From Mizuhopecten yessoensis (lineage: Eukaryota): a DNA stretch of 64,000 nucleotides. The notes under the pieces were generated by a model. The model saw only the letters and a list, made by a program, of their open reading frames with translations, searched no databases and was not told the DNA's origin. A program made the position numbers and the translations under genes. Shown here one piece after another: positions 1 to 64,000 of this stretch (positions are counted from its first letter, which is position 1; the number at the start of each line of letters is the position of its first letter). Where the stretch lies: positions 1,575 to 65,574 of the forward strand of contig NW_018406268.1 of the NCBI RefSeq assembly GCF_002113885.1, written 5' to 3'.

Positions 1-450
1 GGTGATCAAATGATCATGCCCAACATGATAAGTCAACCACTGTAGGTCATCCTCATCGTTACTCACATCGGCACCTGCTTTAAGGCTCGGGTCGTATGAG
101 CTGAATTTCTTTATGACCAGCGCCGTTGGTCATTAATCTGTTCTTGTCCGAAAATCCGAAGCACTAGGAATAGTTTGCTGAACCTGAAGAGAGGACCAAG
201 AGCAGGAGCATATTGATTGTGTATTTTCTGCAAGTGACTTTCATTGGGTCACAGTATTCAAGATGGAGGGATCGTGAGGAATGACTTTGCACAGGAAGCG
301 AACGATCTGGAAATAGGCAAGTGTACGCCTGAAGGTCCGAATCCTCGTCTATAACAAATCAAAATATTATAAAAGCATGGCGTGTAAACCTTAGCACAGA
401 CAAATCATAAAACAACAAAATGTAAACTACCATGCATGCTTTAGGTTGAT

Positions 451-1011
451 TCATATTTGCTGTAATTCAATAAAATTAAATATATATGAAATGAAATAGT
501 ATAAAGGCGTTTTCAATGAATCAAATGTGTAAGAATATGTACCAATTTGTTCTTGATACGCCCTTCGTCTTTGTGATCTTCTGTTATCAGAGTTCCGGGA
601 CCTCAACCTTGCGGAACGTGAATTCGGGCAAGGTGTACCAACTGTAGACGGATTCTGCAGTGTCTTCCAGTGATGGCCACCTGCATCGCCGCGGCGTACC
701 CGAACTGCCTTCCCGTCATGCTTCATTGATGTAAGTGTTTCTTCCGTCAAACCGTCATAAACTCTTCGGACGGGAATATCTCTACGTTTTCCGAATCTCT
801 CCAGCATCTGAAACACCAACAGCCTCCTGTTATCAAGTGTGTACCAGACTCTACGGCTTTTGACGACCCTGATTTCTGGTATATTAGATATTTTAAGATG
901 TCCTGTCAACAGATCATCCAATGTTTCGCCGATTGGCTTATTGGGATGCCCAAAAACATTATTGATAGAATCCTGAGAAAAACGTATTTCACTCGGTCGT
1001 AGAGTCATCAT
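451..1011 (-). CDS. Gene A1: single ParB/Srx-like domain protein with R/S-rich basic tail (~186 aa if unspliced)
   Basis: MMTLRPSEIRFSQDSINNVF...IGETLDDLLTG...IPEIRVV...WYTLDNRRLLVF. ATG 1011 is homologous to the A3 start. It has an in-frame 12-nt deletion relative to A2/A3. The 3' end is uncertain (possible weak donor near 541). Confidence 0.7.
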   Translation of the reverse strand: MMTLRPSEIRFSQDSINNVFGHPNKPIGETLDDLLTGHLKISNIPEIRVVKSRRVWYTLDNRRLLVFQMLERFGKRRDIPVRRVYDGLTEETLTSMKHDGKAVRVRRGDAGGHHWKTLQNPSTVGTPCPNSRSARLRSRNSDNRRSQRRRAYQEQIGTYSYTFDSLKTPLYYFISYIFNFIELQQI

Positions 1012-2379
1012 TTCTCCCATTAGGACAATGTAAGTATGAATCACCCGTATTACAGAAATCTATGTATGGCTTTTAGGGATAAATATATATTAGTTACCCG
1101 GTATATGATAACGTCATTAATGATAGGAGATAAGATATATATTATCCATGATATAATTGTATAAAACGCATGCCCTCGGATAATTGATTTATATATATCT
1201 CCTATACAAGTATCATCTGATAAATTGATTTGATGTAGTATTATTGGCTATGAAATATGATAACTATCAGTAACTTTGACCTCTACGCGACATATATTTG
1301 ACTTGCAAAAGTAATGGGATATTCATTTCTTAAACAAAGTTTAGAAAATCACAGAATACTAATAGAAACATTTTATTGGTATTTGCTATTTTGAAAAAAG
1401 TCCCAACAGATTAGATTGGATTGAAAGTCTCATTGTCCTATATTCATACAAAAACACGGTACGCTCCATAAGCGTTTTACTTATGAAATGCATAGTATCA
1501 TGTGGTCTCTCTCATAGCAAAAATTTAATTACGAATTAATGATCTGAATCACCCTTGTATGACAATAACTAGATATGTGGATTGCTTAAGCTTTTGCGAG
1601 AATTTATCGCTAGACCTATGTAAATCCCATCGTCCTTCTTAGCAGGTTCCATGATGTATCTCATACGGCATATTTACATAAATCATATAAAAAAGCACGA
1701 ATCAACTTGACGGAGTTGGTGATTCTGGCATTAGTTTATGTCAGTAAATAATCTTAATGGTAAAGGATAATTTTATCTGAATAATTGGATAGTTGGATAG
1801 CAGAAATACTTGACAACTGTCTAATAAATAATTGAATAATTAGGTATAACAAATTGGGCATTTGTCATGGTATATGTTGATATCGTTTGTGATCAAACAG
1901 ATAATTATAAATCATATAATCAAATAAAGAAGGGGGATAACTCAAGAATTAATAATATCCTATATTGGAGCTCTTTTTTTGTGATTATAACTAGTGTAGT
2001 AGTGCTCTTTACCTTAAAGGAAAATGTCAGTGAAGGATAATGTACTGATAATTTGAATGGAGGATTACATGTAGTGAACTATTGTCTGTTGCTTGAACAA
2101 GTGATCAAATTTTCAAGATAGAAATATATAAATTAATAAAAATATTTAAATAAGAAAAACAGACCGGTACGGTTTATTTCTTGAAGGTGATCGTTTTATT
2201 CATATTAAGTCTTAGGGTATGCAAACATTGTTTTCATCTTATCATATAGGAAGTTGTCACTTATCATTACCTTACATTAATGTGTCTTTATGGAAAAGAA
2301 ACTTGATACAACTACGCCAAGGAACCAATGTATCAAATCACATATCAGATTTACCATTGATTGCCAGTGTTGATAACCA

Positions 2380-2705
2380 GTGGATATTTCAAACAAAAAC
2401 CACAAAAATGTGGGATATACTATAGTTATACCTTTTGTGTATAATCTAGTGTAAATGTATTATGTAAATTTTGTGTAAAATTTAAACAAAGAATAGAAAT
2501 AGTGTGATATATTATAACTATAACTTCTGTTTACAGTCTTCTGTAAAAATGTTAACATACTTTATGCATACTTTATGGATATTTCAACAAAAGTTAAACA
2601 AAATTGTGACATATTGTAGTTATTACTTCTGCGTTTAATATTTTGTAAAAGTGTTAATGTATTATGCCTATTTTGTAAAATAAAATATTAATACAAACAG
2701 TGTCA
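2380..2705. repeat. Degenerate ~78-bp AT-rich minisatellite, 4-5 units (paralogs ~21170-21510, ~43050-43460)
   Basis: Recurring gtaaa(a)tgt..tatg.atattttgt..a.att..aacaaaa..agaaa..gtg.cat units. Confidence 0.5.
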
Positions 2706-2989
2706 AAGTATTTACAGTTTAAGAATGATAAATATGTTTAAAAAAACAAATGCTTTAGTTACGGAACCCTTTAGATATTAAAAAAAACTGCTGTGGCATA
2801 TATATTTAGAGGAGTGTAAAGCAGTGTGAAATATTCATGGTATTGAATAATAACCTTTACCGGAAGTAATTGACTTTTACTTGCCACAATGAACAGGGTC
2901 ATTGCAACCTTTAACTACAATGATGAACGACAACATGTACGTTAAACTCACCTAAGACAAATGCTCTTTTGCCGAAAGTCTTTGGCCAA

Positions 2990-5900
2990 AGCTTGAATTT
3001 TTCAATTGACCTTGGTGTTGCAGCAATTCTCCTACGCATATAGCTGTCAGATCCCTCATTATCTCTGTGTTTTAGTCCTGACGTGACAAATGACCTCGGT
3101 GTAGCAGCACTCCTATCCAGATAGCTATCAGACCCCTTATTATCTTTGTGTTTTAGTCCTGACGTGACAATTGACCTCGGTGTTGCTGCACTCCTCCTCA
3201 ACGATGCATATCACAACCCTCAATATCTTTGTGTTTTAGTCCTGATGTGACAATTGACCTCGTTGTTGCAGCACTCCTACCCAGATAGCTGTCACATCCT
3301 CATTATCTTTGTGTTGTAGTTGAGACGTTTCAATTGACCTCGTTGTTGCAGCACTCCTCATAGTCCGATGCATATCACAACCCTCATTATCTTTGTGTTT
3401 TAGTCCTGATGTGACAATTGACCTCGTTGTTGCAGCACTCCTACCCGGATAGCTGTCAGATCCCTCAATATCTTTGTGTTTTAGTTGTGACGTTTCAATT
3501 GACCTCGGTGTTGCAGCACTCCTCCTTCTCCGATGCATATCAGCTCTCTCATTATTGTGACTTTCATTACTTGACGTGTCAACTGACTTCGGTGTTGTAG
3601 CAATAGTCCTTCTCCGATGCACATTAGATCCCTCATTATTGTGACTTCCATCACTTGGCGTGTCATTTGATCTCGGTGTTGCAGCAATTCTCCTTCTCCG
3701 ATGCATATCAGATCCCTCTTTATCTTTGTGTTTTAGTTGTGACGAGACAATTGACCTCGGTGTTGCAGCATCCATCCTACTCCGATGCATATCAGATCCC
3801 TTTTTATCTTTGTGTTTTAGTTGTGACGAGACAATTGACCTCGGTGTTGCAGCAATTTTCCTACCAAGATAGCTATCAGATTTCTCATTTACTTTGTGTT
3901 TTAGTTGTGAAGTGTCATTTGACCTCGGTGTTGCAGCAATTCTCCTACTCAGATCGTTATCAGTTTCCTCATTATCTTTGTGTTTTAGTTGGGAGGTGTC
4001 ATTTGACCTCGGTGTTGCAGCACTCCTACCCAGATAGCTATCAGATCTCTCATTAACTTTGTGTTTTAGTTGTGACGTGTCATTTGACCTCGTTGTTGCA
4101 GCAATTATCCTACTCAGATAGCTATCAGTTTCCTCATTATCTTTGTGTTGTAGTTGAGACGTTTCAATTGACCTCGTTGTTGCAGCACTCCTCCTAGTCC
4201 GATACATATCATAACCCTCATTATCATTGTGTTTTAGTTCTGATGTGACAATTGACCTCTTTGTTGCAGCACTCCTACCCAGATAGCTGTCAGATCCCTC
4301 AATATATTTGTGTTTTAGTTGTGACGTTTCAATTGACCTCGGTGTTGCAGCACTCCTCCTACCCAGATAGATATCAGATTACTCATTATTGTGACTTTCA
4401 TCACTTGACGTGTCATTTGTCCTCGGTCTTGCAGCAGTCCTCTTACCCAGATAGATATAAGATCCCTCATTATCTTTGTGTTTTAGTTGTGACGTGCCAT
4501 TTGACTTCGGTGTTGTAGCAATAGTCCTTCTCCGATGCATGATAGAATCCTCATTACTGTGACTTCCATCACTTGAGGTGTCATTTGATTTCGGTGTTGC
4601 AGCACTCCTCATAGTCCGATGCATATCACAACCCTCATTATCTTTGTGTTTTAGTTGTGACGTGCCATTTGACTTCGGTGTTGTAGCAATAGTCCTTCTC
4701 CGATGCATGATAGAATCCTCATTATTGTGACTTCCATCACTTGACGTGTCATTTGATTTCGGTGTTGCAGCACTCCTCCTACCCAGATAGATATCAGATT
4801 CCTCATTATTGTGACTTTCATCACTTGACGTGTCATTTGACTTCGGTGTTGTAGCAATAGTCCTTCTCCGATGCATGATAGAATCCTCATTATTGAGACT
4901 TTCATCACTTGACGTGTCATTTGACTTCGGTGTTGCAGCAATTCTCCTACTCAGATCGCTATCAGTTTCCTCATTATCTTTGTGTTTTAGTTGTGAGGTG
5001 ACAATTGATCTCTTTGTTGCAGCACTCCTACCCAGATAGCAGTCAGATCGCTCAATATATTTGTGTTTTAGTTGTGACTTTTCAATTGACCTCGGTGTTG
5101 CAGCACTCCTCCTACTCCGCTGCATATCAGCTCCCTCATTATTGTGACTTTCATTACTTGACGTGTCAATTGACTTCGGTGTTGTAGCACTAGTCCTTCT
5201 CCGATGCATGATAGAATCCTCATTATTGTGACTTCCATCACTTGACGTGTCATTTGATCTCGGTGTTGCAGCAGTCCTCCTATCCAGATAGATATCAGAT
5301 TCCTCATTATTGTGACTTTCATCACTAGACGGGTCATTTGACCTCGGTGTTGCAGCACTCCTCCTTCTCCGATGCATATCAGCTCTCTCATTATTGTGAC
5401 TTTCATTACTTGACGTGTCAATTGACTTCGGTGTTGTAGCACTAGTCCTTCTCCGATGCATGATAGAATCCTCATTATTGTTACTTCCATCACTTGACGT
5501 GTCATTTGACATCGGTGTTGCGGCAGTCCTCCCACCCAGATAGATATCAGATCCCTAATTATCTTTGTGTTTTAGTTGTGACGAGACCATTGACCTCGGT
5601 GTTGCAGCACTCATCCTACTCCGATGCATAGCAGATCCCTCCTTATCTTTTTGTTTTAGTTGTGACGAGACAATTGCCCTCGGTGTTGCAGCACTCCTCC
5701 TACTCCGATGTATATCAGCTCCCTCATTATTGTTACTTTCATTACTTGACGTGTCAATTGACTTCGGTGTTGTAGCACTAGTCCTTCTCCGATGCATGAT
5801 AGAATCCTCATTATTTTGACTTCCATCACTTGACGTGTCATTTGATTTCGGTGTTCCAGCACTCCTCCTACCCAGATAGATATCAGATTCCGACGAGACA

Positions 5901-7850
5901 ATTGACCTCGGTGTTGAAGCACTCATCCTACTCCGATGCATAGCAGATCCCTCCTTATCTTTTTGTTTTAGTTGTGACGAGACAATTGACCTCGGTGTTG
6001 CAGTGTCATTTGACCTCGGTGTTGCAGCACTCCTACCCAGATAGCTGCCAGGTCCCTCAATATCTTTGTGTTTTAGTTGTGACATTTCAATTGACCTCGG
6101 TGTTGCAGCACTCCTCCTACTCCGCTGCATATCAGCTCCCTCATTATTGTGACTTTCATTACTTGACGTGTCAATTGACTTCGGTGTTGTAGCACTAGTC
6201 CTTCTCCGATGCATGATAGAATCCTCATTATTGTGACTTCCATCTCTTGACGTGTCATTTGATCTCGGTGTTGCAGCAGTCCTCCTATCCAGATAGATAT
6301 CAGATTCCTCATTATTGTGACTTTCATCAGTTGACGTGTCATTTGACCACGGTCTTGCAGCAGTCCTCTTACCCAGATAGATATAAGCTCCCTCCTTATC
6401 TTTGTGTTTTAGTTGTGACGCGACAATTGACCTCGGTGTTGCAGCACTCCTACCCAGATAGCAGTCAGATCGCTCAATATATTTGTGTTTTAGTTGTGAC
6501 GTTTCAATTGACCTCGGTGTTGCAGCACTCCTCCTTCTCCGATGCATATCAGCTCTCTCATTATTGTGACTTTCATTACTTGACGTGTCAATTGACTTCG
6601 GTGTTGTATCAATAGTCCTTCTCCGATGCATGATAGAATCCTCATTATTGTGACTTCCATCTCTTGACGTGTCATTTGATCTCGGTGTTGCAGCAGTCCT
6701 CCTACCCAGATAGATATAAGATCCCTCATTATCTTTGTGTTTCTTTGTGTTTTAGTTGTGACGAGACCATTGACCTCGGTGTTGCAGCACTCATCCTACT
6801 CCGATGCATAGCAGATCCCTCCTTATCTTTTTGTTTTAGTTGTGACGAGACAATTGACCTCGGTGTTGCAGCACTCCTCCTACCCAGATAGCTATCAGAT
6901 CTCTCATTAACTTTGTGTTTTAGTTGTGAAGTGTCATTTGAACTCGGTGTTGCAGCAATTCTCCTACTCAGATCGCTATCAGTTTCCTCATTATCTTTGT
7001 GTTTTAGTTGTGACGTGTCAATTGACTTCTGTGTTGCAGCAATCTTCCTACTCAGATAGCTGTCAGATCCCTCATTACCTTTGTGTTTTAGTTGTGACGT
7101 GTAATTTGACCGCGGTGTTGCAGCAATTCTCCTACTTCGATGCATATCAGATTCCTCATTATTGAGACTATCATCACTTGACGTGTCAATTGACTTCGAT
7201 GTTGTAGTAATAGTCCTTCTCCGATGCATGATAGAATCCTCATTATTTTGACTTCCATCACTTGACGTGTCATTTGACATCGGTGTTGCGGCAGTCCTCC
7301 TACCCAGATAGATATCAGATCCCTAATTATCTTTGTGTTTTAGTTGTGACGAGACAATTGACCTCGGTGTTGCAGCACTCCTCCTACCCAGATAGCAATC
7401 AGATCCTTCATCATCTTTGTGACTTTCACCACTTGATGTGTCGTTTGACCACGGTGTTGCAGCACTATCAGATGAGATATGGTCAACTTTCCAACGTCTC
7501 CAATATCTACCCTCTGGATCGCCCCGTACACGAATATCTGTCCCATCATTTTATGTTGTTAATTTTTTCCGGGGGATCCTATGATGACCTTTTTGTACCG
7601 GAATTACGGTACATTGTCCAAGCTCTTCGAGGTTCCGAAACACCCACAATCTCCTATTATCGGCCGAAAACCAGATTTCATTCCTTTTGACAACAGTTAT
7701 AGGCAGTATGTCCGATATACTACACTTTCCTGTCAAAAGGGCGTCCAATGTTTCACCGATATGTGTATCGGCATGAATGGATTTTTTGTAGAATACATTG
7801 TTGATAGAATCCTGACTAAATCGTATTTCACTCGGTCGAAGTTTTAACAT
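2990..7850 (-). pseudogene. Gene B1: ParB/Srx-like domain + ~50 basic 28-aa repeats, disrupted
   Basis: MLKLRPSEIRFSQDSI...ADNRRLWVF from ATG 7850. AAA>TAA at 7553-7551; the frame continues NDGTDIRVRGDPEG. TAG at 7325-7323 and 5557-5555, a 10-bp duplication frameshift at ~6732-6751, and TAA at 4381-4379. The C-terminal tail is deleted and the repeat is joined to the 3' flank at ~3000. Confidence 0.85.
3000..7465. repeat. Coding-derived 84-bp (some 81-bp) tandem repeat, ~50+ units with higher-order blocks
   Basis: ttgacctcggtgttgcagca recurs about every 84 bp; the minus-strand translation is SAATPRSNDTSQLKHKDNEGSDxYLGRR-like. Confidence 0.95.
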
Positions 7851-7891
7851 TTTCTCGCTGCCTGACAATGTAAATCAAGATCAATGCATTA

Positions 7892-7959
7892 CTTATATAT
7901 ATATATTTGTCATCCAAGGACTATACCAATGTCATTTTGCTTCAGGTTCAATGACGTCA
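7892..7959 (-). promoter_or_regulatory. Putative B promoter: CRE palindrome TGACGTCA (7952-7959) and TATA-like box ~45 bp upstream of the ATG (CRE also at 47731-47738 in B3)
   Basis: Motif match; position conserved in B1 and B3; A genes have TGACGTTA at a similar offset. Confidence 0.45.
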
Positions 7960-8434
7960 TTCAGGATCAAACGTACACTGTACCAAGATTAATGGCACTT
8001 CTTATTTTTTGTTGAATTATATCTTATCATATATTTCTATTCGTTAGTATTTTTTAGGATTAAAACGTTTCGAAATGATGACTTGATCCACATTTGACAT
8101 GTTGTCCCCTTGATTATGCAATGGTATATCACACTTTATTGAGATAGGCTAGTCTAAATAAACATACTGTTGAACACGTAACTTTATTTAAATGTGTTGG
8201 AAACGTTCCAAAAGACACCGATACAATATTTCAGCCCAGTCCATTGTCACCAGATACGTCAAAAGATACACTATATGACTGTGCTGTGTGTGTATTTTTT
8301 TTAGACCCAGTTGTGCAAGCCTTATGAGATATTTAGTATTTTCTGTCTGTTCGCGGAAGGTGGTATTGTGATCTGCTTAGCGACAATTGCTATATTGATA
8401 TTTAAAGTAATACATACACACTTCACATTTTAGT

Positions 8435-9445
8435 AAAACAACAGGCCAAACAGGCCTACATCGCTCACCTGGTATTAATCTCTCACTTGTAACCTAAAAT
8501 TTGACTAAAATCTATGACTGTAAGTCATTCAAAAATAAATGTTAAAAGATTGAAACATATATGACCCCTGTGATTTTAAAAGTCTAACAATGTAATGAAG
8601 TTTAAAAGACTTTATAGCCCATCATCTCGGCATGCAACTTGCAAAATATCACCACCGTAGATCTTTTGTTTATTGAGATAAATATTTTTACACATATGGC
8701 AATATGTTACGGTGAACTTAAAGTCTTAGCATGTTACTTGCAAATTATCATTATTTTGGGCCTTTATGTTCCTCAAAAAATCTCCTTTAAATGTTTTAAA
8801 GACAACAAACTCCTATGACCTTAAATATAAGTCGTGGTAATTCATTTAATCAAACTTGGTATCACTTCATACCAACATGTTACTTGCCAAATGTCATCAT
8901 CCTGGACCTTCTAGTTATTAAGAAGAGGTTGTTTATATGTTTTAAATATACGCAAAGGTCATTCATTTGCGCAAACTTGACAGTCCTTAATCCAAGCATG
9001 CTTCTGACGAAATATCATCACCCTAAGCCTCTTGGTTCTTGCAAAGAAATCGTTTAAAGTAAAAGGTTGACACCGGACTGACGACGGACTGACTGACAGA
9101 CAGACAACCAGAAAGACAGACAATAATCTTCCTGATCCTTTTGGTTATGCAAAAGAAGTCATTCAAAGATTTTAAACATATATGACCCATTTAACCTTGA
9201 ATATAAGTCAAGGTAATTCATTTTAACAAAGTTGGTAGCCCCTCATCCAAACATAATACTGGCTAAATATCAGCATCCTGGGACTTCCATGCTATTCATG
9301 CATATTGTTTAAACAAATGTTTTTAAAATAATTGACCCATGTGACCTTGAATATCAGTAAAAGGCATTCATTTTATTCAGAAAAAGTTGTTAAAGTAAAA
9401 AGTTGACACCGGACGGACGAAGGCCACCGCTTTTCGGGCCAAGTT
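8435..9445. mobile_element. Non-autonomous Helitron/Helentron-like (HINE-type) element with internal ~150-bp subrepeats and GACG/GACA microsatellite
   Basis: Starts aacaacaggccaaacaggcctacatcgctcacctgg; internal tgaccc.tgtgaccttgaa...caaacttgg repeats; gacggac(a/t)gac and ggacggacga tracts. Family assignment is from recalled bivalve repeat architecture. Confidence 0.6.
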
Positions 9446-10155
9446 AGATACAAAACCTGACACAAAACTTTATATACAGAGGAAGTAAATGTTCGGGCCT
9501 AGAATATTCCTTTCAATGTATTTAATTGTAGAGTGCAATGTTTTTTCGTGTTATGGTCAGAGCTCAGATATTTCTTCACTTTTAATAATTAATATCATAT
9601 TGGCACATACAGAGGTACCTCTAATACAATCTAACCATACAATTCCTAGGACAATAACGTTAACCTTGCATACATAATAATTTTTCATTTTTTTTTTTTT
9701 TAAATGAACAAAAATCAATTCAAATTATTTTGATTTTACAGCAGGTTTATTTCACAAAAATTATAATTGTTTAAAAATTAGAAACATAAAATAATTATTT
9801 AAAGCACTGTAACAGTCCATATATTAATGCTGAGTCTTGTTATTTCACATGTGTTTCATTTCGATTATATTAGTGTCAAGCATAAACTGAAACACAATCT
9901 CTTTAATGACAGACAATTATATGCCCGTCTCTTATTTCAGTTCACATATACGTACATTGTAAAAAATGTTTTAACAAAAAGATAAAAATCTATCTTAATA
10001 TAAACCAAAATACATACCCACAAATGATACGCACTACTGCATTCATCACAAAGGTTGTAAAATATACACCTAACGTTGTTTAATCTGCATACAGTAGAAG
10101 TGTACACTATATATTTTGACAATGTACGACCTAAAAATATTATATGATATGCAAC

Positions 10156-10192
10156 TTCTGGGAACCAGCACGCTAGTTGTAGTTTCATTTTC
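10156..10192. promoter_or_regulatory. GAS (TTCTGGGAA, 10156-10164) + ISRE (AGTTTCATTTTC, 10181-10192) pair upstream of gene B
   Basis: Exact consensus matches. Both are kept at 31734-31770; GAS only at 51090-51098. Confidence 0.35.
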
Positions 10193-11601
10193 GGTAATTC
10201 TTGATATAGTAGCATCGTTAGTATATCTTCGCTCGTGAAAACACAAGACAGCACTACCCAATATACATTTTATGTTTATACATTCCTACCTGACTCAATG
10301 TAACAATGTAACGACTAGATACACGCTAATAATTACCCAAGGTCATACTTCTACTTAGTATATGCCATCCTCACCCGTGTTAGTGTATTTAAGACGAAAA
10401 AAAACAAAAGTTTTACCCAAGTGATGTAATTTGAAACTAACTACATACCATCTTTAATCTTTACTAAAGTTAATTTATTTTGATACTAGATATTAATCAT
10501 GTTTGTAAAAAACATAAGGCTTGTTTACCCGTCCCTCTAAGATTTTATAGCATAGCTGTATTTGAATAATTGGAAAAATAATGTTTAACCTGAAACCTAT
10601 TTGCCCAGTGCATGTAAATGTATTTCGATACTAAAATACATTCTTGTTGTATTTTTGCCATATTGATTGTGTAAAATCAAACGAGATACATGTCATAATT
10701 TCCCAAATTAATGTATTTTCAATACTGGATCTATGCCACCTTTAGCGAAGTGAATATACCTTAACACAAGATGCACACTATCTTTACAAACATGAAAAAA
10801 CTTCAATTCACAAAATATATTAAATTGCATAAGTTCCACTACTACATTCCATTATCCGATAATTGGCTGATCATTGATCACATTATCACAGCTCTGTAAT
10901 ATACACTTTACTCATTATTAATTTGAGATTATCCATTACTCCTTTATCTAATTCATGTAATTGAAGGGTTTTATGAAACTCTCCTTCTGTTAGACCTTTT
11001 TGGATTTAGGCCTTGTGGGATCCCTTACCTCACCGATGAGTCCTAGTAGAACGAAATAGCTTAACGGTGCATTTTTTGGCTTACTGTATCTGTTACCATA
11101 TTGTATAGGTGCACTCCCTTTATGCTAACAGAGAAGAGGATATTTATACACTATTCCTCAACTATCAATAACTTCTTGTATTCAAATCTTTTTCCTGAAC
11201 TGGTAAAATAACCACCGCTTAGAACCGGGAACATTTCAAAAATTATTAACGAGGAAGGTCAAGGACGTCGAGGATTAATTTTACTATTTGATAATACATA
11301 TATGAACTCCAATGATCTCACCAATAAATACTTGTTTTACTTGAGAAATGTATGTTCTCTCAAAGCAAAAAAGGCATTGTTTAGATTTAATACTTTTTTA
11401 TTGCCATAATGCAACTGAATTTGGCACAAGTCATACAATTTATATAACGCTCTTTCCATAAATATAACAATCATATATACAACAAACTTACAAGATGGCA
11501 CCCTCAAAATTACTTTACAAATAAGTTATCGAAATGACAAATTGACGTACATGCGTTCACTCATTCACACACCAATACACACAAACTCACACGCGTTTAT
11601 A

Positions 11602-11827
11602 NNNNNNNNNNNNNNNNNNNNNNNNNNNNNNNNNNNNNNNNNNNNNNNNNNNNNNNNNNNNNNNNNNNNNNNNNNNNNNNNNNNNNNNNNNNNNNNNNNN
11701 NNNNNNNNNNNNNNNNNNNNNNNNNNNNNNNNNNNNNNNNNNNNNNNNNNNNNNNNNNNNNNNNNNNNNNNNNNNNNNNNNNNNNNNNNNNNNNNNNNNN
11801 NNNNNNNNNNNNNNNNNNNNNNNNNNN
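11602..11827. other. Assembly gap (226 N)
   Basis: N run; the paralogous interval 33206-33333 contains a (TG)n(AG)n microsatellite. Confidence 0.99.
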
Positions 11828-12981
11828 CTCGGACCATGTAGTTGATCTTTCTCCATGCAAACGGAACTAGTGATAATCTGTTCGCTGTTCATAACGTTCT
11901 GCTGTTCAATTGTTTATCACTTTCCGTGCTAATAACGTCCTCTGGTTCACTCCTTACTTGCTGGTATTTCCGTTAACACTAGTCCGCCTGCATAGAAATA
12001 AAGACCAAGCACAAGGTCCAAATACATATTCGCATACAATCATATCTATAACGCGACTGTATAAAATACTATGATAATCGGAAATCGATAGACATATGAG
12101 AGAGGGAAAGGAGGGAGGAGAGAGGGGTTGTAATGAACATCGATTAGAATCATGAATATATCGCTGAGTGTGCATGAAAATCCCAATGTTCTTTTGTTCC
12201 GAATGATTTTTATCGCCAATAAAAGATGTAGGTTCAAGGTATGAGGTAGTTACGCCAACGATACAGTTTAGCTTAAGGCATTTTATGCATTTACGGCATT
12301 GACATTTCGTCTTAACATTTGTTATACAGTATTTTATTTTTAGACATAAATTGGAATATTAAGAATATTGTAAATGAAATACTTAATAACTAATCATCAT
12401 GTAAATCTTAAACCAAAGGTTAATCTATCACATAATTCATTAAATCAAATTAAAACGTAATTACAAATATAAGTATAGAATAAGAAGAAATATATCACAG
12501 ATTTATATGAATCAAAAATATCACAGAATACACAATAAATGAAATGTTATTAAATAAAATGGTATGTGGCATATTTGCATATTGTATGCTAGCAAAACGA
12601 ACGGTAAAAAGTAAGCGTTATCTAAAATGCACACATGTTACATGTGGTATCAAAGTATAGGTAAATATCACATACGCATTATACCTACGTTGTTTTTAAT
12701 TACATATGTCACGCGCATGTTATGAAATATATATAGGACATATATTCTAGTTTGCTTCTAACATATTAATATGTTATATTTGATCTTTTTTTAATTATAT
12801 GCTTAAGTTTTATCATTATCATGTATGTGCTTACAAATACCACAAACTCCTTCATTTATAATAAGAACAGACTCGTGAAATCATTTCTATAAATGGATAT
12901 GATAGTTATCACCGTTATCGCATAGTTTAATTTTGTAATTTTTGCTTGTATATTACGGAACTGACCACATACTGAGTTTTA

Positions 12982-15673
12982 TTACTCCGTAATTACTTCA
13001 GTATGATCATAAACAGAGCTTAAATCATTGAGGGATTTACCAATCATTCTTGGCATCGTATTGTCCAGGAGTTGTCGATCCTCTATAACAATCGCAGCGA
13101 TTTCGGATTTTGTTGATTTCTGGAAAGCCCAAAGACGCCTGTTTCCGTCGATAACACTCATTGCTGTTTCGTCTTGCCAAACAACGATGGGCGGTATATT
13201 TCGACATTCCAGATTTTCAGAAACCAGTTCATTGACGAGAGTCCTTACGTTAACTCCTGAATGATCTCCTGAAGAAAAGGTCATTGGAATAACATCTTTG
13301 GTGAATTTAACACTCATCGGGTCAATGTGCGTAACATCCGGGGCCTTGTGCCAGTAGCCTCCTGGTTCCGCGTCGTCTTTTATCCCGACAGAAACACCAC
13401 GATTTTCTGACGATCTTTTCATTGAGTCGATATAAGAGACCTCTTGGAAAGAAATCTCTTTACATCTGCCTGGAAGAAAGGAACGAATTTATGTTATATG
13501 ATGAAATATTCGTGATAGTCATAGCGGTAACATATATACTATATACGGGGGAACATCCAAGAAGGTTAATAGACCTGGACAGATTGAAAAAAACTAGGGT
13601 AGAAATATTAACAACTAACGTAAATATATATCAAACCTTAGTTTGGTTTCCATCTGGTTGTGTTTCGATTTTAGCAATATTGTAATGTTGTTTTACTTTA
13701 ATGTAATGAAAACTACAAACAGCATTCGGACAGCAAAGTATATAAAACGATTCTACTGGGTATTCGTCCGCTTCAATATCCCACCCTGACCATTTGAAAA
13801 GAATTTTCTTGTGATAGAGGATGGATGTATTTTCGAATGAAAGGGTCATACTATTAACCTTGCCTCTGGTACTAGAGTCAATATAAGCATACACAAATGT
13901 GAGTGACCTATATGGTAATTAAACTGCATGAGCTATACAGAGGATACTTAATGGTTTCCCATTGAAAAAACATATATATCTCACTAGTATGGCAGAATAT
14001 CGATATTTTTCTTTAGGGAAAAGTACAAGTGAAAATATCGGTAATGTTTATCCTACCATAGGAGTGAAACCATTACATTTTCTGTGTTTTATTTATTTAA
14101 TATTACTTACAACAACGAAAATGTCACTGCATCAAAACATTTGGGCTTATAATAAAAATCTTAAGTGCCATAAAGTAATGATGTCTTGCTTGATAACAAG
14201 TCTGAGCGTCATTTCTGATTGGTTACCCAGTGAAATTTTACAGGTATCTTCTATTTTTGATCAGAATTTCTTACATTAATAATATAGATTACGAAGGCAA
14301 ATGTATACATTAACATACGTAGAAAAGATGTCAACAGAAAATCTGCGACTTTGAATGGGGTGAATAGAAAGTGGCGTTCTGATTGGTCAATTTCAAAAGT
14401 GACATAGTCATCCATCCAAAACAACTGTATAATAATCTTGGGGGAGACGGTGGTTACTGTGGCCCATTTTAATTTAGCCTATGTTATCTGTTCAAATTTA
14501 TGTGTAAATATAACATTTGAAAGAGAATTTCATAAAATAATAGCAAAATGACAAACACATCGGTATTTAAAGAATTAATAGAACCTTTTCTGTCAGGATA
14601 TTGTGCAGCTGAAAGTACTGCTCCCTTGGGGGAAGTTCGGACAGATATTCTGGGATAGATTCGGCATATAAATGACGTCATTAAGTACGCAACGTCAGAT
14701 TTTCCTGACACTGTCAGGACTTTCCACGTGTTGCCATTGCCATTGCCAAATCTACCCCAATATCATTAGCCGAACATGACCCATATTCATATTTAGACAA
14801 ATTATTTTATTACAGGAAAAAAAAGCTAAGGTATATATTATAATTAATGTACCATCTTGAGAAGTTGTCTGTGTGGTACATTTATAACATTACATAAATA
14901 TTTTTTGAGGGGGTATTTTAAATATTTCGGAGTAATTCGGGTTATCAAAAGTTTACAAAGCTAGAGAGAGGTCAGATCATAATGATTTTTCTACCATCCT
15001 AAAGCTAACTTTTCCCCTTTTATTGAGTTTTCCACACTATTGTATTTTTCATGTGAATGTTCCGTCTAGTCAATGGTCTGCTAAGATCCTAAAAATTGTG
15101 AATATATGCTCAAGAAACAAAATATCAGAGGTAGTCGAACTTAGCCTGGGGCCGCACTCTGTCCAGTCTTTCCTACCAGTAATATTGCAATATTTGTGTT
15201 TATAGTTTATAGTTTATGCATATTCATTATTTTAAACATTCTCTAAACAACAATAGCTGAAACAAGTCATTTGTACGAATATAATCTCCCTTTCCCCGTG
15301 TGTGCTTGATGTCGCAAACATATCAACGATTTACCATCACAAATCGCAAAGGTAAGAACATACCTAGTCTTTCCAAGTGTCTGAAAATCCAAAGACGACG
15401 GTTGTCAGCGGTAATCCAACGAGTCTTCTTCCCGCCTACCAATATATCCCCATCTGTCTCCTCGTCTTCCTCCTGTTTTAAACTTATCTCCGGAAGTGAT
15501 GTCATTGACAGTCGACCCTCCATTATATCGTCTAGGGTATCGCCAATGGTCATGTGTCCGTGTCCAGACCGCCGCCGAAAACGATGGTAGACTACCTTCT
15601 GACTAAAACAGATGTCAGACGGTCTTAATTTTGACGGTTTCGTATTTTCTGACAAAGACAATGATACCTCCAT
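12982..15673 (-). CDS. Gene C1: tandem double ParB/Srx-like domain protein, 265 aa; join(15673..15364,13469..12982)
   Basis: Donor CTAG|GTATGT and acceptor ctttcttccag|GC (phase 1) give RHLERLG|RCKEISFQEV, matching the unspliced paralogs (LEELGQCTEI). Domain 1 motif TADNRRLWIF; domain 2 motif VIDGNRRLWAF. Confidence 0.9.
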
Positions 15674-15722
15674 TATGATCGTTGGCTCTAGACCTGTGGG
15701 CAGTTACCTAACACAATAACTG

Positions 15723-15816
15723 TATTTATACTGTATTATCACGAGTCGGCAAACGATTTCAGAAAGTATCTTTTTCGAAACCCAATAAAGAATTTACAGA
15801 ATCGAAACCGAAACTG
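15723..15816 (-). promoter_or_regulatory. C1 promoter: TATAAATA (15730-15723) and ISRE/IRF-E GAAACCGAAACTG (15804-15816)
   Basis: Matches GAAANNGAAACT ~130-145 bp upstream of the ATG; conserved in all three units. Confidence 0.7.
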
Positions 15817-17094
15817 AACTTAAGTTAACAGAAATTAATGTCGATCTTGTTTAAAGATAGATGGATGCTTCTCCTCTGTTTACATTTCGATACGAAAATG
15901 GTCGAGTCATATGTATTATATAATAAAATATATATTTTTTTAGTTTCCTGGGCTATCCCAGAGAATATAGCGACGGACAAAAACTGTTGTCGAAGTTTTG
16001 CCTGTAATCGCATTTGTGGTAGTATATTGTGATACCTGATTGTAGGTTTGATAAAATGTTTTTCGATTTTCTCGAAAATGCACTTATTGTTAATTGGTCA
16101 TCTGGTAATTAACTAAAATGTAAGTTGTAAAAGTCTATATTTAGTAACATCACCACAAACGCTTACATCAAAGCGTGTGTAACAACATGTGACGTCTGCT
16201 AGGTGGAACAAAGCTGGCAGTACTCCACTACACATATGTGACTCGCAATAAATAAGATCCGGTGGGGTAAAAAAATTGCGTAATTTTGAAAAAAAATGAA
16301 ATACACATTTTCTCCAATAATTCTCAAAATGGAAAGTAGCAATCTGTTCATAACAGATTATTTCGTAATGACATGCACCCCCCCCCCCCCCCNCCCCCTT
16401 ATTTCTTTAAATATGTAAAAGTTTTAATTGATCTATCGAGTAAATGTTTCAAAAATTTAATTTAAAAAACAATGGTTCGAGGGATTTCATAACCAACATC
16501 TGCAAACACGTAGCCAATGTCATTGATAGGACACATAAACATAAGTTGTGTGTGATGGCAATATAACGGTGAGGCCGTCTGGAAAAGTCTAGCGAGGAAG
16601 TCGTAAATAACACGTGTGCTGCGCAGGACGTAATGCGATCAATACATGTGGCAAGCAAGAGTGAGGCATGACTGTACAACGTCGTTATCCTAAGTAAACA
16701 CGTAACATTGATGATTAATAAAATATGTGTATGAGTCTTTATTGCAAAATACCATTTTATATGTCATAAATTTGTGTATAATTTCGAACATAATTACGGT
16801 ACGATATGGCGGAATTAGTAACTTATTGATTGGATTGTTTATTTAAGTGGAGATATTGATGCTAGTAATCTTATAATTTGTTACGAAAGAAGTCGAAACA
16901 GAATGAAAGTGAAGATTAATTTCACAACGTTATTTTACCCACAGTTTTGCGTTCGATGTGGTATTATTCAGGAAGAATGTAAGAGTTATGCCCCTTCCTC
17001 TACACATTGCTTTATTTTGAACAGTTCAGAATAAAAATTTAACGATTTAATGTTAAGCATTCTTATTGGTCGGGATGGTGTTCAACAGTGGGTT

Positions 17095-17210
17095 ATAATG
17101 TGTGTGGTAACTGGAGTTCCAGAGATACCCCACGTGGTCGGCAAAATGACCTCATACCTGTTTAAGGCCAATCGATGGAAGGCGAGTATACTGTCCACTC
17201 TGCCACACAT
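17095..17210 (-). mobile_element. Degenerate tRNA-SINE fragment (paralogs ~38800-38905, ~56300-56405)
   Basis: ggtaactggagttccagagataccccac...ggaaggcgagt..actgtccactctgccac resembles the antisense of a SINE core (ctccggtttcc) and tRNA head. Confidence 0.45.
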
Positions 17211-19427
17211 TTACTGAAGCTCAGAGCAAATTATTACCTCACAAGAAAAGATTGTTCGTCTGCGAAGTAAATATTCGTCTGCTAGCTAGATTCAGGTGAT
17301 GATCACACAGAAAGAACTTTTTTTCTATTCTAGAAAGCCGCCATCAAAGCATTGCAGAGAACGCCATCACAAATACCTGAAAAAACACAGCCTACCTCAT
17401 ATAGTAATGGTAAGGACCAAGGATCTATTGAAAACAGCGAAAGTGTGACATATCTACCTATTAAAAGGCAATGAACAGGAATCTTGATAACTTTGTGGTA
17501 TTGTTAAATCAAACACAGCTCAAAAGATCCCTGTTTAGAGAACACATGTAACAAAATTAAAGCCTGACCCCAAAACCGGGTCGTGAACTAATAACATAAT
17601 TTTTGTTCGTTCATTCCTTGGTAAAAGTAACGATTTGGCGTATCAAAGGTAGTGTTGTGTTTGCATGCGAAACAAAAAAGGAAGAATAGGGAAAGAGGTA
17701 CATTTGGGAGCCATCCCTGTTCTTTAAAAAAAAAAAAGGAAAAAGAGTGTTTCAGTTTACCTTCATATGGGGGTATATGACCTCCTAAATTGACTTTAAA
17801 CCCTCAAAATGTTAGAGGCTTGCTATAGAAAGAGGAAAGAATTTGGTAATTACGTCTGATTTTACCACAAGATTTTGTGTCTCGTAAAATAAACTGGAGA
17901 AAGAATAAAAGTATAAAAGCAGTAAGTTTATATGTCTGTCCTACACAGTGGTATAGTCCATTGATCATTTGATAAAATTCTATCTCAATGCACAAATTTA
18001 TAAAATAACGAAGGAAGATTTAATATTTCTTTATTCGATAAAAAGGTATGAACATATATAGTTTACATATTTTGGTCCATCAAATGTAAGTTCCTTATAA
18101 CGATTGGGAACATTGAATTATCATCCTCGTCATTTGTATCCAATGTGGTTGTTAAAATTAACACATTCGTTTGTCAAAACTTTTACTCATTACTATTTGT
18201 ACTTATTTGTCTTTACGTTTATATTAAATAAAGTGACACTCTTATGTGTACGTAGGTTTTCGATATGCAGGTGTAATTACATACAGGTGTGGATTACGGA
18301 TTACGAATGTCTCCGGGGCGGTATATTTGCTGCAATATCGTATAAGATGCTTACCAGTAACATTGCACAAAGACCCCGATTGAATTACACAAATTGTGGT
18401 AAAATTTGTTAGTAATTCATGCTCAATCTTCATTAACAAACATTTAATGATCTCATTTGTGTAATTAAAATATATGTTACACACTAAACACAAAGGTAGC
18501 CATTTTTTACAAGCTGTTTAATGATTAATATAATTACCACAAGCACTGTTGTAAAGTGTAACACTAAATATTTTTGACACATTATTCAATTATTACTGTT
18601 TCACTCCTTGTATCAACACTGTCGTGTACCTGTGTACGGCAACTGTTGATTTGTGTCTTTTTTTGTTTACACTTCGACTCATTTCAGTAAATCAACAGAG
18701 CATATTGGTAATGTGTTGTTTTCCTCGACTAATTGTTATTTTGTCTATGAAATAATCTGATAAAAGAAGAGTAAATAATGACTATTTCGAATTTTTGTTT
18801 AGTTTATATATTTATAAGTACAGAAACAGCAAATTTGTACTTACTAATTACAGATATCAGTCGAAGCGTGAATATGAAACGAGACAAAACAACCGTGGCC
18901 GTACACAGCTATACGACAGTGATCAAATGATCATGCCCAACAAGATAAGCCACCACTGCAGGTCATCCTCATCGTTACTCACATCAGCACATGCCTTGAG
19001 GCTAGGGTCATATCAGCTGAAATTAGCCGTTGGTTATTAATAAGTTCTCGTCGGAAATCAAATACACTAGGAAAATGTTGTTGAACTTGTTGAGAGAACC
19101 AGGAGAAGAGCCATGCTTGTGTATTTTCTGCAAGTTACTGCTGTTGGGCCACGATATTGAAGGAGTGACTGAAAGGTGGAGTGATAGTGTAAAAAGAATT
19201 TGCCCAGGTAGCGAACGATCTGGAAAAGGGGAATTTACTCTTGCTGGTCCATATCCTCGGCTATAACAAATCAAAATATTATGAAAGTATCGTATGTAAA
19301 CCATTGCACAGACAAAGCATAAAACAAAATAATGTAAAATACCATGCAAGCTTTAGGTGTATTCATATTTGCTGCTGTTCGATAAAACTAAATAATATGA
19401 AAGGAACATTCTTAAAGGCGCTATCAA

Positions 19428-19914
19428 TTAATCAAACGTGTCAGAAAATTGACCTTTTTGATGTCGATGCGCCCCTCGTCTTTGTGATCTTCTGTTCTCA
19501 GAGCGCCGGGACCCCAACCTTGCGGAACCTGAATTCGGCCTAGGTGTACCAACTGTAGCAGGAGGTTGCAGTGTCCTCCAGTGATTCCACCTTCATCGCC
19601 GCGTACCCAAACTGTTTTCCCGCCATGTCTTGCTGTTAGTTTTTCTTCCGTCAAACCGTCATACACTTATCGGACGGGAATATCTGTACATTTCCCGAAT
19701 CTCTCAAGCATCTGAAACACCCACAGCCTCCTGTTATCATGTGTGTACCAGACTCTACGGCTTTTGACGACCCTGATTTCTGGTATATCAGATATTTTAA
19801 GATGTCATCCAATGTTTCGCCGATTGGCTTATTAGGATGATCTGAGTTTCTGGCAAAAACATTATTGATAGAATCCTGGGTAAAACGTATTTCACTCGGT
19901 CGTAGAGTCGTCAT
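19428..19914 (-). pseudogene. Gene A2, frameshifted
   Basis: MTTLRPSEIRFTQDSI from ATG 19914. A 13-nt deletion (tctgttgacagga) at ~19805 and a 1-nt deletion at ~19585; DNRRLWVF is present in the shifted frame. Confidence 0.88.
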
Positions 19915-22777
19915 TTCTCCTTTTAGGACAATGTAAGTATGAATCACCCGTATTACAGAAATCGATATATAGCTTTGAGGGAAATGCATATATCGATCAG
20001 TTACCCGGTATAGGATAACGTCATTAACGATAGGAAATTAGATGCATGTTAGCCATGATAAATTGTATAAAATGCATGCACTAGGATGATTTATTTATAT
20101 ATAACTCCTATACATGTATCATCAGATAAAAGGATTTGATACTTTTATATGTAGTATTAATGGTTATGAAATATGATAACTATGAGTAACTATGAGCTTT
20201 ACACGACATATATTTGTTTAGAAAAGTAATGGGATATTTATTCCTTAAATTTAGTTTAGATAATCACAGAATACTAATAGATTTTATTAATATTTGCTAT
20301 TTTGAAAAAAAGTCCTAACATATTAGATGGGATTGGAAGTCTCATTGTCCTATATTCACATCGAAAAATGGAACGTTCCAAAAGCGTTTTGCTTGATTTG
20401 TCATAATAAAATTTAATTAAGAATCAATAAATTGAATCACTCTTATATGGACATATGTTTATGTTGGTTGCTTAAGCATTTGCTAGAATGCATCGCTAGA
20501 CCTATGTAATTTCTGTCGTCCTTTTTAGCAGATTTCATGATGTATCTCTAATACGGCATATTTACACAAAAGTTGTAAAATATCAACTTGACCATGTTTG
20601 TGATTCTGGCACTAACATATGTCAGTAAGCAAGCTTTACGAAATGATATTTTCAATAATTTGATATGCTAGACAGAAAAATATAAAATGGACATTTGTGA
20701 TATCGTAAGTGATTAAACAGATAATGTATAAACATATCATCACATAAGGAAGGGGGATAACTACACAATTAATAACACCCGAAATTGGAGCTCTTCTTTG
20801 TGGTTATAACTAATGTAGTAGTACTCTTTACCTTAAAGGAAAATTTACTGTTCACATGTAGTGAACTTCTGTCTGTTGGTGGAATGAGTGATCCAATGTT
20901 CAAGATAGATGTATATGAAGACATACAAATATTAGAATCAGATAAATAGATAGGTATGGTATATTTCTTGAAGGTGATCGTTTTGATTCATATTAAATCT
21001 TAGGGTATGCATACATTGTTTTCATCTTATCATATAGGAAGTTGTCACTTATCATTACCTTACATTAATGTGTCTTTATGGAAAAGAAACTTGATACAAC
21101 TACGCCAAGGAATCTATGTATAAAATCAAATATCAGATTTACCTTTGATTGCGAGTGTTGATAACCAGTGGATATTTCAAACAAAACCCACAAAAAAAGT
21201 CGGAGATACTATAGTTATACCGTTTGTGTTTAATCTAGTGTAAATGTATTATGTATATTTTGTGGATATTTCTAACAAAATCTAGAAAATGTGTCATAAT
21301 GTGTTTATAGCTTCTGTGTTAAATTAATGTATAAGTCTAAATGTAGTATGTATATTTTGTGTAAAATTCAAACAAAAAGTAGAAAAAGTGTGATGTATTA
21401 TAGCTATAACTTCTGTTTACAATCTTCTGTAAAATGTAAACATCAGTTATGTATACTTTATGGATATTTCAACAAAAGCTAGACAATATTGTGACATATT
21501 GTAGTTAGTTAGGATTATAAACTGGTTACTCACGTTGAAGATATTTTCATTTCAAACTACATATATCAAACATAACAATTATTATAGGACCACCGCACAT
21601 TTTATATCAAAAAAATTGTATCAAAATATCAGGTACAAAAGCAAATTATAAGTTGGTATTTGCAAATATCCATTAATGTTATAGTGGAATCATTTTTAAT
21701 CGAGCGTCTTAATATTTTTCCATATTTTCCAAAACTATATTGTATTCGATACGCAACTATCATATATCCAGTATACCGCAGTATTCGTTATGACTAATAA
21801 TAAAAGCATGTTGATATGTATTGTGTAAATACTCTGAATATATCTATTATTAGAACATTGCGTCTGACATTACTTGGAAGTACATAATGATCATAAATTC
21901 ACCTAAACGCCATGCCCTACTGAGCTATCGATCAATACATGAATAGAAAACCACACATGTGATACGTCTGTATCGAAAAGTCTGACTTACGTATTTTACA
22001 TATTATATATGCCAAATAAATAATAGTCAACGATATATACTATCGCGGGAATAGGGATCAAATTGACAGCAAATTGACATATAAAAAAGTGTTCGATGTA
22101 CCTAGTGTAAATGACGTAACGGCTACATCACGTGATTACGGCGCCAGATGTGGTATGATATTTGAGAGATATTGTTTATAAAGAATAAACAGTTTAAGAA
22201 TGACAAATATGTTTAAAAAGCAAATGTTATAGCTACTGAATCCGTTAAATGCTAAAAAAAAATGCAAAACCTGTTTTGGCAGAAATATTTAGAGGAGTGC
22301 AAACCAAAGCAAAATATTCATGATATTTCAAAGATAGCAATTGAATAATAACCTCTACCGGAAGTTATTGACTCTTACTTGTCACAATGCACAGGGTCAT
22401 TGCAAGCTTTAACTACAATGATGAACAACAAAATGTACGTTAAACTCAATTAAGACAAATATTCTTTTGCCGAAAGTATTTCGTCATAACTTGAATCCAA
22501 TGTTTTTAATGATTATTTACAGCCACATAGATGTTTATCCAAGTGAATCGTATTTTACAAGAATATGTTTTAGTCTAAAACTCCAAGAAGAAACAAAATA
22601 CTACTGGACAAATTAACAAATCGACATTGTTCCTGTTTATGACACGATACATACCATCCTTTAAAGTATATTATTTAAACGCAACTCAAAACTTTACTAG
22701 AAAACATTTCGGTATTTTTTTACCGATAAAAATGTCCGGTACAGAAAGATAAAAGTTCGGCATGCCAATAAACCCTT

Positions 22778-23130
22778 TGTTTTGGTTTAATTTTGTTTAA
22801 CGTCCTATTAACAGTTAAGGTCATTTAATGATGTGCCTCCATGTGTGTAGTGTTTGCGTGCTTGCGTGTGTGCATGCAGGATAATGGTATGTTGGTATGC
22901 CTGCCCCCTAATGATAACTTTGATCTGATGCCGACTTTATAGTGCTATCTCACTGAAATGCCACGCCGAAGGAACCAAGCACAGCATTTCGCCCGGTCAT
23001 ATTTTGCAGACAACGGGTGAACCAGTTGTTGCCATTCTCCTTAATGCTGAACGTTAAGCAGGGAATAACAACTACCATTTTTAACACGATTGCTCATGAT
23101 TCTATCGCAGATTAGAACACGGTCCGTATC
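22778..23130 (-). mobile_element. Molluscan-type SINE remnant
   Basis: ttgtttaacgtcctattaacag...tttatagtgctatctcactgaa...aaccagt...ctccttaatgctgaacgttaagcaggga..caactaccatttt resembles recalled molluscan SINE antisense; absent from unit 3. Confidence 0.55.
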
Positions 23131-23179
23131 AAATCAAAACACGCGTTCCAAACGAATCATGTTAGAATACCTTTTGAAC

Positions 23180-23455
23180 AACTGGGCCTCGATGTGTCAT
23201 TTGGCCTCAGTGTTACAGCACTGCTGGCATGTCGGTACCTATAACCTCCCACTAGACTGGGTTGTTTTAGACGAGACGTTTGTCTTGTCCTCGATGTTAC
23301 AGCGCTCTTGTTACGCCGATAACTATCATGTCCCTCTACATAATTTTTTACCCGGCATAGCAGCAGTTTCGGTACGCCGATACATATCAGATTCCTCACC
23401 GTTCGCTGATATGCATTTGATCCCTCAGCATCGTGGCGTTCCAGACTTGTAGCGT
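23180..23455 (-). pseudogene. Orphan remnant (~3 units) of the basic type-B repeat tail in unit 2
   Basis: TSLERHDAEGSNAYQR...LKQPSLVGGYRYRHASSAVTLRPNDTS matches the last B3 repeats (LEQPSVVGSDRCRRASSAATLRPNDS); frameshifted. Confidence 0.8.
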
Positions 23456-25182
23456 CCTTTGCCTTAATTTTTCGTATGTCTTTTTCTGTTACTTTCATTT
23501 AGAAAAACTGTGCATTATTCTATTAAATGCGTCGCAAGATATTAATCATTGTGTATTAAAAGCGTAATAGACAAATACTTCAGAATAATTACAATGGTAA
23601 TCAAATATTTAGACTAGATGGTAAAAAATGTTACCTTAACGGCACCGCAAAGCATGGCATTTGCTCCCATGGTTTAATTACTGTTCAGTGGGGAAAATAG
23701 ATATATATATCAACGTTATAAGTGCATATATATATAGCTAGGACGTACAATAACGGTCACAACGTACAGGGGTGTGGTTGACTAGCTGCTGATTTATACA
23801 GGTAAAGAGAACAACACGTACATGTATGTGTCGGAAATCTGCAATACAGTATTGTACAGGCAACTGGTACATAAGCATATGTATATTTTATACGTTTTTT
23901 TATTTTGCAATGTAAGTCATCAATATTCGCGGGAAGTCTTAAATCATCTGATCTAAGAATAATGTTTCGGTATTTATGTAGCCTCCCATGAAATGAAGGA
24001 AACTCCCAAACGTTTTTTTTATTGGATAACACTAATTGTCGTCGTTAGGTCAAACCAACACCGAAGATGTAAAGCAATGCTTGTTAACGAAAAATTACCG
24101 ACAGGAAAATTTCAAAACCGTCCACAGCAGCAACGTTGTCTACTACAGAAGAGAACAGGTTTATTATCACCTTGTGGTTGCTGATATTGCCTGAAACCTT
24201 TTTGATATTCATTCCTGCTAGACCATTATCCATGAAACAGGCGTTATCCTCGTGGGCTTCACCATATGTAGATTTAAAATTTGTACGACAAACATGATAA
24301 ATATGCAAGAAATTATGATGTTATACTATTTGTACAACTTTTTTTATTGTCCGCGGATAGAATAAAATTGGACCGAGAGAATCTTAAACATGCGCACGAG
24401 TATTTGTTAAAACTATGACATTCCGAATACTGAAGTTGGATATACTTTGTACCATTATGTATTAAACAAATTTTGTCAGTGTATCCTAAACATGTCCCTC
24501 GAGGTGTAGCGTTTCTCTACCATTTTTCCATGAACTGATTGATCCCAGATTATGTTGTTCCCCAGTGTTATTGTTTTGTAGCGGAGCCGCCTGTTCAGTA
24601 GCGTAACACAACGATATTATACAATATTTACAGTTTTCTGTTCAAGCTAAACTCACAGAGACAACTGGTAACGCTAGACTTACTAAAACTAGCTGATAAC
24701 GCTAGACTTGAAATGTTAATTTGGTACTGGTGGCGTACTCTGTAGAACTAACGTAAAGTATTAACTAAACTCAAGTTTTGTGTTCCATATAGACATATTT
24801 ATATGACATATAGTATGATATACTCAATATTTATCGCACAAATATTTACATAATTACATCCGTAACACCGCGATTCGGCTATTGCAGCTCTAATACCGGA
24901 TATACATAACAATTGCCACTCGCCGTTCATGTACATGCGCACTCTCACAACAATGGCAGTCTCCATTACACTTCAGAACTCGCACCAAGACTCGTCGATA
25001 TGACGGTAACAACAGTTATAATACACACACCTAGGTTTACATGAACGATTCAATTAATATATAAACAATACAAAAATGTATTTCCTCTGAGCGACGCAGT
25101 GCAGTTACTTCGTTCCACTCAAAATTCATTCGTGGTATCGTACGTAACAAACACTCCTAAATCTGACTTATCATATCTCACA

Positions 25183-25184
<2 letters not shown>

Positions 25185-25237
<53 letters not shown>
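25185..25237. repeat. (CT)n microsatellite
   Basis: Direct observation. Confidence 0.98.
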
Positions 25238-25242
<5 letters not shown>

Positions 25243-25779
25243 ATATAAGAAAATATGGGGGTCAAATTCGTTACAGTTTGTCCAATACTCCTCTGTCTCA
25301 GATCAATCACAACCATCTTTATTTGTAAACTTCTCTCATTTCTTATTTATATCAATCCGCCTAGTCTTGGTAGTACTTATCTCCCTTGTATTGAAACTCT
25401 TACTCTTGTACCTGGAATGCATTTTGCAAAAGGTTAACATGATATTCATGTACAAGAATAATTATTTGTTGTAGCCAAAATTGGCAAATTTCTTCAAGAA
25501 TTTATAGACACTTTTTCCTTTATTGCTATATTTCTTAATTTACCCCGGAACACTTTCGACTCTAAGTTTATTTTTCAACCATAGTATCACTGATGCGCTC
25601 AAAGGTTTATATCGTGCAGTAGAAATATTTACATTGTTTGGTTTTCTGCATCGATTATCACTTAATGTTTCTAAATGTACGTCATTTCTCAGTATTTCTG
25701 TATCTTTACAATATTCGTCTTTGTGCAGTTTACTTGTAACTTGTACCCTCTTGGTTTCTGCCATCGGCCTCATCATGAT

Positions 25780-27335
25780 GATCATTATCATGGTCTGGGT
25801 CGTACTCATCTGCCTCATTTTGATAGTCATTGTCTTGGTCTGGTTACTCATCTGCCACATTTTGATAGCCATTATCTTGGTCTGAGTTGTACCAATCTGC
25901 CTCATCTTGATAGTCATTATCTCGGTCTTGGTCCTCTTCTACCTCATCTTGATATTTATTATCTTGGTCTGGGTCGTAAACATCTGCATTTTTTTGATAG
26001 TCATTATTTTGTTCTGGGTCGTACTCATCTGCTTCATTTTGAAAGTAATTTTCTTGGTCTGGGTCGTAACAATCTGTCTCATCTTAATTATCATTTTCTG
26101 TGTCTCGGTCCTCATCTGCCTCTTATTGATAGTCATTTTATTGGTCTGGGTCGTATAAATCTGCCTCATCTTGATAGTCATCATATTGGTCTTGGTACTC
26201 ATCTGCCTCATTTTGACATTCATTATCTCGGTCTGGGTCGTATTCATCTGCATTATTTTGATAGTCATTTTCTTGGTCTGGGTCGTACCAACCTGCCTCA
26301 TCTTGATAGTCATTATCTTGGCCTTGGTCGTACCAATCAGCCACAATTTGATGGTCATTTTCCTGGTCTTGGTCGTACTCATCTGCCGCAAATTGATAGG
26401 CATTATCTTGGTCTGGGTCGTACTCATATTCCTCATCATGATGGTCATTATCCTGGTCTTGGTCCTCATTTGCCTCATCTTGATCATTATCTTGGTCTTG
26501 GTCCTTATCGTCCTCATCTTGATAGTCATTATCCTGGTCTTGGTCGTACTCATCTGCCACAATTTGATAGGCATCATCTTGGTCTGGGTCATACTCATAT
26601 GCCTCATCATGATGGTCATCATCCTGGTTTTGGTCCTCATTTGCCTCATCTTGATCATTATCTTGGTCATGGTCGTACTCATCTGCCACAATTTGATAGT
26701 CATTATCTTGGTCTTGGTCGTACTCATCTGCCTCAATTTGATAGGCATTATCTTGGTCAGTGTCGTACTCATCTGCCACAATTTGATAGTCATTATCTTG
26801 GTGTTGGTCGTACCAATCTGCCACAATTTGATGGTCATTTTCCTGGTCTGGGTCGTACTCATCTGCCGCAATTTGATAGGCATTATCTTGGTCTGGGTCG
26901 TACTCATATGCCTCATCATGATGGTCATTATCCTGGTCTTGGTCCTCATTTGCCTCATCTTGATAGTCATTATCCTGGTCTTGGTCGTACTCATCTGCCA
27001 CAATTTGATAGGCATCATCTTGGTCTGGGTCATACTCATATGCCTCATCATGATGGTCATCATCCTGGTTTTGGTCCTCATTTGCCTCATCTTGATCATT
27101 ATCTTGGTCTGGGTCGTACTCATCTGCCACAATTTGATAGGCATTATCTTGGTCTGGGTCGTACTCATCTGCCACAATTTGATAGTCATTCTCCTGGTCT
27201 GGGTATACCTCTACCTCCTCTTGATAGTCATTCTTTAGGTCCTGGTACTCCTCCACGTCACCTGGATAGTCATTCTGTTGGCTTGGGTCGTACTCATCTG
27301 CCTCATCTTAATAGTCATTCTCTTGGTCTGGGTCG
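25780..27335 (-). repeat. 39-45-bp coding-type tandem repeat encoding hyper-acidic DNDYQxxADEYDPDQ units (~35 copies)
   Basis: In frame with B2 exon 2; interrupted by TAA at 27310-27308 and 26140-26138 and further distal stops. Confidence 0.9.
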
Positions 27336-28729
27336 TACTCATTTATCTCGTCTCGGTATGTATTCCATTGGTATGAGTAGGACACGTCTCGTTCGTATTG
27401 ATTTTTAGTCTCTTGCTTTATGCAGTTCTCGTCACTTTCGTCTCGATCTTTGTTAACAAGGCTTTCGTGTGAGGAGTTATGTGCTTTCGTCTCAGGTTTC
27501 ATAGAACTGTTATAAAATATTAGAAAACACTGTATAATAAATGACCTTGTAGCTTTGTATACTTTATGCATGTAGTTTGATTTTTTATTACATACCAGGT
27601 TAATCCTACTCTAGTGATTCAGGTGGTTTCAAACAATGCCATACATATATTGTTCCAATCAGTTTCGTTCGGTTTATAAAACATTCTTAACAATCCGTGA
27701 AAAAGGATCAAAACGATTATGTTCTCTACTGTTTGCATTTCCGTCAGTCGAAAGATTGATCTTTGGTACAATTTGGGAAATTCCAGATATTGTTTATTTG
27801 ACATTTCGACATGATTGTCAGCGATTAATCAAACAATATAATAAAAGTAAAACTAAAACAGTTTTCAATAAAAAAAGATTCACGTGAAACTTTTGAATTA
27901 TTTCATTAAAACATTTTGAGTAATTGGTTGTATTAATACCATATACGATGGAAATATAAATAAAAAATAATGTTTGAAAGTTAACTTACCTATTAGCTAT
28001 TGATATGTTTTTAGTGATTCTGTTATCAGGGCACACGTCTGGTTTGTTGATTGAAGTCCGAACAACCGGTTTCACATGTAAGGGTGAATTACTTTGATAG
28101 GGATAAGACATGCCTTTGGCCGCAATGCTTGAAGACTGTTCATTTGGTCCCGGTATTGCAGCACTATTGCTTTGTCGATGCTTATAAGATCTCAACCGAT
28201 CATGGCTTTTGAGACCTGGTCTGCCATCATTGATGGTTATGAATTCTCTAGAAGGAATCTCGTTGCTTTCTGCGACCGTGATTTCAGTATATCCGTTTTC
28301 GTAATCCTCGTCATCAAAGAAGGATGATTGGTCGTCAGAACACAAGTCATCAGATGTCTGGTCATCATTCCAATGTCTCCAATGATAACCACCTGGATCG
28401 CGCCGTACACGAATATCTGTCCCGTCATTTTTTGTTGTTAATTTTTTCCGAGGAATCCTACGACGGCCCTTTTGGACCGGAATTTCGGTACATTGTCCAA
28501 GCTCTTCGAGCTTCCGAAACACCCACAATCTCCTGTTATCGGCCGAGTACCAGTTTTCATTCATATAGACGACAGTTATAGGCGGTATCTCCGAGATATT
28601 ACACTTTCCTGTCAACAGGGCATCCAATGTTTCACCGATATGTGTATCGGCATGATTGGTTTTTTCGTGGAAAACATTACTGATAGAATCTTGACTAAAT
28701 CGTATTTCACTCGGTCGTAGAGTCAACAT
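27308..28729 (-). CDS. Gene B2: ParB/Srx-like domain + acidic linker; join(28729..27990,27506..27308), 312 aa, truncated at the start of the acidic repeat
   Basis: MLTLRPSEIRFSQDSI...SADNRRLWVF. Donor AATAG|GTAAGT (phase 2) and acceptor ttttataacag|T join in frame to SMKPETK...EYDPDQENDY*; the stop is CAA>TAA in repeat context. Confidence 0.75.
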
Positions 28730-29088
28730 TTTCTCGATGCCTGACAATATAAATCAAGATATATTTATCACCCTGGACTATATCAATGTCAGCTTTGGTA
28801 ATATTAACATTATTAACAATCCGTAAAAAAGGATATGGCAGCAGCATCATGTTATCTATTGTTCAAATTTCCGAAAGACAATAAATAGATTTTTTTGTAA
28901 TAATTCGAGAATTTCCAGATACTTTTTATTTTATCTTATGTCACAAACATGTTTGTAAGCGATTAATCAAACAGTATACATGTAATACACATGTAGATGT
29001 CGTAACAACCGAACAGTTTTCAATTAGATTAAAAAAGTTTCACGTGAAATATTTGTGTTCTTTCATTAAAGTTTGATAGTTAACTTAC

Positions 29089-29377
29089 CTATTAGCTATT
29101 GATACGTTTCTAGTGATTCTGTTATCAGGGCACACGTCTGGTTTGTTGATTGAAATCCGAGCCATCGGTTTTACCTGTAAGGGTGTATTATACTAATATC
29201 CTGTTATCGGCCGAGTACCAGATTTGTTACCTGTTGGTGACAGCTATAGGCGGTATGTCCAAAATATTACACTTTCTTGTCAATCGGGCGTTCAATGTTT
29301 CACCGATATGTGTATCGGCATGATCGGTATTATTGGAATTTACTAAATCGTTTTTCACTCGGTCGTAATTACAACAT
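29089..29377 (-). pseudogene. Decayed tandem duplicate of B2 exon 1 (with intron copy 28800-29088)
   Basis: cgaccgagtgaaaaacgatttagt...gccgataacagg with internal deletions; same 3' end and GTAAGT donor as B2. Confidence 0.85.
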
Positions 29378-29989
29378 TTTCTCGCTGTCTGACAATGTAA
29401 ATCAAGATCAATGCATTACTTATATATATATTTACCATCCAAGGACTATACCAATGTCAGTTTTCCTTCAGGTTCAATGACGACATTTAGGAATAAACGT
29501 GCACTGTACCAAGATGTTGATTTATTACGTTTAACGTATTCGCTTGTATTTTGTTAGGATTAAAACGTTTCAAAATCATGACTTGATCCTCATATGGCAT
29601 GTTATCCCCTTGATACTTTAATGGTATATCACGCTTTATTGAGATAGGATAGTCTAAATAAACATCCTCTTGAACACGTAACTTTATTTAAATGTGTTGG
29701 AAACGTTCCAAATGACACCGATACAACGCAATTATTTCAGCCCAGTCCATTGTCACTAGATACGTCAAAAGATAACTATACGACTGTGCTGTCTATGTAT
29801 TAAATTACAGGCTAATCGTTAAAACACATGTCTTTAAATAGTCATTCAAAAGGTTTAAGGCCCAGTTGTGCAAGCTTTATGATATATCAAGTATTTTCTG
29901 ACTGTTTGTGGAAGGTGATATTGTGATCTGCTTAGCCGCAATTGCCATATTGATACTTTAAGTAATACAAATTCAGGCAATTTTAGTCA

Positions 29990-31012
29990 AACAACAGGCC
30001 AAATAGGCCTGTATCGCTCACCTGGTATTAATCTCTCACTTGTAACCTAAAAATTGACTAAAATCTATGACTGTAAGTCATTCAAAAATAAATGTTAAAA
30101 GATTGAAACATATATGACCCCTATGATTTTAAAAGTCTAACAATGTCATGAAGACTTTATAGCCCTTCATCTCGGCATGCAACTTGCAAAATATCACCAC
30201 CCTAGATCTTTTGTTTATTGAGATAAATATTTTTACACATATGGCAATATGTTACGGTGAACTTAAAGTCTTAGCATGTTACTTGCGAATTATCATTATT
30301 TTGGGCCTTTATGTTCCTCAAAAAATCTCCTTTAAAAGTTTTAAAGACAATAAACTCCTATGACCTTAAATATAAGTCGTGGTAATTAATTTAATCAAAC
30401 TTGGTATCACTTCATCCCAACATGTTACTTGCCAAATGTCATCATCCTGGGCCTTCTAGTTATTAAGAAGAGGTTGTTTATATGATTTAAATATATTTGA
30501 CCCCTGTGGCCTTGAATATACGCAAAGGTCATTCATTTGCGCAAACTTGACAGTCCTTAGTCCAACCATGCTTCTGACGAAATATCATCGCCCTAAGCCT
30601 CTTGGTTCTTGCAAAGAAAACGTTTAAAGTAAAAGGTTGACAACGGACTGACGACGGACAGACTGACAGACAGACAACCAGAAAGACAGGCAATAATCTC
30701 CTGATCCTTTTGGTTATGCAAAAGAAGTCCTTTAAAGATTTTAAACATATTTGACCCATTTAACCTTGAATATAAGTCAAGGTCATTCATTTTAACAAAG
30801 CTGGTAGCCTTTCATCAAAACATAATACTGGCTAAATATCATCATCCTGGCACTTCCATGCTATTCATGCATAGTGTTTAAACAAATGTTTTTAAAATAA
30901 TTGACCCATGTGACCTTGAATATCAGTAAAGGCATTCATTTTATTCAGAAAAAGTTGTTGAAGTAAAAAGTTGACGCCGGACGGACGAAGGCCGCCGCCT
31001 TTCGGGCCAAGT
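29990..31012. mobile_element. Helentron-like element, unit 2 copy
   Basis: Paralog of 8435-9445. Confidence 0.6.
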
Positions 31013-33221
31013 TAGATACAAAACCTGACACAAAACTTTATACACAGAGTAGTAAATGTTCGGGCCTAGATTATTCCTTTCAATGTATTTAATTGTAGAG
31101 TGCAATGTTTTTTCGTGTTATGGTCAGAGCTCAGATATTTCTTCACTTTTAATAATTGAATATCATATTGGCACACACAGAGGTACCTCTAATACAATCT
31201 AACCATACAATTCCTAGGACAATAACGTTTACCTTGCATACATAATAATTTTTCATTTTTCATTTTTTTTTTAAATGAACAAAAATCAATTCAAATTAAT
31301 TTGATTTTACAGCAGGTTTATTTCACAAAAATCATAACTGTTGAAAAATTAGAAACATAAAATATTATTTAAAGCACTATAACAGTCCATATATTAATGC
31401 TGAGTCTTTAAGTCTTGTTATTTCACATTTGTTTCATTTCGATCATATTAGTGTCAAGCATGAACTGAAACACAATCTCGTTAATGACAGACAATTATAT
31501 GCCCGTCTCTTATTTCAGTTCACATATACGTACATTGTAAAAATGTTTTAACAAAAAGATAAAAAATCTATCTTAATATAAACCAAAATACATACCCACA
31601 AATGATACGCACTACTGCATTCATCACAAAGGTTGTAAAATATACACCTAACGTTGTTTAATCTGCATACAGTAGAAGTGTACACTATATATTTTGACAA
31701 TGTACGACCTAAAAACATTATATGATATCCAACTTCTGGGAACCACCACGCTAGTTGTAGTTTCATTTTCGGTAATTCTTGATATAGTAGCATCGTTAGT
31801 ATATCTTCGCTCGTGAAAACACAAGACAGCACTACCCAATATAAATGTTATGTTTATACATTCCTACCTGACTCAATGTAACAATGTCACGACTAGATAC
31901 ACGCTAATAATTACCCAAGGTCATACTTCTACTTCTTATATGCCATCCTAACCCATGTCAGTGTATTTAAGACGAAAAAACCCAAAAGTCTTACCCAAGT
32001 GATGTAATTTGAAACTAACTACATACCATCTTTAATCTTTACTAAAGTTAATTTATTTTAATACTAGATATAAGTCATGTTTGTAAAAAATCATAAGGCT
32101 CGTTTACCCGTCCCTCTAAGATTTTATAGCATAGCTGTATTTGAATAAATGGAAAAATAATGTTTAACCTAAAACCTATTTGCCCAGTGCATGATAATGT
32201 ATTTCGATACTAAAATACATTATTGTTGTATTTTTGCCATATTGAATGTGTAAAATCAAACGAGATACATGTCATAATTTCCCAAATTAATGTATTTTCA
32301 ATACTGGATCTATGCCACCTTTAGCGAAGTGAATGTACCTTAACACAAGATGCACACTATCTTTACAAACATGAACAAACTTCAATTCACAAAATACATT
32401 AAATTGCAGAAGTGTTGTCAGTCATCGTCTTCGCTTATTCCACTACTACATTCCATTATCCGATAATTGGCTGATTATTGATCACATTATCACAGCTCTG
32501 TAATATACACTTTACTCATTATTAATTTGAGATTATCCATTACTCCTTTATCTAATTCATGTAATTGAAGGGTTTTATGAAACTCTCCTTCTGTTCGACC
32601 TTTTTGGATTAAGGCCTTGTGGGATCCCTTACATCACCGATGAGTCCTAGTAGAACGAAATAGCTTAACGGTGCATTTTTTGGCTTACTGTATCTGTTAA
32701 CATATTGTATAGATGCACTCCCTTTATGCTAACAGAGAAGAGGGTATTTATACACTATTCCTCAACTATCAATAACTTCTTGTATTCAAATCTTTTTCCT
32801 GAACTGGTAAAATAACCACCGCTTAGAACCGGGAACATTTCAAACATTATTAACGAGGAAGGTCAAGGACGTCGAGGATTAATTTTACTATTTGATAATA
32901 CATATATGAACTCCAATGATCTCACCAATAAATACTTGTTTTACTTGAGAAATGTATGTTCTCTCAAAGCAAAAAAGGCATTGTTTAGATTTAATACTTT
33001 TTTATTGCCATAATGCAACTGAATTTGGCACAAGTCATACAATTTATATAAAGCTCTTTCCATAAATATAACAATCATATATACAACAAACTTACAAGAT
33101 GGCACCCTCAAAATTACTTTAAAAATAAGTTATCGAAATGACAAATTGACGTACATGCGTTCACTCATTCACACACCAATACACACAAACTCACACGCGT
33201 TTATACGTATGTAAACATATG

Positions 33222-33222
<1 letters not shown>

Positions 33223-33268
<46 letters not shown>

Positions 33269-33270
33269 TG
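33223..33270. repeat. (TG)n(AG)n microsatellite
   Basis: Direct observation. Confidence 0.97.
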
Positions 33271-34226
33271 GATGGGGCGGGGAGAGAGTACGTAATACGA
33301 GTCCAAGTATAATCTAAATGTGGTATAAATGATCTCGGACCATGTAGTTGATCTTTCTCCATGCAAACGGAACTAGTGATAATCTGTTCGCTGTTCATAA
33401 CGTTCTGCTGTTCAACTGTTTATCACTTTCCGTGCTAATAACGTCCTCTGGTTCACTCCTTGCTTGCTGGTATTTCCGTTAATACTAGTCCGCCTGCATA
33501 GAAATAAAGACCAAGGACAAGATCCAAATACATATTCGCATACAATCATATCTATGACGCGACTGTATGAAATACTATGATAATCGGAAATCGATTGACA
33601 TATGAGAGAGGGAAAGGAGGGAGAGAGAGGGGTTGTAATTAACATCGATTAGAATCATGAATATATCGCTGAGTGTGCATGAAAATCCCAATTTTCTTTT
33701 GTTCCGAATGAGTTCTATCGCCAATAAAAGAAGTAGGTTGAATGTATGAGGTAGTTACGCCAACGATAAAGTTTAACTTAAGGCATTTTATGCATTTAGG
33801 GCATTGACATTTCGTCTTAACATTTTGTTATACAGTATTTTATTTTTAGACATAAATTGTAATAAAAAGAATATTATAAATGAAATACTTCATAACTAAT
33901 CATCATGTAAATCTTAAACCAAAGGTTAATCTATCACATAATTCATTAAAACAAATTAAAACGTAATAACAAATATAAGTATAAAATAAGAAGAAATATA
34001 TCACAGATTTATATGAATCAAAAATATCAAAGAATACACAATAAATGAAATGTTATTAAATAAAATGGTATGTGGCATGATTAGCATATTGTATGCTAGC
34101 AAAACGAACGGTAAAAAGTAAGCGTAATCTAAAATGCACACATGTTACATGTGGTATCAAAGTATAGGTAAATATCACATACGCATTATACCTACGTGAT
34201 ATGGAAAAAGGCGTGTTTTATTCTGT

Positions 34227-34422
34227 TTATTACATACTTACTAATAAAAACTACTATCTTATGATTTATTTTTATTTTTGAAATATTGAAAAATGATTTT
34301 TTTTCCAAAAGGGGTGTGATATGGGTTTTTGGGTGTGATACGGCGAGGGCTGATATGGGTAAGAGCAATTGTGCAGTATCGCATATACAAAAAACCCGTA
34401 TTTATTCGTAAGTATGTAATAA
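34227..34422. mobile_element. MITE-like insertion with 22-bp TIRs, unit 2 only
   Basis: ttattacatacttactaataaa / tttattcgtaagtatgtaataa (21/22 match); absent in units 1 and 3. Confidence 0.75.
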
Positions 34423-34744
34423 GGGAAATATTACATACGCATTATACCTACGTTATCTTTAATTACATATGTCAAGCGCATGTTATGAAATATATATAAG
34501 ACATATATTCTAGTTTGCTTCTAACATCAATAATGTGTTATATTTGATCTTTGTTTAATAATATGCTTAAGTTTTATCATTATCATGTATGTGCTTACAA
34601 ATACCACAAACTCCTTCATTTATAATAAGAACAGACTCGTGAAATCATTTCTATAAATGGATATGATAGTTATCACCGTTATCGCATAGTTTATTTTTGT
34701 ACTTTCGCCTGTATATTACAGAACTGACCACATACTGAGTTTTA

Positions 34745-37386
34745 TTACTCCGTAATTACTTCAGTATGATCATAAACAGAGCTTAAATCATTGAGGGATT
34801 TACCAATCATTCTTGGCATCGTATTGTCCAGGAATTTTCGATCCTCTATAACAATCGCAGCGATTTCGGATTTTGTTGATTTCTGGAAAGCCCAAAGACG
34901 TCTATTTCCGTCGATGACACTCATTGCTGTTTCGTCTTGCCAAACAACGATGGGCGGTATATTTCGGCATTCCAGATTTTCAGAAACCAGTTCATTGACG
35001 AGAGTCCTTACGTTAACTCCTGAATGATCTCCTGAAGAAAAGGTCATTGGAATAACATCTTTGGTGAATTTAACACTCATCGGGTCAATGTGCGTAACAT
35101 CCGGGGCCTTGTGCCAGTAGCCTCCTGGTTCCGCGTCGTCTTTTATCCCGACAGAAACACCACGATTTTCTGACGATCTTTTCATTGAGTCGATATAAGA
35201 GACCTCTTGGAAAGAAATCTCTTTACATCTGCCTGGAAGAAAGGAACGAATTTATGTTATATGATGAAATATTCGTGATAGTCATAGCGGTAACATATAT
35301 ACTATATACGGGGGAACATCCAAGAAGGGTAATAGACCTGGACAGATTGAAAAAACTAGGGTAGAAATGTTAACAACTAACATGAACATATATCAAACCT
35401 TTGTTTGGTTTCCATATGGTTGTGTTTCGATCTTAGCAATATTGTAATGTTGTTTTACTTTCATGTAATGAAAACGACAAACATCATTCGGACAGCAAAG
35501 TATATAAAACGATTCTACTGGGTATTCGTCCGCTTCAATATCCCACCCTGACCCTTTGTAAGTTTTTTTCTTGTGATAGAGGATGGATGTATTTTCAAAT
35601 GAAAGGGTCTAAATATTAACCTTGACTCTGATTGTAGAGTCAATATGAACATACACAATGTGAGTTATCTATATGGTAATTAAACTGCATGAGCTATACA
35701 GAGGATACTTAATGGTTTCCCGTTGAAAACCATATATATCTCAATAGTTTGGCAGAATATCGATATTTTTCTTTAGGGCAAAGTACAAGTGAAAATATCG
35801 GAAATGTTTTTTCTGCCATAGGAGTGAAACCATTACATTTTCTGTGTTTTATTTATTTAATATTACTTACAACGACAAAAATGTCACTGCATCAAAACAT
35901 TTCGGATTATAAAAAAAATCCTAAGTGCCATAAAGTAATGATGTCATGCTTGATAACAAGTCTGAGCGTCATTTCTGATGGGTTAACCAGTGAAATTTTA
36001 CAGGTATCTACTATTTTTGATCAGAATTTCTTACATGAATAATATAGATTACGAAGGCAAAAGTATACATTAACATACGTAGAAAAGATGTCAACAGAAA
36101 ATCTGCGACTTTGAATGAGGTGAATAGAAAGTGCCGTTCTGATTGGTCAATTTCAAAAGTGACATAGTCATCCATCCAAAACAACTGTATAATAAGCTTG
36201 GGGGAGACGGTGGTTACTGCGGCCCATTTTTATTTAGCCTGTGGTATCTGTTCAAATTTATGTGTAAATATAACATTTGAAAGAGAATTTCATAAAATAA
36301 TAGCAAAAACACATCGGTATTTAAAGAATTAATAGAACCTTTTCTGTCAGGATATTGTGCAGCCGAACGTACTGCTCCCTTGGGGGAAGTTCGGACAGAT
36401 AGTCTGGGATAGATTCGGCATATAAATGACGTCATTAAGTACGCAACGTCAGATTTTCCTGACACTGTCAGGACTTTCCACGTGTTGCCATTGCCAAATC
36501 TACCCCAATATCATTAGCCGAACATGACCCATATTCATATTTAGACAAATTATTTTATTATAATTAATGTACCATCTTGAGAAGTTGTCTGTGTGGTACA
36601 TTTATAACATTACATAACTATTTTTTGAGGGGGTATTTTAAATATTTCGGAGTAATTCGGGTTATCAAAATTTTGCAAAGCTAGAGAGGGGTCAGGTCAT
36701 AATGATTTTTCTACCATCCTAAAGCTAACTTTTCCCCTTTTATTGAGTTTTCCACACTATTGTATTTTTCATGTGAATGTTCCGTCTAGTCAATGGTCTG
36801 CTAAGATCCCAAAAATTGTGAATATATGCTCAAGAAACAAAATATCAGAGGAAGTCGAACTTAGCCCGGGGCCGCACTCTGTCCAGTCTCTCCTACCAGT
36901 AATATTGCAATATTTGTGTTTATAGTTTATGCATATTCATTACTTTAAACACTCTCTAAACAACAATAGCTGAAACTAGTCATTTGTACAAATATAATCT
37001 CCCTTTCCCCGTGTGTGCTTGATGTCGCAAACATATCAACGATATACCATCACAAATCGCAAAGGTAAGAACATACCTAGTCTTTCCAAGTGTCTGAAAA
37101 TCCAAAGACGACGGTTGTCAGCGGTAATCCAACGAGTCTTCTTCCCGCCTACCAATATATCCCCATCTGTCTCCTCGTCTTCCTCCTGTTTTAAACTTAT
37201 CTCCGGAAGTAATGTCATTGACAGTCGACCCTCCATTATATCGTCTAGGGTATCGCCAATGGTCATGTGTCCGTGTCCAGACCGCCGCCGAAAACGATGG
37301 TAGACTACCTTCTGACTAAAACAGATGTCAGACGGTCTTAATTTAGACGGTTTTGTATTTTCTGACAAAGACAATGATACCTCCAT
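34745..37386 (-). CDS. Gene C2: double ParB/Srx-like domain protein, 265 aa; join(37386..37077,35232..34745)
   Basis: Same splice sites as C1; near-identical protein. Confidence 0.9.
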
Positions 37387-37516
37387 TATGATAGATGGCT
37401 CTAGATATGTGGGCAGTTACCTAACAAAATAACTGTATTTATAATGTATTATCACGAGTCGGCAAACGATTTCAGAAAGTATCTTTTTCGAAACCCAATA
37501 TAGAATTTACAGAATC

Positions 37517-37532
37517 GAAACTGAAACTGAAA
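37517..37532. promoter_or_regulatory. C2 ISRE GAAACTGAAACTGAAA
   Basis: Three GAAA cores at 6-bp spacing, same offset as in C1. Confidence 0.7.
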
Positions 37533-40500
37533 TTAAGTTAACAGAAATTAATGTCAATCTTGTTTAAATATAGATGCTTCTCCTCTATTTACATTTCGAT
37601 ACGAAAATGGTCGAGTCATATGTATTATAAAATGAAATATATATTTTTTTTTAGTTTCCTGGGCTATCCCAGAGAATATAGCGATAAACAAAAACTGTTG
37701 TCGAAGTTTTGCCTGTAATCGCATTTGTGGTAGTATATTGTGATACCTGATTGTAGGTTTGATAAAATGTTGTTCGATTTTCTCAAAAATGCACTTATTG
37801 TTAATTTGTCATCTGGTAATTAACTAAAATGTAAGTTGTAAAAGTCTATATTTAGTAACATCACCACAAACGCTTACATCAAAGCGTGTGTAACAACATG
37901 TGACGTCTGCTAGGTGGAACAAAGCTGGCAGTACTCCACTACACATAGGTGACTCGCAATAAATAAGACCGGTGGGTGTAAAAAAATTGCGTAATTTTGA
38001 AAAAAATGAAATACACATTTTCTCCCATAATTCTCAAAATTGAAAGTAGCAATCTGTTCATAACAGATTGTTTCGTAAAGACATGTATCCCTCCCTTTAT
38101 TTCTTTAAATATGTAAAAGTTTTAATTGATCTATCGAGAAAATGTTTCAAAAATATAATTAAAAAAACAATGGTTCGAGGGATTTCATAACCAACATCTG
38201 CAAACACGTCGCTAGTGTCATTGATAGGACACATAAACATAAGTTGTGTGTGAGGGCAATATAACGGTGAGGCCGTCTGGAAAAGTCTACAGAGTAAGTC
38301 GTAAATAACACATGTGCTGCGCAACACGTAATGCGATCAATACATGTGACAAGCAAGTGTGCGGAATGACTGTACAACGTCGCTATCTAAAAATAAACAC
38401 GAAATATTGATCATTAACAAAATATGTGTACGAGTCTTTAATGCAAAATACAATTTTATATGTCATAAATTTGTGTATACTTTCGAACATAATTAAGGTA
38501 CGATATGACGGTATTAGTTAATTATTGAAAGGAATGTTTATTTAAGTGGAGATATTGATGCTAGTAATCTTATATTTTGTTACGAAAGAAGTTGAAACAG
38601 AATGAAAGTGAAGATAATTTTCACAACGTTATTTTACCCACAGTTTTGCGTTCGATGTGGTATTATTCAGGAAGAATGTAAGAGTTATGCCCCTTCGTCT
38701 ACATATTGCTTTTATTTGAACAGTTCAGAATAAAAATTTAACGATTTCATGTGAAGCATTCTTATTGGTCGGGATGGTAGTCAAAAGTTGGTTCTAATGT
38801 GTGTGGTAACTGGAGATCCAGAGATATCCCACGTGGTCGGCAAAATGATCTCATACCTGTTTACGTCCAATCGATGGAAGGCGAGTATACTGTCCACTCG
38901 GCCACACATTTACTGAAGCTCAGAGCAAATTCCTACCTCACAAGAAAAGATTGTTCGTTGCGAAGTAAATATTCGTCTGCTAGCTAGATGCAGGTGATGA
39001 TCACACAGAAAGAACTTTTTTTTCTATTCTAGAAAGCCGCCATCAAAGCATTGCAGAGAACGGGAGGAACGCCATCACAAATACCTGAAAAAACACAGCA
39101 TGCCTCAGCTAGTAATGGTAAGGACCAAGGATCTATTGAAAATAGCGAAAGTGTGACATATTTACCTACTAAATGTCAATGAACAGGAATCATCAAACAC
39201 AGCTCACAAGATCCCTGTTTAGAGAACACATGTTTTCATTATTTCTAAACATCGCTCTAACAGAATTATTGCCTAACCCCAAAACCGGGTCGTGAACTAA
39301 TAACATGATTTCTTTCGTTCATTCCTTGGTAAAAGTAACGATTTGGCCTATCAAAGGTAGTGTTGTGTTTGCAGGCGAAACAAAAAAGGAAGAATAGGGA
39401 AAGAGGTACCTTTGGGAGTCATCCCTGTTCTTTAAAAAAAAACAGAAGGAAAAAGAGTGTTTCAGTTTACCTTCATAGGGGGGTATATGACCTCCTAAAT
39501 TGACTTTGACCCCTCAAAATGTTAGAGGCTTGCTATAGAAAGAGGACAGAATTTGGTAATTACGTCTGATTTTACCACAAACTTTTATGTCTCGTAAAAT
39601 AAACTGGAGAAAGAATAAAAGTATAAAAGCAGTAAGTTTATATGTCTGTCCTACACATTGTTATAGACCATTGATCATTTGATAAAATTCTATCCCAATG
39701 CACAAACTTACAAAATAACGAAGGAAGATTGAATATTTCTTTATTTGATAAAAAGATATGAACATATATAGTTTACATATTTTGGTCCATCCAATGTAAG
39801 TTCCTTATAACGATTGGGAGCATTGACTTATCATCCTTGTCATTTGTATTCATTGTGGCTGTTAAAATTATTTTTCATTTGTCACAACTTTCATTTATTG
39901 CGTTTGGTATTTATTTGTCTTTACGTTTATATCAAATAAAGTGACTCTCTTATGTGTACGTCGGTTTCCGATACGTAGGTGTACTTACATACAGGTGTGG
40001 ATTACGGATTACGAATGTCTCCGGGGCGGTATATTTGCTGCAATATCGTATAAGATGCTTACCAGTATCATTGCACAAAGATCCCAATTGAATGACACAA
40101 ATTGTGGTAAAAAATGATAATTAATCATACTTTATCTCATTGTGAAGTTAAGATATATGTTACACATTAAACATACAGGTAATCCATCGGTAATACATTA
40201 TTTTACGACCAATCGCTGCATGAGCATCCGTTTTTCGTACTAAATAGTATGCCAATTAATGTTTATATAAACCTTCTGTCAAACACAAATTGATTCACCT
40301 TTCCCTCTAAACGTTCTTTTTATCAAGTTTACGTTGAAAAATACCTTTCGAATCACATCTAAAAAATCACTCAAGCTACAACAAACTTTATGGTAATAAA
40401 GTTTTTACAAACTGTTTACTGATTAATATAGTTATCACAAGCACTGTTGTTAAAGTGTAACACTAATTGATTTTGACACATTATTCCATGATTACTGTTT

Positions 40501-41317
40501 CACTCCTTGTATCAACACTGTCGTGTACCTGTGTACGGCAACTGTTGATTTGTGCCGTTTCTTGTTTACACTTCGACTAATAACAGTAAATCAACAGAAC
40601 ACAAAGGTAATGTATAATTATTAATTTATCTTTGAAATAATCTGATAAAAGAAGAGTAAATAACGATTATTTGAACTTTTGTTTAGTTTATATATCATAG
40701 TAAACGACCTTTATAAGTATAGAAACAGCTAATTTTGAATACCAATCACTGAAATTAGTCGAAGCATGAACAGGAAACGGGACAAAACAACCGTGGCCGT
40801 ACACAGCTATACGACAGTGATCAAATGATCATGCCCAACAAGATAAACCAACCACTGTAGGTCATCCTCATCTCACATCGGCACCTGCCTTAAGGCTCGG
40901 GTCGTATAAGTTGAATTTCTTTACGACCATAGCCGTTGGTTATTAATCTGTTCTCGTCGAACATCCGAAACACGAGGAATATTTTGCTAAACTTGAAGGG
41001 AGGACCAGGAGAAGAGTCTTGATTGTGAACTTTCGTTGGTCCACAATATTCAAGAAGTGACTGAAAAGTGGAGTGATCGTGAGAAAAGACTTTGCCCAGG
41101 AATCGAACGATCTGGAAAAGGCGAATTTACTCTTGATCGTCCATGCCCTCGGCTATAACAAATCAAAATATTATGAAAGTATGGTATGTAAACCATTGCA
41201 CAGACAAAGCATAAAACAAAAATGGTAAATACCATGCATGCTTTAGGTCGATTAATATTTGCTGCTGTTCGATAAAACTAAATATTATGAAAGGAAAGTT
41301 TTTAAAGACGCTATCAA

Positions 41318-41818
41318 TTAATCAAACGTGTAATAAAATTTATCTATTTGATGTCGATGCGCCCTTCGTCCTTGTGATCTTCTGTTCTCAGAGCGCTGTG
41401 ACCCCAACCTTGCGGAACGTGAATTCGGCCTAGATGTACCAGCTGTAGAAGGAGGTTGCAGTGTCTTACAGTGATGGCTACCTGCATCGCCGCGTAACCG
41501 GACTGTTTTTCCGGCATGTCTTGCTGTTAGTTCTTCTTCCGTCAAACCGTCATACACTTTTCGGACGGGGATATCTGTACATTTCCCGAATCTCTCCAGC
41601 ATCTGAAACACCCACATCCTCCTTTTATCAAGTGTGTACCAGAATCTACGGCTTTTGACGACCCTGATTTCTGGTATATCAGATATTTTAAGATGTCCTG
41701 TCAACAGATCATCCAATGTTTCGCCGATTGACTTATTAGGATGATCTGAGTTTCTGGCAAAAACATTATTGATAGAATCCTGGGTAAAACGTATTTCACT
41801 CGGTCGTAGAATCGTCAT
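41318..41818 (-). CDS. Gene A3: single ParB/Srx-like domain protein, 166 aa (motif DKRRMW)
   Basis: Open ORF homologous to A1; N>K change in the NRR motif. Confidence 0.72.
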   Translation of the reverse strand: MTILRPSEIRFTQDSINNVFARNSDHPNKSIGETLDDLLTGHLKISDIPEIRVVKSRRFWYTLDKRRMWVFQMLERFGKCTDIPVRKVYDGLTEEELTARHAGKTVRLRGDAGSHHCKTLQPPSTAGTSRPNSRSARLGSQRSENRRSQGRRAHRHQIDKFYYTFD

Positions 41819-44800
41819 TTCCTCCTATATGACAATGTAAGTATGACAAGGCCGTATTACAGATATCTATGTAAAGCTTTCAGGGAAATGCATATATCAG
41901 TTACCTGGTTTATGATAACGTCATTAGTGATAGGAGATTAGATGCATGTTAGCAATGATAGAATTTTATAAAACGCATGCACTAGGCTGATTGATTTATA
42001 AATATATCTCCTATCCAAGTATCATCAGATAAATTGATTTGATACTTTTATATGTAGTATTAATTGACATTTGCTATTTTGAAAAAAGTCCCAACATATT
42101 AGATTGGATTGGAAGTTTCATTGTCCTATATTCATACAAAAACACGGTACGATTTATAAGCGTTTTATTTATAAAAAATGCATAATATCTTGTGATCTCT
42201 CATAGCAAAATTTATTTACGAATTAATGGTCTGAATCACTCTTGTATGACAATAACTAGATATGTGGATTGCTTAAGCTTTTGCTAGAATGCATCGCTAG
42301 ACCTATGTAATTCCCGTCGTCCTTCTTAGCGGGTTCCATGATGTATCTAATACAGCATATTTACATAAATCATATAAAAAAGCATGAACCAACTTGACGA
42401 AGTTGGTGAATCAGGCATTAGTTTATGTCAGTACCCAATCTTAATGCTAAAGAATAATGATATCTGAAAAATTAGATAGTAGAAATACTTGACAACTGTC
42501 TAATAAATAATTGAATAATTAGGTTATACAAAAATGGGCATTTGTCATGGTATATGTTGATATCGTATGTGATCAAACAGATATGTATAATCATATAATC
42601 AAATAAAGAAGGGGGATAACTACACAATTAATAATACCCTAAATTGGAACTCTTCTTTGTGAATATAACTAGTGTAGTAGTGCTCTTTACCTGAAAGGAA
42701 AATGTCAGTGAAGGAAAATGTACTGATAAATTGAATGGAGGATTACATGTAGTGAACTATTACCTCTTGCTGGAACAAGTGATAACATTTTCAAGATAGA
42801 AATGAATAAATAATAAAAAAAAAATCAGACAGGTATGGTTTATTTCTTTAAAGTGATCGTTTTATTCATGTTAAGTCTAAGGGTATGCATACGTTGTTTT
42901 CATCTTATCAAATAGGAAGTTGTCACTTATCATAATCTTACATTAATGTGTCTTTATGGAAAAGAAACTTGATACAACTACGCCAAGAAACGTATGTATA
43001 AAATCACATATCAGATTTACTTTTGATTGCCAATGTTGATAACCAGTGGATATATCAAACATAAACCACAAAAAAGTGGGATATACTATAATTATACCTT
43101 TTGTGTGTAATCTAGTGTAAATGTATTGTGTATATTTTGTGTGCAAAAACCTAAAAACAAAATGTGTCATATTGTGTTTATAGCTTCTGTGTTAAATCTT
43201 ATGTATTATGTATATTTTGTGTAAAATTTAAACATAAAGTAGAAATAGTGTGGTATAATATAGCTTTAACTTCTGTTTACAATCTTCTATACAAATGTTA
43301 ACATACTTTATACATAATTTATGGATATTTCAACAAAAGCTAGACAAAATTGTGACATATTGTAGTTATTACTTCTGCGTTTAATTTTCTGTAAAAGTGT
43401 TAAAAGTGTTAATGTATTATGCCTTTTTTGTAAGATAAAATAATATGACAAACAGTGTCACAAAACTGTTAATTTGTTATATACATTACACGTGATTTTG
43501 AAATAAGGGTTGCAAACGGGTTTCTCACGTTGAGACATTTTCATTAAAAACCACATATATCAAACATGACAATTTTTATAGGGCCACCGCAAGTTTTATA
43601 TAAAAAGATACATCAAAATATCTGGTACAAAAGCAAATTCTAAGTGGACATTTACAAGTATACATTAATGTTGTGGTAGAGTAATTTTAAATCGGGCGTA
43701 ATATTTTTTCATACTTTCCAAAACTATATTGTATTCGATAAGCAGCTTTCACATTTCCAGTATACTGCTTATTATTCGTTAAGACTAATAATAAAAGCAT
43801 GCGATATGTATTGTCACTATTGTGTATATATTCTAAATATATCTATTATTAGAACATTGCGTCTAACGTAACTTGGCACTATATAATGATTATAAATTAA
43901 GCTATCGCTATGCCCTAGTGAGCTATCGATCAATACATGAATAGAAAACCACAGATGTGATACGTGTGCATTTGAAATTCTGCCTTACTAAGGGTATTTT
44001 CCAGATAATATATGCCAAATATAATAGTCAACGAAATATGATATCGCGGGAATAAAGAATGGGCATTGAGCGACATTTATGCACCATACAATTCTTATAA
44101 ATATAGGATTCCAGAATCAAGATTGAAATGGTTGTATAATTCAAGAGTAAATACCAAAGCAGCAAATTGACATATTAAAAGATAAAAGCGACCGATGTAG
44201 CTGGCGTTAATGACGTAACGGATGCATCACGTGATGACGGCGCCAGATATGGTATGATGTTTGAGAGAGATAATTTTTCAAGATTTAACAGTTTAAGAAT
44301 GACAAATATATTTTAAAAAACAAATGCTATAGCTACTGAACCCGTTAAATGCTAAAAAAATCAAACTGCTGTGGCAAAAATAACTAGAGGAGTGTAAAGC
44401 AGTGCGGAATATTAATGATATTTAAAAGAAAGCAATTGAATAATAACCTCTACCGGAAGTTATTGACTCTTTCTTGTCACGATGCACAGTGTCATTGCAA
44501 GCTTCAACTACAATGATGAACGACAAAATGTACGTTAAACTCACTTAAGACAATTGGTCTTTTGCCGAAAGTCTTTCGCCATAACTTGAATCCAATGTTT
44601 TGTATGATTGTTAACAGCAACGTAGATGTTTATCCCCGTGAATAATATTTGATCGATGGAAGACATCTGACAAAGTCTTTTCACAGGAATATGTCTTAGT
44701 CTAAAACTCCAAGAAGAAACAAAATACTACTAGAGAAATTTACAAATCGACATCGTTCCTGTTTATGACACGAGATGTAATGTCCATGAAGGTATGTATT

Positions 44801-44945
44801 GTTTGAACACAAATCATCCAAACTGTACTAGGAAACATTTGGAATATTGTTCCCCGATGAAGATGTCCCCTACAGAAAGATGAAAGTTTGGCATGTCAAT
44901 GAACCCGAAAGTTAGCAAATACCCTATTGTTACTACGAGGACAAA

Positions 44946-47630
44946 TCATCCATAGCTAACCCTAAATATGGGTCCATATCCGTACCCGTACCAACCTTCA
45001 TAGCCATGTCCATGGCCTTCTCCATAGCCCTCCCCATGGCCATATCCTTCGTTATATCCAAACCTAAATCCATAGTAACATTCACCGTAACAGTATTCAT
45101 CGCTGTCTTCAAAGCTACAGGAACATTGATCGCTATTAGATTCCGCTGAATCGTGGTGTTCTAGACCTGGTGAGTCATTTGGCCTCAGTGTTGCAGCACT
45201 GCTGGCACGTCGACACCTATCAGATCCCACAACACTGGGTTGTTCTAGACGAAGCGTGTCTTTTGGTCTCGGTATTTCAACACTTTCGGTACGACGAGAC
45301 ATACCCGATCCCACTTTATCGTGGTGTTCTAGACGAGACTTGTCTTTTGGTCTCGGTATTTCAACACTGTCGGTGTACCGATTGATATCCGATTCAACTT
45401 TGTCGTGGTGTTGTTGACTGGACGTGCCTTTTGACCTCGGTGTTGAATCACTCTTGGCATGCCGACGACTATCAGATCCCTCTATATTGTGGCGTTCCCG
45501 ACTAGCTGTGTTATTTGACCTCGGTGTTGCAGCACTAGTCCTACTCAAACATTGATCAGATCCCTCATTATTGATGCGCACTAGTCGTGAGGTGTCAATT
45601 GACCTCGTTGTTTTAGCACTCTTTTTATGGGGAGACCTATCAGATCCCTCTACATCGTGGCGTTCCCGACTAGCTGTGTTAGTTGACCTAGATGTTGCAG
45701 CACTCTTTCTAATCCTATATTGATAAAATCCCTCATTTTCGTTGCGTACTAGTTGTGAGGTGTCAATTGAACTCGTTGTTTCAGCACTCTTCCTAGGGCG
45801 ATACCTATCAGATCCCTCATCATCGTGGCGTTTCGGACTAGCTGTGCTATTTGTTCTCGGTTTTGCAGCACTCGTTCTACTTCTATATTGATCAGATCCC
45901 TTATTTTTGTTGCGTACTAGTTGTGAGGTGTCAATTGAACTCGTTGTTTCAGCACTCTTCCTAGGCCAATACCTATCAGATCCCTCATCATTGTGGCGTT
46001 CCCGACTTGATGTATTATTTGATCTCGATATTGCATCACCCTTTGTACGCCGATATCTAGCCGATCCCTCATTATCGTGACGTTCCAGTCGTGAAGTGTC
46101 ATTTGAAATCGGTGTTACAATGCTTATTAAATGCTGATACCTATCAGATCTCTGTACATCGTGGCGTTCCCGACTAGCTGTGCTATTTGACCTCGGTGTT
46201 GCAGCACTCGTCCTACTCCTATACTGATCAGATCCCTCATTTTTGTTAAGTTCTAGTCGTGAGGTGTCAATGGACCTCGCTGTTTCTGCACTCTTCCTAG
46301 ATTGAAATCGATCAGATCCCTCAACACCATTGCGAGCTAGACTTGACGTGTCATTTTGACCCGGTATGTCAGCTGTTTTGGTGTACCGACATCTATCAGA
46401 TCCCTCATCATCGTGGTACTTCTGTCTAGATGTATCATTTGACCTCGGTATTGTATCACTCTTTGTACGCCGATACCTATCAGATCCGTCTTCATCGTGA
46501 AGTTCTAAACTTGGTGTGTTATTTGACCTCGGTATTGCATCCATCTGTGTACGCCATATTATATGCCGACGACTCTCAGATCCCTCTACATCGTGGCGTT
46601 CCCGACTAGCTGTGTTATTCGACTTGGGTATTGCAGCACTCGTCCTACTTCTATATTGATATGATTCCTCATAAGCGTTGCGTACTAGTCGTGCGATGTC
46701 AATTGACTTCGGTGTTTCAGCACTCTTCCTAGGGCGACACCTATTAGATCCCTCATCATCGTGGCTTTCCGGAATAGCTGTGCTATTTGACCTCGGTGTT
46801 ACAGCACTCGACCTACTCCTATACTGATCAGCAACCTCATTTTTGTTGAGTTCTAGTCGTGAGGTGTCAATTGACCTAGCTGTTTCAGCACTCGTCCTGT
46901 TGCAATATCGATCAGATCCCTCATCACCATTGCGAGCTAGACTTGACGTGTCATTTTGACCCGGTATGACAGCAGTTTTGGTATGCCAATACCCATCAAA
47001 TCCGTCTACATCGTGACGTTCAAAACTTGGTGTGTTATTTGACCTCGGTGTTGCAGCAGTCTCCGTTCGCTGATATTTATTAGATCTATCTACAATGAGG
47101 TGTTGTAGACTTGACGTGTTACCTGACTCCGTTGTTGCAGTACTCTCCATTCGCCGATATGTATTTGATCCCTCATCATCCTTGCGTTCAAGACTTGACG
47201 TGGCTTTTGACCTCGATGTTGCAGCACTATCGGTACGATGATACCTATAAGCCGTGATATGGTTTTCATTCGGACGTCTCCAATAAAAACCTCCTGGATC
47301 GCGTCGTACACGAATATCTGTCCCATCTATTTTTGTTGTGAATTTTCTCCGAAGAATCTCAAGACTCCCCTTTCGAACCGCTATTTCGGTACATTGTCCC
47401 AGCTCTTCGAGCTTCTGAAATACCCACAATCTCCTGTTATCGGCCGAGTACCAGATTTCATTCCTTTTGACCACAGTTATAGGCGGTATGTCCGAGATTT
47501 TACACTTTCCTGCCAACAGGGCGTCCAATGTTTCACCGATATGTGTATCGGTATGATTGGATTTTTTGTCGAATACATTGTTGATAGAATCCTGACTAAA
47601 TCGTATTTCACTCGGTCGAAGTTTTAACAT
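44946..47630 (-). CDS. Gene B3: ParB/Srx-like domain + ~24 x 28-aa S/T/R/D/H repeats + Gly/Tyr-rich C-terminus, 894 aa, single coding exon
   Basis: Uninterrupted ORF from ATG 47630 (MLKLRPSEIRF); SADNRRLWVF; ends GYGHGEGYGEGHGHGYEGWYGYGYGPIFRVSYG. Confidence 0.9.
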   Translation of the reverse strand: MLKLRPSEIRFSQDSINNVFDKKSNHTDTHIGETLDALLAGKCKISDIPPITVVKRNEIWYSADNRRLWVFQKLEELGQCTEIAVRKGSLEILRRKFTTKIDGTDIRVRRDPGGFYWRRPNENHITAYRYHRTDSAATSRSKATSSLERKDDEGSNTYRRMESTATTESGNTSSLQHLIVDRSNKYQRTETAATPRSNNTPSFERHDVDGFDGYWHTKTAVIPGQNDTSSLARNGDEGSDRYCNRTSAETARSIDTSRLELNKNEVADQYRSRSSAVTPRSNSTAIPESHDDEGSNRCRPRKSAETPKSIDIARLVRNAYEESYQYRSRTSAAIPKSNNTASRERHDVEGSESRRHIIWRTQMDAIPRSNNTPSLELHDEDGSDRYRRTKSDTIPRSNDTSRQKYHDDEGSDRCRYTKTADIPGQNDTSSLARNGVEGSDRFQSRKSAETARSIDTSRLELNKNEGSDQYRSRTSAATPRSNSTASRERHDVQRSDRYQHLISIVTPISNDTSRLERHDNEGSARYRRTKGDAISRSNNTSSRERHNDEGSDRYWPRKSAETTSSIDTSQLVRNKNKGSDQYRSRTSAAKPRTNSTASPKRHDDEGSDRYRPRKSAETTSSIDTSQLVRNENEGFYQYRIRKSAATSRSTNTASRERHDVEGSDRSPHKKSAKTTRSIDTSRLVRINNEGSDQCLSRTSAATPRSNNTASRERHNIEGSDSRRHAKSDSTPRSKGTSSQQHHDKVESDINRYTDSVEIPRPKDKSRLEHHDKVGSGMSRRTESVEIPRPKDTLRLEQPSVVGSDRCRRASSAATLRPNDSPGLEHHDSAESNSDQCSCSFEDSDEYCYGECYYGFRFGYNEGYGHGEGYGEGHGHGYEGWYGYGYGPIFRVSYG

Positions 47631-48396
47631 TTTCTCGCTGCCTGACAATGTAAATCAAGATCAATGCATCACTTATATACATATTTGTTATCCAAGGACT
47701 ATACCAATGTCAGTTTTGCTTCAGGTTCAATGACGTCATTCAGGTTCAAACGTACACGGTACCAAGATCAATGGAACTTCTTAATTTATGTTGATTTTTT
47801 TTTAACGTAGTCGTTAATATTTTTTAGGATTAGAACGTTTCGAAATTATGACTTGATCCTCATTTGACATGTTGTCCCCTTGATTATGCAATGGTATATC
47901 ACACTTTATTGAGATAGGCTAGTCTAAAAAAACATCCTGTTGAACACGTAACTTTATTTAAATGTGTTGGAAACGTTCCAAAAGACACCGATACATTAAT
48001 TCAGCCCAGTCCATTGTCACCAGATACGTCAACAGATAAACTATACGACTGTGCTGTGTGTATATTTATTTCAAACCCAGGTGTGCAAGCCTTATGATAT
48101 TTTTTTTCTTTTTCTGTCTGTTCGCGGAAGGTGGTATTATGATCTGCTTAGCGACACTTGCTATATTGATATTTAAAGTAATACATACACACTTCAAATT
48201 CAGGTAATTTTAGTCATTAACGACAGGCCAAATAGGCCTGCATCGCTCACCCGGTATTAATCTCTCACTTGTTCCCTAAAATTTGACTAAAATCTATGAC
48301 TGTAAGTCATTCAAAAATAAATGTTAAAAGATTGAAACATATATAACCCCTGTGATTTTAAAAGTCTAACAATGTCATGAAGTTTAAAAGACTATA

Positions 48397-49557
48397 ATTA
48401 CATTTGCATGGCATTGTCACTATATAGCCTCTTTGAAAGCTGTGTCGTTGATGGGACTTTAATTACCATGCATCACGAGACACAATTCTTAGCGTATTAA
48501 TACAACACTGACCGGAACTACAATATCCAATATAAATAAACATGACGGCTGCTGAAATATCGCTGGGCATTGTGAGATTTGACAATGTCATTGTAAATTT
48601 ATGTGCAAAATAAAAAATAAAATAAAAAACACTTTTATTACAACGAAAACAAGACCAAGGTCTGCAATATCGTACAAAATGCACATCGGTTGAAATCACC
48701 AATGCCGGCAATGGAAACAATTTTAACGCTCATGCAATTTATCAGAAATATCGTCTGTTACACTGCACTGATCAACAGGGGTTCGTTACAAATGTCTGAA
48801 ATACACATATTCTATAGACCTACTGACACATATGTTACAGACCTACTGATATGAGTCACAGCACACATAAACATTTCAGACATTTGTAACGAACCTGTGC
48901 TCCGTCGCAAGATCACTCACTTAAAATGCTATCTCTCACGCGTCTCGCATCCACCATTCCTCAGTTTCTGACGACATGTCAAATAACGAGGATGTTATAG
49001 AATCTACCGACTGTTGTCAGGTTCCCATACAATCAACAAATACATTCACGCCTGGATTCTTCACAAAATGAGAAAAGAGAAAAGTTCGAATTAACTTCCA
49101 AAAATAACTCCCTCGTGGAGGGCAAGGTCGGATTTACGGTGTTCACTGTATTTGTCCATGCGCGAAATTTGTTCCGGGGAAAAATCGAAACAATTTCAAA
49201 TATAACTTTCAGCTCAGAGTTCTATTGATAAACTTAAATCACTCTATAGACATATCATACGCAATTGTATTGATACTGAATTGTGGAATAAAATTGAAGT
49301 GTTTGTTAAAATGTCAAAGCACTACTTTGTTTGCCGATCAGCACGCGACAATACGCTGTTCAAACTATTGAACGAAATTGTATGGACTGTCGATAAGGCG
49401 GGCATTTTTAATTTTAAATATAAATTATTAGTTAAAAAAGAACATAAGAGGCAGAGAAAACGTAAATATAAGTATAGCGCGCATTATGTTGTTTGCTTGC
49501 AAAGCTGTGTCATTCAAATAGATAATAAATACCATACAAAAACAGTTCAATGCTAAA
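48397..49557. mobile_element. Unclassified non-coding insertion at a TATA site
   Basis: The empty site gacttTATAgccc in units 1/2 becomes gacTATA[insert]TATAgccc. Confidence 0.7.
48780..48895. mobile_element. 116-bp mini-MITE/hairpin with perfect 23-bp inverted repeats
   Basis: ggttcgttacaaatgtctgaaat (48780-48802) / atttcagacatttgtaacgaacc (48873-48895). Confidence 0.75.
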
Positions 49558-52207
49558 TATAGCCCTTCATCTCGGAATGCAACTTGCAAAATATCACCAC
49601 CCTAGATCTTTTGTTTATTGAAATAAATGTTTTTTCACATATGGCAATATGTTACGGTTAACTTAAAGTCTTAGCATGTTACTTGCGAATTATCATTATT
49701 ATGGGCCTTTTTGTTCCTCAAAAGATCTCCTTTAAAAGTTTTAAAGACAATAAACTTGGTATCACTTCATCCCAGCATGTTACTTGCCTAATGTCATCAT
49801 CATGGGCCTTCTAGTTATTAAGAAGAGGTTGTTTATAGATTTTGAATATATTTGACCCATGTGTCCTTGAATATACGCAAAGGTTATTCATTTGCGCAAA
49901 CTTGATAGTTCACTAATCCCAGCATGCTTCTGACGAAATATCATCACCCTAAGCCTCTTGGTTCTTGCAAAGAAATCGTTTAAAGTAAAAGGTTGACACC
50001 TGACTGACGACGGACAGACTGACAGACAGACAACCAGAAAGACGGACAATTATCTTCCTGAATCTTTTGCAAAAGAAGTCCTTTAAAGATTTTAAACATA
50101 TTTGACCCATTTAACCTTGAATATAAGTCAAGGTCATTAATTTTAATCAAGTTGGTAGCCCTTCATCCAAACATAATACTGGCTAAATATCATCATCTTG
50201 GGACTTCAATGTTATTCAGAAGTTGTTTAAAAAATGTTTTTAAAATAATTAACCCATGTGACCTTGAATACCAGTAAAGGCATTCATTTTATTCAGAAAA
50301 AGTTGTTAAAGTAAAAAGTTGACGCCGGACGGACGACGGACGCCGCCTTTCGGGCCAAGTTAGTTACAAAACATGACACAAAACTTTATATACAGAGGAA
50401 GTAAATGTTCGGGCCTAGAATATTCCTTTCAATGTATTTAATTGTAGAGTGCAATGTTTTTCGTGTTATGGTCAGAGCTCGGATATTTCTCCACTTTTAA
50501 TAATTGAATATCATATTGGCATATACAGAGGTACCTCTAATACAATCTAAGCATGCAATTCCTAGGACAATAACGTTAACCTTGCATACATAATATTTTT
50601 TGTCAAAAATGAACAAAAATCAATTCAAATTATTTTGATTTTACAGCAGGTTTATTTCACAAAAGTCACAATAATTGAAAAATTAGAAACATAAGATAAT
50701 ATTTAAAGAGTCTGTAAGTGAAACCTTGCCACTATAACAGTCAATATATTGATGCTGATTTCTTAAGCCTTGTTTTCCCACATTTGTTTTATTTCGATCA
50801 TATTAGTGTCAAGCATGCACTGAAACACAATATCTGTAATGACAGACACTTATATGCCCGCCTCTTTTTTCAATTCACATAATACGTACATTGTAAAAGT
50901 GTTATAACAAAATGATAAAAATCTTTCTTAAAATTAACCAAATTACATAACTACAAATGATACACATTACTGCATTCATCACAAAAGTTGTAAAATATAC
51001 ACCTAACGTTGTTTAATCTGCATACAGTAGAGGTGTGCACTATATATTTTGACAATGTACGACCTATTTTTTTTAATATGATATACAACTTCTGGGAACC
51101 AGCTTGCCAGTTGTAGTCTCTTTTTCGGTAATTCTTGATATACATGTAGTAGCATCGTTAGTATATCTTCGCTCGTGAAAACACAAGACAGTACTTCCCA
51201 ATATAAATTTTATGTTTATACATTCCTACCTGACTCAATGTAACAATGTCACGACTAGATACATGCTTATATTACCCAAGGTCATACGTCTACTTAGTAT
51301 ATGCCATCCTCACCCATGTCAGTATATTTAAGTGATGTAATTTGAAACTAAATACATACAATCTTTTATCTTTACTCAAGTTATTTTATTTTGATACTAG
51401 ATACAAATCATGTTTGTATAAAATCATTAAGCTTGTTTACCCGTCCCTTTAAGATTTTATAAAATAGCTGTATTTAAGTAATTGTAAAAATAACGTTTAA
51501 TCTGAACAATATTTGCCCAGTCATTGTACATGTATATTGAATGTGCAAAATCAAACTAGATACATGTACATGTCATACTTACCCAAAGGAATGTATTTCA
51601 ATACTAGATCTATGACACCTTTAGCAAAGTGAATGTACCTTAATACAAGATACACACTATCTTTACAAACATGAAAATACTACAATTCACAAAATACATT
51701 AAATTGCATAATCATGGTGTTGATATTCATTATCTACGCTTTTTCTACTACTACATTCCATTACCCGATAATTGGCTGATCCTTGATCACATTATCACAG
51801 CTCTGTAACATACACTTTACTCATTATTAATTTGAAATTATCCATGACTCCTTTAATTAAGTTTATGTAATTAAAGGGTTTTATGAAACTCTCCTTCTGT
51901 TTAAACATACTTTAGACCTTTTTGGATTTAGGCCTTTTGGGATCCCTTATTTCACCGATTAGTCCTAAAAGAACAAAATAGCTTTACAGTGCGGAGTTAT
52001 TCATTGTTTTGCCTAAATTATCTGTTACCATATTTTATAAGTGCACTCCCTTCATCCTAACAGAGACGAGGGTATCCATACACTATTCCTCAACTATCAA
52101 TGATTTCTATTATTTGATAATACATATATAAACTCCAATGATCTCAACAATAAATACTTGTTTTACTTGAGAAATGTATGTTCTATCAAAGCATAAAAGG
52201 CATTGTT

Positions 52208-52390
52208 CAGTTCCCACTCTTGATGATTGTCGATTCGAATAAAATTTAAACGCATTAAAGCCATTACTTCAGTGTCCGCTTGTTTATTCACCAGACAATT
52301 GCGCATGCTCAGGGAGCATACCAACATACAAATACCCGGAGGGAGCAGTTATAAATTATAACATTATGATACGAATTACTAAAACACTAC
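52208..52390. mobile_element. 183-bp insertion with 10-bp target duplication
   Basis: aggcattgtt at 52198-52207 and 52391-52400; single copy in units 1/2. Confidence 0.7.
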
Positions 52391-53648
52391 AGGCATTGTT
52401 TTGATTTAATACTTTTGTATTTCCATAATGCAACTGGATTTGGCACAAGTCATACAATTTATATAACGCTCTTTCAATAAATAAACAATCATATATACAA
52501 CAAAATTACAAGAGTACGAAATATTAAAGTTCAAGTAGAATCCTAATGTGGTAATAATGAAATCGGACCATGTGGTTGCTCTTTCTCCATGCAAACGGAA
52601 CTAGTGATTATCTGTTTGCTGTTCATAATGTTCTGCCGTTCAATTGTTCATCACTTTCTGTGCTAATAACGTCCTCTTGTTCACTCCTTGCCTGCTGGTG
52701 TTTCTGTTTCCACTAGTCGGCTGTCATAGAGAGAAAGACCGAGCACAAGGTCCAAATACATTTTCGCATACAATTATATTTATAAAGCGATTGTATATAA
52801 TACTATGATAATCGGATATCGATAGACATGTGAGAGAGGGAAAGAAGGGAGGAGAGAGGGATTGTAATTAAAATCGATAAGAATCATGAATGTATTGCCG
52901 AGTGTGCATGAAAATCCAAATGTTTTTTTGTTCCGAATTATTTGTATCGCCAAAAAGAAGTAGGTTCAGAGTAAGAGGTACACGTATGTATTTGTTAAGC
53001 CCACGATAAAGTTAAACTTAAGGCATTTAGGGCATTGACATTTTGTCTTAACATTTTGTTATACAGTATTTCATTTTTAGACATAAAATGGATTATTAAG
53101 AATATTGTATATATAATACTTAATAACTAATCAATATGTAAATGTTAAACCAAATGTTAATCTATCACCTACTTCATTAAATCAAATTAAAAACGTAATA
53201 ACAAATAAATTTTAAATAAAATAATATGTGGTATGATTTGCATATTGTATGCTAGCAAAACGAACGGTAAAAAGTAAGGGTAATTTAAAATGCACACATG
53301 TAACATGTGGTATCAAAGTATTGGTAAATATCACATACGCATCATACCTACGTAATCTTTATTTACATATGTCACGCGCATGCTATGAAATATATATAAG
53401 ACATATATTCTAGTTTGCTTGTTTACATCATTAATGTGTTATATTTGATCTTTTTTAAATATATGCTTAAGTTTTATTTTTTATTATCATGGATGTGCTT
53501 ACAAAAACCACAAACTCCTTTATTAATAAAAAGAAACTATTCATAAGATTATTTCTATAAATGGATTTGATAGTTATCACCGTTATCGCATAGTTTAATT
53601 TTTTAATTTTCGCCTGTATATTACAGAACTGACCACATACTGAGCTCA

Positions 53649-54886
53649 TTACTCCGTAATTATTTCAGTATAATCATAAACAGAGCTTAAATCATTGAGG
53701 GATTTACCAATCATTCTTGGCATCGTATTGTCCAGGAGTTGTCGATCCTCTATAACAATCGCAGCGATTTCGGATTTTGTTGATTTCTGGAAAGCCCAAA
53801 GACGCCTATTTCCGTCGATGACACTCATTGCTGTTTCGGCTTGCCAAACAACGATGGATGGTATATTTTGGCATTCCAGATTTTCAGAAATCAGGTCATT
53901 GACGAGAGTCATTACATTGACCCCTGAATGATCTCCTGAAGAAAAGGTCATTGGAATAACAGCTTTGGTGAACTTAACACTCATCGGGTCAATGTGCGTA
54001 ACATTCGGGGCCTTGTGCCAGTAGCCACCTGGTTCTGCTTCGTCTTTTATCTCGACAGAAACACCACGATTTTCCGACGACCTTTTTATTGAGCTGATAT
54101 AAAACACCTCTCGGAAAGAAATCTCTTTACACCTGCCTGGAAGAAAACAACGCATTCATGTCATAAACGGGGAAAACCCAAGAAGGTTCATAGACCTGGG
54201 CAGATTGAACAAAATAGGGCCGACATTAAAACAACGAATATAAAACAAATATCAAACCTTATTCTAAAGTTCGGTTTCCATCTGGTTGTGTTTAGATTTT
54301 AGCCGGAGTAGGTTGTCGAACTTACTCATGGGCCGAACTATGACCAGTCTCTCCTACTAGTAATATTGCAATATTCGTGTTTGAATTTTAAAGGAATTAA
54401 AGTTGATGTATATTCATTACTTCAAAAATCTCCAAACAACAGTAGCTGAAACTAATCATTTATACGAATATAATCTCATTTTCCCCGTGTGTATTCCGAA
54501 CCATTTGACATTGTTTGCTTGATGCCGCAAATATATCAACGATTTACCATCACAAACCCCAAAGTTAAGAGCATACCTAGTCTTTCCAAGTGTCTGAAAA
54601 TCCAAAGACGACGGTTGTCCGCGGTAATCCAACGAGTCTTCTTCCCGCCTACCAACGTCTCCCCACCTGTCTCCTCGTCTTCCTCCTGTTTTAAATCTAT
54701 TTCCGGAAGTGATGTCATTGATAGTCGACCCTCCATTATCTCGTCTAGGGTATCGCCAATGGTCATGTGTCCGTGCCCAGACCACCGCCGAAAACGATGG
54801 TAGACTACCTTCTGACTAAAACAGATGTCAGACGGTCTTAATTTAGACGGTTTTGTATTTTCTGACAAAGACCATGAAACCTCCAT
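53649..54886 (-). CDS. Gene C3: double ParB/Srx-like domain protein, 265 aa; join(54886..54577,54136..53649)
   Basis: Donor G|GTATGC, acceptor ttttcttccag|GC, 440-bp intron; both motifs intact. Confidence 0.9.
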
Positions 54887-55018
54887 AACAATAGATGGCT
54901 CTAGATCTGTGGGCAGTTACCTAACACACTATTGAATTATTTACTGTATTATCACGTCTAGGCAAACGCTTTCAGGAAGTCTTTATTTTTCGAAACCGAA
55001 TATAGAATTTACAGAATC

Positions 55019-55034
55019 GAAAGCGAAACTGAAA
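55019..55034. promoter_or_regulatory. C3 ISRE GAAAGCGAAACTGAAA
   Basis: IRF-E consensus GAAA(G/C)(T/C)GAAA; same offset as in C1/C2. Confidence 0.7.
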
Positions 55035-58000
55035 TTAAGTTTACAGAAATTAATGTCGATTTGTTTAAATATAGATGGATGCTTTTCCTCTGTTTACATT
55101 TCGATACGAAAATGGTCGAATCATATGCATTATAAAATGCGCATTAGTTATCTGGGCTATCCATGAGTCTATAGTGATGGATCAAAAATGTTGTCAAAGT
55201 TTTGTCTGTAATCGCTTTTGTAGTCTGACTATGTATTTGTGGTAGACAGACAGACAGACAGAATTTCTCGAAAAAGCACTTATTGTTAATTGGTCATCTG
55301 GTAATTAACTAAAAGGCAAGTTTTTAAAGTCTATATTTAGTAACACCAGTACGTACGCCTATTTCACAGCGTGTATTACAACAAGTGTCGTCTGCTAGGA
55401 GGAACAAAGCTGGCAGACTACACATATACGTACGTGACTCGCAATAAATAAGATCCGGTGGAAAAAAATGTGTAATTTGAAGAAAACAAAATGAAATACA
55501 CATTTTACTCATAGTTCTCAAAATTGAATGTAGCAATCAGTTCATAACAGATTGTTTCCTAAAGACATGAATTTCCCCCTTTACATGTATTTCTTTAAAT
55601 GTGAAACATTTTAATTCATCTGACGAGTAAATGTTTCATTTGTTTTATTTAAAAAGCAATGGTTCGAGGGATTTCATAACCAACATCTGCAAACACGTCG
55701 TCAGTGTCATTGATAGGACACATAAACATAAGTTGTGTGTGAGGGCAATATAACGGTGAGGCCGTCTGGAAAAGTCTAGAGAGGAAGTCGTAAATAACAC
55801 GTGTGCTGCGCATCACGTAATGCGATCAATACATGTGACAAGCAAGAGTGAGGCATGACTGTACAACGTCGCTATCTTAAGTAAACACGAAACATTGATA
55901 ATTAACAAAATATGTGTATGAGTCTTTATTGCAAAATACAATTGTATATGTCAGAAATTTGTGTATAAATTCGAACATAATTACGGTACGATATGATGGA
56001 AATAGTCAATTATTGTTAGGAATGTTTATTTAAGTGGAGATATTGAAGCTTGTAATCTTAGATTTTGTTACGAAAGAAGTTGATAACAGAATAAAAGTAA
56101 AGATAATTTTTGCAACGTTATTTAACCCTCAGTTTTGCGTTCGATTTGGTATTTCTCAAGAAAAATGTAAGAGTTATGTCCCTTCGTCTACATATTGCTT
56201 TAAACTATATTTATTTTGAACATTTCTGAATCAAATTTAACGATTTAATGTGAAGCATTCTTATTTGTCGAGATGGTAGTCAAAAGTGGGTTCTAATGTG
56301 TGAGGTAACAGGAGTTCCAGAGATACCCCACGTGGTCGGCAAAATGACCTCATACCTATTTACGTCCAATCGGTGGGAGGCGATTGTGTACTGTCCACTC
56401 TGCCACACATTTACTGAAGCTCAGAGCAAATTCCTACCTCACATGTAAATAGTCGTCTGCTAGATTCAGGTGATGATCACACAGAATAAACTTTGTTTCT
56501 ATCCGCGAAGCGTGCCATCAAAGCATTGCAAAGAACGGGAGGAACGCCATCACAAATACTTGAACAAACACAGCCTGCCTCAGCTAATAATGGTAAGGAC
56601 CAAGGATCTATTGAGAACAGCGAAAGAAGTGACACGTTTATCTCCGAAATGGCAATGAACAGGAATCTTGATAACTCATTCATTAGTAAAAGTAACGATT
56701 TGGCGTATCAAAGGTAGTGTTGTGTGTTTGCACGCGAAACAAAAAAAGAAAAATAGGGAAAGAGGTACCTTCGGTATTCATCACTGTTCTTAAAAAAAGA
56801 GGGTTTTAGTTTACCTTCATATGGGGGCATATGACCTCCTAAATTGACTTTGAACCCTCAAAATGGTAGAGGCTTACTATAGAAAGAGGACAGAATTTGG
56901 TATGTATGCCTGATCCTACCACAAACTTTTATGTCTCGCAAAATAAACTGGAGAAAGAACAAAAGTATAAAAGCATTTAGTTTATAACGATCTATAGATG
57001 TTTATCTAGTCCTGGATATGACATACTAGATGAATATATTCTATGACACAAAATAAAACTTTTTTTACCCTAACGTATATTTTGATTGTACAGCACGCTC
57101 GTCGTCAATATAGTGCTGGCCCCTAAAATGTTGTCGTGTGATGTAGGCTTATGACGTGACACTCGCCGGTTTGCGTTTTTAGTAATCGTTTTATATCATA
57201 ATCTGCTAAGGCTGAGAGTCTAAGTGCTCTGTGGTATGTTTCCATCGAAGGAGAGTTCTTTTTTGGTATTTAAAAAACTTGGATTTGCATGTTCATGCAA
57301 AGAGTTATAAACAAAAGAAAGATATGCATCATCAGTTTATCTTATAACAAAACATTTACACCGATGAAGACATTTGATTTACGTCCGATTCTGATGAGGA
57401 AATATCTCTATACTATATAGAAAATATTCAAGACCAGTTTATATCATACACCAATGCATCCTTTAGGACATTTATTTGATTTAGGCATATGAGATGATGC
57501 GTTCATGTTTACCATATGGCAACGTGATTGTGGAGATTGTGGCAATCGGAAGTAAGTCGTTGCGAAGATTTAATATTTCATTTAATTATGGTCTCGATTT
57601 TTTTTATTGTTCCTGCCTTTAATTTGAAACATTTAAAAAAAATCCTGTTTTCTCCAATTGATGTCTCACAATTTTATTTGAATTATGGAATCTTTTTATG
57701 GGACCTAAATAATTGTTAATTTCATTAGGTAGATCCGGAAGCGCCTTGCATTATCTCCTGAATAAAGTCTTTCCTTTCATTGTAATATGGTAGTTATGCA
57801 GTTTATTGAATAAGCGTAGTTATAGTGTCTTTTAACAACAAGAAGTTATGTAACTGAAATGGTTTAATTATGTAACATGCAGGGTATCAATTGAAAAGAC
57901 AGATAGGATATAGGAAGAAAAAACATTTCTTTTCTAACTTTTTTATTGAACAACGGAGAACTCCGAAAGTATCTTTCCAAATGCATTTCACTATTTGTCA

Positions 58001-60593
58001 CATACAGACCTAAATTTAATATGAGCAATCGTTACTTTGAACGGGGGCTGCCTCGAAATAACAATATTCATGCAATTATTGCAAGATACAGTTTCGAAGT
58101 GCAATACTATAGTTGTCCCCGCGAGCAGTAGTCATGCAGGCCCCTTACAGCACACTAGGGTTCATACGCTGTCAATGTTGGACTTTTACGCATGCCGACT
58201 GGAGCTGAAACACTATGAAAGTAATCTTCCCAAAATGCTACCAACCTATCATGAAAAGTTCAAATCATAGGTTAACTTGTCCAAAGTCGATCATTCTTAA
58301 GTTATTTATTTTTTCATTAACTCTTGGGACAATTTAAATGTTAATTGAAAAACAAAATGTTAGAACTTCTTTTAAAATGCAATTAACTCTTACACTGTTC
58401 GTGTTTAGCCACAAATGATGACGTTCAAAAGAGGATGGCTCCATTGATGGGTCTATTTTTGTGTCTGATTGGCACTCACAAGAATTTGGCAAGCTCCGGA
58501 CCAAACCAATTAGAGAACTGCAACACATCGTGCTGTTGAAGTGCCCAGTGAAGTGGATGCAACGAGGATAACCTGCTTAATTAAAACTCTCCAAAGACAA
58601 AGAATTAGCAGAAAAATAAAAAAAATAAAGGAAACGTTTTTTAATTATCCTTTGAGTGAGAACCAAACGGTTTTGGACATTATCGAAAGGTTTGCAATTC
58701 TGAACGGTTTTCCTGCTGCAGAGGAATCTTGTAATACATGAAACACATGGGATTCTTTAGGAAAATCACTTGATTAGTTGAGGAAAAAAACACTCTGACC
58801 TAAAATTATCAGAAACGTCGACTACTTCAAGAAATGAATGAAACACGGCCAACATTTCATTAAGTAAATATTGTTACTTCTTTCCACTAATACACGCGCA
58901 CGCAAATGCATATCACTCTACTATGACGAAAATATAACAGACGTACCCGTACAGTAAAAGCGAAAGTCCTTGCGTTTGTGTAACTCTTTAGAGGGTTTAG
59001 GCCACAATTGTTCATACTTTCATATTTTACGGTCAGGGGATGCAATAATACGTGTAGTCACCGGGACCCCGTTTCTCTCGGTACTCAGATGATGGACAGG
59101 CCGTGTGATGCGATGACATTTTCGTTGGTAATCGTTCTAATCATGATATGTGAATATTTCCCGCTTATTTACACAACACCAAAAATGCGAGTTTTTCGAA
59201 ACTGCTAATAACTTGGTCTTGTACATTAAAAATACGCCAATATCAATCATGGTAGGATTTGGCTGGATTGCGGTCAAGATTCAATCCCCGAGTTCCTCGT
59301 GACATTTGCTTACTTACTTTTTACTACTTCTGCCCACACCTCCAATATAAAATGGTCTTGGACTGTTGCTTCATTGCCTGCGTTGTAATATTCAAGTAAG
59401 ATAACCCTATGGGCCGGGAGAGGGGGAGGCTGTTAACAGTACATTTTCGCCGCAAGACAGAATAAATATCTCTTTCAGCACACTCGTGTGATAAGGCTTA
59501 TTTCTGAGAATTTTCTTATTGTATTGCTTGTTTGATTTTAGAAGTTGGGTATCTATCAACAAGCACTGTAAAGCACTGCAGCAGGATTTATTCAAGGTAG
59601 GGGCGCTATATCTAAAGAGGTACAGTAATGATAATAACTAGCCTGCAAATGACGAGGAATATCAGATTTCAAGTCAAATAATAAGACAAATGTTATTTAC
59701 TATCGAATCATATGAACTTTGAAAGTACACATCTTTTAAACAGTGCCTAAGGATTTATAAAGTACAGAGTAATATCGATTTACGAAACAAACATGACTAT
59801 TAAAGCGCATTTTGTTTGATGTATAACCTCCACAAAGACTTTGGCGGAGAACCACAATTTGTAATAGATATGGTCACATGGACTTTTATCCTCAGCTATG
59901 CACTTTTCCGGGAAAATAAACATTTTTAATGGAGTCGACAGCGTTTTACTCATTTGTTGTCAAGCATGAAACTAATAACGGTATTTGTCCAAAAGAAATT
60001 TTAATATCACAAAAAACAATATTTTCCTATATCATAAAATCGGTCACTGTCATATATGTCACCTGTTAGGTACAGCTCAACTTAATGTTCATAATGGCAT
60101 CAGATCGTGGACAATAGAAAAATACCTTAGTGTCATAAAAACCGTATTTTGAACTTAAAATCGATAAAACATTCATGGAAAAGTACAAAAAGAATAAGAC
60201 TAGGTGTTCTGGAAAGCGTCTTATCTCACACTTCACAGGTACATTGGCAGGGAAAAGATAAACCTGTCTCGATCTACCTCGATCAAGACAGCTGACACGC
60301 GCTATTACGTCACAGACAACGCACTTCTTTCAACATGACATGTGACCCTGTGCACTTTTTGAAAAACCGATTACATCATCACTTTTTACACAAATGTATA
60401 ATACACGTGCAAACAAAACATGAAAAGCTCAACATTCCGACAGTTCAAAATAGGTGAATGTGTTGCCGTAAGAAAAAAATGGTGAAAAGGGAAGAACTGT
60501 TGATGAATTTAATTGATGATAGTTCGGTGCATTGGGGTCAAAAATACAAGTTCTCAGTGAAGGTATTTTTTACGGTATAAAAATGTGGAAGAA

Positions 60594-60752
60594 AAATAAT
60601 CAATCATTCCTGTGTGATGCGACAGACATATCTGAACCCTCGGGACGAGATAGTTTTTAGGTTTAGCACGAGGCTTTAAACCTGAAAAAAAATAGCTCAG
60701 CCTCTGGTTGAGATATCTCTGTCTACATCACACAGGAGTAATAGATTATATT
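60594..60752. mobile_element. Palindromic MITE (~160 bp)
   Basis: taatcaatcattcctgtgtgatgcgacagacatatctgaacc vs ggttgagatatctctgtctacatcacacaggagtaatagatta; inner tttttaggttta/taaacctgaaaaa. Confidence 0.7.
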
Positions 60753-62454
60753 ATTCTACTTCATAAACGACACCCGCCATGTAAATCAAGGTCAAATCCA
60801 AATAGTGCCACTTCATCATCGTGACAACAAAACAACAAAGGGCACTTCTGAGCATAAAAGCCAACCAATCTTCATACTATACAAAGAAATAACATATTTC
60901 AAGCGGAAGTTACGGCAATAGGATAATTACAAGGATGTTTTCCTTTTAAATTTCTTGATTTTACCTGAGTATTGGTTTATCTCAATTTTAAATTCAAGTT
61001 TATGTTTGTTTGTTTAAAAGAAACGACCATATGTTGCAATTAACTTTTATTTGACCTTCTAAGTTTCAATTAAGTCTTCTATACCTGGTTATATTTTTTA
61101 TAGATTACCGAATCTTCCATTTCTTGCAGGGTTCCTATTAGTTTCTATCCTTCTCTATGGGTGATTTTGACGGCCTTTGTTTCTCCAAAAATCTCAATTT
61201 GAATCGCTATGTGTAGAAGCCGATTTTCAGTCGACATTATGATAAGTAGACAAAAATGTTAATACCCAAATTAAATCGTATCATTTTGATAGGTTATGAT
61301 TGTTTTAATTTGTAATGCTTTAACTGCAACACCTATAAAGTTATGACATTTGGTAAAATTGAAAGCGTATTTCAAAGTAGGGATATATAAGTTTATATAT
61401 GAACAAGCAATAATGGAAGACAGTTATTTTCATTTATGACTAGTACCTTGTCCGGGCCATGAACTCACAACCTACAGCCAGATGACATAGTCTTTGAATA
61501 TCTGCAGTGTTAACCAGTACAAAACCTCACCTTCTTAAAAAAGGTTGCTATGTTGCAATATTTTGTGTCTTTTTTTTGTGTTTTTTCGTTTATTTATTTT
61601 TTTCATATATTTTTCAATATCAATTCCCATGGAGTGGTTACATTGTATTGCGTATGTTTTCTTCCCTCAGAGAAGCGCAATATCTATCTCAAACACTGAA
61701 TACTCTAAACATCGGGTTGTTTGTGGTAAGATCTATCCATCAAATTTCTAACCTTTTTTTGAAATGTCAAACTGATAGATGTGTTCTAAGTTATTATTTT
61801 TACCGTCGTCATGCTAAACCATACAATGATGGATGAATAGCTGTTTCGGGAAGGTCAATATTTGCAATATCTATCAAGGAAGGTTTCTTTTTGGAATTAA
61901 AAATATTTCGGTGGGAAAACCTTTCAGATGGTCTAAAGATACATGATTTACTATTGGTTTTTGTCTCTGTATACATTTTCCGTGTTATGTCTATATTTGG
62001 TCATTTTTGCAAATGAATATAAATGCAGTTTAGGTCTTCCATTTTTGTTCCCGGTTGCGACGGGGAAACACAATTAAATTATATCATATGCATGTATGAA
62101 ATATGTTCACTTAAAGCAGAAGACGATGTTGAATTATCTTTTGTTGTTTTTCGATACATTGCAATTTTTCATTTTCGAAAATAGCAAGTTGTGTGCAATT
62201 TGTACGTGTTCATAGTGAAATGGACGCGTTTATTGATCTACGTAGACCCAAGCTTGCTCGTGCCCACAAGGTAAATCTTTATTAAACATTGCCTAATTGA
62301 GCTCGGCACCGTCGGCTCAGTCACGAGGGTATGCTGTGTGCGGAACGAAATCGCCTTGTGTCTACATCATAAATATAAGGGCAAGATAAAAAGAACAAAA
62401 TACGATATTGTTAAATACAGGAACCGATGAGATAGGGGATCAAAATCAATGATA

Positions 62455-62860
62455 TAAACAGTGTCAAAATAAAAGATTTACACGGCATCAAAATCAAAGA
62501 TAGACACGTTATCAAAATGAAATATATGCACTGTATTGAAATGAAAGTATACACTGTATCGAAATGATAGTACATACAGTATCAAAATGAAATTACGCAC
62601 AGTATCAAAAAGAAAGAAATATACAGTATCAAAATAAGAGATGTACACCGTATCAAACTGAAAGATGATCATTCTATCAAAATGAAAGTATACACAGTAT
62701 CAAAATGAAAGATGTATACTGTATCAAACTGAAATATGATCATCCTATCAAAATGAAAGTAAACACATCATCAAAATGAAAGATATACACCGTATAGAAC
62801 ATAAAGATGTGTATACCACAGTATCAAAATGAAAGATATGCACAGTATCAAAATGAAACC
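62455..62860. repeat. ~21-23-bp minisatellite (cagtatcaaaatgaaagatatac), ~18 units
   Basis: Direct observation. Confidence 0.9.
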
Positions 62861-63857
62861 TCTGGAGACGAAACCATGTTGTCCGAAATGATTAATAGGA
62901 TCTTTCAATATCTTGCAGGTAGGTCACAGCAGGTATTCTTCACTGTCTATCTAGTAGAATTTCTGCTCTCAAGGAAGGAAATGATTTCTTTATTCTTTTC
63001 AAGTCTCTTGCAAACAAAATGAAATATATCCATGACATCTAAGTGCGCTATGTAAACCAATGGGTTTCTTTTCTCGAATTTTGACTGGTTAAATATTGGC
63101 CGTATCATTAGAATAACAATATGTCAACGTATCTATCCTATTGCTCAAAATAAATATGAGAACTTTCATCAATCTCTTACAGAAGTATGTTTACCCTTTC
63201 AGTTTCTTTCAAGTGCTAGCAGACGCTGTGCTGATGCTTCTTTTATGTTCCTACAGTACGGTCACACGTGCATAACTTCCGGTTAAGCGTGCATTAATGT
63301 TTCTTGCTGGTTATCCAGCCAGGTTAAGACAAATAATCATTTCCCGTCCGGAAGTGAGGACATCTCTGCCCGAAGGATGAAAACATTTCCTACATCAGAA
63401 GAAGCACGCACAATGATGTCTCCCGTGAAATCCAAGAAAGTATTTAGGTCATCAGCGATCTAAGACATAGCAAAGTGGTTTTCATAGAAAACTCATAGGT
63501 GACTTCTGGGCCATGGTGATGACCGTTATATGTTTTCAATATAGAGCAAAGCTTCTAAGGTGCACAGCATTGGCGAAGTGGTTTATTTGTCGACTTAACA
63601 TACTTACCTGAACAAGTATTATTCTAATTCATAATAGTTTCAATGATAATTTTAGCATACATTGTTACATATTTCTATATGTAGATCATTAACGTCCAAA
63701 TGTTAACATTTTAGAGAAGTCAAAAATATAAGAGACGTTGATTTAAGCCCTCTCTACGAACGCATTCATGCACGGACTTACCTCGTGGAAGGGCTTCCAT
63801 ACATTTTTTTCTTATTTTCATTCAATGATTAAATATGCTATTTTGTTAGTTTCAATA

Positions 63858-64000
63858 GAGTAGTCAGATGGCGCAATGATAAGCACACCTTTTCCCGCAA
63901 GACGGCTGCGGTTCGACTCCCCGTTGGACTCGAAAAGGGAAGCTCCGGTTTCCTTCAACATTTAACCTCCCTGCACGCGTCCATCCAAGCTTAAAAAGTG
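63858..64000 (+). mobile_element. tRNA-derived SINE 5' part
   Basis: A box tggcgcaatga (63869-63879), B box ggttcgactcc (63910-63920), then a ctccggtttcct core; no intact cloverleaf. Confidence 0.7.

Follow-up and report, generated by a model that had tools for sequence, protein, structure and literature searches.

We analysed a 64,000-nucleotide window of the Yesso scallop (Mizuhopecten yessoensis) genome, which holds nine genes and one gene fragment arranged in three collinear units, each with a gene of type A, B and C. Apart from an assembly gap, every feature described here lies on the minus strand. By self-BLASTN of the window, a unit of ∼21.7 kb is present three times at 84–96% identity, at about 1–18404 (unit 1, with A1, B1 and C1), 18504–40112 (unit 2, with the pseudogene A2, B2, the fragment and C2) and 40402–56676 (unit 3, with A3, B3 and C3). 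Units 1 and 2 are 93–96% identical, and unit 3 matches both at 84–91%. TBLASTN of the window with four domain queries located 12 copies of one domain of ∼115 residues, plus the fragment (E 1e-15 to 1e-99). The searches bear out the arrangement in the original prediction, namely nine genes and a fragment on one strand, three A-B-C units and 12 domain copies, together with its tandem expansion and pseudogene turnover: the units are collinear, and A2, B1 and the fragment are broken. At this Yesso scallop locus, a segment bearing three paralogous genes has recently been triplicated. The term three-gene system or cassette was an overstatement, because A, B and C all belong to a single domain family as paralogues and are not distinct components. 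As the window begins 1.5 kb from the start of its contig (C2941), three units is a lower bound.

The assembly gap, written as 226 N, occupies positions 11602–11827 and is intergenic, with B1 starting at 7868 on one side and C1 ending at 12982 on the other. By self-BLASTN its flanks (8299–11601 and 11828–12690) are collinear with unit 2, on the same strand and 128 bp apart, which is consistent with continuity; the real size of the gap probably differs from 226 nt. No coding frame in the ORF list crosses it, and the ‘ORF’ called at 11587–11892 arises artificially from the run of N and is not a gene.

Gene C comprises two domains and one intron, with a GT-AG phase-1 intron in all three copies. 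Exon 1 of C1 (15364–15673) encodes the first domain and ends at the donor AG/GTATGT, while exon 2 (12982–13469), entered in phase 1 from an acceptor AG at 13471–13470, encodes the linker and the second domain; the TBLASTN matches span 15323–15673 and 12982–13422. The exons of C2 lie at 37077–37386 and 34745–35232 (domain matches 37036–37386 and 34745–35185), and those of C3 at 54577–54886 and 53649–54136 (domain matches 54536–54886 and 53649–54089), the C3 intron being only 440 nt long. Once joined, the C1, C2 and C3 translations are exactly the NCBI ‘uncharacterized’ proteins XP_021354753.1 (P0004), XP_021354751.1 (P0155) and XP_021354754.1 (P0153), respectively.

Genes A and B share a different architecture, with the domain at the N-terminus followed by fast-changing low-complexity tails. 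The tails are rich in Arg, Ser and Thr with repeated T-P-R-S, match no Pfam domain, and contain variable repeats detected by TRF, as expected of the hypervariable tails originally predicted. Across the three gene types, seven of the nine genes have an intact reading frame. The ORF of A1 (451–1044) is intact and has a ParBL1 domain (a type discussed below) at its N-terminus, with the motif D-N-R-R-L-L, and a short tail rich in Arg and Ser. A3 (41318–41818) is an intact ORF of 166 residues with the motif variant D-K-R-R-M-W and a splice acceptor directly ahead of its ATG. A2 (19559–19914) is a pseudogene: in the TBLASTN alignment its frame shifts after ...T-L-D-D-I-L, and it also has an in-frame stop. 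The domain exon of B1 (7479–7868) has an in-frame TAA at 7551–7553, and its tail (3002–7466), 53 copies of an 84-bp (28-residue) repeat by TRF, is split over several frames; B1 is probably a pseudogene or encodes a truncated product. Exon 1 of B2 (27986–28747) carries the domain and the first part of the tail, is 100% identical to P0007 over residues 1–246, and is spliced on to about 27523–27311 in the NCBI model XP_021354750.1. The acidic tail array of B2 (25762–27342; 36 copies of a 45-bp repeat by TRF) can be read through in several frames of either strand, which makes most of the ORFs called there artefacts. Downstream of it lies a relic of a basic B-type tail (23157–23498; 57% identity, E 7e-9, by TBLASTN with the B3 C-terminus), and a domain fragment with two stops in TBLASTN, a pseudogene piece, lies at 29194–29395. 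B3 (44946–47648) is an intact 900-residue ORF in which the domain is followed by ∼24 repeats of 28 residues and a Gly/Tyr-rich end. Both A3 and B3 are unannotated and missing from the protein collection.

Among the window copies of the domain, D70, R72 and R73 are invariant and N71, L74 and W75 nearly so, the exceptions to D-N-R-R-L-W being the A1 and A3 variants. When 86 sequences are aligned, R73 is invariant, N71 and R72 are nearly invariant, and S13 and Q19 of the motif P-S-x-I-R-F-S/T-Q-D-S are kept in at least 90%. The second domain of C1 is more ParB-like, with the motif D-G-N-R-R-L-W, and the second domain of C gives weak Pfam ParB_N and TIGR noc/parB matches across the G-N-R-R segment. 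Because both gene C domains have partly lost the N-terminal S-Q-D-S motif and A3 has Lys for Asn, the sequences suggest that some copies may be inactive. There is no Pfam model for this family. PF02195 is not reached (best E 0.029, one copy), and TIGR00180 matches one copy only, at 17 bits where the cut-off is 58. Three absences that had been predicted are upheld: the domain starts at residues 1–5, which leaves no room for a signal peptide; Pfam shows no HTH or other domain; and D-N-R-R stands where sulfiredoxin (Srx) has G-G-C-H-R, which leaves no catalytic Cys.

The AlphaFold2 model of the domain has a pLDDT of 91 and a pTM of 0.85. Its top Foldseek matches in the PDB are all ParB, Noc, Srx, SbnI or SerK (probability 1.00), with TM-scores to solved ParB/Srx structures of only 0.40–0.49. 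An exhaustive VIA search of 48,161 PDB representatives returned members of the ParB/Srx superfamily at all of ranks 1–10 (Z 8.3–3.2), and the best unrelated chain had a Z of 2.9. The gene C model (pTM 0.79) shows two domains of the same topology. The comparison, of the kind proposed with the original prediction, thus confirmed the ParB/Srx fold for the modelled domain.

Within this superfamily, the domain fits Tox-ParBL1, a group named through computer analysis by Zhang et al. (2012) with metazoans already among its carriers (PMC3482391). The type member is Neisseria gonorrhoeae NGK_2271, a MafB toxin, and the defining motifs are an N-terminal S/T and [NT][RT][RT], mostly R-R, the latter equivalent to D-G-H-H-R of classical Tox-ParB; the conserved N-terminal Ser is absent from classical ParB (PMC3482391). 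The scallop domain carries both, as its conserved N-terminal Ser and N-R-R. An ESM-Atlas shape search gave TM-scores of 0.69–0.77 over 100–112 residues to bacterial clusters with PT-HINT, RHS, PT-VENN and MafB, of which the MafB (PF06255) cluster, at 0.69, is only a proxy for NGK_2271. TBLASTN against plasmids matched Sinorhizobium (E 3e-7) and Haliovirga (E 6e-6, 37% identity), and the animal profile aligned end to end with three bacterial ORFs at 53–73 bits. All three bacterial tips contain I-R-F-S/T-Q-D/N-S and are followed by a homologous DUF7660 ORF of 83–84 residues, and in two of the three an RHS repeat or PT-TG pre-toxin module lies upstream. The domain descends from the toxic tips at the C-terminus of bacterial polymorphic toxins (RHS, MafB, CdiA and PT-HINT types), and the best explanation overall, with a probability of about 75%, is that the scallop genes are a eukaryotic branch of Tox-ParBL1. 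The toxin-tip alignments, the Atlas TM-scores and the motifs agree with the earlier placement in the toxin-type branch, away from chromosomal ParB. Since the domain fits Tox-ParBL1, it is not an undescribed fold family as had been proposed, and UniProt labels one C copy ‘ParB/Sulfiredoxin domain-containing protein’. The scallop genes carry a toxin-tip domain but are not a toxin system, because the domain starts at residues 1–5 and a DUF7660-like immunity ORF was found neither in the window (best E 0.05) nor in the genome (best E 0.16).

The family is large: 2808 representatives pass E ≤ 1e-3, this scallop genome has at least 39 domain matches, and over 15 bivalve genomes contain homologues. 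Of 155 proteins, 144 have the domain at the N-terminus. The tree groups the bivalve copies in a single lineage-specific clade (95% SH-aLRT), and both A and B have Argopecten orthologues. Across 14 RNA-like runs from seven studies, 0.27–0.35 of the sampled words of 12900–15900 were present, equal to the exon share. Three raw RNA runs yielded no reads for A3 or the B3 3′ end, and run X4 contained gene C with no contigs for A3 or B3, although neither result is formally a test. The introns, the NCBI models and the RNA words show that these are genuine animal genes.

The phosphates of CTP or ATP are held by Box II (G-E-R-R) in ParB and by G-G-C-H-R in Srx. In the strand-helix-strand register of our model, the D-N-R-R segment would take the place of both, and the conserved P-S-x-I-R-F-S-Q-D-S would sit where ParB Box I contacts the nucleotide. 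From these two placements we consider it somewhat more probable than not that the domain binds an NTP, which it would then hydrolyse or use as a phosphate donor. We found in the literature neither a bench study of a Tox-ParBL1 domain nor a measured activity for any member, bacterial or animal, so that NTP binding is deduced from fold and motif position only. The A and B tails may set location or regulation, and the two C domains could pair within one molecule, in the manner of the NTP-closed dimer of ParB N-domains. The role that we favour most, though tentatively, is that of a putative intracellular effector in stress or defence.

A bacterial contaminant or an error of assembly would account for the nearest non-animal sequence matches being bacterial, but the introns and the synteny among the units refute this reading; the GC content of 29–43%, the animal-type introns and TATA promoter, the 1.55-Mb contig and the spread across bivalves leave it a negligible probability. 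A selfish element, in which a ParBL1 toxin is paired with a linked antidote such as the two-domain C protein, would fit the permanent linkage of the three paralogues and the toxin–immunity pairs of the bacterial relatives, yet the DUF7660 immunity homologue is absent from window and genome alike, and we regard it as highly improbable. It is also doubtful that gene C alone is functional, with A and B as decaying by-products of segmental duplication. C is intact in every unit, is annotated by NCBI, is supported by RNA words and has the lowest dN/dS (0.14–0.47); the reading frames of A2 and B1 are disrupted, the motif is altered in A1 and A3, and A3 and B3 have the annotation and read record given above. 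Against this, the 900-residue frame of B3 stays open through its repeats, B2 is annotated with a spliced tail, A and B have Argopecten orthologues, and their dN/dS (0.41–0.55) is still below 1.

The original prediction had favoured inducible innate-immune effectors, antiviral or antimicrobial, that act on NTPs or nucleic acids under IRF/ISRE promoters. The support is circumstantial: descent from a toxin; a lineage-specific expansion with gene birth and death, seen in the genome-wide copy number and in two pseudogenes and a fragment within the window; one clam homologue fused to HSP70-12A; and the ISRE-like elements. An exact AGTTTCNNTTTC lies ∼130 bp upstream of the start codon in all three C genes, with 0.27 expected per window: AGTTTCGGTTTC at 15804–15815 (∼75 bp upstream of TATAAATA) for C1, AGTTTCAGTTTC at 37517–37528 for C2 and AGTTTCGCTTTC at 55019–55030 for C3. 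Two further exact 12-mers in sense orientation lie 2.3–3 kb upstream of B1 and B2. However, the five matches represent only two independent loci, no conserved exact element occurs near the A or B start codons, and the C promoters are 91% identical overall among copies, so that retention of the core does not exceed background and the predicted ISRE promoters are weakened. The dN/dS is below 1 throughout, unicellular algae keep related single-copy genes among housekeeping genes, and A3 and B3 lack reads in four RNA runs (formally no test); with no signal peptide, the products are not secreted antimicrobials. We judge this reading unlikely. An old eukaryotic ParBL1 with a non-immune nuclear, chromatin, RNA or germline role, its array being ordinary bivalve gene-family inflation, is possible but still on the unlikely side. 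It accords with the proposal by Zhang et al. (2012) that ParBL1 was recruited into core eukaryotic functions (PMC3482391), with picoeukaryote contigs on which homologues adjoin eIF3, UPF3 and Nop genes, with the composition of the tails, with rare fusions to DNA-binding modules (MADF; C2H2 in cnidarians) and with purifying selection on gene C. Such extreme copy-number change and tail turnover would be unusual for core functions, and the bivalve copies form their own clade instead of 1:1 orthologues across animals.

As a eukaryotic branch of Tox-ParBL1, the scallop family can be set beside several known systems. The usual animal member of the ParB/Srx fold is sulfiredoxin, likewise a single-domain fold without an HTH (Z 6–7), which shares the strand-strand-helix register around the phosphate-binding motif. 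Sulfiredoxin has its catalytic Cys in F-G-G-C-H-R, where the scallop domain has A-D-N-R-R or D-G-N-R-R; no sequence match to Srx chains is significant, and the scallop genes are long-tailed and occur as a tandem family of multiple copies. The CTPase N-domains of ParB, Noc and KorB have the same fold and the same position of the Box II arginine pair, and D-G-N-R-R-L-W-A in the second domain of gene C closely resembles ParB Box II, but the scallop proteins are without the HTH, C-terminal dimerisation domain, ParA-binding motif and parS context. A conceptual parallel is found in the dae amidases of ticks and mites, reportedly domesticated by animals from interbacterial tae toxin genes (Chou and colleagues, 2015), where an animal lineage has likewise kept an interbacterial toxin domain; dae products are secreted antibacterial enzymes of demonstrated function, whereas the scallop proteins have no signal peptide and a putative role.

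The closest comparison is with bacterial Tox-ParBL1 itself, which has the same ParB-like α+β fold, N-terminal Ser/Thr and N-R-R (PMC3482391). In bacteria the domain is C-terminal; in the scallop it is N-terminal, without a delivery module or DUF7660-type immunity gene, in genes that have introns and disordered repeat tails or a second domain copy, and in a family massively expanded in bivalves. The classical Tox-ParB tip of CdiA toxins, ToxB, binds and hydrolyses ATP, is toxic also in plant cells, and shows the ParB-CTPase fold reused as a toxin without an HTH (Kaljevic et al. 2026 preprint, doi 10.64898/2026.05.05.722872). ToxB was found via Pfam PF02195, a model of which the scallop domain falls short, and belongs to a different sub-family; it is nevertheless the only working model for the function of a toxin-type ParB fold.

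The array of paralogous genes in this AT-rich stretch (GC 29–43%) stands as a sound observation. Self-BLASTN resolved a unit of ~21.7 kb in three direct-orientation copies, at ~1–18404, 18504–40112 and 40402–56676, with identities of 93–96% between units 1 and 2 and of 84–91% between unit 3 and the other two. TBLASTN with four domain queries located 12 copies of a ~115-aa domain and one short fragment, on the minus strand throughout. Each unit comprises three paralogous minus-strand genes: A, encoding the domain with a short Arg/Ser-rich tail; B, the domain with a long repeat tail; and C, two domains with one intron between them. In the three C genes (C1–C3, numbered by unit), introns of 1894, 1844 and 440 nt are bounded by canonical AG/GTATG donors and CAG/ acceptors in phase 1, and the translations are identical to the Mizuhopecten yessoensis (Yesso scallop) proteins XP_021354753.1, XP_021354751.1 and XP_021354754.1. 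The full-length C proteins used here are these database records (P0004, P0155 and P0153, respectively), the exon joins serving as a check of frame and identity, and exon 1 of B2 is identical to XP_021354750.1. The window covers positions 1575–65574 of contig C2941, only 1.5 kb of which (1–1574) precedes it, so the array may extend past the end of the assembly.

Open reading frames are present in seven of the nine genes. B1 carries an in-frame TAA at 7551–7553, with its tail spread over frames, A2 is interrupted by a frameshift and a stop, and the domain fragment at 29194–29395 contains two stops. The B1 tail is built from 53 copies of an 84-bp unit, ~24 copies of this same unit lie within a single 900-aa open reading frame in B3, and the B2 tail consists of 36 copies of an acidic 45-bp unit, joined by splicing, with the relic of a basic tail downstream of B2 at 23157–23498. 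Across the 45-bp repeat array at 25523–27408, both strands show several stop-free frames (ORFs of 355–577 aa); save for the acidic minus-strand frame used by B2, we rejected these as repeat artefacts. Between the B1 start and the 3′ end of C1 lies a run of Ns (11602–11827), both flanks of which align, by self-BLASTN, with same-strand stretches of unit 2 that are separated by 128 bp; no reading frame crosses this gap, and an apparent ORF spanning it consists of X. The single N at 16393 is non-coding. Outside the triplicated block, an unrelated AT-rich tandem repeat occupies 62439–62858, with a period of 24/47/71 bp and ~17 copies of the 24-mer.

The predicted ParB/sulfiredoxin (Srx) fold was borne out by structural comparison. 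Pfam returned nothing for six window proteins beyond a sub-threshold ParB_N match (E = 0.029) to the second C domain, centred on D-G-N-R-R-L-W, where NCBIfam likewise placed weak noc/parB matches in that domain only. Sequence searches of the PDB gave nothing significant with a single domain, an 86-row profile, the second C domain or a profile of the second C domain, and PADLOC gave only weak PD-Lambda-5_A matches to the second C domain (best E = 0.0012). The AlphaFold2 model of the B2 domain, resting on an 86-row alignment, has a pLDDT of 91 and a pTM of 0.85. Its top Foldseek matches in the PDB are all ParB, Noc, sulfiredoxin, SbnI or SerK (E from 7e-4, probability 1.00, TM 0.40–0.49), and VIA-align against 48,161 PDB representatives gave 16 chains with Z ≥ 2, of which ranks 1–10 all belong to the ParB/Srx superfamily, led by Atu1540 (8.3), Srx (6.9) and SerK (6.7), followed by SbnI, PadC, KorB, pNOB8 ParB, Osa and Spo0J; the top unrelated chain scored 2.9. 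The ParB register reads P-I-x-V ... Y-x-I-I-x-G-E-R-R-x-R-A ... V-P-A-I-V, and the Srx motif is Y-S-F-G-G-C-H-R-Y-A-A. When the secondary structure of the model is read against these motifs, the scallop strand–strand–helix–strand run, P-P-I-T-V-V ... W-Y-S-A-D-N-R-R-L-W-V-F ... I-P-V, appears to match both registers. This register match would place N-R-R at Box II, the phosphate-binding motif of ParB, and opposite G-G-C-H-R of Srx; the catalytic Srx cysteine is absent, as originally noted.

A model of the C1 protein, folded with 23 two-domain homologues (pLDDT 82, pTM 0.79), contains two domains of the same topology, both of which match ParB/Noc. On this model, it is plausible that the C domains form an intramolecular pair analogous to the NTP-closed dimer of ParB N-domains. 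The second-domain type, D-G-N-R/K-R-L, is found again in other bivalve two-domain proteins. An acidic insert is shared by the first C domain (15430–15500) and the distant picoeukaryote homologues P0222, P0228 and P0231; in both it falls in the loop that links the third strand to the one entering N-R-R, and it may be either convergence or an old feature.

The closest structural relatives of the domain were found in the ESM-Atlas, with matches far closer than any in the PDB. A mollusc cluster ranked first in this shape search (TM 0.90), and the bacterial clusters, whose members carry PT-HINT (TM 0.77), RHS (0.76/0.74), PT-VENN (0.70) and MafB (0.69) modules, are polymorphic-toxin tips. With the B2 domain as the query, TBLASTN against plasmids matched Sinorhizobium (E = 3e-7), Haliovirga (E = 6e-6, 37% identity over 106 aa), Bacillus toyonensis and Streptomyces, and the animal profile aligned end to end, at 53–73 bits, with three extracted bacterial ORFs. 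In the Bacillus ORF, an RHS-core C-terminus is followed by a domain of the type of Tox-ParBL1, a toxin-tip family; the Haliovirga ORF, preceded by an RHS gene, contains a PT-TG pre-toxin module. Together, the toxin clusters, plasmid matches and profile alignments uphold the earlier placement of the scallop domain in the toxin-type branch.

Directly downstream of all three bacterial ParBL1-type tips is an 83–84-aa ORF belonging to Pfam DUF7660 (bacterial loci L004:6306–6557, L005:6319–6570 and L006:6357–6611), the three ORFs sharing 40–42% mutual identity across three phyla. RHS or PT-TG modules at the tips, with a DUF7660 ORF downstream, are the signature of toxin–immunity cassettes, and because DUF7660 (labelled ‘unknown function’ by Pfam) stands immediately downstream of a ParBL1-type tip in three phyla, it is a candidate immunity protein of bacterial Tox-ParBL1 toxins. 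No homologue of this bacterial protein was found in the scallop genome, and the ‘three-gene cassette’ that had been proposed as a system is instead a block of paralogues duplicated as a segment, not a multi-component system.

A profile search of 1.84 billion representatives gave 2808 matches at E ≤ 1e-3 and 710 at E ≤ 1e-10, the named matches coming from bivalves (scallops, oysters, mussels, clams and unionids), an octopus, an annelid and tunicates; the ESM-Atlas shape search added a cnidarian cluster. Remoter relatives, at 24–28% identity, occur in diatom transcriptomes and, with eIF3, UPF3 and Nop genes as neighbours, on picoeukaryote-like contigs. On three such contigs (L001–L003, GC-rich, from ENA metagenomes), a single-copy homologue of ~186 aa is flanked by eIF3-zeta, UPF3, aldehyde dehydrogenase, protein kinase and Nop genes, with synteny kept across three samples. 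In 144 of 155 proteins the domain stands at the N-terminus, and Pfam domains in the tails are rare (one HSP70-12A fusion, one MADF and one filament match among 77 proteins). The sole clear enzymatic fusion among these 77 long homologues is P0115 from Mactra antiquata (KAL4220205.1, 784 aa), in which a ParBL1 domain at residues 1–113 precedes an HSP70-12A-type ATPase. The B3 domain region and long candidates, used as homologue queries, returned three bivalve proteins only.

Bivalve genomes each hold dozens of family copies. In the scallop genome, at least 39 domain matches are spread over ~15 contigs, including an A/B-type array on contig C494 and a four-copy array on C5488, with good matches to the two-domain C type in this window only. 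Eight A/B-type copies lie at 46020–89993 of the 90-kb C494, a contig that represents a paralogous array or else a divergent haplotype; in the gene model P0259 (LOC110455930) on this contig, a B2-like gene whose tail is acidic runs on into an A-like C-terminus. A quickly built tree unites the bivalve sequences in a single clade (95% SH-aLRT), and A and B each cluster with Argopecten sequences (91% and 80% support, respectively); this separate grouping suggests that the A/B split is older than the pectinid divergence. Support for the deep branches is below 80%, the second domain of C sits on a long branch, and the tree does not separate single from multiple acquisition by animals.

Pairwise dN/dS is 0.14–0.47 for the C exons (both), 0.41–0.55 for the B domains and 0.55 for A1/A3, with dS of 0.03–0.04 between units 1 and 2 and 0.09–0.26 in other comparisons; positive selection was not found at the whole-domain level by this pairwise measure. 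For 12900–15900, 14 RNA-like runs from seven studies, two of them recorded as RNA, hold 0.27–0.35 of the sampled words, a share equal to that of the exons (about 0.30) and compatible with spliced C mRNA. The region 40300–45400 (A3 and the 3′ end of B3; 5101 letters, chosen to skip the long tandem array) gave zero reads or contigs in the raw RNA runs X21, X23 and X24 and in run X4, at a likeness of 97% that is strict for a polymorphic species, and with scallop presence in the raw runs not shown elsewhere; X4 does hold gene C. This zero count is no proof of silence. Both A3 and B3 are absent from the protein collection.

Interferon-stimulated response element (ISRE)-type promoters were also part of the original prediction, which the data do not support in that form. 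The exact 12-mer AGTTTCNNTTTC occurs five times in the window against 0.27 expected, and three of these sites lie ~130 bp upstream of the C1–C3 start codons, ~75 bp upstream of a TATA box. The other two exact sites, GAAAATGAAACT at 10181–10192 and 31759–31770, are in the sense orientation for the minus-strand genes, 2.3–3 kb upstream of B1 and B2, and their unit 3 counterpart at 51115–51126 has one mismatch. A splice acceptor stands directly before the ATG in A and B, so the promoters and 5′ exons of these genes were not located. Owing to the triplication, the five exact sites represent two independent loci; tolerating one mismatch raises the count to 17, where 7.7 would be expected. Both variable positions fall in the spacer, but the C promoters are 91% identical overall, so the intact 10-base core is not conserved beyond background. 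The ISRE sites are a lead, not evidence for interferon-type control.

The idea that these genes encode immune effectors is a reasonable but unsupported hypothesis, to which we assign a probability of roughly one in four. Its fuller form is decidedly unlikely, namely that bivalves and some other marine invertebrates recruited a bacterial Tox-ParBL1 tip and expanded it into many intracellular effectors that depend on NTP and respond through IRF/ISRE; on infection, these would cause damage to the nucleic acids of virus or host, or exhaust nucleotides, with C acting as an NTP-closed dimer in one chain. If true, this would add a new class to the innate-immune enzymes of animals. In the literature, we found no bench study of any Tox-ParBL1 member, bacterial or animal, and nothing relevant on these LOC genes, on ParBL1 beyond the 2012 paper that named it, on ParB with OsHV-1, or on ParB in TRADD-N/HSP70 conflict papers. 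The scallop array juxtaposes intact genes with naturally disrupted ones and one-domain with two-domain proteins, and its tails have been swapped; because these contrasting types adjoin, it is a convenient start for asking what the ParBL1 branch does.

The ParB-CTPase fold is a field of active study. A 2025 survey of this fold, which used Pfam PF02195, found sulfiredoxin to be the commonest eukaryotic representative (PMC12704722); the scallop-type family is invisible to PF02195 and was thus missed by the survey, and Pfam has no model for Tox-ParBL1. The family is nonetheless not undescribed, as had been proposed: Zhang et al. (2012, PMC3482391) defined Tox-ParBL1 as a ParB fold that has diverged, marked by an [NT][RT][RT] motif and by conservation of an N-terminal Ser, with a Neisseria MafB toxin as its type and with carriers including ‘several metazoans’, fungi, plants, stramenopiles, ciliates and kinetoplastids. 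The scallop genes belong to the eukaryotic branch of Tox-ParBL1, a clear case of animals having kept and multiplied a bacterial toxin domain. Of the features in that description, the scallop domain has all those examined, namely the fold, the N-terminal Ser and the [NT][RT][RT] motif of Tox-ParBL1.

Follow-up and report, generated by a model that had tools for sequence, protein, structure and literature searches.

To our knowledge, the ParB/Srx fold outside sulfiredoxin (Srx) is regarded as essentially prokaryotic, and Srx, a single-domain monomer that uses ATP, is the only well-known animal protein that carries it. A fold-wide survey of 2025 searched with PF02195 at the gathering cut-off, below which the family of the gene considered here scores. 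The nearest relative that has been characterised is ToxB, an ATPase toxin of the ParB-CTPase fold found at the C-terminus of CdiA, which carries a GNHR motif, binds ATP with a Kd of ~87 uM, hydrolyses ~300 ATP per hour in monomeric form, and has neither Box III nor the elements for dimerisation; its immunity protein, iToxB, caps the pocket, touches the nucleotide bound there and puts an end to hydrolysis (bioRxiv 10.64898/2026.05.05.722872). A second point of reference is Tox-ParBL1, a toxin domain with a predicted ParB fold whose type member is NGK_2271 of Neisseria gonorrhoeae. It has an N-terminal [ST] that classical ParB lacks and, at the position of GERR in ParB or DGHHR in Tox-ParB, the motif [NT][RT][RT], mostly N-R-R; it occurs in T5SS/RHS-type polymorphic toxins accompanied by SUKH or Imm44 immunity genes, and members in 'several metazoans' have already been reported (Zhang et al. 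2012; PMC3482391). Our literature search found this as the only description of Tox-ParBL1, with no biochemical data on any member.

Here, we analyse gene C (LOC110451200) of the scallop Mizuhopecten yessoensis, for which the same kind of search retrieved no paper mentioning the gene, in a window comprising 64,000 nucleotides of contig NW_018406268.1 (positions 1,575 to 65,574). As laid out below, gene C represents a domain family already described computationally, here in an animal host and with a new architecture.

Structure, expression and copies of gene C

Gene C consists of two exons of 310 and 488 nt on the minus strand (Table 1), joined by a donor GTATGT and an acceptor ..TTCCAG at the junction 15364|13469, with the frame maintained across the junction by a split Gly codon (G|GC) to give 265 residues. 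The translations of both exons of the first copy, C1, match the NCBI protein of LOC110451200 (265 aa) at 100% identity, and it is on this protein that the whole-protein analyses reported below were carried out. A preliminary description had predicted splicing at precisely this place, and the junction is indeed present in spliced RNA contigs from two studies (the RNA-seq run X4 and the run X3), which carry the joint 13468->15363 (add 1 for the cut), flanked by CT..AC on the plus strand, and skip the 1894 nt in between. RNA depth at C1 is 32-241 over the exons as against 0-6 over the intron. The contig from X3 resembles C1, those from X4 have variants typical of the second copy, C2, and at least two paralog types must therefore be transcribed and spliced. 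Two raw-read RNA-seq runs of 2026 (X21 and X24) yielded 0 and 1 reads, respectively, for which either silence of the gene in those samples, with expression varying from sample to sample, or a sampling effect could account. That gene C might be an artefact of open reading frame prediction is ruled out by the spliced RNA. One correction concerns the intron, which is placed within domain 1 and not at the domain boundary. The encoded protein is small and has no obvious signal peptide.

Table 1. Positions in the window of gene C, its copies and its sequence features
Feature	Position	Strand	Remarks
C1 exon 1	15364..15673	-	ATG at 15673; residues 1-103 and first base of Gly104; most of domain 1
C1 intron	13470..15363	-	1894 nt, GT..AG, phase 1; inside domain 1, after ..LERLG
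C1 exon 2	12982..13469	-	residues 104-265 and stop; end of the domain 1 module, all of domain 2
Domain 1 motif D90-N91-R92-R93	15395..15406	-	position of ParB box II GERR
Acidic/basic loop insert of domain 1	15425..15475	-	residues 67-83; beta2-beta3 hairpin just before DNRR; low pLDDT
Domain 2	13012..13335	-	residues 149-256; predicted ParB/Srx fold
Domain 2 motif D211-G212-N213-R214-R215	13135..13149	-	
ISRE/IRF-type motif GAAACCGAAAC	15804..15814	+	131 bp upstream of the C1 ATG
Counterparts of the ISRE/IRF-type motif	37517-37527 and 55019-55029		
TATA-like TATAAATA	15723..15730	-	~50 nt upstream of the ATG; from sequence only
C2 exon 1	37077..37386	-	
C2 exon 2	34745..35232	-	
C3 exon 1	54577..54886	-	
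C3 exon 2	53649..54136	-	intron of only 440 nt

The window contains an AT-rich unit of ~22 kb three times; a run of N occupies positions 11602-11827. C2 and the third copy, C3, share with C1 the exon lengths (310 and 488 nt), the GT..AG sites and the split codon, with introns of 1844 nt in C2 and 440 nt in C3, and neither stops nor indels interrupt any of the three, in keeping with the earlier expectation of 265 residues without indels in all copies. It had also been proposed that C is the only member intact in every unit, and this too is borne out by its neighbours, since the first copy of gene B (B1) carries an in-frame TAA and the second copy of gene A (A2) is frameshifted. Nei-Gojobori dN/dS values, for which counts were obtained exon by exon and then summed, are 0.14 (C1-C2), 0.31 (C1-C3) and 0.44 (C2-C3), and Fisher tests for dN<dS among the copies give p values of 1e-4 to 5e-3. 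Identity among the copies amounts to 98.9% and 94.1% in the exons compared with 93.5% and ~80% in the introns, and none of the amino-acid differences among C1-C3 touches a motif residue. The three intact C paralogs are under purifying selection, which is how the dN/dS comparison suggested by the preliminary description has turned out. Beyond this species, the ortholog of Pecten maximus has its phase-1 intron at the same position and a B-like gene 7 kb downstream. Each C start in the window is preceded, at a distance of 131-133 bp, by a GAAANNGAAAC site, a pattern with 6 matches where 0.95 would be expected.

Fold and kinship of the two halves

The family profile matches the C protein twice, at residues 13-149 (3e-44) and at residues 148-264 (6e-27), and direct comparison of domain 1 with domain 2 gives an E value of 8e-4, so that the two halves are, as judged by sequence, homologous. 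The columns common to both include P (in RPS/DPM), the F-S/T motif, one His, P-I and D-NRR-LW-F; both halves keep the phosphate-motif position of the fold, with NRR where ParB has ERR. N91-R92-R93 and N213-R214-R215 are strictly invariant, together with their flanks, across four scallop proteins and three paralogs, the Thr, His and DGNRR of domain 2 are invariant among scallops, and S24 of domain 1 (FSQ) and T160 of domain 2 (FTK) belong to a position conserved across the family and the bacterial toxin tips. Domain 1 ends in a structured C-terminal extension (..NRG.SV.I....PGGYWH), which the A and B proteins, each with a single domain, share with it, and domain 2 starts within ~4 residues of the domain 1 end, with no flexible linker. 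The acidic insert that had been noticed in domain 1 is real and confined to C-type proteins, where it comprises ~20 residues and differs in length between scallop species. Because the base-contacting residues of ParB and ToxB are located 19-27 residues upstream of GxxR, this insert probably remodels the pocket of domain 1. Owing to the K that replaces Q in domain 2 (FTK versus FSQ) and to the insert beside the pocket of domain 1, either half could be non-catalytic.

Structure prediction assigns the ParB/Srx fold to both halves, domain 2 being the more canonical of the two. The AF2 model of the C protein has a pLDDT of 80.7 and a pTM of 0.73, the ESM Atlas model has a global pTM of 0.77, and these two global values suggest that the halves pack compactly. 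All top Foldseek matches of the C model are nucleotide-bound ParB, Noc and KorB N-domains, Srx, PadC and SbnI/SerK (E 1e-4, probability 1.0), with probabilities of 0.98-1.0 across the full-length and domain 1 models. When domain 2 is aligned with ParB, Noc and Srx by VIA-align, Z reaches ~10 with an rmsd of 3-4 A over ~90 residues (8-10 in the case of Srx), and its best structural matches are nucleotide-bound ParB and Noc N-domains. Domain 1 modelled alone (pLDDT 85.4, pTM 0.81) retrieves the same list of proteins by Foldseek at E 2e-2; among 48,161 representative PDB chains, 11 reach Z>=2 against it, 10 of which come from the ParB/Srx superfamily. In absolute terms this is a weak match (Z no higher than 6.6, together with the Foldseek E of 2e-2), and the difference from the Z of ~10 agrees with the earlier view of two such domains of which the second is more ParB-like. 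Atlas searches found no two-domain comparator, and phmmer and profile searches of the PDB sequences gave no relevant match.

Where, then, does this domain come from? The family profile, run against 401 Pseudomonadota genomes, matched four of them with E values between 1.6e-11 and 4e-4. Three of the matches are C-terminal tips: that of a 2108-aa TPS/haemagglutinin-repeat (Fil_haemagg) protein adjoining an ShlB transporter (1.6e-11), that of an RHS protein of 1385 aa (2e-5) and that of a PT-VENN protein with a SUKH-1 gene behind it (4e-4). The fourth is a short ORF lying where a contig ends (3e-7). The bacterial tips align with the scallop sequences in the same blocks (RF[ST]Q.S, PPI, DNRRL and KFTT.NGG..I.VR), and the NRR motif takes the form DNRR, DHRR or DNTR in the bacterial matches. 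The Atlas neighbours of domain 2 fit this picture, PT-HINT and RHS C-terminal clusters having TM scores of 0.67-0.76 as against 0.58-0.60 for canonical ParB_N. By motif signature and toxin-tip context, the gene C family is assigned to Tox-ParBL1, with which it shares the predicted ParB fold, the N-terminal Ser/Thr and the N-R-R motif. C differs from the Tox-ParBL1 toxins in being a host gene devoid of a secretion or delivery part, in carrying the domain twice in one 265-aa chain, and in having an acidic insert in the first copy, a tandemly amplified bivalve cluster and an IRF-type promoter site. The eukaryotic acquisition of this family was separate from that of Srx (Zhang et al. 2012; PMC3482391). 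Although the type member of Tox-ParBL1 is a Neisseria protein, five Neisseriaceae genomes, including one N. gonorrhoeae strain, gave no match to the family profile at E<=0.1, the toxin being either absent from them or beyond the reach of HMMER, and a search of bacterial genomes with the alignment of second domains (d2) returned 23 pattern matches and no confirmed relative.

The family is large: at E<=1e-3, its profile retrieves 3396 representative clusters, and those of its members that have names are from bivalves and from a chiton, an annelid and a tunicate. In the scallop genome alone, at least 43 domain matches are spread over several clusters, the only C-type genes among them being the three in the window. 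Since two or three domains are found in 34 of the 169 family members that were fetched, tandem domains are no peculiarity of C. In Mactra, the family domain is part of an HSP70-12A fusion. The d2 lineage is marked by T-K in place of S-Q, by DGNRRLW and by a D..EFL helix. In the maximum-likelihood tree, all d2 domains (those of C-type proteins, of long-linker scallop paralogs, of an unplaced Logan protein and of the chiton Liolophura) form one group with support 100/97, and the first domains (d1) of C-type proteins join that of the chiton (98/93). Divergence of the d2 lineage is strong (branch length 1.47), and in the long-linker paralogs d2 is shortened and devoid of the helix-1 region. Because a chiton also has the d1+d2 pair, the pair is old, older than scallops; the simplest reading, to be taken with caution in view of the long branches, is that the d1+d2 gene predates the split between bivalves and chitons, C being the compact form that it takes in scallops.

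What the two halves may do

The explanation that we favour, to which we assign a probability of roughly 0.6 as a whole, is that gene C is an expressed gene encoding two tandem, diverged copies of Tox-ParBL1, which would form a compact, NTP-binding unit serving in IRF-driven innate immunity. On this account, Tox-ParBL1 would be a nucleotide-binding module, employed by bacteria as the C-terminal warhead of polymorphic toxins, CdiA and RHS among them, which eukaryotes may have acquired long ago. Each half of C would bind a nucleoside triphosphate via its NRR motif, the nucleotide being most likely ATP and the outcome slow hydrolysis or phosphate transfer, if the analogy with ToxB holds. The two halves may then act as one compact unit in which one shapes or gates the pocket of the other, and the protein would be an NTP-dependent effector of innate immunity or a regulator of such an effector. 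An immune role is suggested by circumstantial evidence, namely an origin in toxins, a lineage-specific expansion in which copies have come and gone, conservation of the promoter site of ISRE type, and also the HSP70-12A fusion in Mactra.

How far does the comparison with ToxB carry? Both ToxB and C have a ParB fold unaccompanied by helix-turn-helix (HTH) or dimerisation domains, both have Asn as the second residue of GxxR (GNHR in ToxB, GNRR in domain 2 of C; when the motifs are compared by eye, domain 1 lacks the Gly), and ToxB is a polymorphic toxin tip, as are the bacterial relatives of C. However, ToxB is detectable by PF02195 and the C family is not, which means that the ATPase analogy crosses subfamilies. 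Moreover, ToxB is monomeric and receives its cap from a second protein, the immunity protein, whereas C is made of two fused domains, and binding and hydrolysis of ATP, demonstrated for ToxB, are presumed for C.

The preliminary description had taken the two halves for ParB N-domains, a premise that stands as far as the ParB/Srx fold of both halves is concerned and falls with respect to canonical ParB, given that the toxin-tip matches and the motifs point to the toxin-derived Tox-ParBL1 branch. It had also proposed that C may be the core enzyme or regulator and A and B its variable partners, a suggestion that our results speak neither for nor against. ParB, Noc and KorB N-domains do provide the best structural matches of domain 2, and the NRR of C occupies the position of their box II GERR. 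C nonetheless departs from them in its lack of an HTH, of a C-terminal dimerisation domain and of a ParA motif, in the replacement of Glu by Asn, and in scores below the family thresholds: 14.8 bits against PF02195 (cut-off 26.3) and 15.8 against TIGR00180 (cut-off 58.45). Its sub-threshold sequence matches in Pfam and NCBIfam are only to ParB_N, Noc and parB_part, at the GNRR region, and a PF02195 search of the scallop genome returned no match. Neither an HTH nor a C-terminal dimerisation domain nor any further Pfam domain was found in the C protein, the two N-type domains filling its 265 residues. A DNA clamp is ruled out by the missing HTH, and a sulfiredoxin by the absence of Cys, the catalytic residue of Srx, at the FGGCHR position (ADNRR in domain 1, DGNRR in domain 2). 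That C might after all be a repair enzyme of the sulfiredoxin type or a clamp of the ParB type, for which the fold common to both would speak, has in our estimation an almost negligible probability, considering the missing Cys, HTH and dimerisation domain and scores far below the cut-offs of PF02195 and TIGR00180.

The remaining alternatives concern the way in which the two halves cooperate, if they do. Domains 1 and 2 might, in line with the intramolecular dimer of the preliminary description, lie head to head like the N-domains of a CTP-closed ParB dimer, with one or two NTPs at the interface, making C a single-chain nucleotide-gated switch; in contrast to the ParB dimer, any such closure in C would be intramolecular, and it remains putative. 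Two homologous ParB-fold domains with intact NRR and no flexible linker, a high global pTM in two predictors, a d1+d2 pairing conserved over a long period, and the nucleotide-bound ParB and Noc N-domains as the best matches of domain 2 would all be consistent with this arrangement, yet Srx, SerK and ToxB use the fold as monomers, ToxB has neither Box III nor dimerisation elements, the shortened d2 of the long-linker paralogs is hard to square with a symmetric sandwich, and Atlas searches gave no two-domain comparator; we consider it unlikely. It is distinctly unlikely, in our view, that C is an autoinhibited effector in which one half, most probably domain 2, has degenerated into a pseudo-enzyme and caps the pocket of the other, as iToxB does that of ToxB, so that a toxin-like NTPase is kept quiet until an immune trigger releases it. 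Such a lid would find a precedent in the immunity protein of ToxB, which contacts the nucleotide and abolishes hydrolysis, as well as in the divergence of d2 (branch length 1.47, Q->K in its N-terminal motif, and loss of a central segment in sister paralogs), and a host cell would presumably have to restrain a toxin-derived domain; but domain 2 of C retains the DGNRR, Thr and His positions, invariant among scallops, it is the more ParB-like half, and most members of the family are single-domain proteins with no lid of this kind. Finally, C could be a non-enzymatic binder or scaffold for nucleotide, nucleic acid or protein, or simply two independent, uncoupled beads. Non-catalytic binders are explicitly allowed for by the 2025 fold survey, and the repeated arrays of two or three domains in the family suggest simple duplication; against this stand the strict invariance of both NRR motifs, flanks included, in the four scallop proteins and the three paralogs, and a short interdomain junction that is modelled with confidence, with a high pTM, which leaves this explanation very unlikely.

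Implications for molluscs and for the ParB/Srx fold

A marine-invertebrate family that had stood unannotated is now tied to the Tox-ParBL1 toxin domain by both sequence and predicted structure. In molluscs, its two-domain form appears to have been kept since before the split between chitons and bivalves, and in Mizuhopecten yessoensis a member that is expressed and under selection sits behind an IRF-type promoter site. Since ToxB is an ATPase toxin, C, which is compact and looks soluble, offers itself as a candidate for studying the biochemistry of ParBL1 and the way in which animals may have tamed a toxin domain. At its boldest, the argument would have C as a single-chain ParB nucleotide gate, with two toxin-derived ParBL1 domains closing on NTP, that molluscs would use, under induction by IRF, as an antiviral switch or effector. 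This combined version is distinctly improbable as we see it; if it were true, C would represent the first eukaryotic intramolecular NTP gate of the ParB type, and with it animal innate immunity would gain a new branch, made out of the warhead of a bacterial toxin.

Intron length and copy decay in the scallop repeat units

The intron of the two-exon gene C is only 440 nt long in copy C3, as against 1894 nt in C1 and 1844 nt in C2. Because the C3 intron is shorter and can be aligned with its C1 and C2 counterparts at its ends only, at about 80% identity, the difference points to an insertion or deletion of 1.4 kb; it is possible that a mobile element resides in the introns of C1 and C2. Copies B1 and A2 are decaying, with intact C genes alongside them. 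The tandem repeats in the B-gene tails show about 75-85% identity among their individual repeat copies, and those of B3 are translated as one 900-aa ORF. A second set of ISRE-type motifs (GAAANNGAAAC) lies between genes C and B, distant from both start codons.

Features and loci (window positions unless a locus or contig is named)
Feature	Position	Remark
C1 intron	13470-15363	
C3 intron	54137-54576	
B1	7482-7853	In-frame TAA within domain (..KKLTT*NDG..)
A2	19424-19989	Frame shifts past ..ETLDDIL
B-gene tails	3000-7466, 25752-27342, 45431-47086	Long imperfect tandem repeats
Second ISRE-type set	10182-10192, 31760-31770, 52700-52710	Minus strand; one per unit
Run of 226 N	11602-11827	
Bacterial locus L127	L127:1637-3419	PT-VENN protein with ParBL1-like tip, then SUKH-1 (SMI1/KNR4) gene
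Bacterial locus L125	L125:2912-10983	Haemagglutinin-repeat protein (2108 aa); ShlB/FhaC transporter upstream
Further scallop cluster	G000:C494:46005-89993	Separate contig, same genome; proteins P0006-P0009

Relatives of the family

L127 and L125, which carry bacterial relatives, are textbook toxin loci. In Mactra antiquata, a 784-aa protein (P0093) carries the family's domain as an N-terminal fusion to an HSP70 (HSPA12-like) ATPase.

The further scallop cluster of this family includes a two-domain paralog with a shortened second domain and a long disordered linker. Its first domain groups with the A/B-like genes and its second with the second domain of the chiton protein, and this grouping of the two domains with different relatives suggests a history of domain shuffling or gene conversion.

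Follow-up and report, generated by a model that had tools for sequence, protein, structure and literature searches.

The question raised by this locus is whether the GAAA-repeat element that stands above three copies of one scallop gene is a working IRF-binding site of its promoter, or a word carried along when the locus was duplicated. The window (the whole stretch of DNA analysed, 64,000 nucleotides of Mizuhopecten yessoensis) is a tandem triplication with a unit of ~20 kb, the units being 85-98% identical, and each unit holds three minus-strand genes (A, B and C) belonging to one family. Sites of the form GAAA-NN-GAAACTGAA occur three times in the window, all on the + strand and one per gene C copy. 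The positions used below are:

1008, 19914 and 41818, minus strand: ATGs of gene A
7850, 28729 and 47630, minus strand: ATGs of gene B
15673 (C1), 37386 (C2) and 54886 (C3), minus strand: ATGs of gene C
15804, written on the + strand: C1 site, GAAACCGAAACTGAAC, spacer CC
37517, written on the + strand: C2 site, GAAACTGAAACTGAAA, spacer CT
55019, written on the + strand: C3 site, GAAAGCGAAACTGAAA, spacer GC

An earlier note on this DNA had placed the sites at these three positions, and they were read there directly from the sequence; its observation that the spacer differs in every copy while the cores are fixed was also borne out in all three, the GAAA cores being identical and the spacers alone differing (CC, CT, GC). 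Given the minus-strand ATGs, each of the three copies has its site 131-148 bp above the ATG (~130-148 bp had been proposed), and in C1 the minus-strand TATAAATA (15730-15723) lies 74 bp below the site, in agreement with the ~75 bp to a TATA box given before. The 600 bp above the ATGs of genes A and B were scanned and contain no such site, so that inside the unit the element is specific to gene C. Counting both strands, GAAANNGAAACT occurs five times in the 64-kb window; the two remaining matches, on the minus strand at 10192 and 31770, are copies of one another, and unit 3 has no counterpart. As a real site, the minus-strand GAAAATGAAACT at these two positions was rejected and attributed to chance, because it lies 2.3 kb from gene B and is gone in unit 3. 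A transposon or repeat origin of the gene C promoter was ruled out, since the genome (987,588,634 bases in 82,659 contigs) contains only three copies of it. Runs of N are present in the window at 11602-11827 and 16393.

The gene C copies correspond to LOC110451200 (C1) and, for the two others, to LOC110451201 and LOC110451198. The C1 product is a database protein of 265 aa (P0001, 'uncharacterized protein LOC110451200 [Mizuhopecten yessoensis]'); exons 1 and 2 were translated separately and each was compared with P0001, which is also the source of the full-length protein. The structure of C1 is as follows:

15364..15673, minus strand: C1 coding exon 1, with the ATG at 15673 and the first ParB/Srx-like domain, 100% identical to P0001 residues 1-103
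13470..15363, minus strand: C1 intron, GT..AG, supported by RNA contig joints
12982..13469, minus strand: C1 coding exon 2, running to the stop codon, with the second ParB/Srx-like domain, 100% match to P0001

In runs X3 and X4 the RNA contigs span the joint 13468/15363 (the cut shifted by +1), giving a two-exon gene whose 3'UTR continues to about 12600. Variant letters in the RNA contigs suggest that more than one gene C copy is expressed. Contig depth over gene C was 241 in X3 and 30-80 in X4, and among the raw reads none was found in X21 (~12 million read) and one in X24 (~11 million read); such uneven expression between runs fits an inducible or tissue-restricted gene. Some of the contig letters of run X4 resemble C2 or C3. 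The literature search returned no paper mentioning LOC110451198, LOC110451200 or LOC110451201 and no induction data for them.

As judged from structure prediction, the gene C product has a ParB/sulfiredoxin fold with an arginine-rich nucleotide-binding box. The Pfam ParB_N family (PF02195) scores 13.5-14.8 bits, below its gathering cut-off of 26.3, and a PDB search with the gene C sequence profile gave no match; the AlphaFold2 model (pLDDT 81, pTM 0.78) was matched by Foldseek to ParB/Noc N-domains and sulfiredoxin (E 2e-5, probability 1.0), the ESM Atlas neighbours agree with this assignment, and the motif DNRRLW is invariant across 31 homologues. Members of the family, none of them characterised, occur throughout the molluscs (362 clusters at 50% identity); a search for literature joining ParB to bivalve antiviral work found nothing relevant. 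P0034 of Mactra antiquata, also a member of the family, is a fusion with an HSP70-12A-like ATPase; bivalves have a greatly expanded set of HSPA12 genes.

The sites belong to a longer IRF-type element, present in the three copies as follows:

15797..15819, minus strand: C1 IRF-type element, + strand CAGAATC-GAAA-CC-GAAA-CT-GAAC
37510..37532, minus strand: C2 IRF-type element, CAGAATC-GAAA-CT-GAAA-CT-GAAA
55012..55034, minus strand: C3 IRF-type element, CAGAATC-GAAA-GC-GAAA-CT-GAAA

In gene orientation the C1 element reads (G)TTCAG-TTTC-GG-TTTC-GATTCTG and comprises three units of the type AANNGAAA, the IRF recognition consensus (PMC7819612); the third unit is completed by the kept AATC 5' flank (AA-TC-GAAA). 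The IRF residues that contact GAAA are conserved in invertebrates (PMC7819612). The organisation that defines an ISRE/IRF-E, namely at least two direct GAAA repeats with a 2-nt spacer (GAAANNGAAA/GAAANNGAAACT), each within AANNGAAA, was found in C1-C3 and in the Pecten and Argopecten orthologues; the Ylistrum element keeps two AANNGAAA cores and has lost GAAANNGAAA.

The fixed cores and variable spacers had been taken as expected under selection on an IRF site. Among the paralogues this did not hold: in the three-way alignment two of the 13 columns of the 13-mer are variable (15%), against 18% for the promoter 15674-15900, and three of the 25 columns of the extended 25-mer vary, so within-genome conservation was rejected as a sign of selection, the motif varying as much as its flanks. 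The CC to CT spacer change precedes a G and is therefore a CpG transition, and since C1-C3 are recent duplicates, their agreement does not amount to three independent observations. By these sequence comparisons, paralogues as recent as these three are no proof of constraint, and within the genome the motif is conserved no better than its flanks. The promoters are 93% identical between C1 and C2, and C3 is ~85% identical to both. Over the proximal promoter (15674-15900) the ~85% identity of C3 to C1/C2 compares with ~74-75% in the intron (15140-15363) and farther upstream (15901-16380), which suggests that the whole proximal promoter, beyond the ISRE alone, may be under constraint or gene conversion.

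A functionless origin would account for these paralogue data, a chance AT-rich word having been retained in three copies through the recent duplication of the 20-kb unit: the units are 85-98% identical, the motif varies like the surrounding promoter, and one of the spacer changes is C-to-T at a CpG. The comparison that bears on it is the one between genera. Orthologues were taken from Pecten maximus (P0003, L026), Argopecten irradians (P0002/P0004, L027/L028) and Ylistrum balloti (P0155, L031); their proteins are 61-68% identical to P0001, and every locus carries the element in unchanged orientation, 133-168 bp above the ATG:

M. yessoensis C1: TTTCGGTTTCGATTCTG, 140 bp upstream of the ATG, gene orientation
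P. maximus: TTTCGCTTTCGATTCTG, 146 bp upstream of the ATG, gene orientation
A. irradians gene 1: TTTCGGTTTCGATTCTG, 133 bp upstream of the ATG, gene orientation
A. irradians gene 2: TTTCACTTTCGTTTTC, 163 and 157 bp upstream of the ATG, gene orientation
Y. balloti: TTTCAGTTTTGGTTTCAATTCT, one core changed (TTTT vs TTTC), about 170 bp upstream of the ATG, gene orientation

When the promoters were aligned between genera, the remainder outside the conserved blocks was unalignable. The 17-mer TTTCNNTTTCGATTCTG is conserved in Pecten and Argopecten and occurs a single time in each 21-27 kb locus, and an 11-mer, TTTCGATTCTG, is common to three genera. Among 5000 sets of the three 300-bp upstream regions simulated with a first-order Markov model, 0.06% contained a 10-mer common to the three and none (0/5000) an 11-mer; the only other 8-mer common to three genera is TATAAATA. 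Across genera the spacers read, in gene orientation, GG, AG, GC, GC, GG and AC/GT with the cores constant (the GC spacer being common to C3 and P. maximus), and constant cores with varying spacers are what AANNGAAA recognition predicts (PMC7819612). Within the genome the cores are no more constrained than their flanks; across four genera they are (0/5000 simulations), and the selection argument of the earlier note stands between genera and falls among the paralogues. Since four genera keep the element with its orientation and position while the rest of their promoters does not align, and since the simulations gave no shared 11-mer, we regard a functionless word as very improbable; the protein identity of 61-68% likewise speaks against recent horizontal copying of the orthologous promoters. 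The constraint is not absolute, since in Ylistrum one core is TTTT and the TTTCTGAAAT block and the TATA box are altered. The more distant homologues of Mya and Tegillarca, whose gene models are uncertain, showed no site upstream. Enrichment of ISREs above ~19 distant paralogues was considered and rejected, only scattered sites being present, 260-520 bp upstream of the start of the matched domain, a distance measured from that domain and not from a gene start.

The element is one of several conserved blocks of the promoter, which in the three copies are:

15756..15766, minus strand: second conserved block of C1, CTTTCTGAAAT in gene orientation, 35 bp above the TATA box
37469-37479, minus strand: second block, C2 copy
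54969-54979, minus strand: second block, C3 copy, altered to CTTCCTGAAAG
15723..15730, minus strand: TATA box of C1, TATAAATA
37436-37443, minus strand: TATA box, C2 copy
near 54934-54943, minus strand: TATA equivalent of C3, degraded, GTAAATAATT replacing GTATAAATAC

The TTTCTGAAAT block is present in four genera, 92-112 bp above the ATG, with 97-112 bp in the orthologous loci L026, L027, L028 and L031. From this block to the TATA box is 22-35 bp; the TATA box TATAAATA itself lies 57-89 bp above the ATG in three genera, Ylistrum having only TATATT there. A weaker TTAGGTAAC-like block is found at the expected start site, and the order element, TTTCTGAAAT, TATA and TTAGGTAAC is kept. The TTTCTGAAAT block matches TKNNGNAAK, a C/EBP-type pattern. 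In Argopecten a TTCTGAAA-like word, similar to TTTCTGAAAT, abuts the ISRE. With the TATA box and the second block altered and the ISRE intact, the C3 promoter may be the weaker one.

The same region bears on the position of the transcript start. Were transcription to begin far upstream, the motif would lie in a 5'UTR or first intron, or in a divergent + strand transcript, and the low-depth contigs of run X4 at 15902-16155 could be read in this way. These pieces are short and loose-ended on both sides (16012, 16053), without a joint to exon 1; the TATAAATA box is conserved at its distance above the ATG in three genera (TATATT in Ylistrum); the + strand upstream has no apparent ORF or gene; and RNA contigs are absent over 15668-15900. 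We therefore consider it improbable that the element is transcribed. The Logan contigs end at 15606 and 15667 and as such cannot show transcript starts, and the absence of contigs over 15668-15900 agrees with a TSS placed shortly below the TATA box.

Support from outside the locus comes from viperin, for which the scallop gene has GAAACCGAAAGTGAAACTG ~100 bp above the first in-frame ATG (L033, G000:C2205:9599-12823, reverse strand ~1165-1185), the only GAAANNGAAA in its 3.2-kb locus. Viperin was the single positive-control gene, so that among other antiviral genes of the species the use of the same element was seen in viperin alone; its first coding exon was located, the gene being split over several contigs in the assembly. 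The element type is that of gene C, whereas its orientation to the gene is the opposite. In the ~280 kb of DNA retrieved, the triple unit GAAANNGAAANNGAA was found only in the gene C promoters, in the viperin promoter and in one cluster at another family locus. The presence of bivalve IRFs, which the earlier note had mentioned, was confirmed in this genome, where three contigs carry, at four places, exons that score above the cut-off for the IRF DNA-binding domain (PF00605), at least four such domains being encoded. ISRE binding is reported for CfIRF1/2 of scallop and CgIRF1 of oyster (PMC13524488), and activation of a human ISRE reporter for CgIRF2/8 (PMC5557890).

Comparison with known systems places the element close to vertebrate and mollusc IRF targets. 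The claim that the C1 version equals the core of the ISG15 ISRE proved correct, the 15-mer GAAACCGAAACTGAA being contained in the human ISG15 ISRE probe (PMC3149226, PMC9907019), which serves as an IRF1/ISGF3 probe (PMC3149226, PMC9907019). Besides this identical 15-mer, C1 shares with the human ISG15 ISRE (GGGAAACCGAAACTGAA) the direct GAAA repeats, the 2-nt spacers, the GAAACT 3' half and the proximal place above a TATA box. In contrast, the vertebrate ISRE is defined by binding of ISGF3 (STAT1-STAT2-IRF9) after interferon and the gene C element is known from its sequence, and the 5' flank is AATC in gene C and GG(G/A) in vertebrates. The IRF-E/PRDI-type sites of IRF1/IRF2 (tandem AANNGAAA, AAGTGA hexamer repeats) resemble the 2-3 AANNGAAA units of gene C with their 6-bp spacing, and the orthologue in A. 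irradians gene 2 (Airr_2) reads GAAAACGAAAGTGAAAGT. Known mollusc IRF targets (the CgIFNLP promoter bound by CgIRF1/CgIRF8, and human ISRE reporters with CgIRF2/8 and CfIRF1/2) share with gene C the phylum and the trans-factors (PMC13524488, PMC5557890); they are, however, heterologous reporters or one cytokine-like gene, whereas the gene C element is native, is defined by cross-genus conservation and belongs to an uncharacterised effector-like gene.

On the cross-genus footprint, the element type of viperin, the IRF genes of the genome and the published binding of mollusc IRFs to ISRE, we consider that the element is probably a functional proximal-promoter IRF-binding site of gene C (ISRE/IRF-E type, with 2-3 tandem AANNGAAA units), at a probability of roughly 0.7. 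A constrained cis element could nevertheless be bound by something else or serve another purpose: a PRDM1/Blimp-1-like repressor, a STAT-type or unlisted factor on the extended CAGAATCGAAA/TTCTGAAA, or IRFs acting in constitutive or tissue-specific expression. Conservation does run past the canonical ISRE into GATTCTG, and the related TTTCTGAAAT block is conserved too; the uneven expression between runs could mean tissue specificity and not induction, and the IRFs of oyster have a further role in haemocyte proliferation (PMC13524488). Against this, the GATTCTG extension completes the third AANNGAAA unit (AA-TC-GAAA), Airr_2 swaps the extension for a perfect GAAAGTGAAAGT of IRF-E/PRDI type, and viperin, the best conserved antiviral effector, has the same element type. 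The M. yessoensis cores (CCGAAACTG) are unlike the Blimp-1 core, which is AGTGAAAGT. The TTTCTGAAAT block was also rejected as a STAT/GAS site, its TTC-N1-GAA spacing falling outside the GAS range of TTCN2-4GAA (PMC7819612). Another factor or purpose is thus, in our view, unlikely.

Under the preferred reading, that of an IRF-binding site, scallop IRF1/2/8-like factors would be activated or induced by nucleic-acid sensing and would occupy the GAAA repeats, some 80 bp above the conserved TATA box; together with a second factor on the TTTCTGAAAT block, they would drive transcription from near 15700. IRF occupancy, the TSS position and the inducibility of gene C by virus or dsRNA are what we infer. 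Gene C as an interferon-stimulated-gene analogue, as the earlier note proposed, is plausible from the sequence, and control by IRFs directly (IRF-E type) is a more cautious and more defensible description than 'interferon-stimulated' in the ISGF3 sense. More tentatively, and with odds somewhat short of even, gene C and its scallop orthologues may be an invertebrate-specific IRF-driven antiviral effector (tandem ParB/sulfiredoxin fold) without a vertebrate ISG counterpart, whose promoter grammar, with GAAA repeats in tandem some 80 bp over a TATA box, would from the bilaterian ancestor onwards have stayed interchangeable with the human ISG15 ISRE. If true, the disputed 'interferon-like' response of bivalves would gain a native readout defined by sequence; in these animals a true interferon-like transcriptional programme is debated, and the evidence consists mostly of mollusc IRFs acting on human ISRE reporters. 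A native footprinted element, of a type common with scallop viperin, is a concrete reporter and EMSA substrate, and the lineage-specific ParB/Srx-fold family is nominated as a source of candidate IRF-controlled effectors in aquaculture species with herpesvirus mortalities.

Further observations concern the relatives of gene C. In a Pecten maximus paralogue (L026 18806-18840, ATG at 18911) a palindromic CRE-like TGACGTCA is followed 7 bp on by GAAACCGAAACT, which lies 85 bp above the ATG in the orientation opposite to that of the gene C site. The second gene C orthologue of Argopecten has, inside its annotated intron, an ORF for a hAT-type transposase (Dimer_Tnp_hAT, L028 12071-13347). Another locus (L014 2093-2170, G000:C1434) has two ~56 bp tandem repeats, each with a triple TTTC unit (CACTTTCATTTTCACTTTCACC, GATTTCATTTTCTCTTTCACC); they directly follow the single-domain ORF of a different family member and precede a Ser-rich ORF, and they could be an intronic or downstream cluster of IRF sites.
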